Below are positions 1 to 64,000 of a stretch of 64,000 bases of DNA, piece by piece. Source of the stretch: Rhynchopus sp. YZ270_cl-10. Its lineage: Eukaryota. The notes beneath the pieces were generated by a model. That model saw only the letters and a list, made by a program, of their open reading frames with translations, was not told where the DNA came from and made no database searches. The number at the start of each line of letters is the position of its first letter. The stretch's first letter is position 1. The stretch covers positions 1,612,001 through 1,676,000 of the forward strand of contig OZ037847.1 of NCBI GenBank assembly GCA_964035575.1. Reading direction: 5' to 3'. Made by a program: the position numbers and the translations under genes.

Positions 1-1139
1 AATATACGCTCGGACGGTAACTGCACCACAAATGCAGTTTATCGATTCCTGCTGAAATGACCTACAAAGAAAGAAAGAAAAAGCTGCAGGAATGCAGGCC
101 CCCTCCCCTGCAATTGTTTATATTATACAGTATGCAAATCACCATTTTTTTTTTTTTTGCCTTCGAAAAAAAAGAAAAAGAAAAGCCAACCCACAACCCC
201 TCTGCCTTGTGTTAAGCACAAAAAGAGAGTTTAGTCAATGTCCGCCATTTTGACACTCCAGACCAGTGGTGAGTGTCTGACTAGATTTTGTCTTCACTAT
301 CTGCAAGCACCCACTCCAGTGTGTACCCCGTCCTTTTTTTCTCTCGAGCTTATGTGTTCTGACGTCAGTACAAAAAAATAAAAATGGATAATATTAGACG
401 AGTTTTCAGTGTGTATAATTTTGATTATCACCGACCGTTCTACCATCTCTGAAAGGGGGGTTTTTTGGAATATTCACTTCTTTGACAATCTCTATGTCCT
501 CAGGGCCTCTGCACCCCCCACTCTGGTCGACAAGAATACGTGTGTAGCTTACCAGAGCGTCTCTGTACTAAAAGGTTTCCCCCCCCATCTGCTCCATATT
601 TTTTTTTTGTGTATCTTTTTCAGGGTTGAACGTTGGTTTCGAGGTTTTTTGGAATTGACCCGGTTTGGCAAAAGCTCGGACGCGTTTCGTGGTGGCTGAC
701 AGTTATCAAGTTCTCAAAAAATTACCTTTTACCCCCTCTTTTATTCCCACAAGCTGGTCTTTCCACTAAAATCCACCTTTTTGAAAATTTCCCCCCAGTT
801 TCAGCACCAGATCAGCTCTATGAACGTTCAACCCTTATTATGTTGTGCTTTTTCCAAGAAACGACTCAATCTCATCTTCCTCGGAAGAAGAGAAAAAGGA
901 GGGGTATACAGGTGCACCCTTTGATGCTTGCTGTTTGCTAAAGTAGCGAGCATATGAATTTGTTGTTTTTCTCTTTATTTTTATTTTTATTTTTGCGATT
1001 CACCTAGCGAGTAGGCGGGTTGAACGTTATTGGCACAGTGTGCCTGCGACGCTTTCCCTGTTGCTGCCGCTCACTGCGATTTCTTGTTGGTCTCTGCAAC
1101 GGGGTTACACATGGGGGACAGCAGTCCGTGTGCACAGTG

Positions 1140-1227
1140 CGCGACGGTGAAGTAAATGAATTGACGTATGGTTTCACCGTTGGCTTACAGTAGAACTACA
1201 AGTCAAGTCATTTGTTTCACCGTCTTG
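1140..1227. mobile_element. Degenerate CACG-type MITE (EnSpm/CACTA-like ends)
   Basis: Arms CGCGACGGTGAAGTAAATGA / TCATTTGTTTCACCGTCTTG match the CACGACGGTGAAGT TIR seen at 30184, 37823 and 40666. Flanked by TG on both sides (2-bp TSD). Confidence 0.6.
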
Positions 1228-3153
1228 TGTAGGCACCAATATCAAGATCTGCTCCCCATGTCGACACAACAAAAAAGCGTTTCAAACCTGAGCTCCCGAG
1301 GGGCGCATCCTGTCACCAAGGCCTCGGAGAGAAATGGGTGTCAAAAAGCACGACCTTTTCTCTCGAGGTCATTACCAACCTTTTTTTTTTTTTTATACTT
1401 TGTTTTTCACGAGTGCGTGTCGCTATGACAAATGTTTTTTGGTTTTTGTGTGTTGTTTTCCCCCTCATTGACCCGCATTGTCGGTGTACTTATGTGTGCA
1501 GTGGACTTCACTTTTTTTCCTTGATGTTTGCACGATGCACATTTATCTTTAATTTTTTTTTTTTGTATAGGTGACTTGGCGAGAGGTCGCATAGATCATT
1601 CAATATAGATGCTGCGCTGCATACCCGGCAAACCCGAACCCATAACCGGGTTAACAATACATCCGTCAACTGTTTCGAGGATAGTTGCAAAGTAAAACAA
1701 ACAAACAAAAAAAATCTGTTGCGAATTATTCGGCCTTCAAAATAAAAGCGACTTCTCTCTTTTCCCCATTCACTATGCTTTTGTTAAAGCCTTTTTCGAG
1801 TTGCGTACCGTGTTTTAGAAGAAGAAAAAAATGTGTTATTAAGCCCTTGACAGGGTGATTATCGATGTTTTATTTTTAAAATGTACGTGCACGACAACGT
1901 TCATATTTCAGAGTTTTTCTCAAGGTGGCTAAGCACAGGCTTGGGTTTCACCTTATCAACCTTTTACCTTTTTTTAAAAGCTTCCTCGGTAGGTTATGGT
2001 GGGAAACAAGAAGGGGAAAAAAAGCTTTGCACAAAGTGGCAGACACATATTCACTCCGACAATTCATTCAATTAAAATAAAAAAGTAAACACAAGAATGC
2101 GTTGATTCATTACATTTATTATCGTCAAACTTTCCAAAGGGAATCCGGGCACGCGGCGAGAACATGCAGGTGAGGAACATTTTGGCAAAGGGTTTTACAG
2201 GTTTACGGGATCGTAGCTGTAGACTTTGCCGTGCTTCTTTGATTCACTTACAAAGCGCCGGAAAACTCAAATAAAACCTGTATTAAGTTTGGCTGAATAA
2301 GGACAATGGAGCTCATCCTCAGGTGTCTGCATGAAGATACAAAAATTACAAATGCAAACCCCTTCAGTCTACACTACAACCAAGTTTTCAATAAGGGTTT
2401 ACAGCACCAAAATAACCCTCCAATCTGTCCATACTAATGCATAAGCTAAGTGCATGAGCAAAACCCTCCCTCAGTCAAAAAAAAAGGTCAAAACATTTCA
2501 AGGAAAAATGGGGGTTTAGGTAGTTCCGAGAACGCTATTTTTCGAGCATTTTATATTTCGCAAGAATCCGCAGCTACCTTTTCACCTTCTTCTCTTGCTT
2601 TGTGACTGAGACACAAAAGCCTTTATTGTGTTATTTTGATATTGCAGTTGTCATGAGTTGCTTTTGCATCATGGGCTACAAAGCATGGGTATGATTTGCA
2701 CCAAAGAAATGGGGGTTTTTGTTGTTTTGTTATTCTTTAAAAAAAAAAACATGACGCGAAGATGTGTCCCCCCTACCTAGCGATGCAGTGCATCTTTGCA
2801 TTGCATTGAGAGGTCCTCCCCTCTCCCCTCTCCCCTCTCATCTGCACCCCAAACCAAATTGCATCGACATGTAATTGAGTCTCCACCCCTTTTGTTCCGG
2901 TAGTTTTTTTCTTTATTCTGATTTTCCCCCTTTGAAAAATTATTCCACTCTCATCCTTTCCCCCCCCTTCCCTCCGTACACATCAACTCCGATAAAAAGA
3001 AAGCAATGTGATTAGTTCTTGTGCAACTCCTGCACCCACACCTAATCCCCTCATCCCCTCCTCACACCACAGGATCCTCCAAGAGGAGGTAGGAAAGCGG
3101 GGAGGGATTTTTTTTTTTGGTTCCCACATTTCCCCCCCCCCTGAAGAAGTGAA

Positions 3154-5514
3154 ATGGCTGTTCCGGGTGGAGTGCTGCCTCCTGCGATGGGTGGGGTGGG
3201 TGCACACGTGGTGCCCATACCTCACGCATCACATGCAGCATCTGTACCACATGCACCTCACGTAGTACCTGTGTCGCGTGCCGTACCCGCTACGTCGCAG
3301 AAGCAGCTGTCAGCATGGGAGAAGCACAAACTGCAGGAGCGCAACGGCCTACAGCAAGCGTCGGAGGAACGCGTCCATGCGACGCGAGCCGCCATCGAAG
3401 CGGAACGAAAGAAGCAGACCCAAGCAGCGCACGCCTGTGCAGAGGCAGACGCCGCCCTGCAGGCACTCCTCCTCGAGGCTGAGGCTCTCTCCACCACACT
3501 CGCTGGCATGCAGAACGCAAGTCCGCCGTCCGAGGAAGACATCGAGAAGTTGATAGCCTCCGAAATACAGGCCGACAACGATAAGATGGTAGGGCAGACG
3601 CAGATGCTCCAAAAGCTGAAGGATGCGGTCGAGGCGAGGGAGCAGGTATGCCACAGCAGGGCAGTTGGCGCTTCCCTGTTTTTGATCTGGTTTGAAGCCT
3701 TCAACAAATTCAACTATTCGCGACGTTCCCCTAATACAAATAACAGAATCTGTGCAAGGTTTAGTCAAAAAATGTGGTAATTTTGGACCGTTTTCAGATT
3801 TAACACGCTGTCACATTCCAAACCCAAACCAAACCCACCCCTTCAGGAATACATTGCAAGCGCGGACCGCATGGTGCACCGCCACCTTAACGTGCACAGA
3901 CCTGCTGCCACGATACGAACACACGAGGCTCGCCAAAGGTATACCACAGCACCCTCACTGCAAGCACACCACACACACCCACAGAATGCCTGGCTGGGAC
4001 ATCCCTGCACAGCTGAGATGTGTGCACTGCAGCATTGAGGATGAGGGTGCGGTGGCGCCGTGTCCGGAGCCGACGTTGGGTGAGGTGCATGATGTGCGTC
4101 TGTTGGTGGACCAGACTGCGGGTGATGCGACACGTCTTGATGGATATGTCCACACTATGAAGCTTGTGTACCTTGCTGTGCAAGACGAGAGCCTGCACCT
4201 GCATCCACACGACCGCCTTCACCTCGTCGGCTCGCGTCTCCAGGACACAGGCACGTTCACATGCTTCGGAGGACCCTGGTTGCACGACCGCGACGGTGGT
4301 GACCCTACCACCCTCGAAACGATGTGCACCACACTCAAACGACATCTCCTCACCCAGACAGGCGTCGACATAGGCACTACCCCACTCCGACGGCTGTGTA
4401 CCTTCCGATACGAAGACGAGGTGTGTTTCGCTGTTGATATGATGTAACCTCACCTCACACAGGAAGTCACGTACCTCACCGCCGACCCCACCGGGATGAA
4501 GCTTCTTACCCTGCATCCTTTGGCAGTGCTGGACAGCAGGCAGGTACTGTCCCTTCACCCCCTTCCACTCTTCCGACGCATACTGTTGCGATCAAGGTGA
4601 CAGCAATCATCTTCCCTTCCCCTTCCATGTCACTGTGTTTTATACTTCCACTTCCCGATCCTCAGATGGTATGCGTGAAGCCTGAAGGTGTTGCGGACGA
4701 GGACGACGAGGTGGAGGAGGTGATGGTCGCACGCGTGCTCTCCGTACCTGAGGAGCTGCTGCTGCGCGACGGTGTGGACTGCGTGGAGGGGGGTGCGTAC
4801 CCTTTTGAGGTGGCCTTTGTGTGCAGGCTGGTAGACGAACGTTTGCGGCGGTCCGCTGTACAGGGCATGTGCAGCCACCTTGGTCTAGGGCCTGTATCAC
4901 GAAAGCGAAAACGCGACAGTGAAGGTGAAGGCCTCGACACCCTCCCCCCCATCCACGAGGACACCTCCGCCCCAGACGTCCCACAAGGCCGCTGCCTCAC
5001 AGAGCTGAAGCGCATCCGTGTCACCACCATCGGCACAGACCGGGCCAAGCTCAAGCGATACCGCTACTTCGACCGCCCAGCAGCTGAAAACGAAGATACA
5101 CAGGGTTGCATCACAAAGAGCACGGTGCTCGATGCCTTGGTGTCATTGCGGTATGTTGAGGGGAAAGAGCTATTGGTCGGGGTAATTATTTTACCATAAA
5201 AATTGGGGAAGAGCTCTGCCTCTACCTTTTTGGCCCCAAGCAATGTTGGGTACATACCTTAGACTCTTGGTGGGTTATGTAGGTGATTTGTCAGCACAAC
5301 AAAATACACCCGATGTTCAAAATAAACGTTTTGTTACAAAAAAACCCCCAACAGATCCGAGAACACGCTTGCCGAGCTGGATGGGATGCTTACCACTGCA
5401 GGGTTCCCGAAGTCGTTGGGAGGCACACGCACGTACACGGATCTTTGCTCCAAGGTGCAGACAGTGACGTCGTACGACGCATCGTCCGAAGCACGCCCCG
5501 ATATTTGTTTGTAA
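3154..5514 (+). CDS. CCAR1/CCAR2-like protein with DBC1 domain, 6 exons
   Basis: Exons 3154-3645, 3847-3938, 3985-4420, 4463-4543, 4666-5150, 5355-5514 join in frame over GT-AG introns. GGPWLHDRDGGDP...QTGVDI...RY resembles the DBC1 domain. FEVAFVCRLVDERLRR and YFDR..G resemble the CCAR1 C-terminal region. Confidence 0.7.
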
Positions 5515-5773
5515 CCGTTCGACGGGGTGCGAAAGCCCCCACAACCCCTACCCTCCCACGACCCCCTCCCTAGCACAAAAACCCAGCACATTTGCTGTCC
5601 GAATTGAACAAAAGAAAAGCGCCGTTACTTCCTTTTCCCTAATGTTACCCCACTCCACACAACCCTTTTGTACTGGGCTTTGGGGGCTTGCACAGCGTAC
5701 TAGCTCTGTGCTCACCTTTTATTACATGTGGTACTGACTCATTTTTCTACAGTTTTTATTTTGACAACACAAG

Positions 5774-8700
5774 ATGCTGGCCTCACAGCTCCTCCGAGGT
5801 CCTGGGCCTGTAGTGTCGCCGCCCCCCGCTCCTCCTGTTGCTGCTGTTGTTCCGGTGATGGCGCAGGTGTCGCCACTTCGCCATCGCAGTGGTACGGACC
5901 TGTCCATGGCACAGCTTGAAGGCCTGCGGCAAGCTCACAGGACAGATACAGAACGTGCAGTGAGGTCGGCGACGGAGGAGCTGTCTGCGTACTCAGTGCT
6001 GGTGGAGGAGCGCAAGCGGCGCCTTGGCGAGAGCAACGAGCATGCGTCCTTGGCCCTCCTTGCAGCACAACACGAGGCAAAGGTGTCGTCGCTTGCCCTG
6101 CAGCACACACAGGAGCTCGACAAGGTGCGCCGTGCAGCAGACGACGCGGCACGTGAGATGCAGCTCGCCATGCGCACCATGCAGCAGCACCACGAGACTG
6201 CCGCAAGCACAATCGAGGCACGCCACAAGCAAGACATCCAGCACCTCGTCGCCAAGAGCGAGGAGCACATCCAGGCGCAGATGGCAGCACAACACGAGGC
6301 GCACACCATCACGATGGCCACCTTTTCCGAAAAGCATGAGCACTCCCTGCGCGACCTGGAGCTGCGCTGCGAACAGAAGGTCGAGAGCATGCGTCTCAAC
6401 CTCGGCGCAGCTGTGGGTAAGGAGCGCGACGAGGCGCAGGCGCTCATCAAGCGTCTTGAAGGAAGCCACGACGTCGACCTCAGACAGCTGCAGGAGCGCG
6501 AGCGCCAGCAGCGCCTTGCCGAGATCCAGTCCGCCACCGACAAGGTGCACGCCGGCGAGGCGAAGAACCTTCAGCTGCAGATGCAGGTCGTGGACCTCAA
6601 CAGCAAACTCGACATCGCACAGGCGCAGCTGCACTCTGCTGTGGAGCAAGCGAAGCAGTCGCGTGAAGGCATGGAGCACAATGTGAGGAGCCTTGTGAAG
6701 GGCATCGAGGACGAGCGTGCCGCACGCCAAGAGGCAGAAGAGCGTCTGCATCACACAATGGACGATGCACAGGCGCGTGGCGCAGCAGAGACAGAGCGAC
6801 ACCGTGTTGAGATGAGCACCACTGTGGAGCTGCACAACCAGCAGGTCACACTCCTGCAGACGGAGCTGCAGAAGCTGAGCGACTCCGAGCACACGCGTGT
6901 TGTGGCGTCCAACGCACAGAGCCGCCAGCTGGAGAAGGACGTAGCCGAGTTCAAGGAGAAGCTGCAGGCACAGCTGCAGGAGCAGCTCGAGATGATCAAC
7001 CTGCAGCACGCGCAGGAGATGAAGGACCTCCAGAGCGAGCTCCTCCAGAGCGCACGCGAGCAGAACGAGCAGAACGTTCTTGCTGTCGACAACGCGTACA
7101 TAGAGAAGGTGTGCAGTCTTTATATGCTGACCCCTTTTCACACCTTACCCCTGTCTCCCACCTCTCAACACCCCACAGATCTCCACCCTCGAACGTGGCA
7201 AGCAGGCTGAGCTGCAAAGCATGGAGTCTGCCTATGGCGATACCAACCGCATTCTTGAACATGAGGTGCAGACGTTGCGGCAGGAGTTGAAGGCACAGCG
7301 CGAGCTCTCTGACATGGAGCAGAAGACGGCTGTGACCATGCTGAAGGACAAGCACAGCAGTGCTGTGCGTGATTCGGAGCGCGAAATGCAGAGCAAGATG
7401 CAGGACCTGGCGATGGAGACGGACGCGATGCTGCGCAAGCAGGAACGTGATGCGGCACTCACACTGGAGCGCGAGAAGCTGGCAGTGGCGACGCAGTGCA
7501 GGGAGTTTGCTGCTCAGCTGCAGGAGCGCGACAAGCAGTACCAGGAGAAGCTGCAGCACGAGATCGAAGAGTTGAAGCAGCAGATGGCCGAGGCGTCTAC
7601 GCGTACGGCGGATGAGGTATGCAACCACCACACTTCCTCACCCCTCACCCCCACCCTCACCCACCACAGCACAAGCTCGCTGAGACCCGGCAAGCCAAGC
7701 TCCGCGACGACTTCCAAGAACAGCTCCGCGCCAAGGACGAGACCCACATCACCCAGCTGCGCGCCGTCGAGATGGAGAACGCACGCCTGCACCTGGAGGT
7801 GGAGGAGCGCCTCAACGCGGCAAGCGAGAAGTACAACCAACACCTCTTTGGCATGGACTCAGAGAACCGCAGAATCTACGACCTTGCTGAGGTACGGGTG
7901 CAGGAGCTCATGGCACAGCACAAACAGCAGGTATAGCGCTCTTTTACTCTTGCCATATATATTTTTTTGCACTGCCTTCGATGGGAACAGAACGTATCTT
8001 ATAATGTCAAAAATCTCACTCATTCAACCCACCTCAGGCTGAGTCGCTAAAGGAGCAGCACGACGGTGCTGTGCAGAGCTCTGTCCAGGAGCAGGAGAAG
8101 GTGAAGCAGCAGATGGAGGCGACGAGGCAGCGTGTCGAGACGATCCTTGCCACGAATGAGAAGCTTGAGGAGGAGGTGCTGGCACTGCGCCGCAAGGAGG
8201 AGACACGGGTGGCTGGCGAGGACGATTCGGAGAAGGTGATTTCGCTGCTGAAGCTGGAGAAGGAGAGCCTCATTGCAGAGAGGGAGGCTGCGATTGCGGA
8301 GCTGAACGTGAAGATGCAGCAACAGGTATGCTGAACACCCTACACGGCTTCGGTGTTCACCCACCCACCGCTGTCACATTGTCAATAATCCTTCGTTGTA
8401 ATCACCCACTGCACCACAGCTCAGAGCCTCTGAAGACGAACGTCTGACGATGATGCAGCAGCTCGACACCGCACGCAAGCAGTCGATGCTCACCATCACA
8501 GCCGCCTCCGACGCAGCCACCTTGGACCATCAGCTCCGCGACGCACACACCGCACTGCTGCAGAAGGACGCAGAGCACCAGGTTGTCGTGAGGGCGCTCC
8601 ATGACCAGGTATTACTCACCTTGTTTAAGCAAAACACACACTCTTTGCATACAGCTTGCTCTGGCCGATGTGGACGTATCAAAGCTGCGTGCAGAGCTGG

Positions 8701-9262
8701 ACCACGTGCCGCATGTGAAGACGCCGCACCCTGACATTCTCGAGGCAGAGATGGAGCGTGCCGACACGCACGCAGCACAGCGCATCCTCGACGCAGAGCA
8801 GCAGCTTGCTGCCGAGAAGGCACGCATGCAGGAGCACTACCTGCAGCAGCTTGCCGAGGCAGAGCGCCTAGCGCAGCAGCAGCTTGGCAACGTCGGCGAG
8901 AAGTTCACCGCACAGATGACACACCTCCAGCAAATGGTCAGCAGCCTGCAGGGCCGCCTCATGGACAAAGACGGCCAAGCAAAGAGGGTCGATATGGAGC
9001 TCCGCAGGGCACAGAAGGCCATTGCAGAGATCACCTTGATCTACCAGGCAAGGGAGAAGGACTTTGTGAGCGAGGCTCACCGCATGCAGATTACACAGCT
9101 TGGGTTGAACGATGGCATGAAGCAGCTGCAGCTGGAGAAGCAGTTGCAGATGAACCAAGACGAGCAGAAGCTTATGGTTCTGCAGAGCCAGGTGCAGCAG
9201 GCGCTGACGGCGATGCAGCAGGTGGTGGGGAGCTCGGCAGAGGCAGCTTTGTCACCTAAGGC

Positions 9263-9296
<34 letters not shown>

Positions 9297-9653
9297 GGGC
9301 TGGTCGCGTTTCCTTCTACGAAAGCAATGTCGACACCCAGTAGGTCTGTACCCGTGCAGAATGTGCCCATGCAAAGCACGATGCAGAGTATGCCCCAGAG
9401 CATGAGCATGCCCACACAGAGCCACCTCCGCAGTACCAGTCTCGCAACCCACAACTCCACAAAACCCAACAACATCCTCGCCCAGCACGCCTTCAGCCAA
9501 GAGCTCGCAAAGCGCAATGCTGCGGCAGCGAAGCAAAGCCACCTCGTCTCAGCACCAACAGGCGGCGGCAGTCTCCTCAAGTCAAGCCCCTTCGGGATGC
9601 AGAGTGTAGGAAACAAAATGACACTAACAAGTGACCAGCTTGCCTCCCTCTAG
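5774..9653 (+). CDS. Large coiled-coil protein of unknown function, 6 exons
   Basis: Exons 5774-7108, 7179-7616, 7670-7930, 8038-8325, 8420-8608, 8655-9653, all phase-0 joins. E/Q/L/A-rich heptads and a polyQ tract near the C-terminus. Confidence 0.85.
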
Positions 9654-10408
9654 AGTAGTTCATCTATGCGAAGAAAAGATGACGTACTGCATTCTACCTG
9701 CGTTTTATAACATTTATGTATTTTTCTTTTTGTGTTACCCTTCCTTGTCTTCACCCAACCCTTTACGCGTTTTTTTGTCTGATTCAGACGATTTTTTTTT
9801 GCTTTTCTTTGTCTTTGCCGTTACCTAGACTTTGTACCCCATATAAATGTACCTTATTGCCCCTCCCTATAATATTATACACCCCTCCTTCCTACCCTTC
9901 CTCCTGAAGCAAAATAGAGCTCCATTATTGCATCTGTTTTCAGGTTTGGATTTTGAAAAAAATAAAAAAGGCTCCCCTTTCTCTTCAATCGTTTTTTTAG
10001 GCCGGGGAAATGACATCAACGTGCCTCCCAAGCTCCCTGTCACCCAGTGATCCCTGGCTCTTACCCAACCTTTCCCTCTGTCAGTCACTAGGTGTTGTTG
10101 ACTGCAGAGTATTTGTGCTTTCATCCATGTCTGGCATCGTACGTGGGTGCATGGGAAAGTGAACGGGTTTGTTTGCCCTGGGAAATGCCATTTCCTTCCT
10201 TTTTCTGAATCACCCACCTCTAACAACCCTTCACAACCCTTCACAACCCTTCACAACCCTTCACCCCATCGCAGGAGGCCTGCCTCTTTGAGGCGGGGAC
10301 ACATTGTAAAGCTGCCTGTAGCGTCGTAAGCCGTGCCGCCCCAGTGGGTGCGCCGTGTGTGGACTGCAAGGCTGTGGCTGTGCGTGCTGTAGGCGGTAGG
10401 CCGCAGGG

Positions 10409-13400
10409 ATGACGTCCTGCGAGGAGTACTTCAGCCTCAGCACGTACCTCGGCGACCATGAGGGCGCATGGTCCAAGGAGCTCATCTACCGCAGCCTCAT
10501 CCCCGCCGCTGTCGCCGTCCTCTGGATCCTCGGCACCTCCGTGGCACTGCTTGCAGGCGAGGGGCCCCTCCTCCCTGCGTCCCTCGGCATGTATCTCATA
10601 ACATGTCTTGTCATACTGTATGTTACTCTTTGCCCCTTCATTCATGTAATCCTCCTCATCTTTAAAATACACCTTCTTTTCCCCAACAGATTATTCGCAA
10701 TCACCCTTGTCACACGAGAGGTAACGCAACGCACAGTAGAGTCCGCAGGGAGTCTCTGTGTTGCACTTCTGATCATCTTGGACTGGGGGCTTGCGTGCGG
10801 GGACTCTGGGCTTGAGGCATGGGTGATCTGTCTTGTGGTCATTGTCGGCATGTCTGCGATGGGGGCACGCGAGTCGGTCTCCTTGGCAAACCTTTCTGTG
10901 GTGTCTGTGTGGCTCATCGCACGCACCGCTGAGGAGGCGTTTTCCTTTGGGCTCTACTCGCTGTACGACTCGCACCTTGAACACAAGAAGGGGTGGGCCG
11001 CTTTCTGCGTGGCATTAGGCCTGCGCCTGCTGCCTGTCTCGATGTGCATCACTATTGACTTTATTGTTTCTGTGCAGCGGTTTCGGTCTCTCTCTCTCGA
11101 AACTCTGCGGATGACGGAGGTTGTGGTGCGCGAGCTGACGACCTTCAACCTTGACGCCGCGAAGGAGCTTCTGGACGCTATCTTCGAGGAGGAGGAGGAA
11201 GACTTCTGCACACTGCGTGACGCGTTCTTGGGCCTGCTCCGCATCCTTGCGTCGTACAAGCCGTACCTCCCGCAGACCATCCTCATGGAGCACGCAGGCG
11301 GCTACGACGAGAACCTCGGCCCCTACCCCATGGAAGGCATCCAGGTGCACCCCCTCGGCCCGCCTGAGGAGGACGACGTCATCAGTGGCAGAAGCTCTGA
11401 CTACGAAGTGGTCCCCGCAGATGTGGAGCCTGACGTCGCAGACAACGGGCAGATGCCCCTGCCGCACCTCTTGAGACAGCCTGGGCATTTCCAGCCACGC
11501 ACTGCAACCCTGATGTTGGTCACGGTGGAGTACGATCTCGCGCAGTGCGTGAACGGACCCGAAGGGCAAGTGAACACATTCCTGACGAGGGTCATGGAGA
11601 AGTCGAAGACCTTCGACGGTGTGACGCTGCACATCGAGGCAACTCGTGTGCTCGTGTCCTGGAACACCCACAAGCCGCACCACCAGCACTCCCTTGCGGC
11701 GTGCCGTTGCGCCTTTGCGTTGGATGCAGCGCTCGGTGCGGTGCTGCCCGACCAGTACAGCATTGCCATTGCGCGTGACAAATACTTCGTAGGGTCGGCA
11801 GGCATCAAGGAGCAGATGGCGTCTGTTGTGGTTGGGAAGACAGCGTTCTTGAGTGGGCTGGCCGCCTTGGCGAGGCAGATAGACGTGAAGGTGTTGCTGA
11901 CGGACTCTGTGTGCGACACGGTGCCGACGTCTGTGGAGGCGCGACCTGTGGATAGTGTGAAGGACAGCGGATCAAACAAGACTGTAGATGTGTACGAGCT
12001 GCTTGATGTGGAGTCAAACAGCCTTGAACCGCCGCTGCTGCGCACTGCGCCGTACGTCTGTGCGTACAGCCTGCTGCGCACTTTGCGGCTGACGGAGTGC
12101 ATGAAGAAGCTTGTGGAGCACCTCTGCATTGCCGAGCACGACGACCAGGCACTGCGCCTGCGCCGTCTCGTGGGGTGGCTGCGGTCTTCGACAGAACGGC
12201 TTGCGTCGTTCAAGGGTGTGGGGTACCACCGGACACGTCTCAGCTACTGGGAGGACTTCGAGGTGCAAGCGGCAGAAGCAACACCTCTCAGCGACAGTGG
12301 CGAGGAAAAGTCCGACAAGCTCCCGGAAGTGGACTACGTGTCAGACGCGTCGAGCGACTCGCTTGCCGACGGAAAGGGGCGCCCGAAGAGTGTCGGCAGT
12401 GGACGCAGCGGGCGCAGCAGGGCAGGCAGCCATGCCAGCGAGCGCGGCAGCAAGCCTGCACAGTCGGGTGTCAGTATGCTCCAGCAGCAGCTGATGTCAC
12501 AATCCTCACGGCGGGTATGTTCTTTGTTTGCTCAATATGTGTTTATTCCATTCCCTTACAGAGAGCCGCAAGCCAGGGCGGGGAAAGCACCCCTAAAGGC
12601 ACCGCCCTGAAGGAGATGTTCCACGACACCTCAAACACGACGTGGTTCCGCTCCAACAAACGGCTGGGCAAGGGACAGTTCGGGGAGGTGTGGCTGTCGA
12701 TGGGGGACACGGGGAGTTTGGTTGCTGTGAAGGTGATGGAGCTGTCTACTTTGACTGGGCGGGTTGGTGGGCGCAGGGGACGGGGACAGCGTGCACAGCA
12801 GAAACGCGAGACGAATGTGATGGACCAGCAGGAGACGATTCTGAAGGAGGTGGGGCTGCTCGAACGTCTGCGCCACGACAACATTGTGGGGTACATTGGG
12901 AGCTGTGCGATGGACGGGTATGTCTTCATTGTCATGGAGAACCTGAGCGGTGGGTCCTTGGACACTGTGCTAAAGGCCTTCAGCACTCTGCCGCTGCTCT
13001 CGATCAAACGCTATGTGCGCGACATCATACGTGGCCTTGCCTTTCTCCACGAGAACAAGGTGATCCACCGAGACCTGAAGCCACACAACGTGCTCATGAC
13101 AAACGAAGGCGAATGCAAGCTTGCAGACTTCGGCACGGCACACTTCTTCACCGACACTGCAGAGGTGCCCACAGAGAACAGAGGCACCGCTCTGTACATG
13201 CCCCCCGAGTCTCTCAACTCCCCCAACGCCGTTCCCGCCACGGACGTTTGGTCACTCGGCATCCTCATCTGCGAGCTGTTCACAGGAAGCGTATGTTCCC
13301 TACAAAAGGCTTAGAACTAGAGACAAAGTGTTTTAGACTCTGTTGTGAATAGTGTTGTTGGGGGCACCCGGATCTCCCCAGAGAGGGTTTTATCTCAATT

Positions 13401-14113
13401 TTTTGCACAAAGTTTTGAATAGGAGAACGTCCATAGGGGTTGGGTGGCCATCTCTATTAAATGTTGAAGAAAAAAACACATCTTTACACAGCTTCCATAT
13501 CAATACGAAGGGATCTTCCCAGAAGCCTTCCGTTGGCAGCTCTCGACAGGAGAAATCCAGCCAGAAATACCCGATGTACCTGAGAACGCGAAAGTATGTT
13601 ATTTTTTTGCTCTGGTTTTTTTTTTTTTTTTGCTCAGATGTTATGTCCTCAAAAGATGAGGTTCATCGTACAAAAACTCTTTTTTTAACCCTGTTGTTGG
13701 CCGCAGGATACTTATGATTTCATCCAGCTGGCATCGTATGTGGGTCAGTCGGAGGTGCCTGCATCAATAACTTCACTTTTTTTTTATAGTGAGAATTCCA
13801 AAGTAGCACCAAAAACCAAAATAAGCTTTGTGGCCGAAAAATGTACCTTATTTCACCAGATTTGTGGGTAAAAATCATTATACAATGGGTGGGGCTTATA
13901 AAAGCTGCACCAAGCACCCTCAGGCTATTATGCTCAAGCTTTTTTGTCGTACACTTTTCCTGCACCAGCGATTGGTCAGTTGCTCTCTTGTTTCCCTGTT
14001 CTTTCTACAATGTTCACTTTCCCCTTCAGAACCTGATCGAGAGATGTCTTGTGCGCGACCCTGAGAAGAGGCCGTCTTCGTTGGAGCTTGCTTCTGATAT
14101 CTTCATTATCTAA
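10409..14113 (+). CDS. Multi-pass membrane protein with degenerate nucleotide-cyclase-like domain and C-terminal STE/MAP3K-type kinase, 5 exons
   Basis: Exons 10409-10617, 10690-12514, 12562-13290, 13492-13593, 14030-14113. N-terminal hydrophobic helices. Middle region has YKPYLPQ..., VLVSWN, VGSAG and VYELL motifs. Kinase motifs GKGQFG, VAVK, HRDLKPHN, DFG, YMPPE, DVWSLG. Confidence 0.85.
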
Positions 14114-16754
14114 GAAGAAGCTTGGTGTGGGGTGCAGTAGGGGGGAGCAAGAGATGGGCAAGGGAGAGAGGAAACATTGCAGATGGTCTTTTGTTTCGGT
14201 ATTTTGTTCGTCCTACGTTGGGCACCTTTGTTAGAGAAAGATTGTGGTCAAGAAGGTGGCTAAGCTCAGAGAGGCTTATATTCATATTACAAACATTTTT
14301 TTTTTTTCCTTTTGTTCCGATGTGGGTGCGTGTAGTGCACATCCCCTTGTCTTTTTCAAGGTTTCTTTTCCCCCCTTTGCGTGTCCCAGCGCGATAACGA
14401 TAGTGGAATAATATGTGTATGTGATTGCACAGTGAGACGCTCTCAAATTTTATTTTATTTTTGTCTTCACAAAGGTGACGAAGCCTGAAAACAGCTTTAT
14501 CTCACCTTTTACCTTCTTTATTTTTCATACAAAAGTTGCGATTTCTTTGTGTGTGTGTGTGATTCAAAGCACGTAAGACTTAGGTTTATCTTACAAAAAA
14601 AATGGCTATTCAAATGATAACCTATATTGGCGTTGATACGGTGGTTTTATTGCATTTGGTGACAATTTTGAGCACTCCTAATTTTTGGAGTTGCATAAAA
14701 ATGATGCTCAAAACCGCGAAATTCTTGCTTAATTTGCATTTTTTTGGGCTCAGTTAGGTCCACAGTAGTGGTGGTATTTTTCAAGTCGAGGGTACAGAAA
14801 ATTGTCACCAAATGCAATGAAAACCTTTTAAATAGTGTGCGGAACTGAAAAGAACCCCCTTTTTTTTTAGCAGTTTTTGAAAAAGCCTTTTGCATTTTAT
14901 TTTTGCAAGAAAATAAAAAGGGCACCCCATTTCTCTCGATGTATCCACAGTACTGAAACACTCACTGTTGCTGTACTTTTTTTTGAGGCACACACAAAGA
15001 CAACTTGAAAGTGTGTGCACGAGAGTCTTGGTACTCTTGCAGTTCGTCTCTTTTATATAGCGCCCTTTTCATTTTGATTTTTTTTTGTCACAAATTACAT
15101 CCTTAAAGTTTAGTTATGTCAAGAGGTGATTTTGTTTTGTTTAGTTATATGTTTGTCTTGTTCCTCTTCCTCTTCCACTTCGAGCTGACCCCATATCCTT
15201 CTTTCTTTATTCAAAAAAAAAAAGGCGACATTGAGTACAGATCCTGCACTAGCAGGTGATTGTCGACACAACAAAAACAGCATAGCTTGCATAGGGCAAC
15301 TACACTATTCCAACAATTCTTCAAAGAAAAAGGGGGCAATATTGGAATACCATATGTTATTTCAATGATGTAGGTGACCCCTTTTTGCCAGTTGTGTGCG
15401 TTTAGGAAAGGCAACTTCCTATTAAGCCCGCCGACTCCATTTTGGAGCTTCCAGGACCGTATGATTCGTTCCCTAAGGAATGGTTAAGAAAAGTTTTTCG
15501 AAAAAGAAAAATAAACGTAATGACACCAAAATGACGTCAGACCAGGGATCCCAATTGTCTCACGTCTGCCAGACTCTTCGGGGAGAGATGTCTGTAAGTA
15601 GTTCCTAGCCACCGCATGGCATTGAGGACAGAACCTACCTCCTTGGTGGGCGATTGTCGATGCAAACAAAACGAAATAAGTGCTTGGTCCCCAGAAGGTC
15701 CAACAATGCGAGTAGGTATTTTTATTTTTATTTTTTCATCAGTGTTTGCGTCCGTCCATGTAGGTGAGGCGTTTGCATGTTTCAACTTTCTATTTGTAGG
15801 ACATACTTTGTGGTTGTAAAAAAATAATGTCGAATTTCGTGTCTTTTCTCTCTGTGTCTTTGTTGCACAGTATCATTGGGGGTATGGGGTGATTTTTTAT
15901 AGCTGAATAAAAAAAACAGCAAAACGTGTCAACTACTATCAGAGCAAAATCCTTTTCTGATACGAATTCCACCTCTCTGAGACCTTTATTTTTTTTCCAT
16001 TTTTTATCCTTACCCCATTTCTGTACTTCAGGAAAAAAGGGGATATTTTTTTGGTTCACTCACGTCGCACCCTTCGCATGAGCTCGACCGATCACGAGCT
16101 GCATTTTAGCACGTTTCAACTACTCTTTTTTCTCTTTCCTGCGTCCGTAAACCGACTTGGTTGGTAGCGTACCAACTGAACAAAATACATAGTGGAGCAC
16201 ACTCTAGGGTGGCTACACTAATACAACCAAGTTTTCAAAATACGAATATAGGGGGGGCTCCATACAAGGCGAAAAGGAGAGATTTGAGATGCTATTTTTT
16301 GCCAATCTTTTCTATTTTGCGTTATGTGTCTGCACGTTGGTCGACACATCCATCTGGAAAAATTTACCCCTCCTTTTTTTTTTTTTGTGTCTTTTAGCCA
16401 GGCTCTCCGCTAGGATTTCCGATTTTGAAAATGTTCTGTTGATGGTCCACGTGGTGGGGTACATGCTTGCGCCGCAGGCGCACGGTACGCAACTTTTTTT
16501 TTTTCAACGCCCGATTTTGACTTTTTTGGGACGTTTGAGCACTCACCTCTCCATATCTTCTTCTCCTGAGCTTTTTTGACAAGTAGAACGGGTCTGAACC
16601 ACTCAGCAGAACTTTTTTTTTTTTTTTTTTTTCCCCATTTTCAAAAAGTTCTGTTGACAATCAACAGAACTTTAGTACCTAGCGGAGTGCCTGCTTTTAG
16701 CTCTCACAACCCTACAGAGGGTTAAAAGGAAACGTAAGCATTCTGCTCTCAGAA

Positions 16755-16895
16755 GGAATCTCATTGGTACATCCATGTGTCTCAGAAGACGAGGCATGTG
16801 GATACCTTAAGATCCCGCCGTTTGCCCTCGACCTGATCTCTCAGCGTTGATATTCAGGGTGGGCAGAAGTCACTTTAAAAGAGTCACAGTCACTC
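16755..16895 (-). pseudogene. Decayed, rearranged LSU (28S) rRNA domain IV fragment
   Basis: The + strand reads GGAATCTC...GACGAGGCATGTGGATACCTTAAGA-TCCCGCCGTTTGCCC...TTGATATTCAG..TGGGCAGAAGTCAC. This is colinear with the antisense of the conserved eukaryotic LSU helix 67-72 region. Confidence 0.8.
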
Positions 16896-17736
16896 AGCAA
16901 CAAACCTTACACCTGGACGTTCCCCCCCCTACCCTACCCCGCCTGTCCCTTCATACCCGACTTTCCCTAAAATCGCAATGTTTTCAGAGAAGACTCTCTT
17001 GAAAACTCTTTTTTTTAAAATAACAGCTCTCGAAGTCACTGGGTTAAATACAATACCCCTATACCCGAACCCCCCTACCCCCCTAAATACGATACACCCA
17101 ATCGAGAAATGGGGGGGTATTTTTTCTTGTTACTAGCTCTGGCGGCACGTTGTTCTGTGTGGGCTCGCCGGGTCTCGCGATCCGACTGGATACCTTTTTA
17201 CTCAGTATCAGGGTACGGTACCGTTGGTGCTTTAGTGAGTGAGTTGGCACGTTGTGTAGACATGTTCTGGGGTGTTTGAACTGCTCTATGATATGGGGTT
17301 GTATGTACGAGGCACAGCTTTTTTTCTTAAAAAAATTGTTCTTCTTTTTTTCTCTTTCATCCCTTCATGTAGTGTGGAAACATGCTGACAAGGAGGGGGT
17401 CCGATATCTTCCGTTTGCACGGAGGGTTAGGGAAGAGCAAGAAGAAATGGAGCGCTCCAACCTTTTTTTCAGTTTCTCAGAATGTCCTCTTCTCTTCATC
17501 GTACGTCTCTGTTATCTTTCTAGGGGTGGGGGGGAATCAAGAGATCATTTGTGTTGGGTGTAAAAAATTCAGTTCATTTGTCTGGGTTTTTGCAATGTAA
17601 TAGGCCAATCGCATGAGTCGTGTTGTTCGACCAAGAATGTCAGAATTAAACATTTGTCAGCATCACCACTAACAGCCAGAGAAGTGTGTGTTTGATAACT
17701 AATACGGGCAATTCTTGCGAAAATTGGTTTTGACAA

Positions 17737-17870
17737 CACGGCGGACTGGTCAGGGGGACTACTAGTAGTGGTACCACCAAATGACTAGTGTTTTGCGACT
17801 AGTGTTGCACCAGTAACGCTACTAGTTGAGCATTAGTCGTTACGACTGGTAGTTCCTGACTGCCTCCGTG
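17737..17870. mobile_element. CAC-type MITE, ACTAGT-rich subfamily
   Basis: Ends CACGGCGGACTGGTCAGG / CCTGACTGCCTCCGTG, AA on both flanks, repeated ACTAGT inside. Relative at 52891. Confidence 0.75.
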
Positions 17871-17960
17871 AAAAGTAACAGTGCCCCCCCCCCCCCCCGA
17901 GCCCCGCCTAGAAAGGTAGTGCTGTTGTTGGAACGGCTTTTCCTGCGAGGTCCTGCATAT

Positions 17961-18060
17961 TGGTTTTCATGCGTCGTATCCGGATCCAGATCCAGGTGGC
18001 CACCGAAAAATCCCAGATCTGGAACACCCGGAGTCTGGATCCGGACACCCATGAAAGCCA
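17961..18060. mobile_element. Small foldback/MITE-like element
   Basis: Imperfect inverted arms TGGTTTTCATGCGTCGTATCCGGATCCAGA / TCTGGATCCGGACACCCATGAAAGCCA. No clear TSD. Confidence 0.55.
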
Positions 18061-18249
18061 TGGGTTTTGTTTTTATACCTAAAGCGTAGCTTAAAGGAGA
18101 AATAGTTCCTCAGATACGGTCGCCAATCACCCCCTCCAACAGGGTAATTGTGCAATCAACGAAAAAACCTTTTTTTTCCCTTTTACTTATCAGAGTTACT
18201 ATTTTTGTTTCGATCTATTGGATTCATGAAAAATATTAAAAAACGATAT

Positions 18250-18371
18250 TGGTGTGGCTGGAGGGGAGGGGTGATTCGCACTTTTTTACTTCTTGCGCAC
18301 TTTTTTCACCCCACACCAAAAAAATTTTGAGGGCTGATGCGCACTTTTGCGCCCCCATTCAGCCACACCAG
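18250..18371. mobile_element. Small MITE flanked by ATAT
   Basis: Arms TGGTGTGGCTGGAGGGG / CCCCATTCAGCCACACCAG, with ATAT at 18246-18249 and 18372-18375. Internal GCGCACTTTT repeats. Confidence 0.65.
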
Positions 18372-18626
18372 ATATTGTTACATTTTTCTGGCTTCTTTAA
18401 GGCATTTCTAGATGGCCGTTAAACTTCTTTGCAAGGCTTAGGTCATCCCGCTTTTCTCTTCATGTCTTTTTGTTTTTTTGTTATTTTTTTTTTGCAAACA
18501 GTATAACCTATCGTGACATAGGTTTGTCGATACAAACGTATCACCCATTCTCCAGGAAACCATAGGAAAGCCTGATTTTGAAGTCAATTTTGGTAGACAA
18601 TTCTTTCGGACAATTTTTTTTTATAT

Positions 18627-19674
18627 GGCAGCGTCCGCGAAAGACCCCCCCCTAAAGCTAACATCCATGCTTATTGGTATTTCACTAATTAAAATTTTGG
18701 TATTTTATAAGATTTTTTTTTTACAATGAACTCAGAGTTAAGTTTCTGAGCTCATTAAAAAAAAAATCGGTGAAAAATTCCGAGTAGGTATTAATTTAGA
18801 TAGGAAAAGCTATGTCAACAGCTATGTGTCCCCTTATTTTACCTGTAAATACTAAGGATATACAAGGAAATCCTCACAAACACCCATATAACCACCCATA
18901 GAACAACACAACAGGGGGAAATGTAATCAGCAGCCAAAGCATTCGCTCAGGAGCTGAAAACCCGGCCTTTCCGAGGCCTAAAAAACTTCGCCGAGCTGCA
19001 GGTGTATGCAGGGGTCCACTGGCAGGGGGGCAAAGGGTGGGGCGCGAGGAGCTGGATGCGCGAGGTGTGTAGCTCGAAGCATATGTCCCTCCATATGCAG
19101 AAGACAACCACCAGGAGAAAAGGGGTGTCCGCCGTTTACTACTCCTGTAGTTGCATCAGCGACACCCTCAGGACAGTGACAGCGAGACGGAGGAGGAAGA
19201 GGAGGAACAGGCGGACAATTGTCTGTAACTCTTGGAGAGACTCATCACGGAGGTCAATAGGGTCACTCAAAAAAGGGGGTTTTCTGCGAGAAAGTCGACG
19301 TCGCCGCAGACGACCCGGAGCGTGAAGCTCTTTCGCGCTCTATTTAGAGTGTTCGGAGGGGGCGACAAGCCTCCACCCCCCTTTCCTCCCCCCCCTTTTT
19401 GATAATGGGTTTAGAGACAGATATTAGTGAATTCCTTCCTATATCCTTAGTATTTACAGGTAAAATAAGGGGACACATAGCTGCTGACATAGCTTTTCCT
19501 ATCTAAATTAATACCTACTCGGAATTTTTCACCGATTTTTTTTTTAATGAACTCAGAAACTTAACTCTGAGTTCATTGTAAAAAAAAATCTTATAAAATA
19601 CCAAAATTTTAATTAGTGAAATACCAATAAGCATGGATGTTAGCTTTAGGGGGGGGTCTTTCGCGGACGCTCCC
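18627..19674. mobile_element. 1.05-kb non-autonomous DNA transposon with ~230-bp TIRs, copy 1
   Basis: TIRs start GG(C/G)AGCGTCCGCGAAAGACCCC and run to about TAAGGATATA. ATAT on both flanks. Near-identical copy at 24990. Confidence 0.95.
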
Positions 19675-20092
19675 ATATGCGTAATGCTATGTTGGGCGTA
19701 CGAAGATTTAACGAATTTGTACTCTGTTTTTTTTCTTCTTTTTTTGGCGTTCCCAACATTTTTACGTACAGTGTACCACACGATGCACGCCACCCCACCC
19801 CTGGTCCCTCTATCCGTACACCTTAGCTTGTTCGCTTCAAAACCCCCTCATGCACAGCTTCACGCTCTGCCGCACGCGACCATTTTTTTTTTCCTCTCTA
19901 ACTCACAACAACCCTCCCCCTCCCCTCACAATATTGTTCTTCTCTGTTCTGTTTCGTTCTGGTTGAAAAATAATTGTTATTTTGTTCAGAAAAAAAAAAA
20001 ATAGCGCTTGTTTTGACGTCTTGCTCCCCCTGTCCCTCTCCTCTCTCCCTTTCTGTCCTTCACGTACCCTCCAGAGTACACAAGCAACCTGC

Positions 20093-20860
20093 ATGCGACG
20101 TGCCCTTCTGGCGCAACAGACGCTTCGGAAGACACAGCGGATGGTTACCCTGGTTACATTCGACATCGATGGGACAATCATCCACTCGAAGGCACTGAAG
20201 GACGGTCAGGAGAGCAACTCCCTGCACAAACAAGCCCTCCACCACGGCGCCAAGGCTGCAGCAGACGTGGACGTTCACGTACGCGAGGTAGAATACCATG
20301 GCTGCACCGACATGGGCATCGTGAAGGACATGCTAGAGCTTCGTGGGGTCACTGCGACAGATGCGATCCTGGCTCAGGCGATGAAAGTTGCGTCAACCTT
20401 TGGGGAAGACGAGGACTGGGCACACAGTATTGAGCTGCTGCCTGGGGTCGAGACACTACTGAAGCGCCTGAGTGAGACGGACGACGTTTGTGTAGCCCTT
20501 GTGACGGGCAACGTAGAGGAGATTGCGTGGCGCAAGATGGACTCCCTGGATGTTGGTGGGTTGTTCAGCAAGCCTAGGTTTGGCGGCTTTGGTGGGTACT
20601 TCCGACGTCGTGCGGAGTGCGTGCAGCATGCCAACAAGGTGGCCAAGGAACGCCATGGTGACATCACACGATCATTCCACATAGGCGATGCACCGGCAGA
20701 CATCTCTGCTGCAACAGAGTCGCACGTCACACCCATCGGCGTCCTCACAGGCAAGTTCACCAAAGATGAACTCCACTCCGCAGCAACGGACGGCAAAGCC
20801 CCTGCTATCTTCGCAGATCTCTCAGACACCGAGACTGTTCTGAAGTTGATTCTTGGATAA
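20093..20860 (+). CDS. HAD-superfamily hydrolase (phosphoglycolate phosphatase-like)
   Basis: Motif I FDIDGT, motif II LVTGN, motif IV HIGDAPAD. Arg-rich acid-free N-terminus MRRALLAQQTLRK suggests a mitochondrial presequence. Intronless. Confidence 0.9.
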   Translation: MRRALLAQQTLRKTQRMVTLVTFDIDGTIIHSKALKDGQESNSLHKQALHHGAKAAADVDVHVREVEYHGCTDMGIVKDMLELRGVTATDAILAQAMKVASTFGEDEDWAHSIELLPGVETLLKRLSETDDVCVALVTGNVEEIAWRKMDSLDVGGLFSKPRFGGFGGYFRRRAECVQHANKVAKERHGDITRSFHIGDAPADISAATESHVTPIGVLTGKFTKDELHSAATDGKAPAIFADLSDTETVLKLILG

Positions 20861-22166
20861 AATGCGATTTTTTTTTATTGTGTATAAAAAAGGGAGGAAG
20901 AGACGTCTTTTTTAGGTGTTTTTGGGGGTAGTTTTTTTTTTGGATTTCGACAACTCAAAAATAATAATACTTGGCATAACGCACCTTGATTCACTTCAAT
21001 ATTTTTGATTCTTTTGAAGTGGGCCTCCAACGTTTCTCTTTACAATGTAGCCCTTCCCCTTTCGAACGTACCCCTCCGTCCCCTCAGAGATGACAAGAGA
21101 TGTTTACATCTTCACCTTTTATCTGATGTGTGCACCAGAGGTGCATTCGTCGTTCAAGATTTTTCTTTTTTTTTTAAAAGAAAGATGGCAACATTTTTTG
21201 TTGATCCCCTCACCATATACTATCAATTTATTGATTGCATATGATGAAAATACTTCTTTTTTTTGATCAGAGTCTTTTGTACGCAAATGTACACGATTAG
21301 AACCAGTTTCCCGCGTTTGAATTACTAATTTGACGCGTAGTCAATAGAAGGGTTACTGTAGTAATAGCTATTATTCTTCAAAAAAAAAAAAAAATTCTCT
21401 TGTCTCGGTCCTTCTTCTGAAAAGAAAGGCCAGATCTAAGGCCTTTTCGTGAGTGAACTTTTTTTGGAAAGTGGAGATTTGCACAACTGTGGCAACACAA
21501 ACCGAGACAACTCTACTCCAATAACAAAAAAAAAGATAAAAAATGCCCCTCTTTTGCTCAACCCTATACCCACCCAGGTCTTTCTTTGTAATTTTTTTTG
21601 AGCTTTGGCATTTGGTAAGGAAATGTAACAAAACATCTTCAATGGAAAAAGAAACGAACAAAATCGAAAAACTTAAAATAAAAAAAAACAGGCCACAGTT
21701 CATATTTGCCTCATATCTGCTACGCTATCGCTATGTAGGATGAAGGTTGAGCTGTCTGCAAGTACCCTAGCTCTTTTTTTTGGGGTGATATTGAGCACAC
21801 AACCCACCTTTTTGGTGGGTGATTCTCGATTGTACTACAAAAAAATAAAACAAAATAAAAAAACGTCCGTGCAAAAATAATAATCTACACGCAGAATGAG
21901 GGCAACACAACATGCCCATTCTGCCCTGTTTGGTATGGGTCTGAAAATTGATTCAAAAATTTGTGCAAAAAAATTCCCCTTCCCCCTTCCCCTTCCACCT
22001 GACTACAAACATTCTGTCTTTTTACTCCAAAGTAAAATTCAACGGAAATAACTAGACACCCTCTCTTCTTTTACATCGAACAAAGGATGAAACTTCCCCC
22101 CAGAAACAACAACCCATCCAGATTCTTTACACATTTTATAAAAAATAACACCTCACACTTTTCTTA

Positions 22167-23459
22167 ATGGGACTAAGCGATACAGAGAAGGCATCTATTA
22201 AGGCCGAGACCGCTCAGGTGGTGCGACTCGAGTCTCTGATCGACCATGAAAAGGATGTCGTACGGAAGGTAAGGTTATCTTACGTCGATGACAATAAGGG
22301 GCGAGGCATGGTGGCGACACAAGCACTCGCAAAGGACGAGGTGTTTCTGAGCGTCCCTGCACACCTATTATACTGCTGCCCACAGGACCCACAAGACGCA
22401 ACACGCGCCTTAAGCAATGTACACCGCCTGGTCTGCAAGCTCCTTACCGACAGAGCGACGCACGACGACACACTTACCTCCGAATGGCTGGGCATGCTGC
22501 CCACCGACTTCAACTCCATCGTCACCTGGGAGGACAACGCCATCGCACTGCTTGGCACCACCATGCGCAAATCTATGGCAAAAAAGCTGAAGTCCGACCT
22601 CACCTCTGAATACAAATCCGTCTGCAACGATCTTGACGCGAACTTCTCCTACGAAGACTTCTGCTGGGGACACTGCGTCGTGCACACTAGAGGGTTTTCG
22701 TTTCGAGGCGGTGATTGGACGTTGATACCCTACGCTGATATGTTCAACCACCACCCAGATGGATGCGACAGATTTGAGTACGTTGAGGACGAAGGCGCCT
22801 TTGTCTTCACTGCAGATAGGGCATATGCCGAAGGGGATGAAGTACTGCTGAAGTACAACAAGGTTGGAGGATGGGAGCAGCTCGCAAACTACGGCTTCCT
22901 CGACACCGATGCGCGCAATGCGACGTTCCCCATATGCCTCTTACCACCTGAGCTGACCCTTCCCCCTACAGATCTGGACACACTACAGCAACGTTCGCTT
23001 GATGAACACCGGCTCTCTTTAGGGTTGACACGGAAGGGACCTACAAAGGATGCTATGAAGGCAATGAGGCTACGGTTTCTCTCTACAGCGGATAGTGGTG
23101 GAGATGCCATGCGGTGCTCCTTTGCAAGCAAGGTGAGTCTAGAAAACGAATGGAACTGCTGGGTCGCGATGTGTGCGTACTGTCGCAATGCGTTGGAGAT
23201 GTTTGACTTCACAGAGGCAGAGGATACGGCGCAGTTGGAAGATGAAACGCTGTCACGAAACTGCAAGCTAGCAGTGCAGCTGCGGGCAACAGATCGAAGC
23301 ATGCTCAAAGAGTCTGCCCTGCAGGCACACCGTATGCAGCTTGTCATCGCAAAGCAGATGGTTCTGATAGCAGAAGACACCCCGTATAATGGAGGGACAG
23401 ACGCAGAGGCTGCGTTGCGGCTGTCCAGAGAAGTCTCGGTTTTGCGTGCGATTCAGTAA
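22167..23459 (+). CDS. SET-domain methyltransferase (SETD3/SETD4/Rubisco LSMT-like)
   Basis: GRGMVA, TRGF, LIPYADMFNH, GDEVLLKY and NYGF motifs, then an LSMT substrate-binding-like C-terminal region. 430-aa intronless ORF. Confidence 0.9.
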   Translation: MGLSDTEKASIKAETAQVVRLESLIDHEKDVVRKVRLSYVDDNKGRGMVATQALAKDEVFLSVPAHLLYCCPQDPQDATRALSNVHRLVCKLLTDRATHDDTLTSEWLGMLPTDFNSIVTWEDNAIALLGTTMRKSMAKKLKSDLTSEYKSVCNDLDANFSYEDFCWGHCVVHTRGFSFRGGDWTLIPYADMFNHHPDGCDRFEYVEDEGAFVFTADRAYAEGDEVLLKYNKVGGWEQLANYGFLDTDARNATFPICLLPPELTLPPTDLDTLQQRSLDEHRLSLGLTRKGPTKDAMKAMRLRFLSTADSGGDAMRCSFASKVSLENEWNCWVAMCAYCRNALEMFDFTEAEDTAQLEDETLSRNCKLAVQLRATDRSMLKESALQAHRMQLVIAKQMVLIAEDTPYNGGTDAEAALRLSREVSVLRAIQ

Positions 23460-23651
23460 TATATATTGGTCGTGATTGAACCCTGGGTTGTAGAGGGGGT
23501 GGGTCTAAGTTGATTTGTTAACATAAAATTTCCCCCTTTTTTGCATCAAAATGTTTACCACACCCACCCATCAGACCATACAGCACACAGGATCCCCCCC
23601 TTTCGTCTCACTGCGCGGTCGCCTCGACACGGCCCTGGCAGGTGACGAACA

Positions 23652-24813
23652 ATGACGGAGGGACGGTTCGAGGCTTCAGTGCACTGCGGGGTATGTAGAG
23701 GGTCTCTTGCAAGCTCTTTGTATTCTTCACGACGCTGCATCAAAAAGATGAACAGTTGTCGACTCCAAAATCGGTACTTTTTTTTCTTTTTTCTGGTTCC
23801 AAACCCTGGAACAACGTTCGAATATGGCAGACCCTTTTTTGGATGTGACCTAACTGTCCCCTACCCCCCTATTCACGTCACCACAGCCGCATGCAAGAGA
23901 GGGGAACCCACATTGGGCGTCGTACAACCGCGATCCTTCTTCTAGCTTCCGGCGATTTGACGCGGAAACACGTCAGAAAGAGTCATGCCCGTTCCACGAC
24001 CTGCGTGCGGAGGGGCAGTTCCAGCCTGAAATACACTGCATCGGGGAGGGGCGGGCGGCACCGGACCCGAACTTCTTTTTGCGCAAGGAGGGGCCCAGGA
24101 TGAACTGTACACTGAACAAAGGGGACCATGTGGGGACGGGCGGCAACCCTGTGCCTTTTGACACAACACCGCAGCCACCTCCATCGAAGCCAAGGACAGA
24201 CAAGCCGTGGGCATCGACAGCAAAGAGCGGCACCTTTGGCACGCACCTCTACGAACCGATTGGATCGCCCGTGAAGCTCTCGCAGGCGGGCAGCAACAAG
24301 CCGCACTTCCATGCAGGCAAGGTGCCCGAGAAGTTCTCAAGCTACAAACACATGATCGACTCCCATGTATCAGAGAAGCAGAAGAAGCCCTTCCGCCTCC
24401 TCTGCGGCAAGGCCAACGGCCTCTTCGACCCGCACGTCCACAAAGGCGAGCGCATGGTCCTCCCCCCACAAGAAAAGCCCAAATCCAAGCCTTCCTTCGC
24501 CCCACCCATCGTGACACGCAGAAATGTTGAAAACACCTTTGGCAAATACCCCGAACACATGCCACATAGCACAGAGGACTACGACCCGAGGCGTAATCTC
24601 AAAAGGAATTTGAAGCCGATTTACACATGGTCCACGAAGACAAAACGGTCGATGCCAATCAGGTATGTGGCTTGTTTATCCATTTGGGCGATCACTTTCC
24701 TCTTCATTACTGTGAATTGAACGTCTGGAACGGTTTCAGGATGGCTTTTTGTTCTACAAAAACACCCACACAGCGCAACATGGACTGTCACCAAAGTGAA
24801 CCCCATTAAGTAA
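23652..24813 (+). CDS. Pro/Lys-rich protein, possibly CFAP96 (C4orf47)-like, 3 exons
   Basis: Exons 23652-23690, 23887-24662, 24774-24813 join in frame. KPF/KPW repeats and TFGKYPEHMPH..DY recall CFAP96. Family call is weak and the start codon is uncertain. Confidence 0.6.
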
Positions 24814-24989
24814 GACATCCCTGCCTCTAAGGGAGAGGCTTAGAATCATCATTGGAGGATCATACACAGGTTGAGGCCCTTCTTTAACAAGAAAAAAAAG
24901 GAGTGGAGCTGGAATCCTAATTTCGATAAAAAATAACAATAATCACTAAAACGATAGCGAGCACTCGACTTCGGGGATCTTCTCCATAT

Positions 24990-26038
24990 GGCAGCGTCCG
25001 CGAAAGACCCCCCCCTAAAGCTAACATCCATGCTTATTGGTATTTCACTAATTAAAATTTTGGTATTTTATAAGATTTTTTTTAAAAATGAACTCAGAGT
25101 TAAGTTTCTGAGTTCATTAAAAAAAAAATCGGTGAAAAATTCCGAGTAGGTATTAATTTAGATAGGAAAAGCTATGTCAACAGCTATGTGTCCCCTTATT
25201 TTACCTGTAAATACTAAGGATATACAAGGAAATCCTCACAAACACCCATATAACCACCCATAGAACAACACAACAGGGGGAAATGTAATCAGCAGCCAAA
25301 GCATTCGCTCAGGAGCTGAAAACCCGGCCTTTCCGAGGCCTAAAAAACTTCGCCGAGCTGCAGGTGTATGCAGGGGTTCACTGGCAGGGGGGCAAAGGGT
25401 GGGGCGCGAGGAGCTGGATGCGCGAGGTGTGTAGCTCGAAGCATATGTCCCTCCATATGCAGAAGACAACCACCAGGAGAAAAGGGGCGTCCGCCGTTTA
25501 CTACTCCTGTAGTTGCATCAGCGACACCCTCAGGAGGACAGTGACAGCGAGACGGAGGAGGAAGAGGAGGAACAGGCGGACAATTATCTGTAACTCTTGG
25601 AGAGACTCATCACTGAGGTCAATAGGGTCACTCAAAAAAGGGGGTTTTCTGCGAGAAAGTCGACGTCGCCGCAGACGACCCGGAGCGTGAAGCTCTTTCG
25701 CGCTCTATTTAGAGTGTTCGGAGGGGACGACAAGCCTCCACCCCCCTTTCCTACCCCCTTTTTGATAATGGGTTTAGAGACAGATATTAGTGAATTCCTT
25801 CCTATATCCTTAGTATTTACAGGTAAAATAAGGGGACACATAGCTGTTGACATAGCTTTTCCTATCTAAATTAATACCTACTCGGAATTTTTCACCGATT
25901 TTTTTTTTAATGAGCTCAGAAACTTAACTCTGAGTTCATTGTAAAAAAAAAATCTTATAAAATACCAAAATTTTAATTAGTGAAATACCAATAAGCATGG
26001 ATGTTAGCTTTAGGGGGGGGTCTTTCGCGGACGCTCCC
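24990..26038. mobile_element. 1.05-kb non-autonomous DNA transposon with ~230-bp TIRs, copy 2
   Basis: Same orientation as 18627-19674 and only scattered differences from it. ATAT on both flanks, unrelated sequence outside. Confidence 0.95.
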
Positions 26039-26518
26039 ATATCTTTTTTTCGTTTCCTCACATATTTTTTCGACTCCTTTTTTCTGAAGAGGACGTGGGG
26101 AAGGCGAAAGCGGAACCAACGGAACCGGCCGCATTGTTTACGCTCCGGGGTTCGATAACCCACGGAGCGTCGATGTGCCTGCGTCCCAGAGGCGTTGGCA
26201 CTACCGACTTCACTTTTTTCTACGCGTGTCTGCACCCCGTAGGGTGCCTACATGTCATCAACTTCACTATTTTCTCTTTTTCACAAAAAAAAACCCCCCG
26301 ATAATAAACCCCCGAATTCTTTTTTGCTCACTTCCGTCAGCAAAGTTAAAACAAAGAAAACAAAGAAAACCAAAATAGTAGTATGGGAAAACAAACACCC
26401 CCCCTTTTCATTTCACCATTCCCCCCTCCTCTCTTGTCTCCTCTCTTCACGTCCATCCATCCATCAGCTTTTATTTTTTTTTACAAAAGCGCCTTTTTTT
26501 GGGTCTGAAAAGTCACCA

Positions 26519-29098
26519 ATGGCAACCAGTCTTAACTTAGATGTCGCGAAGGCCCCGAAGCTGAAGCTAGAAAGCGTGGTGGGCTTTGGTGGGAGTGTTG
26601 AAGGGGGGATGCACATTCATCCTGATGGGAAGCACCTTGTGTACACGTTGGGGTCGTGCTTGGTCATCCGCGAGATCGGGAACCCACGAGCAAACGAATT
26701 CCTCTTGGGACACAGCGACAAAGTGAACTGCGTCGCGATCAGCAAAAGCGGGCAGTACATTGCCTCAGGGCAGACAACGCATATGGGCTTCCAGGCAGAC
26801 ATCTGTGTCTTTGAGTACGCCACGCAGAAGCTCATCTTCCGCATGACGCTGCACAAGGTCAAGGTGCAGGCTCTTGCCTTCTCGCAGGATGAGAGCTACC
26901 TGGCGTCCCTCGGCGGGCAGGACGACAACACGCTTGTTGTGTGGGACCTCAGCACCGGACGTCCTCTCTGCGGTGGGCCTGCCTCGTCTGACCTCTCGAT
27001 GTGCATCTCCTTCCTGAACAACAGCAACACAAAGCTGGTGACAGGTGGGCAGGGTGTTCTCAGGGTGTGGAACGTCGACGTCGTGAACAGAAAGATCCAC
27101 CCCACAGATGTGAACCTCGGGCAGACGCGACGCGTGTGCAAAACAATCGCCATCGAGAAGAGCGACCGCTACGCCTACGTCGGCACGTCCACAGGCGACA
27201 TCATGTGTGTGCAGCTTGGTGCCAGCAACGACTCCAAAGAGGCAAAGTGTGCACTCAAGTTCCAGGGCCCCACGAAGAACCTTGTGCAGGGCATCAACTG
27301 CAGTGCGTTGACCGACAGCGGTGACCTGCTTGTGGGTTCAGGTGGCGGTGAAGTCGTGCTTCTCAGTGCACGCGACCTGAAGGTGCTGAAGACGATCCGC
27401 CTGCAAGGTGCCGTCACGTCTGTGGCAGCGCACGGCGACCACTACTTCATCGGGACCAGCAAGAGCAACGTGTACTACCTCAACTCACGGACGTTCAAGG
27501 AGGAGCTGCGGCAGACGTGCCACTACGAGCGCATCAACGACATCGCCTACCCATACGGCTACAGCGAGCTCTTCGCAACGTGCTCCAACCACGATATCAG
27601 GATATGGAACGCACGCACCAGCCAAGAGCTGCTCCGCATCCAGGTTGCAAACCTTGAGTGCAACGCAGTCTGCTTCACAAAGGACGGCAAAGCGATTGTC
27701 AGCGGCTGGAGCGACGGTAAGATCCGAGCGTTCGGCCCCCAGTCGGGCAAGCTGGTATGCCCCCATTTTATTCCTTTCCACATTCAACCAACACAGCTCT
27801 ACGTGATACACGATGCACACAAGATCGAAGGCATGAAGCGCATCAGCGGGTCTCTCACTGGCGTGACTGCGTTGTGTGTGGACAACAGCAACCAACGCAT
27901 CCTTAGTGGAGGTGCTGATTCGCAGGTACGTGTCTGGAAGATCACGGCACACTCGCAAACGATGGAGGCAAGCATGAAGGAGCACAAGGCAACGGTGAAC
28001 TCGATATGCATCAGGAGTGGCGACAATGAGTGTGTCAGTGCGAGCGATGACGGCAGTTGCATTGTGTGGGACCTCACACGCTTCATGCGTCGCGGCATCA
28101 TGTACGCACAGACGTACTTCAAGGTATAGACACCCACTCACTCACTCACTCACTCACTCACTCACTCACTCACTCACTCACTCACTCACTCACTCACTCA
28201 CTCACTCACTCACTCACTCACTCACTCACTCACTCACTCACTCACTCACTCACTCACTCACTCACTCACTCACTCACTCACTCACTCACTCACTCACTCA
28301 CTCACTCACTCACTCACTCACTCACTCACTCACTCACTCACTCACTCACCACGCATCCTACCATCACAGTCCACGCAATACTTCCCCGACGAATCGCAAA
28401 TCCTAACCACCGGCTCCGACAAGAAGATCACCTACTGGGACGCCTTTGAGTGTAGTGCTATCAGAGAGCTCGAAGGCTCCAAGGTCGGGGAGGTCAACAC
28501 AATGGACATCAGCCCAGATGGTAAGCAGTTTGTGACGGGTGGGGCTGACAAGGTCTTGAAGCTTTGGGACTACGATGATGGCGAGGCCGTGCAGGTTTGT
28601 GCATTTTTTATCCCTTTTTTTACAACAACTTTGCATGGGGGACATCGTTCATATGTCTTCTGTTCACACATAACCTCAACACCACAACAGGTCGGGCTTG
28701 GTCACTCAGGGAACATACAAAAGGCGAAGTTCAGCCCCAACGGCGAAGTCGTCGTCTCCGTAGGTGAGGAAGGAGGCATCTTCATTTGGAGGGTATGTTG
28801 CTTCTAAACCCGTTTCTTGCGTTAGGGGAAAACCCTGCAAAATATAACAACAACAAACAAAACAAGAGCACAAAGCAATTCGGAACCTTCATGATAACCC
28901 TTTCAAACCCCCTCTTGAGTACGTGGGAACGACCCCCTCAAGGGTGTCCGCTGTGACTTAAGCCTCCTCTCATTGTGCAATGCTTCTTAACTCTTAGGAA
29001 CTACCCACTCTTGCTTTCAAACACTCACAATACACACCAATTTCCAACAGATTGATCGTGAGAACGGTGGTCTCCAGTCACCACAGCAGGTGCAATAG
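26519..29098 (+). CDS. CFAP52: Cilia- and flagella-associated protein 52 (WD40)
   Basis: LKLESVVGFGG, YIASGQTTHMGFQADI, LHKVKVQAL, SGWSDGKIRAFGPQSGKL and PDESQILTTGSDKKI are characteristic. Exons 26519-27754, 27797-28123, 28370-28594, 28691-28792, probable last exon 29051-29098. Confidence 0.93.
28135..28349 (+). repeat. (CACT)n microsatellite, about 53 units, in CFAP52 intron 2
   Basis: Uninterrupted tetranucleotide array read directly from the sequence. Confidence 0.98.
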
Positions 29099-30183
29099 TA
29101 GTGATAATAGCACCCCGCAAAAAGGTGTTCAATACAACACAGCAAAAGGAGTTATAGTATGAAGTGAGGCACCATGGTGTAATGGCGAGAAATAAAAACA
29201 ATGACAGCAATAAACAAAAAATAAAATACAGTAAAGTAAATGTGCTCTGAAGGTTTCCACCAATGCACACAGGGATAATTTTGTCTTTTTTTTTTTATTT
29301 ATTTTCTCGGTGTCTGCGTCCCGAGAGGCGTTTGCACTTACAGCTTCGTTTTCCCATTTCTATTTCAGCATGTTCTGTGTCTCTCCCAGCACAGCATTTT
29401 TTTTTAAAGTCATCCTCAGTTCTACACAAAACCTACCGTTCATCTGAAACAAAAAAAACAATGCAATATCGTGAAGAAGTGTTCTTGAGTACTGTCCCAC
29501 TATTGCATCCAGAGTATTCACAAATTCCCCCGCGCCGGGTCCTTTCATGGCGGCTACACTAAAACAGAGTTTTAAAAAAAGAAACAGGTCTTTTTATTGT
29601 TTTGAGGGGAGCTGAAGGAGAAGAAAACGAAGAAAAAAAAAATTAGGTGGGCAACTTTTTTGCTGTGTTTATTTTATAATTGGGTGGTTTTTCTTCAATG
29701 TTGTTGGAGGTGACTAAGCGCGAGAAGCCTTACGTTCATCTCACCAACTTGCTTTTTAGTCGGTCGAACACGTCACGTTCATCGAACGAATTCCTGAAAC
29801 ACTAAATGAAGTAAAGTTTGCAAAACCCTATTACCCCTTCGTACATAACAAACAAGGAGAGCAAGAGTGGGGTGGGCTGGGTGAGTACCCCCTAACACCT
29901 GCCTTTAACACCCACCCAACCAAAGTGTTCATACGAAAGGGGGGCGTTTTTTTTAGAATTTAGAAGAAAACCTAAAAAAGATCACTACACAAAAATAGCC
30001 TTTCCCCCCCCTCCCGGGCCCTCCCGCTCCACTCCCTTCCTTCTCGTCCGTTTTTTTATTTATTCTTTTCTAAAAAAAAACTTCCAACCAAATGGAGAAT
30101 TACCCGCGACACACCCCCAATAAAAAAGCACCCATATTTTTCCCCATCATTTTCCTTCATCGCTCAAAAGAGGGACGTCACTA

Positions 30184-30838
30184 CACGACGGTGAAGTAAC
30201 GGGTGTTACAAGTGGAGTTACATGTAACTTTTGTTACATGTACAGTCATCCAACAAACGTTGGTGGGTAAAAACGTTGGTGGGTAAAAAGGTTGGTGGGG
30301 TAAAAACGTTGGTGGATTTGGGGTCTCGAAAAAATTTGGTGGGTTTTTTGGATTAGAACTGCATTTTTGAGTTTCCTTTACGTGGACCCTATGACCCTCC
30401 TCCCCTCCCCCACTTCCACCCAAACCCGGTCCAGATTGAAAAAATAATACCGCAAAAGTAAAAAAAGATGCCCCCATATACAAAACCTGCCGCAGGTTTA
30501 CACCGTCAATGTTGCACTTTTGGGTTTGCGGGTACATGGTAAACACAGGTTAGAAACCACTAAGGTTGGTGGGTAAAAAGGTTGGTGGGGTAAAAACGTT
30601 GGTGGGTTTGGAGTCTCGAAAAAAATTGGTGGGTTTTTACCCCACCAACCTTTGTTGGATGACTGTAACCCACTTGTAACGTTACATGTACCACCACCAA
30701 GAACCACTGAACTTCACCTAATGTCAGGCAAAATCAGGTGGTGGTACATGTAACTTACATGTAACCCACTTGTAACGGTTTTTTACTTGTAACGTTACGA
30801 GTAACTTCACTTGTAATGTAACATACTTCACCGTCGTG
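30184..30838. mobile_element. CACG-type MITE carrying a nested element
   Basis: Perfect TIR CACGACGGTGAAGTA, TA on both flanks, internal GTAAC/GTTAC repeats. Confidence 0.9.
30243..30665. mobile_element. Nested Tc1/mariner-type MITE
   Basis: TIR CAGTCATCCAACAAA(C/G)GTTGGTGGG, TA TSD, and 16-17-bp subterminal repeats AAAA(C/G)GTTGGTGGG(G)T. Confidence 0.88.
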
Positions 30839-30886
30839 TACCTTTCTCTTCCCCCCTCCCCCTTTCCTCCTCTCACATTTCTTGGT

Positions 30887-30941
30887 AAGGTGACTAAGAC
30901 GAGAGGCTTAGGGTCATCTTATAAACTTTTCTTTCTTGTAG
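30887..30941 (+). promoter_or_regulatory. Family A stem-loop plus ATAAAC-polypyrimidine-AG, probable trans-splice acceptor of HPF1
   Basis: AAGGTGACTAAG-ACGAGAGG-CTTAGGGTCATCTT-ATAAAC-TTTTCTTTCTTGTAG, 28 nt upstream of the HPF1 ATG. One of about 20 same-strand copies. Confidence 0.55.
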
Positions 30942-30969
30942 ATTACACTAAACAACTCTTCTCTTTGCG

Positions 30970-32455
30970 ATGGAGGGTCCGCCAAAGAAGAAGATGCGTG
31001 GGTCTCCTGTTAAGGGGTCACCACTGAAGGGGTCACCGAAGAAGGATGCAAAGGGAAAGGGTTCTCCGAAGAAGACAGTGACGGTTACAACACCACCGCA
31101 GCATGCGTCGGAGGCGCCCTTGACACCGCCGGCACCGACGTTGGGGTCGCCGGCAAAGCATGGGTCTCCTTTGGCACCGACACTGTCGCCACCTGGGTCG
31201 CCTCGGGTGGTGGGGGAGGATGATGTGAAGGGTGCTTTGGAGGATGCGTACGGCATGCCCATGCCTGCAGAGCTGGCTGCGGTGTGGTCCATCGCGTTGC
31301 GGTGCAGAGCAAAGTCACCTGTCGAGGCATTCGCCTCCCTCGGGGTACGTCTTGTGGGCCCCTTCGAAGTGTTAAGTGGCCACCTCGCATCAGACATCGA
31401 TGTGCATATGCAGTGGCGCTACAAACACGATCCTCCAGAGACAATGACAGTCCTCACAGACGCAACAACGAACCGCCCAGTGAAGCATTGGTGCTATCAT
31501 AGGGACGACCCAGCGAAGCTTCCCACCATGGTTGTCAAAGGGAACAAAGGTATGGGAAATTTTTTAAAAAGGATTATTTTGTTTCAAACCACACCACACA
31601 GGACATACCTTTACTATAGAAGGTGCCTCGCTTTTGGGTGTGTTATTAGGCCTCAGCAAGGAGACGAAGGTACCTTTTTTCATCCCATTTTCCCCTCCCC
31701 GAATTTCAGTATTTTTTTTTTTATGCGACGCAAAGAAAAAATACGAGGCAGTTCATATCACCTTTTTTTTCCTCTCATTTCCAGAACGACAGCACTGCAA
31801 CACCTCGCACCACATTCCCCTTTCCTAAAGTGACTAAGCACGAGAGGCTTAGGATCATCTTACAAACTTTTCTTTCCCTTCCCATCAGGATACCAAACTG
31901 ACCAGCCTTCTTAGCGACGCTTTAGGCAAAAAAAAGGAGCCGGGATCACGCGCCGTACGCGATGCGCGGTACAAACAGAGCTTGGGACGGCCTTTTAGTG
32001 GTCTGGGTATTAGTGTACCGTATGATAAGAAGACGGAAGTGGGGTATCGGGGACTGGGCATGGAGGGGGCGAGGCTGAGGGAGCTGGCAGAGGCGATGCA
32101 GGTGGCGGAGGCACCTAAGAAGCAGGACACAGCGGACTATGGGGAGCTGTGCACCTTCTGTGACATTGCGAACGACGAAGGCGATTTTGGCCATGCTCTC
32201 GAAGTCGGGCTCGACTTCTTCGCGCTCGCAACCGGCGACACCGTCATCCACAGAGAAGCCCTGCGGCTCCTCGATGTTGCCTATATGCTTCTCGGTCGCC
32301 AGCTCTTCCGCAGCACCATCACAAAGCTCATGGCCTTCCGCAGCGACCCCAGCAACCCCCCAGTGTGCAAAGGCATGAAAAAGCAAACCCTCCCCCTCGC
32401 GCACCCTAGCATTTCCCAAACACTCAGCTTCATGGGAGGACCCTCCAATTTGTAG
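30970..32455 (+). CDS. HPF1: Histone PARylation factor 1, 3 exons
   Basis: VGPFEVL, WRYKHDPPE, YHRDDP, FSGLGISVPYDKKTEVGYRGL and ANDEGDFGHALEVGLDFF match HPF1 motifs. Exons 30970-31549, 31602-31669, 31889-32455. Confidence 0.88.
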
Positions 32456-33620
32456 GGGTGAGGGAAGGAGGGAGGGAGGGTGGAGTACATCGTTGAAGGT
32501 GGTGTTGTTAATACTATTTCCCATGGTTAGTTAGCCAAAGAAAGCTGTGCTGCTTTTTTTTTTGGGAGGAGGGGCATGGTGTCATGCTTGTGTACATATC
32601 TTAGGAGCGTGTTTTTTTTCACAAAAAAAGAAGAAGTGAATTCAACCATTTTTCCGTTTCGCGATTTGCTCCCAGTTTGTTTTAGAATCAACAATATGTA
32701 AAGGTTTGATAGTAGGGATCGGAGGGGGTGAGAGTGTTTGGGGAAAAGAAAAAAAAACAAGAATTGGGTCAATCCAGACCCTCAGTTTAGTTGCCAAAAA
32801 AAAAAGGTAGTTTGTTTTTGCCACGATTTTCAGAGCATGTATAAGAAGTGAGATTGTGGATTTTTTCCCCTTTCTCCGCATTTCTTTAAATGGATGCATG
32901 TTTTTTATAGATGCTAACATACGTATTTTTTGTGGTGTTTATTTCCCCCATTTTTTTGTCTTAATCCCTTCTAGAAGAGGGGGTTTGTTTATTAGTATAT
33001 CGGTGACTAAGCACGAGGCTTTTTTCCACCTTTACAAAACTTTTTTATTTTTATTTTACAGAACATTCACTTTCCCTTTTTTCTCTGGGGATCTGACTCG
33101 CGTTCTTCCCTGTGTGACAAGACAATGCCTGCAGGGGGCAAATCCCGCCCTCTTGTGTTTGCGGATTTTTGTTTTGTCTCCTCCTCTCCCCCTCTCCCCT
33201 CCTCCCATCCATCCCACACCCAACGAAAGAAACACTGTTCCATATTTTTCCTCTACCGCGGTTTTTTGGCATACACACACACATAGTGCCAACACTACAC
33301 CAAAGCAGGTTCTTGAGGACTGCAGCCCAACAAAAGTCACTGCCTAAAAGCACTGCCACCGATTTCTGCTCCGTGTTTCACTGTTAGTGAATTGCATTGG
33401 CAGGACTCAGGTGTGTCCTCCTTTCTTCGTAGAGGCGCTTTGCAAACGCTCAAAGCAGTGCATGCGGCTGGCGCTGTACGATACCGATACCGGTAGTGAA
33501 GAAGGGTGCCTCCCGACAAAACCTTTATTTCCCCTTTTTTTTGAATCTACTGTTCCACCACCACCCCTTACCCCTTCACAACACCAAAAAGGGGGTTATC
33601 AACAACAACACAAAAGAACC

Positions 33621-35153
33621 ATGCTCTCCATGACGAAACCCCCGGAGGAGCAGAAGGCGACTGGGATCTTCAGCAAGTTCATGAAGAAGGTCGACGGATG
33701 CGACGTGGAGCTGTCCTTCAAGGGGAAGGAGCAGAAGGACATGGTGCAGGTGGACGACCGGTATGTACCCCACACACACACCCCCTCTCTGGGAAGCATG
33801 CCTCCGCTGGGATTTTAAAATTTGATGTAATGCTACCTACTATTCCTTAACAGCCATGAGCACACCCGGCAGAAGATGTACCTGTTTGAGGGCAGCGAGG
33901 ACGTGGAAGGGTGCATCGAATTAAAGCCACGTGGGAAGCTTTCCCACCAAGGCATCACCATTGAGTTCACTGGTGTCATTACCATTGTGTCCGAAGGCAA
34001 GGAGGATTCGTTTGAGTTCTGCAAGCAGGAGAAGAAGATCCAGGAGGAGGGCGGCACACTGAGCGGGCCCACCCCGCTGCAGTTCAAGTTCACGACGGCA
34101 AAGGAGCACGACTCGTACCGTGGTATCACGGCGAAGGTGCAGTACTTCATCCGTCTCACCATCAAAAGGGCGGTCGTGAATATCACATTCCGTGAAGAGA
34201 TCTGGGTCTCGCTAATCGCAGAAGAGTTCCAGGGACTTCCGGACAGGTCGCAGGTATGGCATTGGGTGGTCTAGATACAGCTTGAACAGAACGGTGTGGA
34301 GGCTGTCTGGAAGCTGCACTAAACCAACAGATGGAAACGTGCTTTAAATTATTGGGCAAGGTTAGGTTATGCAGAACAACACACTCCACAAAAACAGGAC
34401 AAATCGTACGAACGTGAAACCGACTTTTCGAAGGGTGTGGGGATGGAGGTCGGAGTGGACGACAAACTTCACATTGAATTTAAGTACGACAAAAAGGTGT
34501 TCCATATCAAGGAAAGGGTTGTGGGACAGGTATGTGCACATTGTTTAGGCCCTGGACTCCTTCCTGCTTTTGGAAGTTTTGCTCAACTCTGAGACATCAA
34601 GCTGGCTCATTAAGAGCGGAACAGAAGGCTTTCTTCCTCTTCAATGGTTTTGAGAACATCTGTTGCATCAACTAATCCACACACCAAAACAGGTTGGGTT
34701 CAAAGTAGCAAAGCTTGACCTGCACTGGGGGGAGGTGAGTTTAGTGCGGAAGGAGTTCCTTCCCACTGGGCAGGGGAGCCAGACGTCGTTCGAACAAGAG
34801 ACGCTCCAAAAATTCGAGATCATGGACGGTCTGCCCGTGCCTGGTGAGGTTGTGCCTATCAGATTGTACCTCAACTCTGTGCCGCGTATCACCCCTTCCT
34901 ACGTGAGCGTGTGCAACAAGTTCTCCGTGAAGTACTTCGTCAACCTTGTTCTCGTCACAGGAGACGGCAAGAGGTATGTCAAGAAAGGGTAAAAACGACT
35001 GCTAAAAGCACGAACAAATTATCAAAAAAATCCCCCTTTTTGCACAGATTCTTCAAGCAGCAGGAGATCACACTCTACCGTCGCAGAGGGCAGGAGGCAC
35101 CCATTGGCATGATCATCGACCCCGAACAGGCAGTCAAGAAGTCTCCTGCATGA
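33621..35153 (+). CDS. VPS26: Retromer subunit VPS26, 5 exons
   Basis: HQGITIEFTG, MEVGVDDKLHIEFKYDK, FEIMDGLPVPGEVVPIRLYL and RFFKQQEITLYR. Exons 33621-33760, 33854-34253, 34398-34529, 34693-34973, 35048-35153. Confidence 0.93.
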
Positions 35154-36031
35154 GCTCCCAACATACCTCTTCTCTGCCTCGGGTCCTTTCGTGTCAAAGC
35201 CCACACAATAAATGAACCCCCTCAGTATTTTTTCCTCAGTGGAAAAGGCTGAGTGGGGTTGAAGGGATGGGATGTCTGTGGGTGAGGGTGGTGGGGGGAG
35301 GTGATCCAGAAAACATTGCTCACCTTTCCCCCCCCAGACCTGATCTCCGCTCCTCTCCCTTGGGTTTGTTTCTGGAATGTCTTCTCGCTTTTTAGTTTTT
35401 TTTTTTTGATAGGGTTAAAAAACCGTTACTGAGATGCAGGGAGGAGGGTGTACCGATGATTGGGATACAAAGTAAGATGTTTGAAATAAAGTTCCCAAAA
35501 CGAGCCAAAAAAGCAAAAAAAAAAAAATGTACACAACCCACTTGGCGATGTGTCGAAACAACAACTGCGACAACAACAAAACAAAAAAAAAAAAATCAAA
35601 ACAACACCCACCCTCGGGTACACCTGTCTCAACCTTTCCCGCATCTCTTTTTCCCATTATTATTTTTCTGTTTGAAGACAATAAAACGAGAGGGTTTTTC
35701 TACACTCTAATGTAGACACCTTTTGTCTTTATCATACCTTCTTTGAAATGATTCCTGCATCTATTTTGTGACTTAAGCGCGAGAAGCTTAGGATCATCTG
35801 ACCTTTTTTTCTTCTTTTTTTTTGCATTGTGCAACCCGACCGTGTCTTCGTGATAAACCTTGTTTCCCTTTTTTTCTATATTTTTTAGGTTCTTTTTTTA
35901 AGATACTTTTATAGGGGCTATTTTTTTTGTTGATTCGGGTCATTGAGGAAAGTTGTGTATCTTGGATGCGCAACTGCCTTTCAATAGTATTGGGGTATGG
36001 GGGGGGTGTAGTGATTGCTGTATTGGGACAA

Positions 36032-36099
36032 CTGCCCATCACAGTACTACACATCACAATACAGCTGTATTGTGATGTATTATGTATTGTGATGGGCAG
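36032..36099. mobile_element. 68-bp palindromic MITE-like element
   Basis: CTGCCCATCACAGTAC...GTATTGTGATGGGCAG centred on CAATACAGCTGTATTG. ATAT on the right flank. Partial copy at 54129. Confidence 0.6.
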
Positions 36100-37822
36100 A
36101 TATCACAATACATCCACCACTAAGTGTAGGGTGTGATATTCATTTGCAGGGCAACGCTACGTGTACCTTAAACCACGTCTTCCCTCTGCGAGAATGTCAT
36201 TTTTTTTCTTATATTTTTTTTTCAGCTGAAACTCCAAGGGTTTACAGTATTTCCAGTAGGTCCTTTCTTTTTCTTGTGTGTGGGTTCCCCCCCCCTTCCC
36301 CCCTTTCCCCCAGGAGTGTCTGGACTGGTTTTAAGTATATCTCTTCGCCCCTTTTTTTGAAGGGGGGGTTTTGTTTTGCTATTCCATGGATATGTGAAGT
36401 TGTGTGTTATTAAGGTGATGTGTGTACATTGTGAGGCACATTCGTCTTTATACGTTTTCTTTTTTTGCAGTTGAACCGTTCGCAGACGCTCCGTTTCCCA
36501 ACACGAAAAAAAAAAAGAAGAAGAAGAAGAAGAGAAACAAAAGACAAAAAAAAGAGCAAAATTACCAAAAAAAAAAAAAAGAAGCAAAAACAAAAAAAAG
36601 CAAAAAGGTTACTCTTTCTCTGGGGGGGATTCAAAAAAAAAAAGTAAAAAAATAACATTTTTTGGCAAAACGAAAAAATACAAAGTAAAAACGAAATATG
36701 GACTGGCCTTGTGTATCAATAGGTAGAGAGAGAATGTCTTCTCACGCACAACAACTGGGTAGGTGGAAATAGGCACACACACAACTCTGCCAACAACTTT
36801 CAAAAAAAGGACGAAACAAAAAAAGGGGGGAGTGATCATTCTTTGAGAACAACGTATTTTTCTAATTTTTTTTTCCAACCTTTCTTTTTTACCCTAAGAA
36901 AATGTATTGAAGACCCGCCTATTTTCACCAAGGTGGCTAAGGTGAGATTAGGTATCTTTAACTGCCCCCACCTTTCCCAGAGTGAAAAAAAACAACTAGA
37001 GTGGAGCTCATCCTCGGGTGTCTACAATCCCAAAAAGAACCAAAAAAAAGTGAGTGCGTAAAAAAGCAAACCTCCCTCGAAGTCTACACTAATCCAACCA
37101 AATTTTTCAAAACAACGAAGAAATGCAACTAGACTCATACAATGTAAGTACATACCAGCCTATGTGTTTATCATTGTTGCAGTTCTTTGTGTCCTTGTGT
37201 GTCCAGAAGGAATGTTGTAGAAACCATTTAAAAAACCCCCCGAAAAAAAAGGCGACACTGTGTACAGATCCTACCTCGGTAGGTGATTGTCGATACAACA
37301 AAAGGTGTCAAGGGACCAGCGCTCCTATTCGACTCTGCAGCCACACACTATGGGGATGAGGTGTGCTGTCTGTACCGTATCCCTCACCTTTTAGGGTGAC
37401 ATTTTGAGCACACAGCACGTATTTTGTTGGGTGATTGCTACGGTTTGCATCGTTTTCTTTTCATTTCCATTTTTTTTGGAAAACACAATTTGGGATTTTT
37501 AGTTGTCCACGCCCCGTGTGTGTTGTTTGTGTTGTGTGAAGTGAGCGTTCGACAAATCTTTTGCACATCTTCACATTTTTTTGTTGAGAGAACGATGTCC
37601 CCCAGGCCATACCTTGGCGAAAAAAAGGAGCTATTCGTTTTGCCTCTGAACCCCCCCGCCCCCCTTTCCCCCCCTCCCCCCTGCTTCTCCGTTTGTCGTT
37701 ATGTATACTGTCAAACCAAAAAGAAATGAATGGGGGGGTCTTCTTACTTTTGTCTTCCAATCCCACATTCCTCCCGACAAAACACTCATTTCTGTCGTAA
37801 CGCTCGGAGGACGTTATTTGGT

Positions 37823-37931
37823 CACGACGGTGAAGTAAATCTTCCGACTTGATTTGTGGTTTTAGTTGTGGTCGTTTAGTTGTCTTACAACGATGAAGCC
37901 ACAAATAAAAGTCATCTACTTCACCGTCGTG
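37823..37931. mobile_element. Short CACG-type MITE
   Basis: TIR CACGACGGTGAAGTA is perfect at both ends, but the flanks (GT/CA) do not form a TSD. Confidence 0.75.
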
Positions 37932-38523
37932 CAGAGCACCAAGACTATGTGGTGATCTGCTGTCGATATGCGTCGTCGAGAGCACTCCAGCACTCCCGCA
38001 CTCCCACGCACAACAATAAAACCCACCTACCCCCCAAACGACCTCTTCGCGATAACCACAAAACGACTTCATCTCTTCGTTACTTGTCATGTATCTTTTT
38101 TTCTGAACATCGCAAACATTTTTCACTACCCGTGTGAACACCTTCAAAAGGTGCTTTACTTACTTACTTCAAGTTGATACTCGTGGAATAGTTCATGACG
38201 GGGTCGTACCAAAGTAGTCATTTACAAAAATGGCGAGCTCCCTTTCTTTCGCGTTCGGTTTTGGCCGTAGTAAAAACAGAGCGACGATGTGCGCTATTCG
38301 AGCTGCTTCCTCAGTTAACCTAGAAATAGATGTAGGACTGCATGGGTTGGGTCCACCCACGGTGCGGTTATGTACCAAAGGTGCACTGGTTGGGGATTTT
38401 TTTTTGTATCTCAAGTCTAACTTCTGTCATCATCCCTAAATGGAGTCTGGTGTTCACTTCGGTTGTCTTTGGGTTTTGTTTTCAAAAACATTGATGCAGG
38501 TTGGGATAAGGCAGTACTACATA

Positions 38524-38919
38524 ATGGGAGGCAAAGGAAGTGAGCAGGTCGAGGTGGAGGCGCCGAAGGGCTTTGGCGCGTCCCTGATGCACAACCTGAT
38601 GACACCCGGCAGCAGCCTTACGTCCACAATGCAGATGATTGTGAACGTCATCTACGCTGTGCTCTTCTTCGTCATCTGTCTGTGCATCTACGGCGACTCG
38701 TCGTACATCCACTTCTACGGGATGATGGTGCTGCTTATTGGGTTGATATGCACCACAAATTGGTATGCCATATGTCCATGTTCTCCCAAAAAGCCAGATT
38801 GAGGTTCCCAATAATTTGTTCAAACAAAACAAAAATGCCACAGGTTTTTCATGTTGGTTCTTGCTGAGAACCCAGAAGGAGAGTCGGAAGCAACTGAGGA
38901 GGGGAAGAAGGACCAGTAG
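38524..38919 (+). CDS. Pkr1-like V-ATPase assembly factor, small 2-TM protein, 2 exons
   Basis: Exons 38524-38762 and 38844-38919. Pattern LMTPG...TM...IHF...TM..TNWF plus a charged tail resembles the Pkr1 family. Confidence 0.7.
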
Positions 38920-39374
38920 GATTGCGACTTTGGATTTTCTAATAATTTAGAAACCAACGAGGAGCGCATGAGGGAAGATTTGTGTACAGAAAGAAGTGTG
39001 TTGTGTGTTTTTGTTGTGTTTGTGTGTAGGTTTTTTTCTAGCTTTTTCTCGCGTATCTCGCTTTTAGGGGCAGGGAAGGGGCCAACGGGAAACGTAAAAC
39101 CGCACCAATACAAAAAAATAGTCAGGTGTAAACGAGTGTGGACCATTGTGCCCGCGTATCCATTTGTGGCCCCACCTCACTATCTTCTTTGCTAGCATGC
39201 GCAGAGCACTCGAAACGCAGTAAACGTCGTCATTTTGTCCACATAATATACTTTCCTCCGCTCTCCCTGCTCCATCCATGCCCACATCACTCACCATAGG
39301 GTCAAGCAGCCAAGTCACGCCCAGACCCCTTAGTTCCCTACCCCCACCACCCCCACCCCACCCCCCCACTCAAG

Positions 39375-41395
39375 ATGGGTCCCATTCTGTCGAAGCCGGT
39401 GACCACGAAGGTTCTGGAAAGAAAGCGGACTACTCTGTTCCATGTCGGGATTGGGTACATGAACGGGTTCCGGGAGAAAATGGAGGACGCGCATGCCGTG
39501 CATGTGAAGGACGACCATGGGTTCTTTGGTGTCTTTGATGGGCATTGTGGGCCGCTGTGTTCGGAGTACATCGCACGCCGGTTCCCAGAGGAGATAAATA
39601 AGTTGCAAGTACCCATAAAGGACGAGGTGTTGAGTAAGCTGTCACTCGACCTTGACCAGGAGTTCTTGGATACACAGCTGGAGGGCGGGTCCACGGGGAC
39701 GTTCATCATGGCGCAGAAGGTGGAGGAGACATATCTGCTGCAGGTGGGGAACGTGGGTGATAGCAGAGTGGTGCTAGGACGCCGCAAGACTAAGGAACCT
39801 GTATCGATGACGACGGACCACAAGCCCTCAGACCCCGAGGAGAGCGCACGCATCCGCGAGGCTGGCGGCACTGTCAGCAACAACCGTGTTGACGGCTCGC
39901 TTGCCGTCAGCCGTGCCTTCGGTGACGCTTCCTACAAGAACCTCTCGAACGTCAACAGCAAAGTCATCGCACTCCCAGAGATCACACACTTCAAGGCCGA
40001 GGTGGGCGACATCGTGCTGCTCTGCTGCGACGGTGTCTTTGAGAGCGACGCCTTCTCTAACGAGGGTGTTATAGAATTCATTTTCGAGCGTCTTGAGAAG
40101 AAGATGGTATGCCCTCCACCCCCTTTCCCCCTTCACCCCTTCACCCCTTCACCCCCCCTCCACAGGACCTTGCCAGCATAGCAGCAGCCGTGTGTGACGA
40201 GGCGATGTACCGTGGCAGCAAGGACAACATCAGTGCGATGATCCTGCAGCTTGGGGGTGAGCTGGACAACAAGGAAGAGCTGCCCGAGCGGGAGATCTAC
40301 GCTGGACCGTTCAGCTCTGCGGCAGACAAGTTTGTTGCTGCATATGACGCGATGGCACAAGACGCAGGCCTCCTTCCCGTGCAAATGGTCGAGCTTCGCT
40401 ACGACCAAGTCAAGCAGCGCCTTGCAGCACGCAAAGCCGCCACCACCTGCACAGACACCACATGCGACTTCACCACGCTCGAGCCCGCAGAGATGCACAA
40501 GATCCTCTGCAAGGTATGTTCTCCTCCTGCGTGTCAGGATGCCAAAACACCACACACAGCACGGCCCCTTCGCCGACGAAGACGTCTCGTCGAGAAGCAA
40601 AGAAGAGTACGTTGAGTGCCTCAAGCAAACCGCTGCATCGTATGCCACCCCTCCCCTTACCCCCACACGACGGTGAAGTCAATGACATGACATGTGCTTT
40701 TACATGTAAAATGACATGTGAAAATAAGTGACATGTGCCACATGTCATTTTACATGTATGGTAACAGAAACTGACCCTTTTTACGGTCAGTATACGTTAC
40801 CGTACATGTCATTTTACATGTAAAATGACATGTGCCACATGTAAAAGTGACATGGTACGCATGTCAAACAAGTGACATGTAAAGCACATGTCATGTCATT
40901 GACTTCACCGTCGTGCAGTACAACCTCTTTCTATGTCATAAATTATCCAATTTATAATGTGGTGTCCCGCGACCAGCCCACAATCGCCCTCCTAGAGCCC
41001 ACCTGGGCCCACCTGTGCCCACCTGAACCCAATTTCACCCGATTTCGCCCGATTTCACCCGATTTCACCCGATTTCGCCCGGATTTCACCGGGGTTGGGG
41101 ACACCCCATATAACCCGCTTTCACCCACAGCGACGCAACGAAAGACTTGAGACCTGTCGACGTGGTGGAAATGGTACACGAGCTTGAAGACTTCAGCGTG
41201 CCTTCTGATATCGACGCGATGGAGCAGTTCAGTGAAGACCGGACGAAGTTCTTCTCCGAGTGGGTGCAGGCAAAGAAGACTGCTCCTGCCGGTGCCAACT
41301 CTGACGACCTTATGTCAAAGGCGATGGAGCTCCACCAGAAGGTGGGCCTCCCGTACAACCTCATCATGAACATCCTTGAGCAGCAAGGCGTCTAA
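39375..41395 (+). CDS. Protein phosphatase 2C (PPM family), 4 exons
   Basis: MGxxLSKP N-terminus, MEDAH, FDGHCG, NVGDSR, DHKP, LAVSRAFGD, CCDGVFE, SKDN. Exons 39375-40106, 40166-40513, 40560-40639, 41131-41395. Confidence 0.93.
40666..40915. mobile_element. CACG-type MITE in PP2C intron 3
   Basis: Long TIR CACGACGGTGAAGTCAATGACATGACATGTGCTTT, CA TSD, internal ACATGT repeats. Confidence 0.92.
40959..41107. mobile_element. Small MITE in PP2C intron 3
   Basis: Ends GTGGTGTCCC / GGGACACCCC with TAAT and ATAT flanks. Internal 10-bp tandems GCCCACCTGN and CCCGATTTCR. Confidence 0.65.
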
Positions 41396-44025
41396 GGCAC
41401 ACAGCACCTCAAACTCCGTTAACATTTTTTTTGTGGTACCTCCATCAGCACCACTAAAGCACCCCAATCAACCCCCCTTGTTTTTTTTTGTGCAATGCAC
41501 AAAAAAAGAAAAGGAAAACACAAAATCAAAAGGGGGGGCAGAAAAGTGCCAAATATAAAAAATCAGAAAAAAAACAACAACAAAAAAAACAAAGATAATA
41601 AGAAGCATCAGCTTCCATAAGAAACCCCTTGCCTTACCCCCCCAGTTACAGTGCTGATTTGGCAGTATGTCTGTGCATTGATATTTTTTTTTTTTTGGAT
41701 ACTGCAAATAAGTGGTAGGGGGATGGAGGGGATGGAGTGGGGTTGGACACAAAGGGTTTCTTCTCGTATGTTTTTTTTTGTGCTTGCATTCAAGTTTAGT
41801 TTGCGCTCTTGGTTTACATACATACCTTTGTTCGGTGACTAAGTGCGAGAGCTTAGGATCATCTTATAAACATGTTTTAAAAAGCAACTGACACACAGTT
41901 AATCAAGGTGTGTCGTTCCTCCCCCTAAAGGGTTCTCATCCCTTCCTTCTCTTTGTGCAGGCGGGGCCCTACGTAGTGGCACCTCTCTTTTCTCTAACCT
42001 AATCTCTGCCACGCACACAAAAAAAAACCCCCCCCCCTCCTGTTGTGGGTGATTTTTTTTTGTCAATATTGCTAATATAAAAAGGGGTGGGAAAAAACAA
42101 AAAGTAAAAAATGTAAAGTGGAGACGTTTTGGGGTAAAAAATGGTCGTTTTCAAAATATACAAAATGCAAAACAACAAAAAACCCCGTCCCAAAAAAAAA
42201 AAGCAAAAAAAAACTGGATCTGTCAGAAACGAGTGAAAATGAGGTACAAAAAAGAGATTATAACAAGAGTTTTTTTTTTTTCCTTTTCCAAAGCCACCCC
42301 TTCAGATGCCCCTTATTTTTCTTAGCCTTGTCTTGCCAGTTGCTTCTGTTCTAGTATCCGATTATTTTCTCTCTTTTTTTGCGGACTCTTGCGGAGAGAG
42401 GTGGGGGGATGGGGTGTTTTCTCCATCAGGGCTTGCCAACATCGAATAACTGTATCCATATTCTGTACTGCCCCAGTATTTTTTTTTTAAATAAAAACCT
42501 TTTGAAAATTTTTCCCCCTGAGGGAGGAAAAATCTGGAAGGAAAACGCGGTTCTTTTTTTAAAGATGTGGAAAGGTATACATGCCAACTTTTATTGTAAG
42601 GTGCCTAAAGCACAGGCTTAGGTTCATCTTTTTCCGTATTCGTACAAATTATCCGTCGTAATTATGTTCAACCTTTTTTACGATCGACAATTTGTATGAA
42701 TACTGTATTTCTTTTTGTTTTGTTTTGATCGTCACTACCTTCTTCTCATCAACCCTCACCGCCCTACCCACGGTCTGCGGAAGAATTTTTCCCACATTTT
42801 TTTTTTTTTTTGATCAGTTTGATAGAAATTCTTTTGTACTAACTGTGCCTCAGCACAGCAGGGCTTAGATTCATAAAATACTTCATTATTTCTGTTCGAA
42901 CAGAACGCAAAATGAAACAACCATGAATTTTTTTTTCTCGTCTGTCTCAAATTACTTTGGAGGGTCTGATTTTATCCTTTCAAAAAAAGGTGGAGGGAGT
43001 GAGTGTGAGGTCCATTCCAGGCTTTTCTCGCAAGATGATGTGTTGGCGTGGAACATTAATATATTTCACGTTTTATTCTAAATAACAGCTTGCTGGGTGG
43101 GTTGGGGGTTATCCAAAGATTTTTTTCCTTTGGAGTAATGCGAGAAACATCCGCATTTCAAAACATTTTGTTTGGCAATTTGCGATTACATTTTATTTTA
43201 TTTTTTGGTCGGACCGAGTTAGGTTAGGTGACACAGAGTGATTTTTTCAAAAAAAATAACTGAATTAAAAAAATGGACCAAGTCAAAAGCGACATAACAA
43301 TAGGAATGAAAGACGAACAAAATAGTGCACGTATCACACCCACTTTTTTTTTCTCTGCTTTCACCCCCCTCTCCTTTTCAAGGTGACTCATCACGGAGGC
43401 TTGGGTTCATTTTTTGTCAACTTTTTTTTTTGTCAAAAAACCCAAAAAAAATATTCACTCCACAATGTGCAGTGGAGGAGGTGCCAGAGGTTATTTTTTT
43501 TTTTGTGTCCCCACCTACAAGAAAAAAGTAAACGCATAAAAAACAATGGAGATCACAGGCAGCTGTGTGCGCTGCAGTATTTTACTCCCCCCTCCCCCTC
43601 AACAAAGTAAAGTAAAAAGTATTAAAAAAAATAGATAAAAGGAGTATTCATCAAACAAGTGGCGGAAGGGAGGTGCGGATGAGGGGAAGTTTTATATTGT
43701 TTTTTTGGTGGTGTACGTTTTTTTTCTCTGTCTTTAGAAGATGATTATCCACTGTAGCTCAGAGAAGCAATCCACCAAGCACCGTTTTAGATGTGCGTTT
43801 GCATGAGCTCGTACCTACATCTTTTTTCTCGTGTTTTTTTTTTTTTTTGTACTTTCTCGTGAGTTGAAGGTATATGAAACTAATCTTTTTGTCGGTGACG
43901 CACAGAGTCTTACCATATTATAAACAAATGTTTTTCTGCTAAGACGGTGCGCGAGAGTGTGTTGTGTTTACCTCAACTGGGAGGGTTAAATGCAAACCCC
44001 CTAGCTAAAAAGAGTGATTAACTCA

Positions 44026-44135
44026 CACGGGCTGTCAGGTCCAGGTGGGTGAGCAACTTGGGCAAAAAAGCGGGCGTGTGTGTGCACACCCGCTTTTTGT
44101 TCACCCAATTTGCTCACCTGGACCTGGCAACCGTG
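44026..44135. mobile_element. 110-bp palindromic CAC-type MITE
   Basis: CACGGGCTGTCAGGTCCAGGTG / CACCTGGACCTGGCAACCGTG. Almost fully self-complementary, CA TSD. Confidence 0.82.
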
Positions 44136-44535
44136 CAGAGTAACGGGGTACTTGTTTTTAACGTAAAAGTAGTGTCTCTTATTTTGTTTTTGTTCGTGTT
44201 CACCCCCTTTCTCCGTCTCCCCAGGTTTGTGTTCTGTAATTGGCCGCTTGTGTGCACAGTATGTTCACAGAGATTAAACAACCCCCCATCCATGAAGAAC
44301 CTGTGTGAAAAAAAAAAAAACTAGGGGACAAAAAAAAACCAAACAAAAGGTTTCTAAACAAAAAAAAAAAAAAATGCAAAAAAAAAAAAAAAAAACACTA
44401 AAAAACAACTCGTCTCTTTACTTTTTTAGGAACATTCCTCCGGACCCTCCGCCTCTGTGCTTCTGCCACATTTCCCCCCCTATTTCTCTTCACTCTCCTC
44501 TAACACTTCCTTCAGACAACCACACAACAACAAAG

Positions 44536-45591
44536 ATGGCAGGATTTGGCGGAAACCTCTTCGGCAGTGCTGAACAGCAGGCACAGGGTCAGGGCACCCA
44601 AGCTGCCTTGACCTTCAAGGCAGGCAAGATGCACAAGACAGGCACCACGGTGCGCGCGGACACACGCAAAGGGCAAATTGTGATTCTTGGCGACCAGAGC
44701 TTCATCCACTTTCAATGGAAGGACAGGGCAACGGGGCTGGTTGAGGACGACCTGATGGTCTTCAAGGACGAAGCAGAGTACTTCCGTGTGGACAAATGCA
44801 CGACAGGGCGTGTCTACGTGCTTCAGTTCAAGCAGGGGTCGAATGCGGTGGAGCGCTTCTTCTGGATGCAGGAGCCGAGCGAGGAGGAGGACGCGAACTA
44901 CTGCAAGAAGATCAACAACTTCATCAAGAACCCTGCGACGTGTGTGGCGGGTGCTGGGGGTGCTGCGCCGCTGGGTGGTGGGCTTGCGGATTTGCACCGC
45001 CAGACTGGAGGAGGGGGCGGTGGTGTTGGCGGTGGTGGCGCACACCGCGGTGGGGCTGCACGCACGCCCATTGACATGACCACGCTGCAGGGCATTCTGT
45101 CGGACATCTCAGGCAGGGTTCCGCCTGCAGGTGGTGAGCAGCCGCAGGCAGCTCCTCAGGCTGCCCCCGCAGAGCCACAACGTCGTGCACCTGATGTAGA
45201 GCTGACAGACATGTTCTCGCAGGACAGTGTCCGTGCTGTTCTCTCAGGTGACCCTGCAGGCTTCGAGCAGCGCCTCAGCGAGCACTTCCCCGAAGGCATC
45301 GAAACCTCGGTCCTCGAGGAGATTCGCTCCCCTCAGTTCCGCCAGTCCTTGGAGCTGCTTCAGGTATGCCAATATGAAGAGTTGGGAAATGGGAGGGGGA
45401 TGAAGGAATAATAGAGGTGTGAATTTGTATATTATGTCACAAAAAAAAAACAGGCTGCGCTCTCAGACCCGGCCGCTCGCGCTGAGTTGACCCAAGCCTT
45501 CCAGCTCCCAGCTTCGTCGGATGGGACCGCTGGTGGGGTGGACCAGTTCCTGCAGTGTATCATTGCCTGGCAGGCGCAGCGTAACAAATAA
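44536..45591 (+). CDS. RPN13: Proteasome ubiquitin receptor Rpn13/ADRM1, 2 exons
   Basis: Pru domain FKAGKM...RKG...HFQWKDR...EDDLMVF...CTTGRVYVLQF...FFWMQE and a DEUBAD-like SPQFRQSL. Exons 44536-45363 and 45454-45591. Confidence 0.92.
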
Positions 45592-46493
45592 AAAAAAAAA
45601 ACCGCTTTATTTTTGGGGAAAAGCAGACTAACCTTTGGTAAATTAGGTGCTGGGTTGGGGATGGGGGAAGATTTTTCAGGGTTCTTTTTAAAAAAAAAAC
45701 TTCCCATTTTTAAGAAAGCATTTCCTTCGTGGTGTGTGTGCCGTTGCGTTCGTGGTGCACATACTTAGCGACGGGGGTATGCACAAAGAAAGGAGTGGTG
45801 ATATTGCACGACGAGGCAATTCCATACCATAACAATTTTTTTCAAAAAAAAAAAAAAATGTAACAATAATGTGCCCTGGGGTATGTGTGATTTTTTGTTG
45901 TCAAAATCCTTTTTTTTGACTCACTCTAACATAAGAAAACACCATACTCAGAGTACAAGAACATAATGCTATCATAGTAGCAACAAAAAAAAATACAAAA
46001 AAAAATTTCCGCAAAAGTCGCTGTACTTAGCCCTGTCTTGAGAGGTTATCCGTCCAGTTGACTACAGGATGTCCAACACACAGGTAGTGTAAAAGCCGAG
46101 GTGTTTCAGCATTTAGGCGTTTTCCCTTACCTCTGTTTGTTGGGCCCTGGACAAAAACAAAAACAACACAAAAAAAAGAAAAAATAGCCCCAAAAAAAAA
46201 CATGCAGAAAGAGCACTGCAAATAACAAACCCCCCCTTTTTTTCAAAAAAAAGACAAAATAACAATCCCTCTGTAGTCCTATGGACAAACACAAAAAAAA
46301 AAAAAGTGTTCTAAAACCCTCCCGGATCACAAGATTCATTTTTTTGGGATAAATAGCGCCCCTGCGTCCTCTGATGAACGGTGAGGCGTTTGCACGACTA
46401 CCCCCTCTTTTTTGATATGCAGTAAAGTGGCTTCAGTAGGGTTAAGGCTGCGCATCTTTTAAACGCCTTTTTTTCCCTCTTTTACAATACCCC

Positions 46494-46518
46494 CTCTCTC
46501 TCTCTCTCTCTCTCTCTC
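46494..46518 (+). repeat. (CT)n microsatellite
   Basis: About 12 CT units read directly. Confidence 0.9.
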
Positions 46519-46574
46519 GACACAAAATAACATTATAAAAGATTGCATCAATTTTTCTTTTTACTCGTTTCCCC

Positions 46575-46666
46575 GTATCTACGGTTGTCCGATCGGACAG
46601 TGCCGTGATGATCTACCACTGGATGGAGTATGGCTGAACGCCTCTAAGCCAGAACCCAGTCTAGAG
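46575..46666 (+). pseudogene. Isolated LSU (28S) rRNA domain VI fragment
   Basis: CGGTTGTCCGATCGGACAGTGCCG...CTACCA...GGAGTATGGCTGAACGCCTCTAAGCCAGAACCC..TCTAGA matches the conserved segment 3' of the sarcin-ricin loop (helices 96-97). No flanking rDNA. Confidence 0.85.
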
Positions 46667-46777
46667 ACATAATGTCTTCACGCCTTCTTCAAAGCAAGGC
46701 GTCACCGAAGCTGGTTTCGTGGTCTTCAATACTGTCTTCTTCCTTCATTTTTTTTGTCAGTCTTTACACATAGGCAT

Positions 46778-47131
46778 ATGGCATTTCTTGGTGAACAGGC
46801 CCGTGGGGTGTTGAGAAAGCGTGGTTTAGGGGAGTCTGCGCGGTCACCGGTTTTGATTTTTTCGAAACAGTGCTGCCCGCACTCGCAGAAGGTTGTGGAG
46901 CTCTTTGGAGGGCTTGGTGTGCGAGCCTCTGTGGTGGAGGTGGACATTGAGGCGCAAGGGGCTGATATATACCACGAAATCAAGACGATCACCAAGCAGA
47001 ACACCGTGCCCAACACTTTTATTGGTGACACACACATTGGAGGGTGCGATGCTGCCTTCGAATTGCTCCGATCGGGCAAGCTGGCATCGCTTCTCATATC
47101 TAGAGGTGCTAGAAATGCCTCCAAGTTGTAA
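46778..47131 (+). CDS. Glutaredoxin (CPHS active site) with C-terminal PTS1
   Basis: IFSK..CPHS, QNTVPNTFIG..HIGGCD..G.L, ending in -SKL. Confidence 0.9.
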   Translation: MAFLGEQARGVLRKRGLGESARSPVLIFSKQCCPHSQKVVELFGGLGVRASVVEVDIEAQGADIYHEIKTITKQNTVPNTFIGDTHIGGCDAAFELLRSGKLASLLISRGARNASKL

Positions 47132-48315
47132 TATAATACATCAACAAAATCTTGGATAAGCCTCGTCAAAAAGGAGGGCGAGAGGACGAAGGGGGAGGGA
47201 GAGAGAAGGTGCAAAACCCAGAGCAGAAGGGGTGTGATGCATCGTGTAGTGCTCTCTATTGAAGACGTAGAGGAAGGGAGGTGGCGCCCCTGATGAAAGT
47301 GCGGAATTCGAGGCCCATTTTTTGCGGAAATAAAAAGGGCGGAGGATGGACGCAGGGTAGTTGCCCCGCACCAAGGGCGGGTGTCGTTTTTAGGTCAGAG
47401 GGACGTTTTTTTTTTTGTTGTTGTCTTGTCAGTGCCTGCGTCCCCCGATGAACGGTGAGGCGTTTGCACTTTCAACTTCTCTTTGTCTTTCATTTCAGAA
47501 AAGAATAAGCCAACTTTCAATTTCGGTGAGGTGATTTTATTGTGGGAGGAGGGGGCGGCATTACACAATGGGAAGGCCCGTTTCAAAAGGACAGCCACTT
47601 CGAGCCGTGCAGGACACGGTGCATTCTTGTTGTGTTATGTTATGTTTTTTTTTTGTTTGTTTGCTTTTTAAATTTTTTGCCTTTTTTTTACCTTCCCCCC
47701 CACGATTCAACGTTTTCAAAACACCCCCATGCATGCATTGTGCATTTGTGGTGCTCATCCTGTAGGATTTCCCTTTCCTTTGCATTATGTTTCAAGCTTA
47801 ACTTAAGCACCTAAGGCTTATGTTCGTCTTCAAACTTTTATATTTTTTTTTTGCTTTTTTTGCCTATTTTTTCTCGAGGACATGCAACGTCTCTTAACCC
47901 TTAATATGCGGAAATCATAACAAGGTCACCCTCTCTTGACCCCCAGCATGCGAGGCATATTTTCATCTTTCTACAGTAAGCTACCTTTGTTTTTTTCTGT
48001 TCAAAGCTGAAATTCCAAAGCCTCCGTGAGATTTCTATTGTCTTTTCCCCGTTTTTTCCCTCCCGTGTACACTTGACATAAGTGCTGCTACGTGAAAAGA
48101 CCACCCCCGTTTCACCCCTTTTTACCTGCAATGTTAAGGTGTTGTGGTTTGAATACTTTCCGAAATGACCTAGTCCTCCGGCAGTGATGTGTCGTGCATG
48201 GCACTCTATGGGTGTCCAACAATATACCCGTCTCCGTCCCATCGCTCGTTACACCTGTTTTGTCATCAAATCACCTCACAACTTACACCCATCGTCAAGA
48301 ACGCAGCACAGGACT

Positions 48316-49137
48316 ATGGAAGCCACGGCCAGGCCAGAGCGTATGGTGATAAAGTTTGGTGGTGGTGTCATCACCGACAAGGCTGTGCTCAAGACCCCGC
48401 GTGTGGATGTGATCGACGCGCTTGCGTGCGCTGTGAAGGGTGTGCTTGACCTGGGGTGTGCGGTGACCCTTGTACACGGGGCAGGGTCGTATGGGCACCT
48501 TGAGGCTGTGAAGTGGCGCTTGGTAGGGGGGGCAGACGAGAGCATCTTGGTGGAACAGCTACGTGCAGTGGAGCGGGTGCGTGCAGACATGAAGGAGCTC
48601 AACACGCTTGTTGTAGAGGCGTTGCGCCGTCATGGGGTGCGTACGAGCTCGCACCCACCTTCGCTCTGGGCACAGGGCACGGGGGCGGGCTTTGAAGGTG
48701 ATGTGGGTCCTCTCGAAGCGTCGCTGGACGTTGTGCCGGTTACCTTTGGGGATGTGGTGCCCTGTGCAGGCGAGACGCGCTTTGGGGTGCTCTCGGGTGA
48801 CGACATCATGGCGAGGGTGTGTCTGGAGAGTGGTGGGGGTGGTGGGGACACCCAGACAACATGCTGCGTCTTCGTGGGCGACACGCCAGGGTTGCTCTCG
48901 CACCCGCCAGGCCACCGCGACTCAACTCTGCTGCGCACGTGGCGTGCCTCCGATGCCTTCAACGGTGCGCACACAGCAGCACAGGACGCCACCGGAGGGA
49001 TCTTCTTAAAAGCAGCCTCTGCTGCACGGGTCGCGCCCCATGTTCTCAGTGTCTGGTTGGTAGGTGGGTCAGAACCCAACTCTCTGCTGGAGTTGGCAAA
49101 GACGGGGTCCACAACAGGAACGCGTGTGTTGCCTTGA
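48316..49137 (+). CDS. Isopentenyl phosphate kinase-like protein (amino-acid kinase family)
   Basis: VIKFGGGVITDK, VHGAGSYGH, VPVTFGDVV, VLSGDDI and DATGGI..K motifs. Intronless. Confidence 0.8.
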   Translation: MEATARPERMVIKFGGGVITDKAVLKTPRVDVIDALACAVKGVLDLGCAVTLVHGAGSYGHLEAVKWRLVGGADESILVEQLRAVERVRADMKELNTLVVEALRRHGVRTSSHPPSLWAQGTGAGFEGDVGPLEASLDVVPVTFGDVVPCAGETRFGVLSGDDIMARVCLESGGGGGDTQTTCCVFVGDTPGLLSHPPGHRDSTLLRTWRASDAFNGAHTAAQDATGGIFLKAASAARVAPHVLSVWLVGGSEPNSLLELAKTGSTTGTRVLP

Positions 49138-49414
49138 ATTTGGAAGGTGGGGAAAGTGGTTCAAGTGCGTCTCCCGCCAAGGTGTACAGTTGTAATAGAC
49201 AAAGAAGCAATCTCGAGCGATTCTGAGTAGTCTCCCCTCCTTCTTTTCCTTGCATAACTCCCACATTTTTACACACCTTTACCTCGACAGGAAGAAACAC
49301 ACTCAAAACAAAACAAAAAAGCATATTCTCGAGCAAAGTCGCCGACCCTCTCACCAAGAGGGTACCGCACAAAGCGACACAGGAAGAGGTGGACACCTGC
49401 CTTCTCCTGCGCAC

Positions 49415-51111
49415 ATGCCTGCACGGAAGAACGACCCACCCAGCGACAAGGTGCTGCAGGGGTGTATCGATGAGGTGCACTCGCTGACGGGGGTCTCGGC
49501 ACTGCGCAATGCTACGGCAGCCACACGGCTGTCCATCATCCTGCGGCTCGAGGAGATTGAGGTATGCCACAGTGCACTCACGGGCACGCAGCTTTTCCCA
49601 CTATTATCTTAGCCCACACATGACTACCCACCACCACCTACCACAGAAAGCAGTCGTGCCGCTCGAGGTGTCGGCAGCCAAGGTGCACGACCGTGAGATC
49701 CTCCTTGCAGAGCTGAGCCTGCTGCAGGACAGGCTGGCAACACGCACAGTGCCGCTGGACGACATGCACGACGACGAGGAGAGCCCGCTGCTCACGCTGC
49801 CGAAGAAGTCCGGCGACGACGGAAAGCGGCGGCGCGCAAGCCGCTCACATGTCCTCGGCTTTGCAGACAGCGAGGCACGCAGGTACGTGAAGACGTGCCG
49901 CGGTAAGGACAGCCGCATCCACGTGCGCAGCCAACGCACCAAGACCACCGCCGAAGCGGTCCTGCAGCAGCAGAACCTTACCGGGAACGCAACACGCTGT
50001 GTGAAGAACTACGCCGACCTCTTGGAGGTGACGCAGGCAGCGCAGTTTGGTATGAGCCCCCACCCCTTCATCCCTTTACTCTCCCCCTTGCAGGAACACA
50101 CCAGCTGCTGCACCAGCCACCCGACATCCTGGACATGGTTGTCCTCTCCGGCGGTGTTGTCTCGCCGCACACAAAGGAGACCAAACGCCCCATTGCAGAG
50201 GTGCCGTCTCCAGAGCTGGTGAACATCGGCCGCAAACCCATCGTAGACAAGGGCATGCGACAAGACCAGATCATCCTCAGCAGCAACCTTGCCATCGATG
50301 AGGAGCAGCTCAAGAAGGACATCCAGCGCGAGCTGCCCAACGTCTGCGACGTTGAGATCCAGTACCAAGAAGATGTGAGTGCGACAGGCTCCGTCAGCGC
50401 TGTCCTCGTCTTCTCTTACTCTGACCCCATCTGCCAGAAGTCTGCAAAGTCTGACCCCCTGAAGGACAGCCGCATAGAAGAGCTGACTGAGCCTGTCAAG
50501 GAAATGCCGTCCATCAACGCAGGCAAAGAGGGACGCAGCCCAAAGCAGGAGGACTCCAACGAAGAAGGCATGTACGCCAAGCTTGCCAACGGCACATTCA
50601 CCAAGGTTACCCCCGACCCCTTCGAGAGAGAGAAGCAAGTACCGGAGGTGGTCAAGACCACGCGCAAAGAGTCCAAGCAAACCGCCAAGGCCCCCGCAGT
50701 GAAGCAGTCGTTCATCATGGGATGCACAAAGGTGGAGTTGGTATGTAGAAAGGGGGTTGCGTTTTTTTTTCTTTAAATTTTATCCGAAAACACACACAGA
50801 TGGCATACGTGGTGATCACAATGGTCTTTGTCGTCCCGATGGCGTTGTTCTGGTATGCAATGCGCCCACCCCCTTTCCCTATAGACCGAAAGTTTTTTGG
50901 GTGACCCCTCAGCCCCTCAGCCCCTCAGCCCCTCAGCCCCTCAGCCCCTCAGCCCCTCAGCCCCTCAGCCCCTCAGCCCCTCAGCCCCTCAGCCCCTCAG
51001 CCCCTCAGCCCCTCAGCCCCTCTCAATGCTTTCTGTCCTGAAGCATGGACCTACTGTTTTAAACCTCCCGAAACACACAACAGCTGCTGGGTGATCAAGC
51101 TCTTCTTCTAG
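49415..51111 (+). CDS. Hypothetical tail-anchored membrane protein, 5 exons
   Basis: Exons 49415-49561, 49647-50049, 50094-50740, 50800-50852, 51084-51111 join in frame. Ends in hydrophobic LMAYVVITMVFVVPMALFCCWVIKLFF. Confidence 0.7.
50905..51022 (+). repeat. (CCCCTCAG)14 tandem repeat in an intron
   Basis: 14 full 8-bp units plus a partial unit, read directly. Confidence 0.97.
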
Positions 51112-52890
51112 GCCTCGTGACTGCATGAGGTGAACAGATGAACACAAGCCAAGGCTTATCTCAGAGTCCTGCTTGCTCCGGCAGTTCAGGTCAGGCGCAT
51201 CAAAGGGTGCAGCAAGAAGCCGATGACACGTACACACCGCCTGGGACCACCCCAAGACCACACCACTATGTCATATTAACGCAGTCATATTTTTTGAATT
51301 AATTTCCCCTATAATCCCTTCTCTACTTCTTTGAGCGGAGGGGCTGTTCCCTACGGGCCCTCCCGATCGTGTGTAGCTGTTTTTTTTTTGTTTCGTTTTA
51401 GATGTGTGTGGCATGCAAAGGTGCTGTTCTCCAGAATAGTGTCTTTCTTTACCAATTCCTTCACTTCGTATTTAACGCTGACAGTGCAGTGGTGCATGGA
51501 CTGGGGTTGTGAGCACTCAACGCAACCAAAACATATTTTTAAGGTGACCTAAGCACACAGAGGCTTAGGTTTATCTGACAATGCTTCTTAAAGTATCCCC
51601 ACATAGACAATATTTGGATGTACCGAGCGTTAGAAATCTCTCTTCAGCTGCTCAAAGATCAAGGCCAAACAAATGAAAGTGGAGCTTGCACAACGGCAAC
51701 ACAAACCGAGGCAACTACACTAATCCAACAATTTTATCGAAAAAAAAAAAAATAAAACAAATATTTGCCGATGTCTACACTAAACAGATTATAAGAGAAT
51801 CTAGCATGTTGTGGCGGCCTAAAAGGCTGTCAAACCTTAGGGGTGATACTTGCATTTTTTTGTACATCACCGCCCTTTTGTCGATTCTGGAAGCACAAAA
51901 AGTAATACAAAAAAACATCATCTCCCACTTGATGTCTCAGGTGAAAAAGAGTTGACGACAATAATGATAATTGCAAAAGAAAAAAAGGAAAAAAAAAAAC
52001 GTTTTCTGGTTTCAATAAAGCACACATTTTTTTTTTTTGGGGTTTTTGGGGTCGAACTATCGTCTGTTTTTTTTATAAATTTTTTTAATGTGTGTGCAGG
52101 TGTTTATACTAGCGGATTAGGATTTAAGATTTCGGGGAAAACTATAAATTCCCTGAACAAAAGGAAACAACGAGAACATATTTCCAGAATTTTGATGTTT
52201 TTTTCTGAGAACAAAGATCCTGGAAAAACAGCCCAAAAATTGCAGGCAAAACAAAACAGGGCATTTTTTTTTTCGGATTTAGATCTCGGAATTTGGCCAA
52301 AAAGGGTATGATTTAAAGAAATGCTTGTGCAAACCCTGTTGTTTTTTTTAAATCTTTCTTCATTCCTGTATTCGCTTCAGGACAGAACCCAGCTCTGGAT
52401 GATTGTTGATGCGAAAAAAGTAAAAAAAAATGCGCTGTTTCAACGCAAAGAAAAAAAGGTCACCCTACAGGTCGTTGCACACACACGCCGATTTATGTAC
52501 AAATGTGCTGCCATCATGTGAATCTCAGCTTTCTTATGTATTGCCATCATTCATCTGTTTTGTTTCCCTTCCCCCCAAGAGAACCTGACAAATAATTTTT
52601 AAGACCAGGAAGACTCGTCCCAAACAAAAAAGAAAAAAGGGCTGTTTCCAGCCAAGCGCGAGGTATTATTGTACCTTTTTTTTGTATTTGTTCAGTTCTT
52701 GTAACACTCTACCCACCTCTCCAAGGAAGTCAGCAGGGGGGAGAGAGGCTATTATGAACGAGATTCTTGGCTTCCAGGGGGGTGTCTTTATTAGGTACAC
52801 TGTCAAGAGAGGGTTTTGTATTACAAAGCCAACTTTTTTTTAGTGTTCTTTCTTTTTCGTACACAAAAATTTCTCAACATTTGTTGGAAC

Positions 52891-53019
52891 CAACGGAGTC
52901 AGGGTACTACTAGTCATGCTACCAGTCCAAACGACTAGAGCTTCCTGATTTTTATGCTCTCATGAGGAGAGTCAGCAACTAGTAGTTCCGCTAGTAGTCC
53001 CCTGACTAAGTCCGTTGTG
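52891..53019. mobile_element. CAC-type MITE, ACTAGT-rich subfamily, inverted relative to 17737
   Basis: Ends CAACGGAGTCAGGGTACTACTAG / CTAGTAGTCCCCTGACTAAGTCCGTTGTG, with AC on both flanks. Confidence 0.7.
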
Positions 53020-53410
53020 ACTGCGTTTTTTTGATCTGTGTGTTTGATAACTAATAGGGGCAATTCTTGCAGAATATGGCTCCAATGTGTGTGTTCTGTG
53101 ATGCATATTCATCGTTTAAACCTTTCTAGGGGGAGACGAAGAGGGACTCTTCTGTGTTTTGTATTAGGTTCTTTTTGTATCCCCCCCCCTCCCCCAGCCT
53201 GCCTATAGGATAGAGTCCTGCGTTCCAATCACATTGCGCTCTGTTCACTGCCTGGCAGATCTGAGTCGAAACCGTGAAAGGAAAACTGTACTGTCCACAA
53301 CACCCGGCACGTTATCTCCCTATGCTATGCCACGTGAGGCAAGAGCTGTATTGTACAATAACGGTTCTGTCTCTCTGTTGCTACCCGACATTCGATTTCG
53401 TTATTTTTTT

Positions 53411-53575
53411 TACGCACACTACTTTGTGAGCGGAAAGTGTCACGTCGTTCACTCACCCAACCGTGCTCCGCAACACCACCACCCAACAGGTGATTTTTTA
53501 GTGTGTGTGGAAGCGTCAACGCATCAAACAACTACAAGAAGGGGGGTGAGGGAACGACAAGTGACACTTTTTTTT
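53411..53575 (+). repeat. 165-bp direct repeat copy 1, self-folding, ends in oligo-T
   Basis: Nearly identical to 54482-54645. Internal arms 53434-53458 and 53544-53570 are complementary. Confidence 0.9.
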
Positions 53576-54481
53576 GTGCTTTTGGCACTGTCGTGCCTGC
53601 ATCAGTCTTGATGCATCTGCTTCCGTCACGTTGCTTCCTATGTTCAGGGTACCCTTGCGAAAGGGTGTCATCACAAAGCAAAAACAAAACCAAAAAATTT
53701 GGGGGACAAAATGGATTACAAAAATTGCACTGAAAAGGAAGAGAAGGGGAGGGGAAAAAAATGGCTGTTTTTTTTTTTTTTTTTGAAGGTTGGGAAAGTG
53801 TGTGGCTATCGGCGCACAGAGATTTGTTTGGGGGTGGTGGGTGAGCTCCTGGGTGGGTGCATTGTGCTGCCCCTTAGTGAACGAAACTTAATAATATAAC
53901 CCCTAACCCATTCGGGGTGACAGTCATGTGTACAGAACTGTGTCTTTGGTTATTCGATGCTAAAGGGAAGGCCCGGCTATGGTGTCTTTTTTTTTTTTGC
54001 TTTTCTTTGCAAAATAGTATTTATTCACCTCCTAAAACCGGCGCACGCTAACCCCCCTTTTCTTGTATCGACTTTGTTCGTGGAGTACTAGGTGATCGTT
54101 TTAGGTACTGGTGGCTGTATGGCGATAACTGCCCATCATAATACACAATACAGCTGTACTGTGCTGTGGGTATCGAAGAGTCTCACTTTTTTTTTATATA
54201 AACCACGAAATGGATGTAGGACTACATGGTTGGGGTCCACCCCACGGTGCACCCGGTCATGCACCAAAGGTACACTGCCAAGAGCGGGTTGTTGTATGTC
54301 AAGGCAAGTTTTTTGGCTGGGATTGATACCCACCCTGGAGGGAGTGTTTTTTACGTTGTTCGGGAAATGCGATTTTTGTCAAGATCAGGTTTTCAGAGCT
54401 TTAAACTTTTAAGATTTTTTTCTTCATGTGGTTGCATTGTGTTGTTTTGTTGCATATTTTTTTGTATTTCTATTTTTTTTT

Positions 54482-54645
54482 TACGCACACTACTTTGTGA
54501 GCGGAAAGTGTCACGTCGTTCACTCACCCAACCGTGCTCCGCAACACCACCAACCAACAGGTGATTTTTAGTGTGTGTGGAAGCGTCAACGCATCAAACA
54601 ACTACAAGAAGGGGGGTGAGGGAACGACAAGTGACACTTTTTTTT
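54482..54645 (+). repeat. 165-bp direct repeat copy 2
   Basis: Differs from copy 1 by one substitution and one T indel. Confidence 0.9.
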
Positions 54646-56467
54646 CTCTTCTCTCTAAGGCCAGAATTCCAGAGCTAGAAAAAAAAAGGAAAATGGTCCC
54701 AAGAACCATTCTTGGTCCAATATCGTTCTACAGAACCGGTCATGTACCAAAGGTACACTGTTTTCACGAGAGGGATTTTTGTATTTCTGGTCAAACTTTT
54801 TTTTTGGGGGGAATATAGATATCACAGATGGGGTTGACTACACGGTATCAATTTTTAATTCTTTTTTTCCCTCTCTAAAACAGAGATGACAGCTGCTGTG
54901 CAGGCCTTATGTGTGGTGACCGTTATCAGGTTTTTTCAAAAATGATCTGTTGATGATGACATGGTTTCTGCAATTCATTTTCTTTTATGACCCCCTAACC
55001 GGTATGATGGGGTTCGCGTTCTGGGAATAATTAACAACAACAAAAAGTAAGTTTTTCCCTCCGTGCAAATCTACATCTTTACTTTGTAAGGCGACTTAGG
55101 CTTAGGTTGATCTTATAAACTTTTCATTATTTTACCCCTCAATCTTCAAAGAAGGAACAGAAGAGAGCTTTTTTTTCTCACATATTTTAAATGAAATTCC
55201 CCCACAGACTCATTTGGTACTCGCGCTCTCTTAATCCTCTTTGCGTTATTTTTTTTTAAAAATATTTTTTTTCAAAGAAAAAGGAAGGGGAAAAACCGCA
55301 AGGGAACAATACCTTACCTCTGGTTTTGAGACCCGACCCGTGTACTGTACACAGTGTTGGGGATCAACAAAACTGCAATTTGTCCCTTTTTTTGTTTCCC
55401 TCATTGATGTATGAGATCGTCAAGCTATTTTCGTTTTTGTTTTTCATTTTTCAAATTTTTTTTTCCTCCGGGAAAAAAAAAAATCACTGGTACAAGCCCA
55501 TCTTCTCCCCATCCCTTCTAAAGTGTTATGACATTAAAAGATCAGCGAGGATGTGGAGATCACCACAGGGTGTGCTACTGTGTTATCAATTTCTTAAAAA
55601 ATTTTTTTTTTCAATTTTTTTCAAAATTGGTAAAACTTTTCTGCGACAAGCAAACAGTTTTTGCCACCACGGGGGAAAACACACAGCTCCGACAATGAAG
55701 ATTCTATACCGGTAGCTACACTAATCCAAAAATTATCAAAAAAAAAGAAGAAAAAAAAAACACACACACATGGCTACGCCAAGGGGAAAGGTGTTTATCA
55801 TAGAGTCCCACAAAGGCGCCGTGTAGCAATACAGCGAGACACTGTGCGGTATATTCTTCTGTTTCATGTTTCCCCTTCTCTCAAAGGCGTCAGCTGTGTT
55901 GAGACATTGTTGCTGAGACATCGCGTCAACGCTCTCTTTTTTGTGCTCATATTACTTTTCTTGTATTTTTTTTTCAAGAGAAAAAGAAAACAGTTCACCG
56001 ACAGAAACACGTTTGGACATACAGTACCATATCATAGTTGTCGCAACGTATAATGCAGAACCTTCTAAATGGTTTTGCAGCGCCGCTCTTCTCGCGCTTT
56101 ATCCGCAAAACTGAAGGCTCAGAATACAAAAAAAACCGCTAAGAAATAATTTAAAAAAAAAGAACAAGGTGTGGGAAACAGAAGTCAGACCTTAAAAGAA
56201 ACCCTCTCCCTCTCTCCCCCTCCTCTCCCCTTTTACCTTCTCTCCGCTACACCCCCACACTCTGACGCTTCTACAATGAGGACTACCTTACTCGAACCGA
56301 TTTAGGCTTCCAAACTTGCATCTTTTTGCTCCTATTTTAGGTTCATATTTAGGGTTCTATTATAGCTATCCTTGGCATGTCTGGTCTTTGTGTCCACCTT
56401 TATGATAGGAGCTGCTAACTACGCTTTGCTACACGTTGCTACATTCCTCTCAGAAACGAATTCGAAT

Positions 56468-57725
56468 ATGGGTGACACACCTATGGCGGATCTGCATCAC
56501 TTTAATGTGAACGGGACGATGTTCCAGATCCCTAGGCGGTATGAGTGTGAGAGTGCGCTGGGTGGGGGTGCGTTTGGTGTGGTCTGCAGTGCGTCTGACA
56601 ACGAGCGGGGCGGTGCGATGGTTGCGATTAAAAAGCTGGGGAAGGCCTTCCACGACGAGTACGCTGCGAAGAAGCTTGTCCGCGAGCTGCGTCTTCTCAA
56701 ACACTTTGCAGGGCACGAAGCCATTGTTGGTCTCCTAGACATCCTTGAACCTACGTCCACAACATACGATGATGTGTACGTGGTGACAGACCTGATGGAC
56801 TGCGACCTGAAGTACTGTTTGAAGCACAAAGCAAAGGACCTCGAGGCAGACCACTACCAGTACTTCCTCTCGCAGCTGCTCAACGGTGTGCACGCCATGC
56901 ACAGTGCGTCGGTTCTCCACCGCGACCTCAAGCCGGAGAACATCTTTGTCAAGGCGGACTGCACACTGAAGATCGGTGATCTGGGTCTAGCCCGCGACTC
57001 AACCGACACTGACATGTCGCAGTACGTTGTGACACGGTGGTACCGAGCACCGGAGCTCATCATGAACTGGAACAAATATGGCTACAGCATTGACATATGG
57101 AGTGTCGGCTGCATCTTTGCGGAGATGATCTCTGTCAACCACAAACCCCTTTTCCCCGGTGTGAACCCTAAACAGCAGTTGGACCTCATCCTTAAGGTGC
57201 TGGGCACGCCTTCTGCAGAAGACATCGCCTTTGTGACCTCTGAGACCTCACGGAAGTACGTACAAAGGCACCACATCGAGCGTGAGGATCTGAAGAAGAT
57301 TGGCTACCTCCCGCACGACACAACCGACCATGCGCTAGACTTCTTGTACCAAGCCCTGCAGTTTAACCCCGAAAAGCGTCCCACGGCCATGCAGTTGAAG
57401 CAGCACCCTTACATATTTGATGACGAAGAGGAGGAGGAAGAGGAAGAGGGAGAGGAGGAGGACGTGCCGGTCTTCAGCGCAGACTTCACGAAGTACAACA
57501 ACACTGTGGAGGAGTCGCGGCAGATTGTGAACGTCATGATCAAACACTTCCACCCGAACTTCTCAGGACCCTCGCATCCTCACGTCACCTCTGACACCTG
57601 TGCGGTAAACGACCCGGATGTACCCATGTTCAACGTTAACGATGAGGATCAGATGGTATGTTAAATTTAGAAACAAAACAGCAAAAATGGAAAAAAAAAA
57701 AACAATCATACAGGAGCTGGACTGA
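56468..57725 (+). CDS. Mitogen-activated protein kinase (SQY activation loop), 2 exons
   Basis: GGGAFGVVCSA, VAIKK, RELRLLKHF, HRDLKPEN, DLGLAR, MSQYVVTRWYRAPE. Exons 56468-57655 and 57714-57725. Confidence 0.93.
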
Positions 57726-58626
57726 GTGGCCCGCCGTTTTGTTTTGTTTCTGCGGGGTTGTACGTTTGTAGAGTGAAAAAAAATCTAGCCCTTGACCACG
57801 TCAAACCAAACCAGGCACCAAATTTTTTTTTGCTTTTTTTTTTTGTTGTGAACGAAATGGAAAAAAAACAGCCAAAAATATGCAAAACCCTAACAAAGCC
57901 TTTACTCTGTCTGCAGGAGGCCAGGTAGCGTGCGGCTAGGTAGGAAGGCTCTCTCTCTGAGTTAGAGCGCAGATTACCCCTTCAGACCTTCAAGCCCCCC
58001 AAAACGGAGAGGTTCCCTCGCGAGAGGCAAACCCCCCTACAGAAGATGTGGCTCACTGCAGTGCAACGTAGAAAATCGTACATTTTTTTTGTGCGTTTTT
58101 TTGTCAGGTTCTTTTTTGCATCGAAAACCCAAAAAAAATTGAAAAAAAAGTGTACCACCTCCCTGAAGGGGTGATTGCACTAATATACCTTAGTGTCTTG
58201 TGTCCAGAAAAATGCAAAGAAAAAAAACGTTGCGGTTTCTCATATGAAAGTGTGGGTGCCTCATGCCTTTTTTTTTGCCCTGTTAGCAGCTCCCTAGTGC
58301 AACGCTCTGGGGTTCGATACCGCACAGAGTGTCTCCTAGTGCGTCCCAGAGTCGTTGCAACATATGACTTCACTATTTTTTGTTCGCATTTTCTTGTTCT
58401 TGTTGCGTACATCCAACAAATAACCGTAGACTAGTAGCATGCCATGCTGTGTTCGTTGTCTCCTTCTGTGTTGTCCCAACTACACCACATTGTTTGCCAC
58501 CTGCGTTGAGGCGGGTCAGCAAACCCTATCTGCAGTTCATGCCATTTGCTGAACCAAACCCTCATCCAACAGGGCACCCTTTCTCTCTGTCCCCTCTTTT
58601 ACACCTTTTTCTTTTTCTTTTTTTCA

Positions 58627-59526
58627 ATGAACTCATACGTCGAGATGTGCGGTGCAGTGAGTGTGGCTGGGCTGCTCTTTGTAAAGTGCTTTTCACTGAG
58701 ACGCCCGAAGTACAGCGAGGAACACTGGACGAACAGCAGGGACAGCCTGGTGATCGGGCACCGCGGCTGTCGTGTTGCGGACACACCAACGGGGAACACG
58801 ATGTCGTCCTTTCGTGGGATCAACAAAACTAGCGCTGGGTTGGAGCTTGATGTGCAGATGACTGCAGATGGCCACCTTGTTGTCTTCCACGACCTGGAAA
58901 CGGGAAACCACCTGCAAGGGAAGAACTGCCACATTGCGAAGATGGACCTCGCCGACATCCGCAACAGACGTTTCGTTGCAGAGGCCGACCGTGACGAAGT
59001 TGTGCCTACCTTATCTGAGGTGATGACTTTTGCGAAGGAGAACGATTTGAAGATGGTTATTGAGATTAAGGGGTGGAACCGGCATTGGGGTACGGCACGT
59101 GCAGTGACGGACATGGTGGAGCAGCGTGGCTTGCAGCACAGCACGATGATCATTTCCTTCAACCCTGTGTACCTCTACGCGGTGCGGACAGTATCTGACC
59201 TGCCAATGTCGCTTATCTCAACAGACGACTTCTTCACAGACCTCTGCGGTCTGTCTGAGGTGCCCATCCTCAACAAGGCACTCTTCCTGGCCGACAGGCT
59301 CTACGAAGCTGCCACCCTCAGGCACTACCTCCTCCCCACCTTCATCGGCAGTACCGGAATCTCAGCGTTCTACCCGGCACTCTCTACGGAGCTTGTCACT
59401 GCTGCAAAGGAAAGCGGCTTCTCCACAAACGCATGGACTGTGAACGAACAGAGCATCGCAAACGACCTCCGCCGCATGGGTGTGACGTTGGTGACAACAG
59501 ACCTCCGGTGTCTCTCGTTTGCATGA
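58627..59526 (+). CDS. Glycerophosphodiester phosphodiesterase (GDE1/GDPD family)
   Basis: IGHRG, NT..SF, ELDVQMTADGHLVVFHD, VPTLSEV, IEIK, ISFN, AWTVN, GV...TTD. N-terminal hydrophobic anchor. Confidence 0.92.
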   Translation: MNSYVEMCGAVSVAGLLFVKCFSLRRPKYSEEHWTNSRDSLVIGHRGCRVADTPTGNTMSSFRGINKTSAGLELDVQMTADGHLVVFHDLETGNHLQGKNCHIAKMDLADIRNRRFVAEADRDEVVPTLSEVMTFAKENDLKMVIEIKGWNRHWGTARAVTDMVEQRGLQHSTMIISFNPVYLYAVRTVSDLPMSLISTDDFFTDLCGLSEVPILNKALFLADRLYEAATLRHYLLPTFIGSTGISAFYPALSTELVTAAKESGFSTNAWTVNEQSIANDLRRMGVTLVTTDLRCLSFA

Positions 59527-61637
59527 TGCAAGAGAGGGGGCAGTGTCTTTAACTTCAAAAAAAAAAAGGCTTGTAATAATTCTCGTTCATGTGAACATCC
59601 CTTTTTTGTAGTGTGGCAAATGCGATGTAGTGCACCTCGAGAGGCGAGTGTGTGATTAAAATAATTTTGTCAGGGCAGTGCAAAAGGGCCGCTTTAAAAA
59701 GGCGTTGCTTTACACGTTCCAAAACACAACGCGAGGTGGATCTTTCTGTATTCGAGTCGAATTTGTATGGTGATTCGGTGGAATGTGCGATTTTATTGGT
59801 GAATTTATTGGTGTGTGTGTGTGTACACGAGAGGCACGTTTATCTTCAAGTTTATATTTTTTTTTGTTTACCCAGACTTTTTCAGTGCTTCAGGTAAGTA
59901 CGTTGGGTTAAGCCGAACGAACCGTTTTTTATATGCTGTGGTGCGCCCTTTGCTTTCCTTTCTTGTGAATGGAAAGTATGTGAATTTGCATTTCCCTCCC
60001 ACCAATCTGCGCAAACTTTTCAGCACATTTATATGGTATCCGCAGAGGCGCTTACACTTTCTCGTGACTAAGAATCTGAAGCCTAGGTTCATCTTTCAAA
60101 CCTTTCCCCCCTTCCAAAGAACAAAACCGAACGCAGTGAGCCTTTGTGTGTTTTTTTCTTTGTGTTTTGTGCTATTTTATTTTCCTCAATGAAAAGGAAT
60201 ACACCAGATCTTTTTCAACCCTCCCCCTTTTTTTTTTCCACGCCGTGTTCTGTCTTCAAACGTATTTTGTAAAGTGGAAATAAAATTTGCGCCGTTTTTC
60301 TCACATTCACACATTTTCTAGTGACTGCCCCTGCGTACGCCGATGAACGGTGAGGCGTTTGCACTTTCAACTTCTCTTTTCTCTTCTCTGAGGTACCTCC
60401 TGCTTTTCGCAGGCTTCTTTCGGGAGTAGAAATATGTGGGGGGTTTCTTTGTCATTAAAGATACGTCTGCACGTGAGACATGTTCATCTTTCAACTTTTT
60501 CTTATGTTCCCGCTGTGTGTGTTTTGGCAGAACGATCTTTTCAAGATGGCTAAATACAGAGCGGTTGACAGTGTATGGGAGATGTATTCACTCAAGACTT
60601 TTTTGCTTTTCAAATAAAAATTGTTCCCTACTTTATTTGATTCAAAATTCAAAAAACAAATTGTTCAAAATAAATAAATTGGGAGCGGAACGGCTCTGTG
60701 TCTTATAAAATATATTCTCCCCCCTTTTTTTTGGTGACCAAACACGAGGAGCTTTTGGGTTCATCTTATAAGCTTTTTTTCTTCATGACTGAGATCGTTG
60801 TGCATGATTCTCGAAACAGGAATGACTGCTGCGAAGCCATATCGAATTGTAGTTGACAATCAAAACAAAAAGGTTTTTGGCGTTTCCCACGCACTCTTCA
60901 GTTTACCTTTTTGTTGTTGTTTTCCTCCCCCCGATGATGTCCAACGCTAGTTATGCTGTCTCAAGGACAATGCATCATTTGCATCGCACATCGCCGTTGT
61001 CTATTTTTAACGTGTGTATAGGACTGATTCTTCTTGTTTACACGAGCGATTGTATGAGTATTTTAGTATGTGTTTCATTGTTTTTTGTTCAACGCAACAC
61101 CCCCCATTTTTCTTCTTTTTTATTGCACTTTTTTTTTCTGGGTTTTCCACATTTTTTTGTGAAGAGCTTTTTTTGTTTCTACCGCAGCATTTGTTTCTTT
61201 GTCGGTCTTTGAGGAGCGCAAAAAACAACGTTACAGTGCGAGTGTGCGCGAAGTGTGGTTATGAGAAACACATTTCATATTTTTCCAGTTTTCTTCCTCC
61301 TGTTGGTTGCTGGGACCTATGGAGATGGAGGGAACGCGGTGGGCACGCCATCCGCCATCCGCCATCCGCCTGGGGACTTTTTTTCATTCTCTTCTTTGAT
61401 TTTTCTTGTCTTTGCGCATGTTGTTGTGTGAGAAGTCACACATCTCAAGATGTGCACAGATGGAAAAATGAGGAAAAACTCTCCTCACCTTTGCAATATT
61501 TTAACTTGGCACTCTGACTGTTTCTTTTTTGCGATTCGGAGCTTTAAAAACCCTTTTTCTCGAAACGCCGTACATATTAGTCATACAATGCAGCGATGCC
61601 GACTTCGCCTGAAAATAGGCATGTCTGGAAAATCTAT

Positions 61638-61709
61638 CTGAGGCGTGGCTGAGGCGTACTCTCGCCTCAGCCACGCCTCAGCCGGCCTTAGCAAGGCCTT
61701 AGCAAGGCC
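61638..61709. repeat. Perfect 19-bp inverted repeat plus 11-bp tandem
   Basis: CTGAGGCGTGGCTGAGGCG-TACTCT-CGCCTCAGCCACGCCTCAG followed by (GGCCTTAGCAA)2. Confidence 0.85.
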
Positions 61710-62311
61710 TCGTTGCATTGTATCTGTATGATCAGTATGTGCTTCTGCTTTTCAAAAATTTCCTTTTGCAGCGCCTTTATCAAGAATCGTTGCCCCAAAC
61801 TATCTTCTCTCGAGTGCAACTGTTTTGTTGTCTCGAGACTGTTGTTACAAAAAACAAGGACACTGTTTTGTTGCAGGTGTCTGTGTGCCGCACACTGCAG
61901 GTCGTTCTTATCCCCTGCAGCTCTCAAAAACTCGGTCTTTTTCACCGTCTCTCGAAATGGACCAAAAGAACAGAATATGGTCCACACAACCTTTTTTTAC
62001 CTCCAGAAGTGTTATTTTTTTGTGAAATGGGTCAGATCAGAGATAAGAGTCAATCCTTGCATCTCTGCCACCCTAGTCGATTTCATGGAATACATTGTAT
62101 TAAAAAAAAACACACTGGATAATGTCTTTGCAATACAGGATTTTTTCCAACAGAACTCTCACAGGGGGACAGCCCCCCCACAAAAGAACAAACCGATACG
62201 GAAAAAAAGTTATCCTTCATTTTTACCTCTGTTTTTTACGCTCAATGGTCTTGTGTATAACATTCCAACCACAGGGTACACTTTTGAAGTTTCCCCCAAC
62301 AACACACGACA

Positions 62312-63905
62312 ATGCACCCTGAATCAAACGGCCCTCGATGTCTTCCGTCTGTTGATGTCGTGAGCAGCACACTGCAGGTGGAGAACCAACTGCTCAAGAG
62401 CCAGCTGCAGGCGCTGGCGACAACGATGAAGACGATGAAGATGGAGAACAACCAGCTCCACGAGCAGAAGGCACGTCTTGCACAGTATGTCTTCTAGATA
62501 ATTACTCATTCAACTTTATAGAATCAAGGGGGGGTCTACCTATTGGAGTGGCACATCTTATAAAGTCGGTGGCGCATCAGCATCAATAGAGGGTGCCTTA
62601 TGCCTCACGGGTTTTACCCCATTAGTTATTACCGCGACTGTATTGCACACCTCTACCGTCAATGGGACATCCACCCATTCTTTTCAATCACTACTTAGCT
62701 TATGTACCACACCACACCAAAGGGCCATATTCTGCGCAAGAATTACCCTCACTAGGCATTCCACCACACCACACCACAGAGAACGTGACGAACTGATGAA
62801 GAGTCTGAACGAAGCGGACGCGAAGTGCAAACAAAGCCAGCTCCTGCGCGACAGAGTTGTTGTGCTTGAGGCTGAGCTGGAACGCCTTGCGGAGTACGTC
62901 ACCGAAACAACCCAGGCACTGACCGCACAGCAGCAGGAGAAACGCCACCAGGACGCAACCCTGCAGCAGACACGCGACGCGCACCACAACCTCCAAGAGG
63001 AGGGTGTGGCATGCAAAGGCGCGCTCACAACACTGCTGCACAGACTGCACTCCCTGACGGTGAGCATGCTCCCCTCCTTCACCGCAGCAGAGACGAAGGA
63101 CGACGCCTCCACTCTCGACATCACAGAATGTCTCTCCGACGGTGTCGCCTTTCTCTCAGAAGTCTTCAAGGCACGCACAGAAGCGTCCTTCATGATCCGC
63201 GAGAAGATGAAGACCGAGCAGCTTGAGCTGCAGGCACGCATCTCCGTTGGCCAGCATAAGGAGACTGTTCTCCAGGAGGGGCTGCGCATGAGTGAAGACA
63301 ACATCGTCAAGGAGCGGGAGATGTTCCAGGCACAGCTTGCCGAGGCGGGCGAGCGTGCGCACACTGAAGCCGAGCGTGCGCAGGCGGGGGTGGCGGAGTA
63401 CCAGAAGCACCTTGAGGCTGCGGAGACGGAGATCCAGAAGGCTGCCTCCGCGAAGGCGGCTCTGGAGCGCGATATGTCTGAACGCGAGAGCGAACTTTCT
63501 GCGCTTGAGGAGCAACTGAAGAAGGAGGCTGCCGCACGTCGCCACCTGCAGCGCCTGCTTGGCGAGGAGCAGAACCACCGTGCGCTGTGCGAGCGCCAGG
63601 TGAAGGAGATGCGTCTGCAGATGAAGCTCTGCGGGCTGGGGGCGACACCGACGCTGAAGGAGGAGGACCTCGTCAACATGGTGACACGCCTCAACACAGA
63701 GCAGGGTGCGCTGGAGGTCGAGAACTGCAACCTGAGGGACAAGCTGCATGGTGTGCCACACACAGACGACTCTGACACAGACTACGGCGAGGACTCCCTC
63801 AACGAACAGGTCCAAGTGGCGATGGACAACAGTGGCGCCGACATCGCCCTAGCAGAGACGCTTCTAGAGAGAAAGATGAAGAAGCTTGCTGCATTGCAGC
63901 ACTGA
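62312..63905 (+). CDS. Coiled-coil protein of unknown function, 2 exons
   Basis: Exons 62312-62484 and 62780-63905 join in frame (CA|A). E/Q/L/A-rich heptads. Confidence 0.82.
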
Positions 63906-64000
63906 GGGTTTAGACGTAGGTAGATAGGGGATAGAGGGATAGAAGGATAGAGGGGATATGCCCATCCTTTCGGAAGTTAAACAAACATCCAAACAACCCC

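Follow-up and report, generated by a model that had tools for sequence, protein, structure and literature searches.

Family A, a repeat of ~49 nt with a predicted bulged hairpin, present in high copy in this diplonemid genome, is best read as a SIDER/SINE-like miniature retroposon and as one of several hairpin repeats that occur in sense orientation only; its mobility and function are things we infer. That it is a non-autonomous retroposon, most of whose copies probably have no part in splicing, seems to us an even bet. A preliminary description had placed the motif at 19 positions in the window (the whole 64-kb stretch of DNA analysed here), and it is present at every one of them (Table 1). 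No credible copy on the opposite strand emerged from either of two kinds of search, as that description had also said. Over the window nhmmer with --max gave 24 matches, 23 plus and one minus, the latter at 7.0 bits (E 0.39). At E<=10 a covariance model run unfiltered found 36 matches; its 19 training copies, ranging from consensus-like to decayed, are all on the plus strand at 26-58 bits, and the best of its seven minus-strand matches has 20.6 bits (E 0.068). Since a control scan of 208,119 bases of unrelated loci reaches 20.3 bits, about 20 bits is the noise level. Eighteen of the copies are intergenic, one is intronic and none coding, and all 19 are sense to genes, a 19:0 orientation that comes from one 64-kb window with every predicted gene on the same strand. 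Of the 18 gene models, 17 are open to the expected stop, and the limits of model g6 are approximate.

Table 1. Family A copies, possible further copies and related features, in window coordinates
Feature	Position	Strand	Remarks
Family A copy nearest genome-wide consensus	31827..31875	+	HPF1 intron 2; 58.2 bits; 6-nt candidate target-site duplication
Family A copy in pyrimidine tract before AG 30941	30887..30934	+	starts 83 nt before HPF1 ATG; 52.5 bits; 7-nt candidate target-site duplication
Family A copy	1922..1968	+	intergenic
Family A copy	14253..14302	+	139 nt past kinase stop
Family A copy	14472..14522	+	intergenic
Family A copy, GUAA loop	14556..14606	+	intergenic
Family A copy	29707..29756	+	608 nt past CFAP52 stop
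Family A copy	33000..33046	+	between HPF1 and Vps26
Family A copy	35765..35814	+	611 nt past Vps26 stop
Family A copy, degenerate	36930..36974	+	intergenic; 26.2 bits
Family A copy	41832..41879	+	436 nt past PP2C stop
Family A copy	42598..42644	+	intergenic
Family A copy	42842..42891	+	intergenic
Family A copy	43380..43427	+	intergenic
Family A copy, 5' arm decayed	47795..47844	+	intergenic
Family A copy	51541..51591	+	429 nt past a stop
Family A copy, internal deletion	55088..55128	+	intergenic
Family A copy	60061..60109	+	534 nt past GDPD stop
Family A copy	60731..60781	+	intergenic
Possible extra copy, A/B intermediate	60458..60504	+	21.7 bits, near noise
Possible extra copy	36412..36462	+	outer stem and tail alike, inner stem different but paired; 19.6 bits, near noise; fold z -0.7
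Possible degenerate copy, GAGA loop	1569..1609	+	spotted by eye; fold z -2.7
HPF1 gene, predicted, 3 exons	30970..32455	+	hosts two most consensus-like family A copies
Sister family B, high-copy hairpin repeat, similar plan	47430..47484	+	further at 15740, 26174, 29309, 46358, 60325

The extent of the unit is sharply drawn. Read depth is confined to 31826-31877, and the flanks of copies on different contigs are unrelated, T-rich on both sides, with the 3' end of the unit an AAC followed by a short T-run. Three near-identical DNA runs have 2,642 (X2), 2,125 (X5) and 3,129 (X4) contigs carrying it, and a diverged run, X1, has 131; the last is counted as DNA from a diverged strain or a relative because intergenic stretches are covered and no intron-skipping joint occurs among the matches listed. 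Rfam gave nothing at gathering score and 10 matches at E<=1, none overlapping a copy, and the exact pattern had no occurrence in the metagenome, viral or prokaryote collections. In 80 CFAP52-related metagenome loci, which serve as a control, the model gave two matches, both at noise level; none of these loci exceeds 75% identity and most are short transcript-like contigs, so distant that they are without value for testing conservation of the family.

With RNA parameters, 15 of the 19 copies fold more favourably as plus than as minus strand (mean z -1.89 versus -0.64, p 0.0005), and paired columns are more conserved (0.84) than unpaired ones (0.64). The changes that had been called structure-preserving do not go beyond chance: 80.1% of cells are paired, against 78.8+-1.2 in shuffled alignments (85/500), the covariation score shows no excess over shuffles (44/500), RNAalifold predicts no consensus structure and no pairs for the copies, and stem changes of G.U type against A.C type, at 15:7 (p 0.13), show no significant bias. 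Family D has two pairs with two-sided change, again not above shuffles (112/500). This lack of significant compensatory change would be expected of a retroposon if a master had to fold while its copies need not. Nor does the loop vary freely, as had been thought; its consensus has a bulged A together with C-GAGA-G, and to the eye some of its variants remain GNRA. Stem conservation and recurring GNRA loops could reflect selection locus by locus, or detection bias.

Should it be selection, the copies would be cis-acting RNA signals for protein docking or for 3'-end formation or stability, and families A-E a vocabulary of them, whatever their origin. We hold this rather unlikely, though several features agree with it: the folding advantage of the plus strand, stems better conserved than loop and tail, and sister hairpins that keep the plan with different inner stems (one at 26224 folds with z -4.0). 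Ten of 17 copies lie within 800 nt after a stop, where 36% were expected (p 0.047), the median 3'UTR of Diplonema papillatum is ~800 nt, and SIDER2 elements are described as having been co-opted in like manner. Against it stand the covariation results and the scatter of the copies, whose counts track interval length (rho 0.80) and fit length-proportional placement (p 0.88), with decayed copies in tight clusters. The post-stop test is marginal and one of several, and a KS test of relative position gives p 0.16.

Two other identities for the hairpin were considered. A single-hairpin H/ACA guide RNA has its pseudouridylation pocket 14-16 nt before the ACA or AGA box; family A has ACA or ATA after the stem, but only a 2-nt bulge in place of a two-sided guide pocket, and no Rfam match. 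Its loop shares eight bases with an rRNA stretch which we take to be the sarcin-ricin loop, but the stems have nothing in common and the strand with the bulged G is absent, and an origin from that loop was rejected. In favour of the retroposon reading, the window also carries a large-subunit rRNA fragment in sense orientation at 46530-46675, itself likely RNA-derived.

What sets the orientation? Seven other short non-palindromic repeat families in the window together give 29 plus matches and one weak minus match. Sense-only orientation is thus common to such families and is therefore no evidence for a function special to family A. Targeting to T- or Y-runs does not suffice as sole cause, these runs being just 1.5-2.2 times commoner on the plus strand, with P(19/19) from 5e-5 to 9e-4. 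What is supported of the first proposal is the amplified, strand-polarised hairpin; its distribution is SIDER-like, being intergenic and sense with a mild bias to positions after stops. Families A, B and C are built alike, with a conserved stem base, an interior that varies and a short conserved 3' tail. A wider superfamily built on a generic GUG..CAY..AAC frame is not supported: the scan gave 31 plus and 14 minus matches, but beyond the known families only 20 and 12.

The outer stem forms an inverted repeat of 7 bp, which three of the 19 copies keep perfect at the G-C/G-U position, and in three copies TA stands at both stem ends. It might then be the terminal inverted repeat (TIR) of a MITE inserting at TA, and true TIR elements do occur in the window. 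We regard this as highly improbable and, given the fixed orientation, largely refuted, since a symmetric target predicts insertion both ways rather than 19:0. Unlike those TIR elements family A has asymmetric ends: the conserved unit runs ~10 nt past the 3' arm, and the commonest 5' flank genome-wide ends in C before AAG.

Orientation could also be fixed if a single-stranded DNA hairpin of REP, IS200-605 or Helitron type were mobilised by an HUH nuclease acting on the displaced coding strand during transcription, an account we find unlikely. A short hairpin of the build shared by A, B and C would suit it, as would the lack of a target-site duplication (TSD) at most copies; C-GNRA-G loops are stable in DNA also, and Helitron-like ORFs have been noted in D. 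papillatum. Contrary to it, DNA parameters yield a smaller strand advantage than RNA parameters (p 0.06 versus 0.0005), neither a CTRR end nor a fixed target dinucleotide is visible, the shared-frame scan had no strand bias beyond known families, and the two best copies have candidate TSDs. The absence of TSDs first reported holds over the whole set but may fail for these two most consensus-like copies, whose candidate direct repeats of 6 and 7 nt have matched-flank P values of 0.086 and 0.013, post hoc values from low-complexity flanks with tight offsets picked after the two cases were seen. Over the full set there is no enrichment (at least 6 nt in 2 of 19, against 6.4% of mismatched pairs), nor with looser offsets (4 of 19 against 18%). 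The absence of a poly-A tail was correctly noted, there being none on either strand. Rfam over the copies revealed no tRNA-, 5S- or 7SL-derived head, and upstream flanks share only T-richness. An antisense poly(A)-tailed SINE was rejected, since the tracts upstream of the two best copies are mixed C/T.

A retroposon of this kind would be carried within polycistronic read-through RNA, where its hairpin and U-rich tail may be recognised, likely by a resident LINE-type reverse transcriptase, and copied at nicked pyrimidine-rich sites. Such recognition would resemble that of stringent LINE and SINE 3' tails, and stringent LINEs require a 3' stem-loop to retrotranspose (PMC4176376). Also in its favour, D. 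papillatum has ~2,500 retroelement gene models and ~3,600 scattered 28S pieces (PMC10161547). The sense-only rule could arise from insertion coupled to the direction of transcription or from loss of antisense copies, in either case a filter on all short repeats here; SIDERs too have a sense bias in gene clusters (PMC2689281). Copies would decay afterwards, some perhaps being co-opted in long 3'UTRs as SIDERs have been. Against this reading, neither a partner LINE nor an empty site nor an insertion polymorphism was seen.

The preliminary description had proposed instead that the hairpin positions a branch point or splice acceptor. Expressed more broadly, a hairpin-AAC-polypyrimidine-AG module would serve cis- or trans-splicing, possibly as decoy trans-splice sites setting upstream poly(A) sites. 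Both HPF1 observations behind it are sound: the AG at 31888 as acceptor of intron 2 closes the open HPF1 frame (predicted intron 31670-31888, with 31852 and 31936 as in-frame alternatives), and that at 30941 lies 29 nt upstream of the HPF1 ATG, so that the two most consensus-like copies stand directly before predicted acceptors. A polypyrimidine tract with AG follows nine of the 19 copies (4.7 by matched expectation, p 0.03), and in T. brucei a short A-rich motif beside a pyrimidine tract has been tied to 3'-end processing (2026 preprint 10.64898/2026.10.18.760011). As a general function the proposal nonetheless fails and we consider it improbable, a copy being near only one of 36 predicted cis acceptors and one of 18 ATGs. 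A pyrimidine tract and AG do not 'usually follow', the first AG being 2-139 nt away at no constrained distance, and downstream flanks genome-wide have no fixed AG. Polypyrimidine-YAG is not enriched (5/19 versus 3.0 expected, p 0.18; 3/17 versus 2.8, p 0.54, without the HPF1 pair), and pyrimidines are in significant excess before the unit (p 0.0016) but not downstream of it (p 0.32). Nine of the 18 intergenic intervals are without a copy, which counts against an acceptor role because every such interval needs a trans-splice site. Host cis acceptors are C/A-rich, unlike the family A tail: over 36 introns the final 20 nt contain 308 C, 250 A, 138 T and 24 G, in agreement with PMC12621601. The 5' arm has a likeness to the general 5' splice site consensus, but none of the 36 donors begins that way, and the idea was dropped. 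Both HPF1 cases are more readily explained by insertion into pre-existing acceptor tracts. Most copies likely have no role in splicing, and their mimicry of acceptors is a warning for annotators.

Diplonemids transcribe long same-strand gene clusters and have to regulate them post-transcriptionally, yet in the literature searched we came upon no cis-element for their long 3'UTRs. It is a bolder and doubtful notion that in diplonemid genomes tens of thousands of tiny, strictly sense hairpin-AAC modules, in several related families, form an RNA-level code in polycistronic precursors and spread through RNA. Were it true, the modules would steer 3'-end choice, act as decoy trans-splice sites or dock proteins, and the smallest known retroposons would make up a layer of post-transcriptional regulation. 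In any event the 49-nt unit, with its thousands of copies and its sense-only sister families, provides concrete motifs for mapping against poly(A) and spliced-leader sites, and D. papillatum, being transfectable, is where they can be tested. Even if inert, family A would be a very small retroposon with neither head nor poly(A) tail. The common strand rule lets one test what polarises repeats in polycistronic genomes, the mechanics of insertion or selection against antisense RNA.

Among known systems, bacterial REP/REPIN and HUH-mobilised hairpins are 35-50-nt imperfect palindromes, extragenic and in high copy, with a conserved short flank motif. Family A is of similar size, extragenic and in high copy, but neither an HUH partner nor a guide tetranucleotide is shown, and its pattern, as given above, is absent from prokaryote and viral collections. 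By classical SINE criteria it lacks a Pol III-type head and a poly(A) or simple-repeat tail. Close to 10,000 dispersed repeat motifs are reported from D. papillatum, the most frequent of them occurring ~6,000 times; the main text describes neither their sequence nor their structure or orientation, and family A could be one of them or not (PMC10161547). SIDER1 and SIDER2 of Leishmania are alike in being degenerate, high-copy and intergenic in a polycistronic euglenozoan genome, mostly in gene-cluster orientation and with TSDs rarely visible; they differ in being ~550 nt long and G+C-rich with an ingi-clade 79-bp 5' signature (PMC2689281, PMC2424063), whereas family A is a single AT-rich hairpin of 49 nt, shorter than that signature. 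Their sense excess is reported as ~4:1 overall, with antisense copies enriched in spacers, compared with 19:0 in this window. Compared with stringent LINE and SINE tails, the family A hairpin is the whole element, without head or promoter, and its tail is U-rich rather than a tandem repeat. In UnaL2 and ZfL2-1/2 the 3' end likewise carries a loop on an upper and a lower stem, and after it a short low-complexity tail (PMC4176376), and the size and plan of family A would suit recognition by a reverse transcriptase as theirs do.

Family A, a hairpin repeat of about 49 nt, is present at all 19 of the positions at which its motif had been noticed by eye. Searched on either strand with a profile and with a covariance model, the window yields the 19 plus-strand copies and, on the minus strand, only noise-level matches (the noise level for the covariance model being calibrated on 208 kb of unrelated loci), in line with the original remark that no reverse-complement copy was found. 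Mismatch scans with each hairpin arm gave 18:2 and 10:1 in favour of the plus strand, and weaker plus-strand relatives lie at 60458, 36412 and 1569. The family is genome-wide: three near-identical runs of public DNA hold 2,642, 2,125 and 3,129 contigs that match copy 31827, and a fourth, diverged run holds 131. Contig depth rises at 31826-31830, is gone by 31878, and sums to 5,800-22,900 times that of the flank, a sum not equal to copy number, so that our claim is limited to thousands. On either side of the unit the loose contig ends are rich in T, with no longer common sequence and no fixed AG among them.

The unit is predicted to fold into a basal stem of 7 bp, one of them G.U, and an upper stem of 6 bp, set apart by a 2-nt bulge on the 3' side and topped by a bulged A with a C-GAGA-G cap; the A-rich AAC tail comes next, then a T-run. 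Composition-corrected folding is stronger for the plus than for the minus strand (mean z -1.89 versus -0.64, p 0.0005); with DNA parameters the plus-strand advantage is weaker (p 0.06), which counts against the reading of the family as an HUH or ssDNA hairpin element, one that we hold unlikely. The structure-preserving stem changes of the preliminary description do not exceed chance, pairing and covariation among the copies lying within the shuffled range, with no sign of compensatory evolution; 39 stem cells of the alignment are broken pairs, and G.U-type changes stand to A.C-type changes as 15:7 (p 0.13). Column conservation is 0.84 in the stem versus 0.64 in loop and tail, a contrast inflated by the fitting of the alignment and by detection of copies via their stems. 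On the simplest reading, the source element would have needed the fold, with its copies then decaying.

The window DNA is eukaryotic. Its Pfam domains (CFAP52-like WD40, HPF1, Vps26, Pkr1, PP2C, Rpn13, glutaredoxin, kinases and others) are all on the plus strand, and the CFAP52 exon is 93% identical to a transcriptome protein, 85% to Diplonema papillatum CFAP52 and at most 70% to euglenid and kinetoplastid matches. Seventeen of 18 hand-built gene models are open as far as the expected stop; splice sites are predictions throughout. GTATG begins 27 of the 36 predicted introns and their 3' ends are C/A-rich, the pattern given for Diplonemidae in the accessible text of PMC12621601. Long microsatellites occupy predicted introns at 28131-28350 (CFAP52) and 50905-51020 (gene at 49415-51111). 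For D. papillatum, the available portion of PMC10161547 reports same-strand gene clusters, SL trans-splicing, RNAi genes, 5'UTRs of ~70 nt and 3'UTRs of ~800 nt.

Eighteen family A copies are intergenic, one is intronic and none is coding. Ten of 17 lie no more than 800 nt past a stop codon (36% expected, p 0.047) and one of 17 less than 200 nt from an ATG (10.5% expected); copy number per interval tracks interval length, and half of the intervals are empty. We consider it rather unlikely that the copies are 3'UTR signals selected locus by locus. That a pyrimidine tract and AG usually follow the unit was not confirmed: there is an excess for any AG (9 of 19 versus 4.7 at matched sites, p 0.03), and no clear excess once YAG is required (5 versus 3.0; 3 of 17 versus 2.8 minus the two HPF1 copies). 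The idea that the hairpin positions a branch point or acceptor gains no support from these sequence tests, and we hold it improbable. Pyrimidine enrichment upstream of the unit (p 0.0016) suggests a target preference for pyrimidine-rich sites.

The two HPF1 copies, 31827 and 30887, are likely the youngest, since they have the top scores and, among the A copies of a 20-kb stretch, the highest contig bin depths. Direct repeats of 6 and 7 nt bound them (matched P 0.086 and 0.013, at offsets picked after inspection); the earlier statement that no TSD is visible fits the whole set, which has no excess, and is qualified by these candidates. Without the unit, the flanks read as one ordinary C/A-rich intron end and one ordinary pyrimidine-TAG acceptor; insertion into acceptors that already existed is therefore more likely than their creation by the unit. 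The AG at 31888 is borne out as the predicted acceptor of HPF1 intron 2 by an open frame and HPF1 homology on both sides; in-frame alternatives are 31936 and 31852, the latter in the unit's own 3' arm, where its use would add 12 residues. The end of intron 1 is more likely 31601 than the 31619 of the gene model.

Other repeats and related features of the window
Feature	Positions	Strand or orientation	Character
Family B	15740, 26174, 29309, 46358, 47430, 60325	+	hairpin, 2x2 pyrimidine internal loop, AAC tail
Family C	15284, 16192, 29539, 37001, 37067, 51695, 55697	+	conserved basal stem, variable interior
Family D	5246, 15227, 15618, 21787, 37254, 52378	+	two stems, conserved asymmetric internal loop
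Family E	38317-38424, 54201-54321, 54731-54808, 52793-52840	+	~110-120-nt repeat, several complementary blocks
MITE-like elements	1140-1226, 30184-30838, 37823-37931, 40666-40915		common 14-bp TIR, different interiors
1.05-kb element pair	18623-19679, 24985-26042	same orientation	97-99% identical
Large-subunit rRNA fragment, 3' domain	46530-46675	+ (sense)	Rfam E 1.9e-8
Two-copy repeat	10093-10148, 13692-13745	direct	
Two-copy repeat	17685-17734, 53037-53086	direct	
Two-copy repeat	26140-26171, 58302-58339	direct	
Two-copy repeat	53395-53575, 54466-54645	direct	near-identical 180-nt local duplication

Family A is one among several sense-only hairpin repeats, and the strand rule extends to the other short families. 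In two-strand self-BLAST, opposite-orientation matches are confined to TIR or palindromic elements, and profile searches with seven further short families yield 29 plus matches and one weak minus match (25 of the 29 being profile seeds, found earlier by two-strand BLAST or scans). Asymmetry of T- or pyrimidine-runs is too weak to cause the rule. Family B (6 plus, 0 minus) exceeds family A in contig depth, the bin with copy 47430 being the deepest in a 20-kb stretch, and shares with it the loop-closing bases and an AAC-plus-pyrimidine tail, intermediates being found. A hairpin at 26224-26264 has a family-B-like build with different stems (z -4.0). AAC and a run of A/T close the tail of family C (7 plus, 0 minus). 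Family D is more promising than family A as an RNA fold under selection: its internal loop, which has GA on either strand, is kink-turn-like, and its inner stem is 93% paired and has 2 two-sided changes, which in 6 rows does not exceed shuffles. Family E, with two 5'-shortened copies and no Rfam match found, is possibly pseudoknotted or ribozyme-like.

One MITE-like element sits in PP2C intron 3, and another ends directly before the pyrimidine tract holding copy 30887. The 1.05-kb elements have near-perfect TIRs of ~250 bp; because two of them are tolerated in the window, the strand rule tilts slightly away from pure double-stranded-RNA purging and towards biased insertion. The rRNA fragment lies between Rpn13 and glutaredoxin; ~3,600 such pieces are reported for D. 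papillatum (PMC10161547, available portion).

We favour a non-autonomous retroposon, to which we give an even chance, and for which we infer mobility, enzyme and RNA intermediate. In its favour are a unit with asymmetric ends that keeps one orientation and sits at pyrimidine-rich targets, the candidate TSDs of the copies judged likely youngest, a stem-loop-plus-tail plan and a lineage rich in retroelements (PMC10161547, in part); those same ends and that orientation leave a MITE very improbable. Family A has no Rfam match, and its exact pattern has none in metagenome, viral and prokaryote collections. Literature on the repeats, UTR elements and genomes of diplonemids (including the accessible text of PMC11613528) yielded no description; Additional file 1 of PMC10161547 (repeats, UTRs), outside that search, may list it or a related motif. 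The plan of family A resembles the stem-loop plus tail required by stringent LINE reverse transcriptases (PMC4176376, in part); the head and tail of a classical SINE are lacking. The proposed analogy with SIDERs holds for distribution and fails for length and signature, as far as the available parts of PMC2689281 and PMC2424063 describe them; family A is a real and apparently undescribed variant, of unusually small size, of the sense-biased interspersed repeats of euglenozoans.
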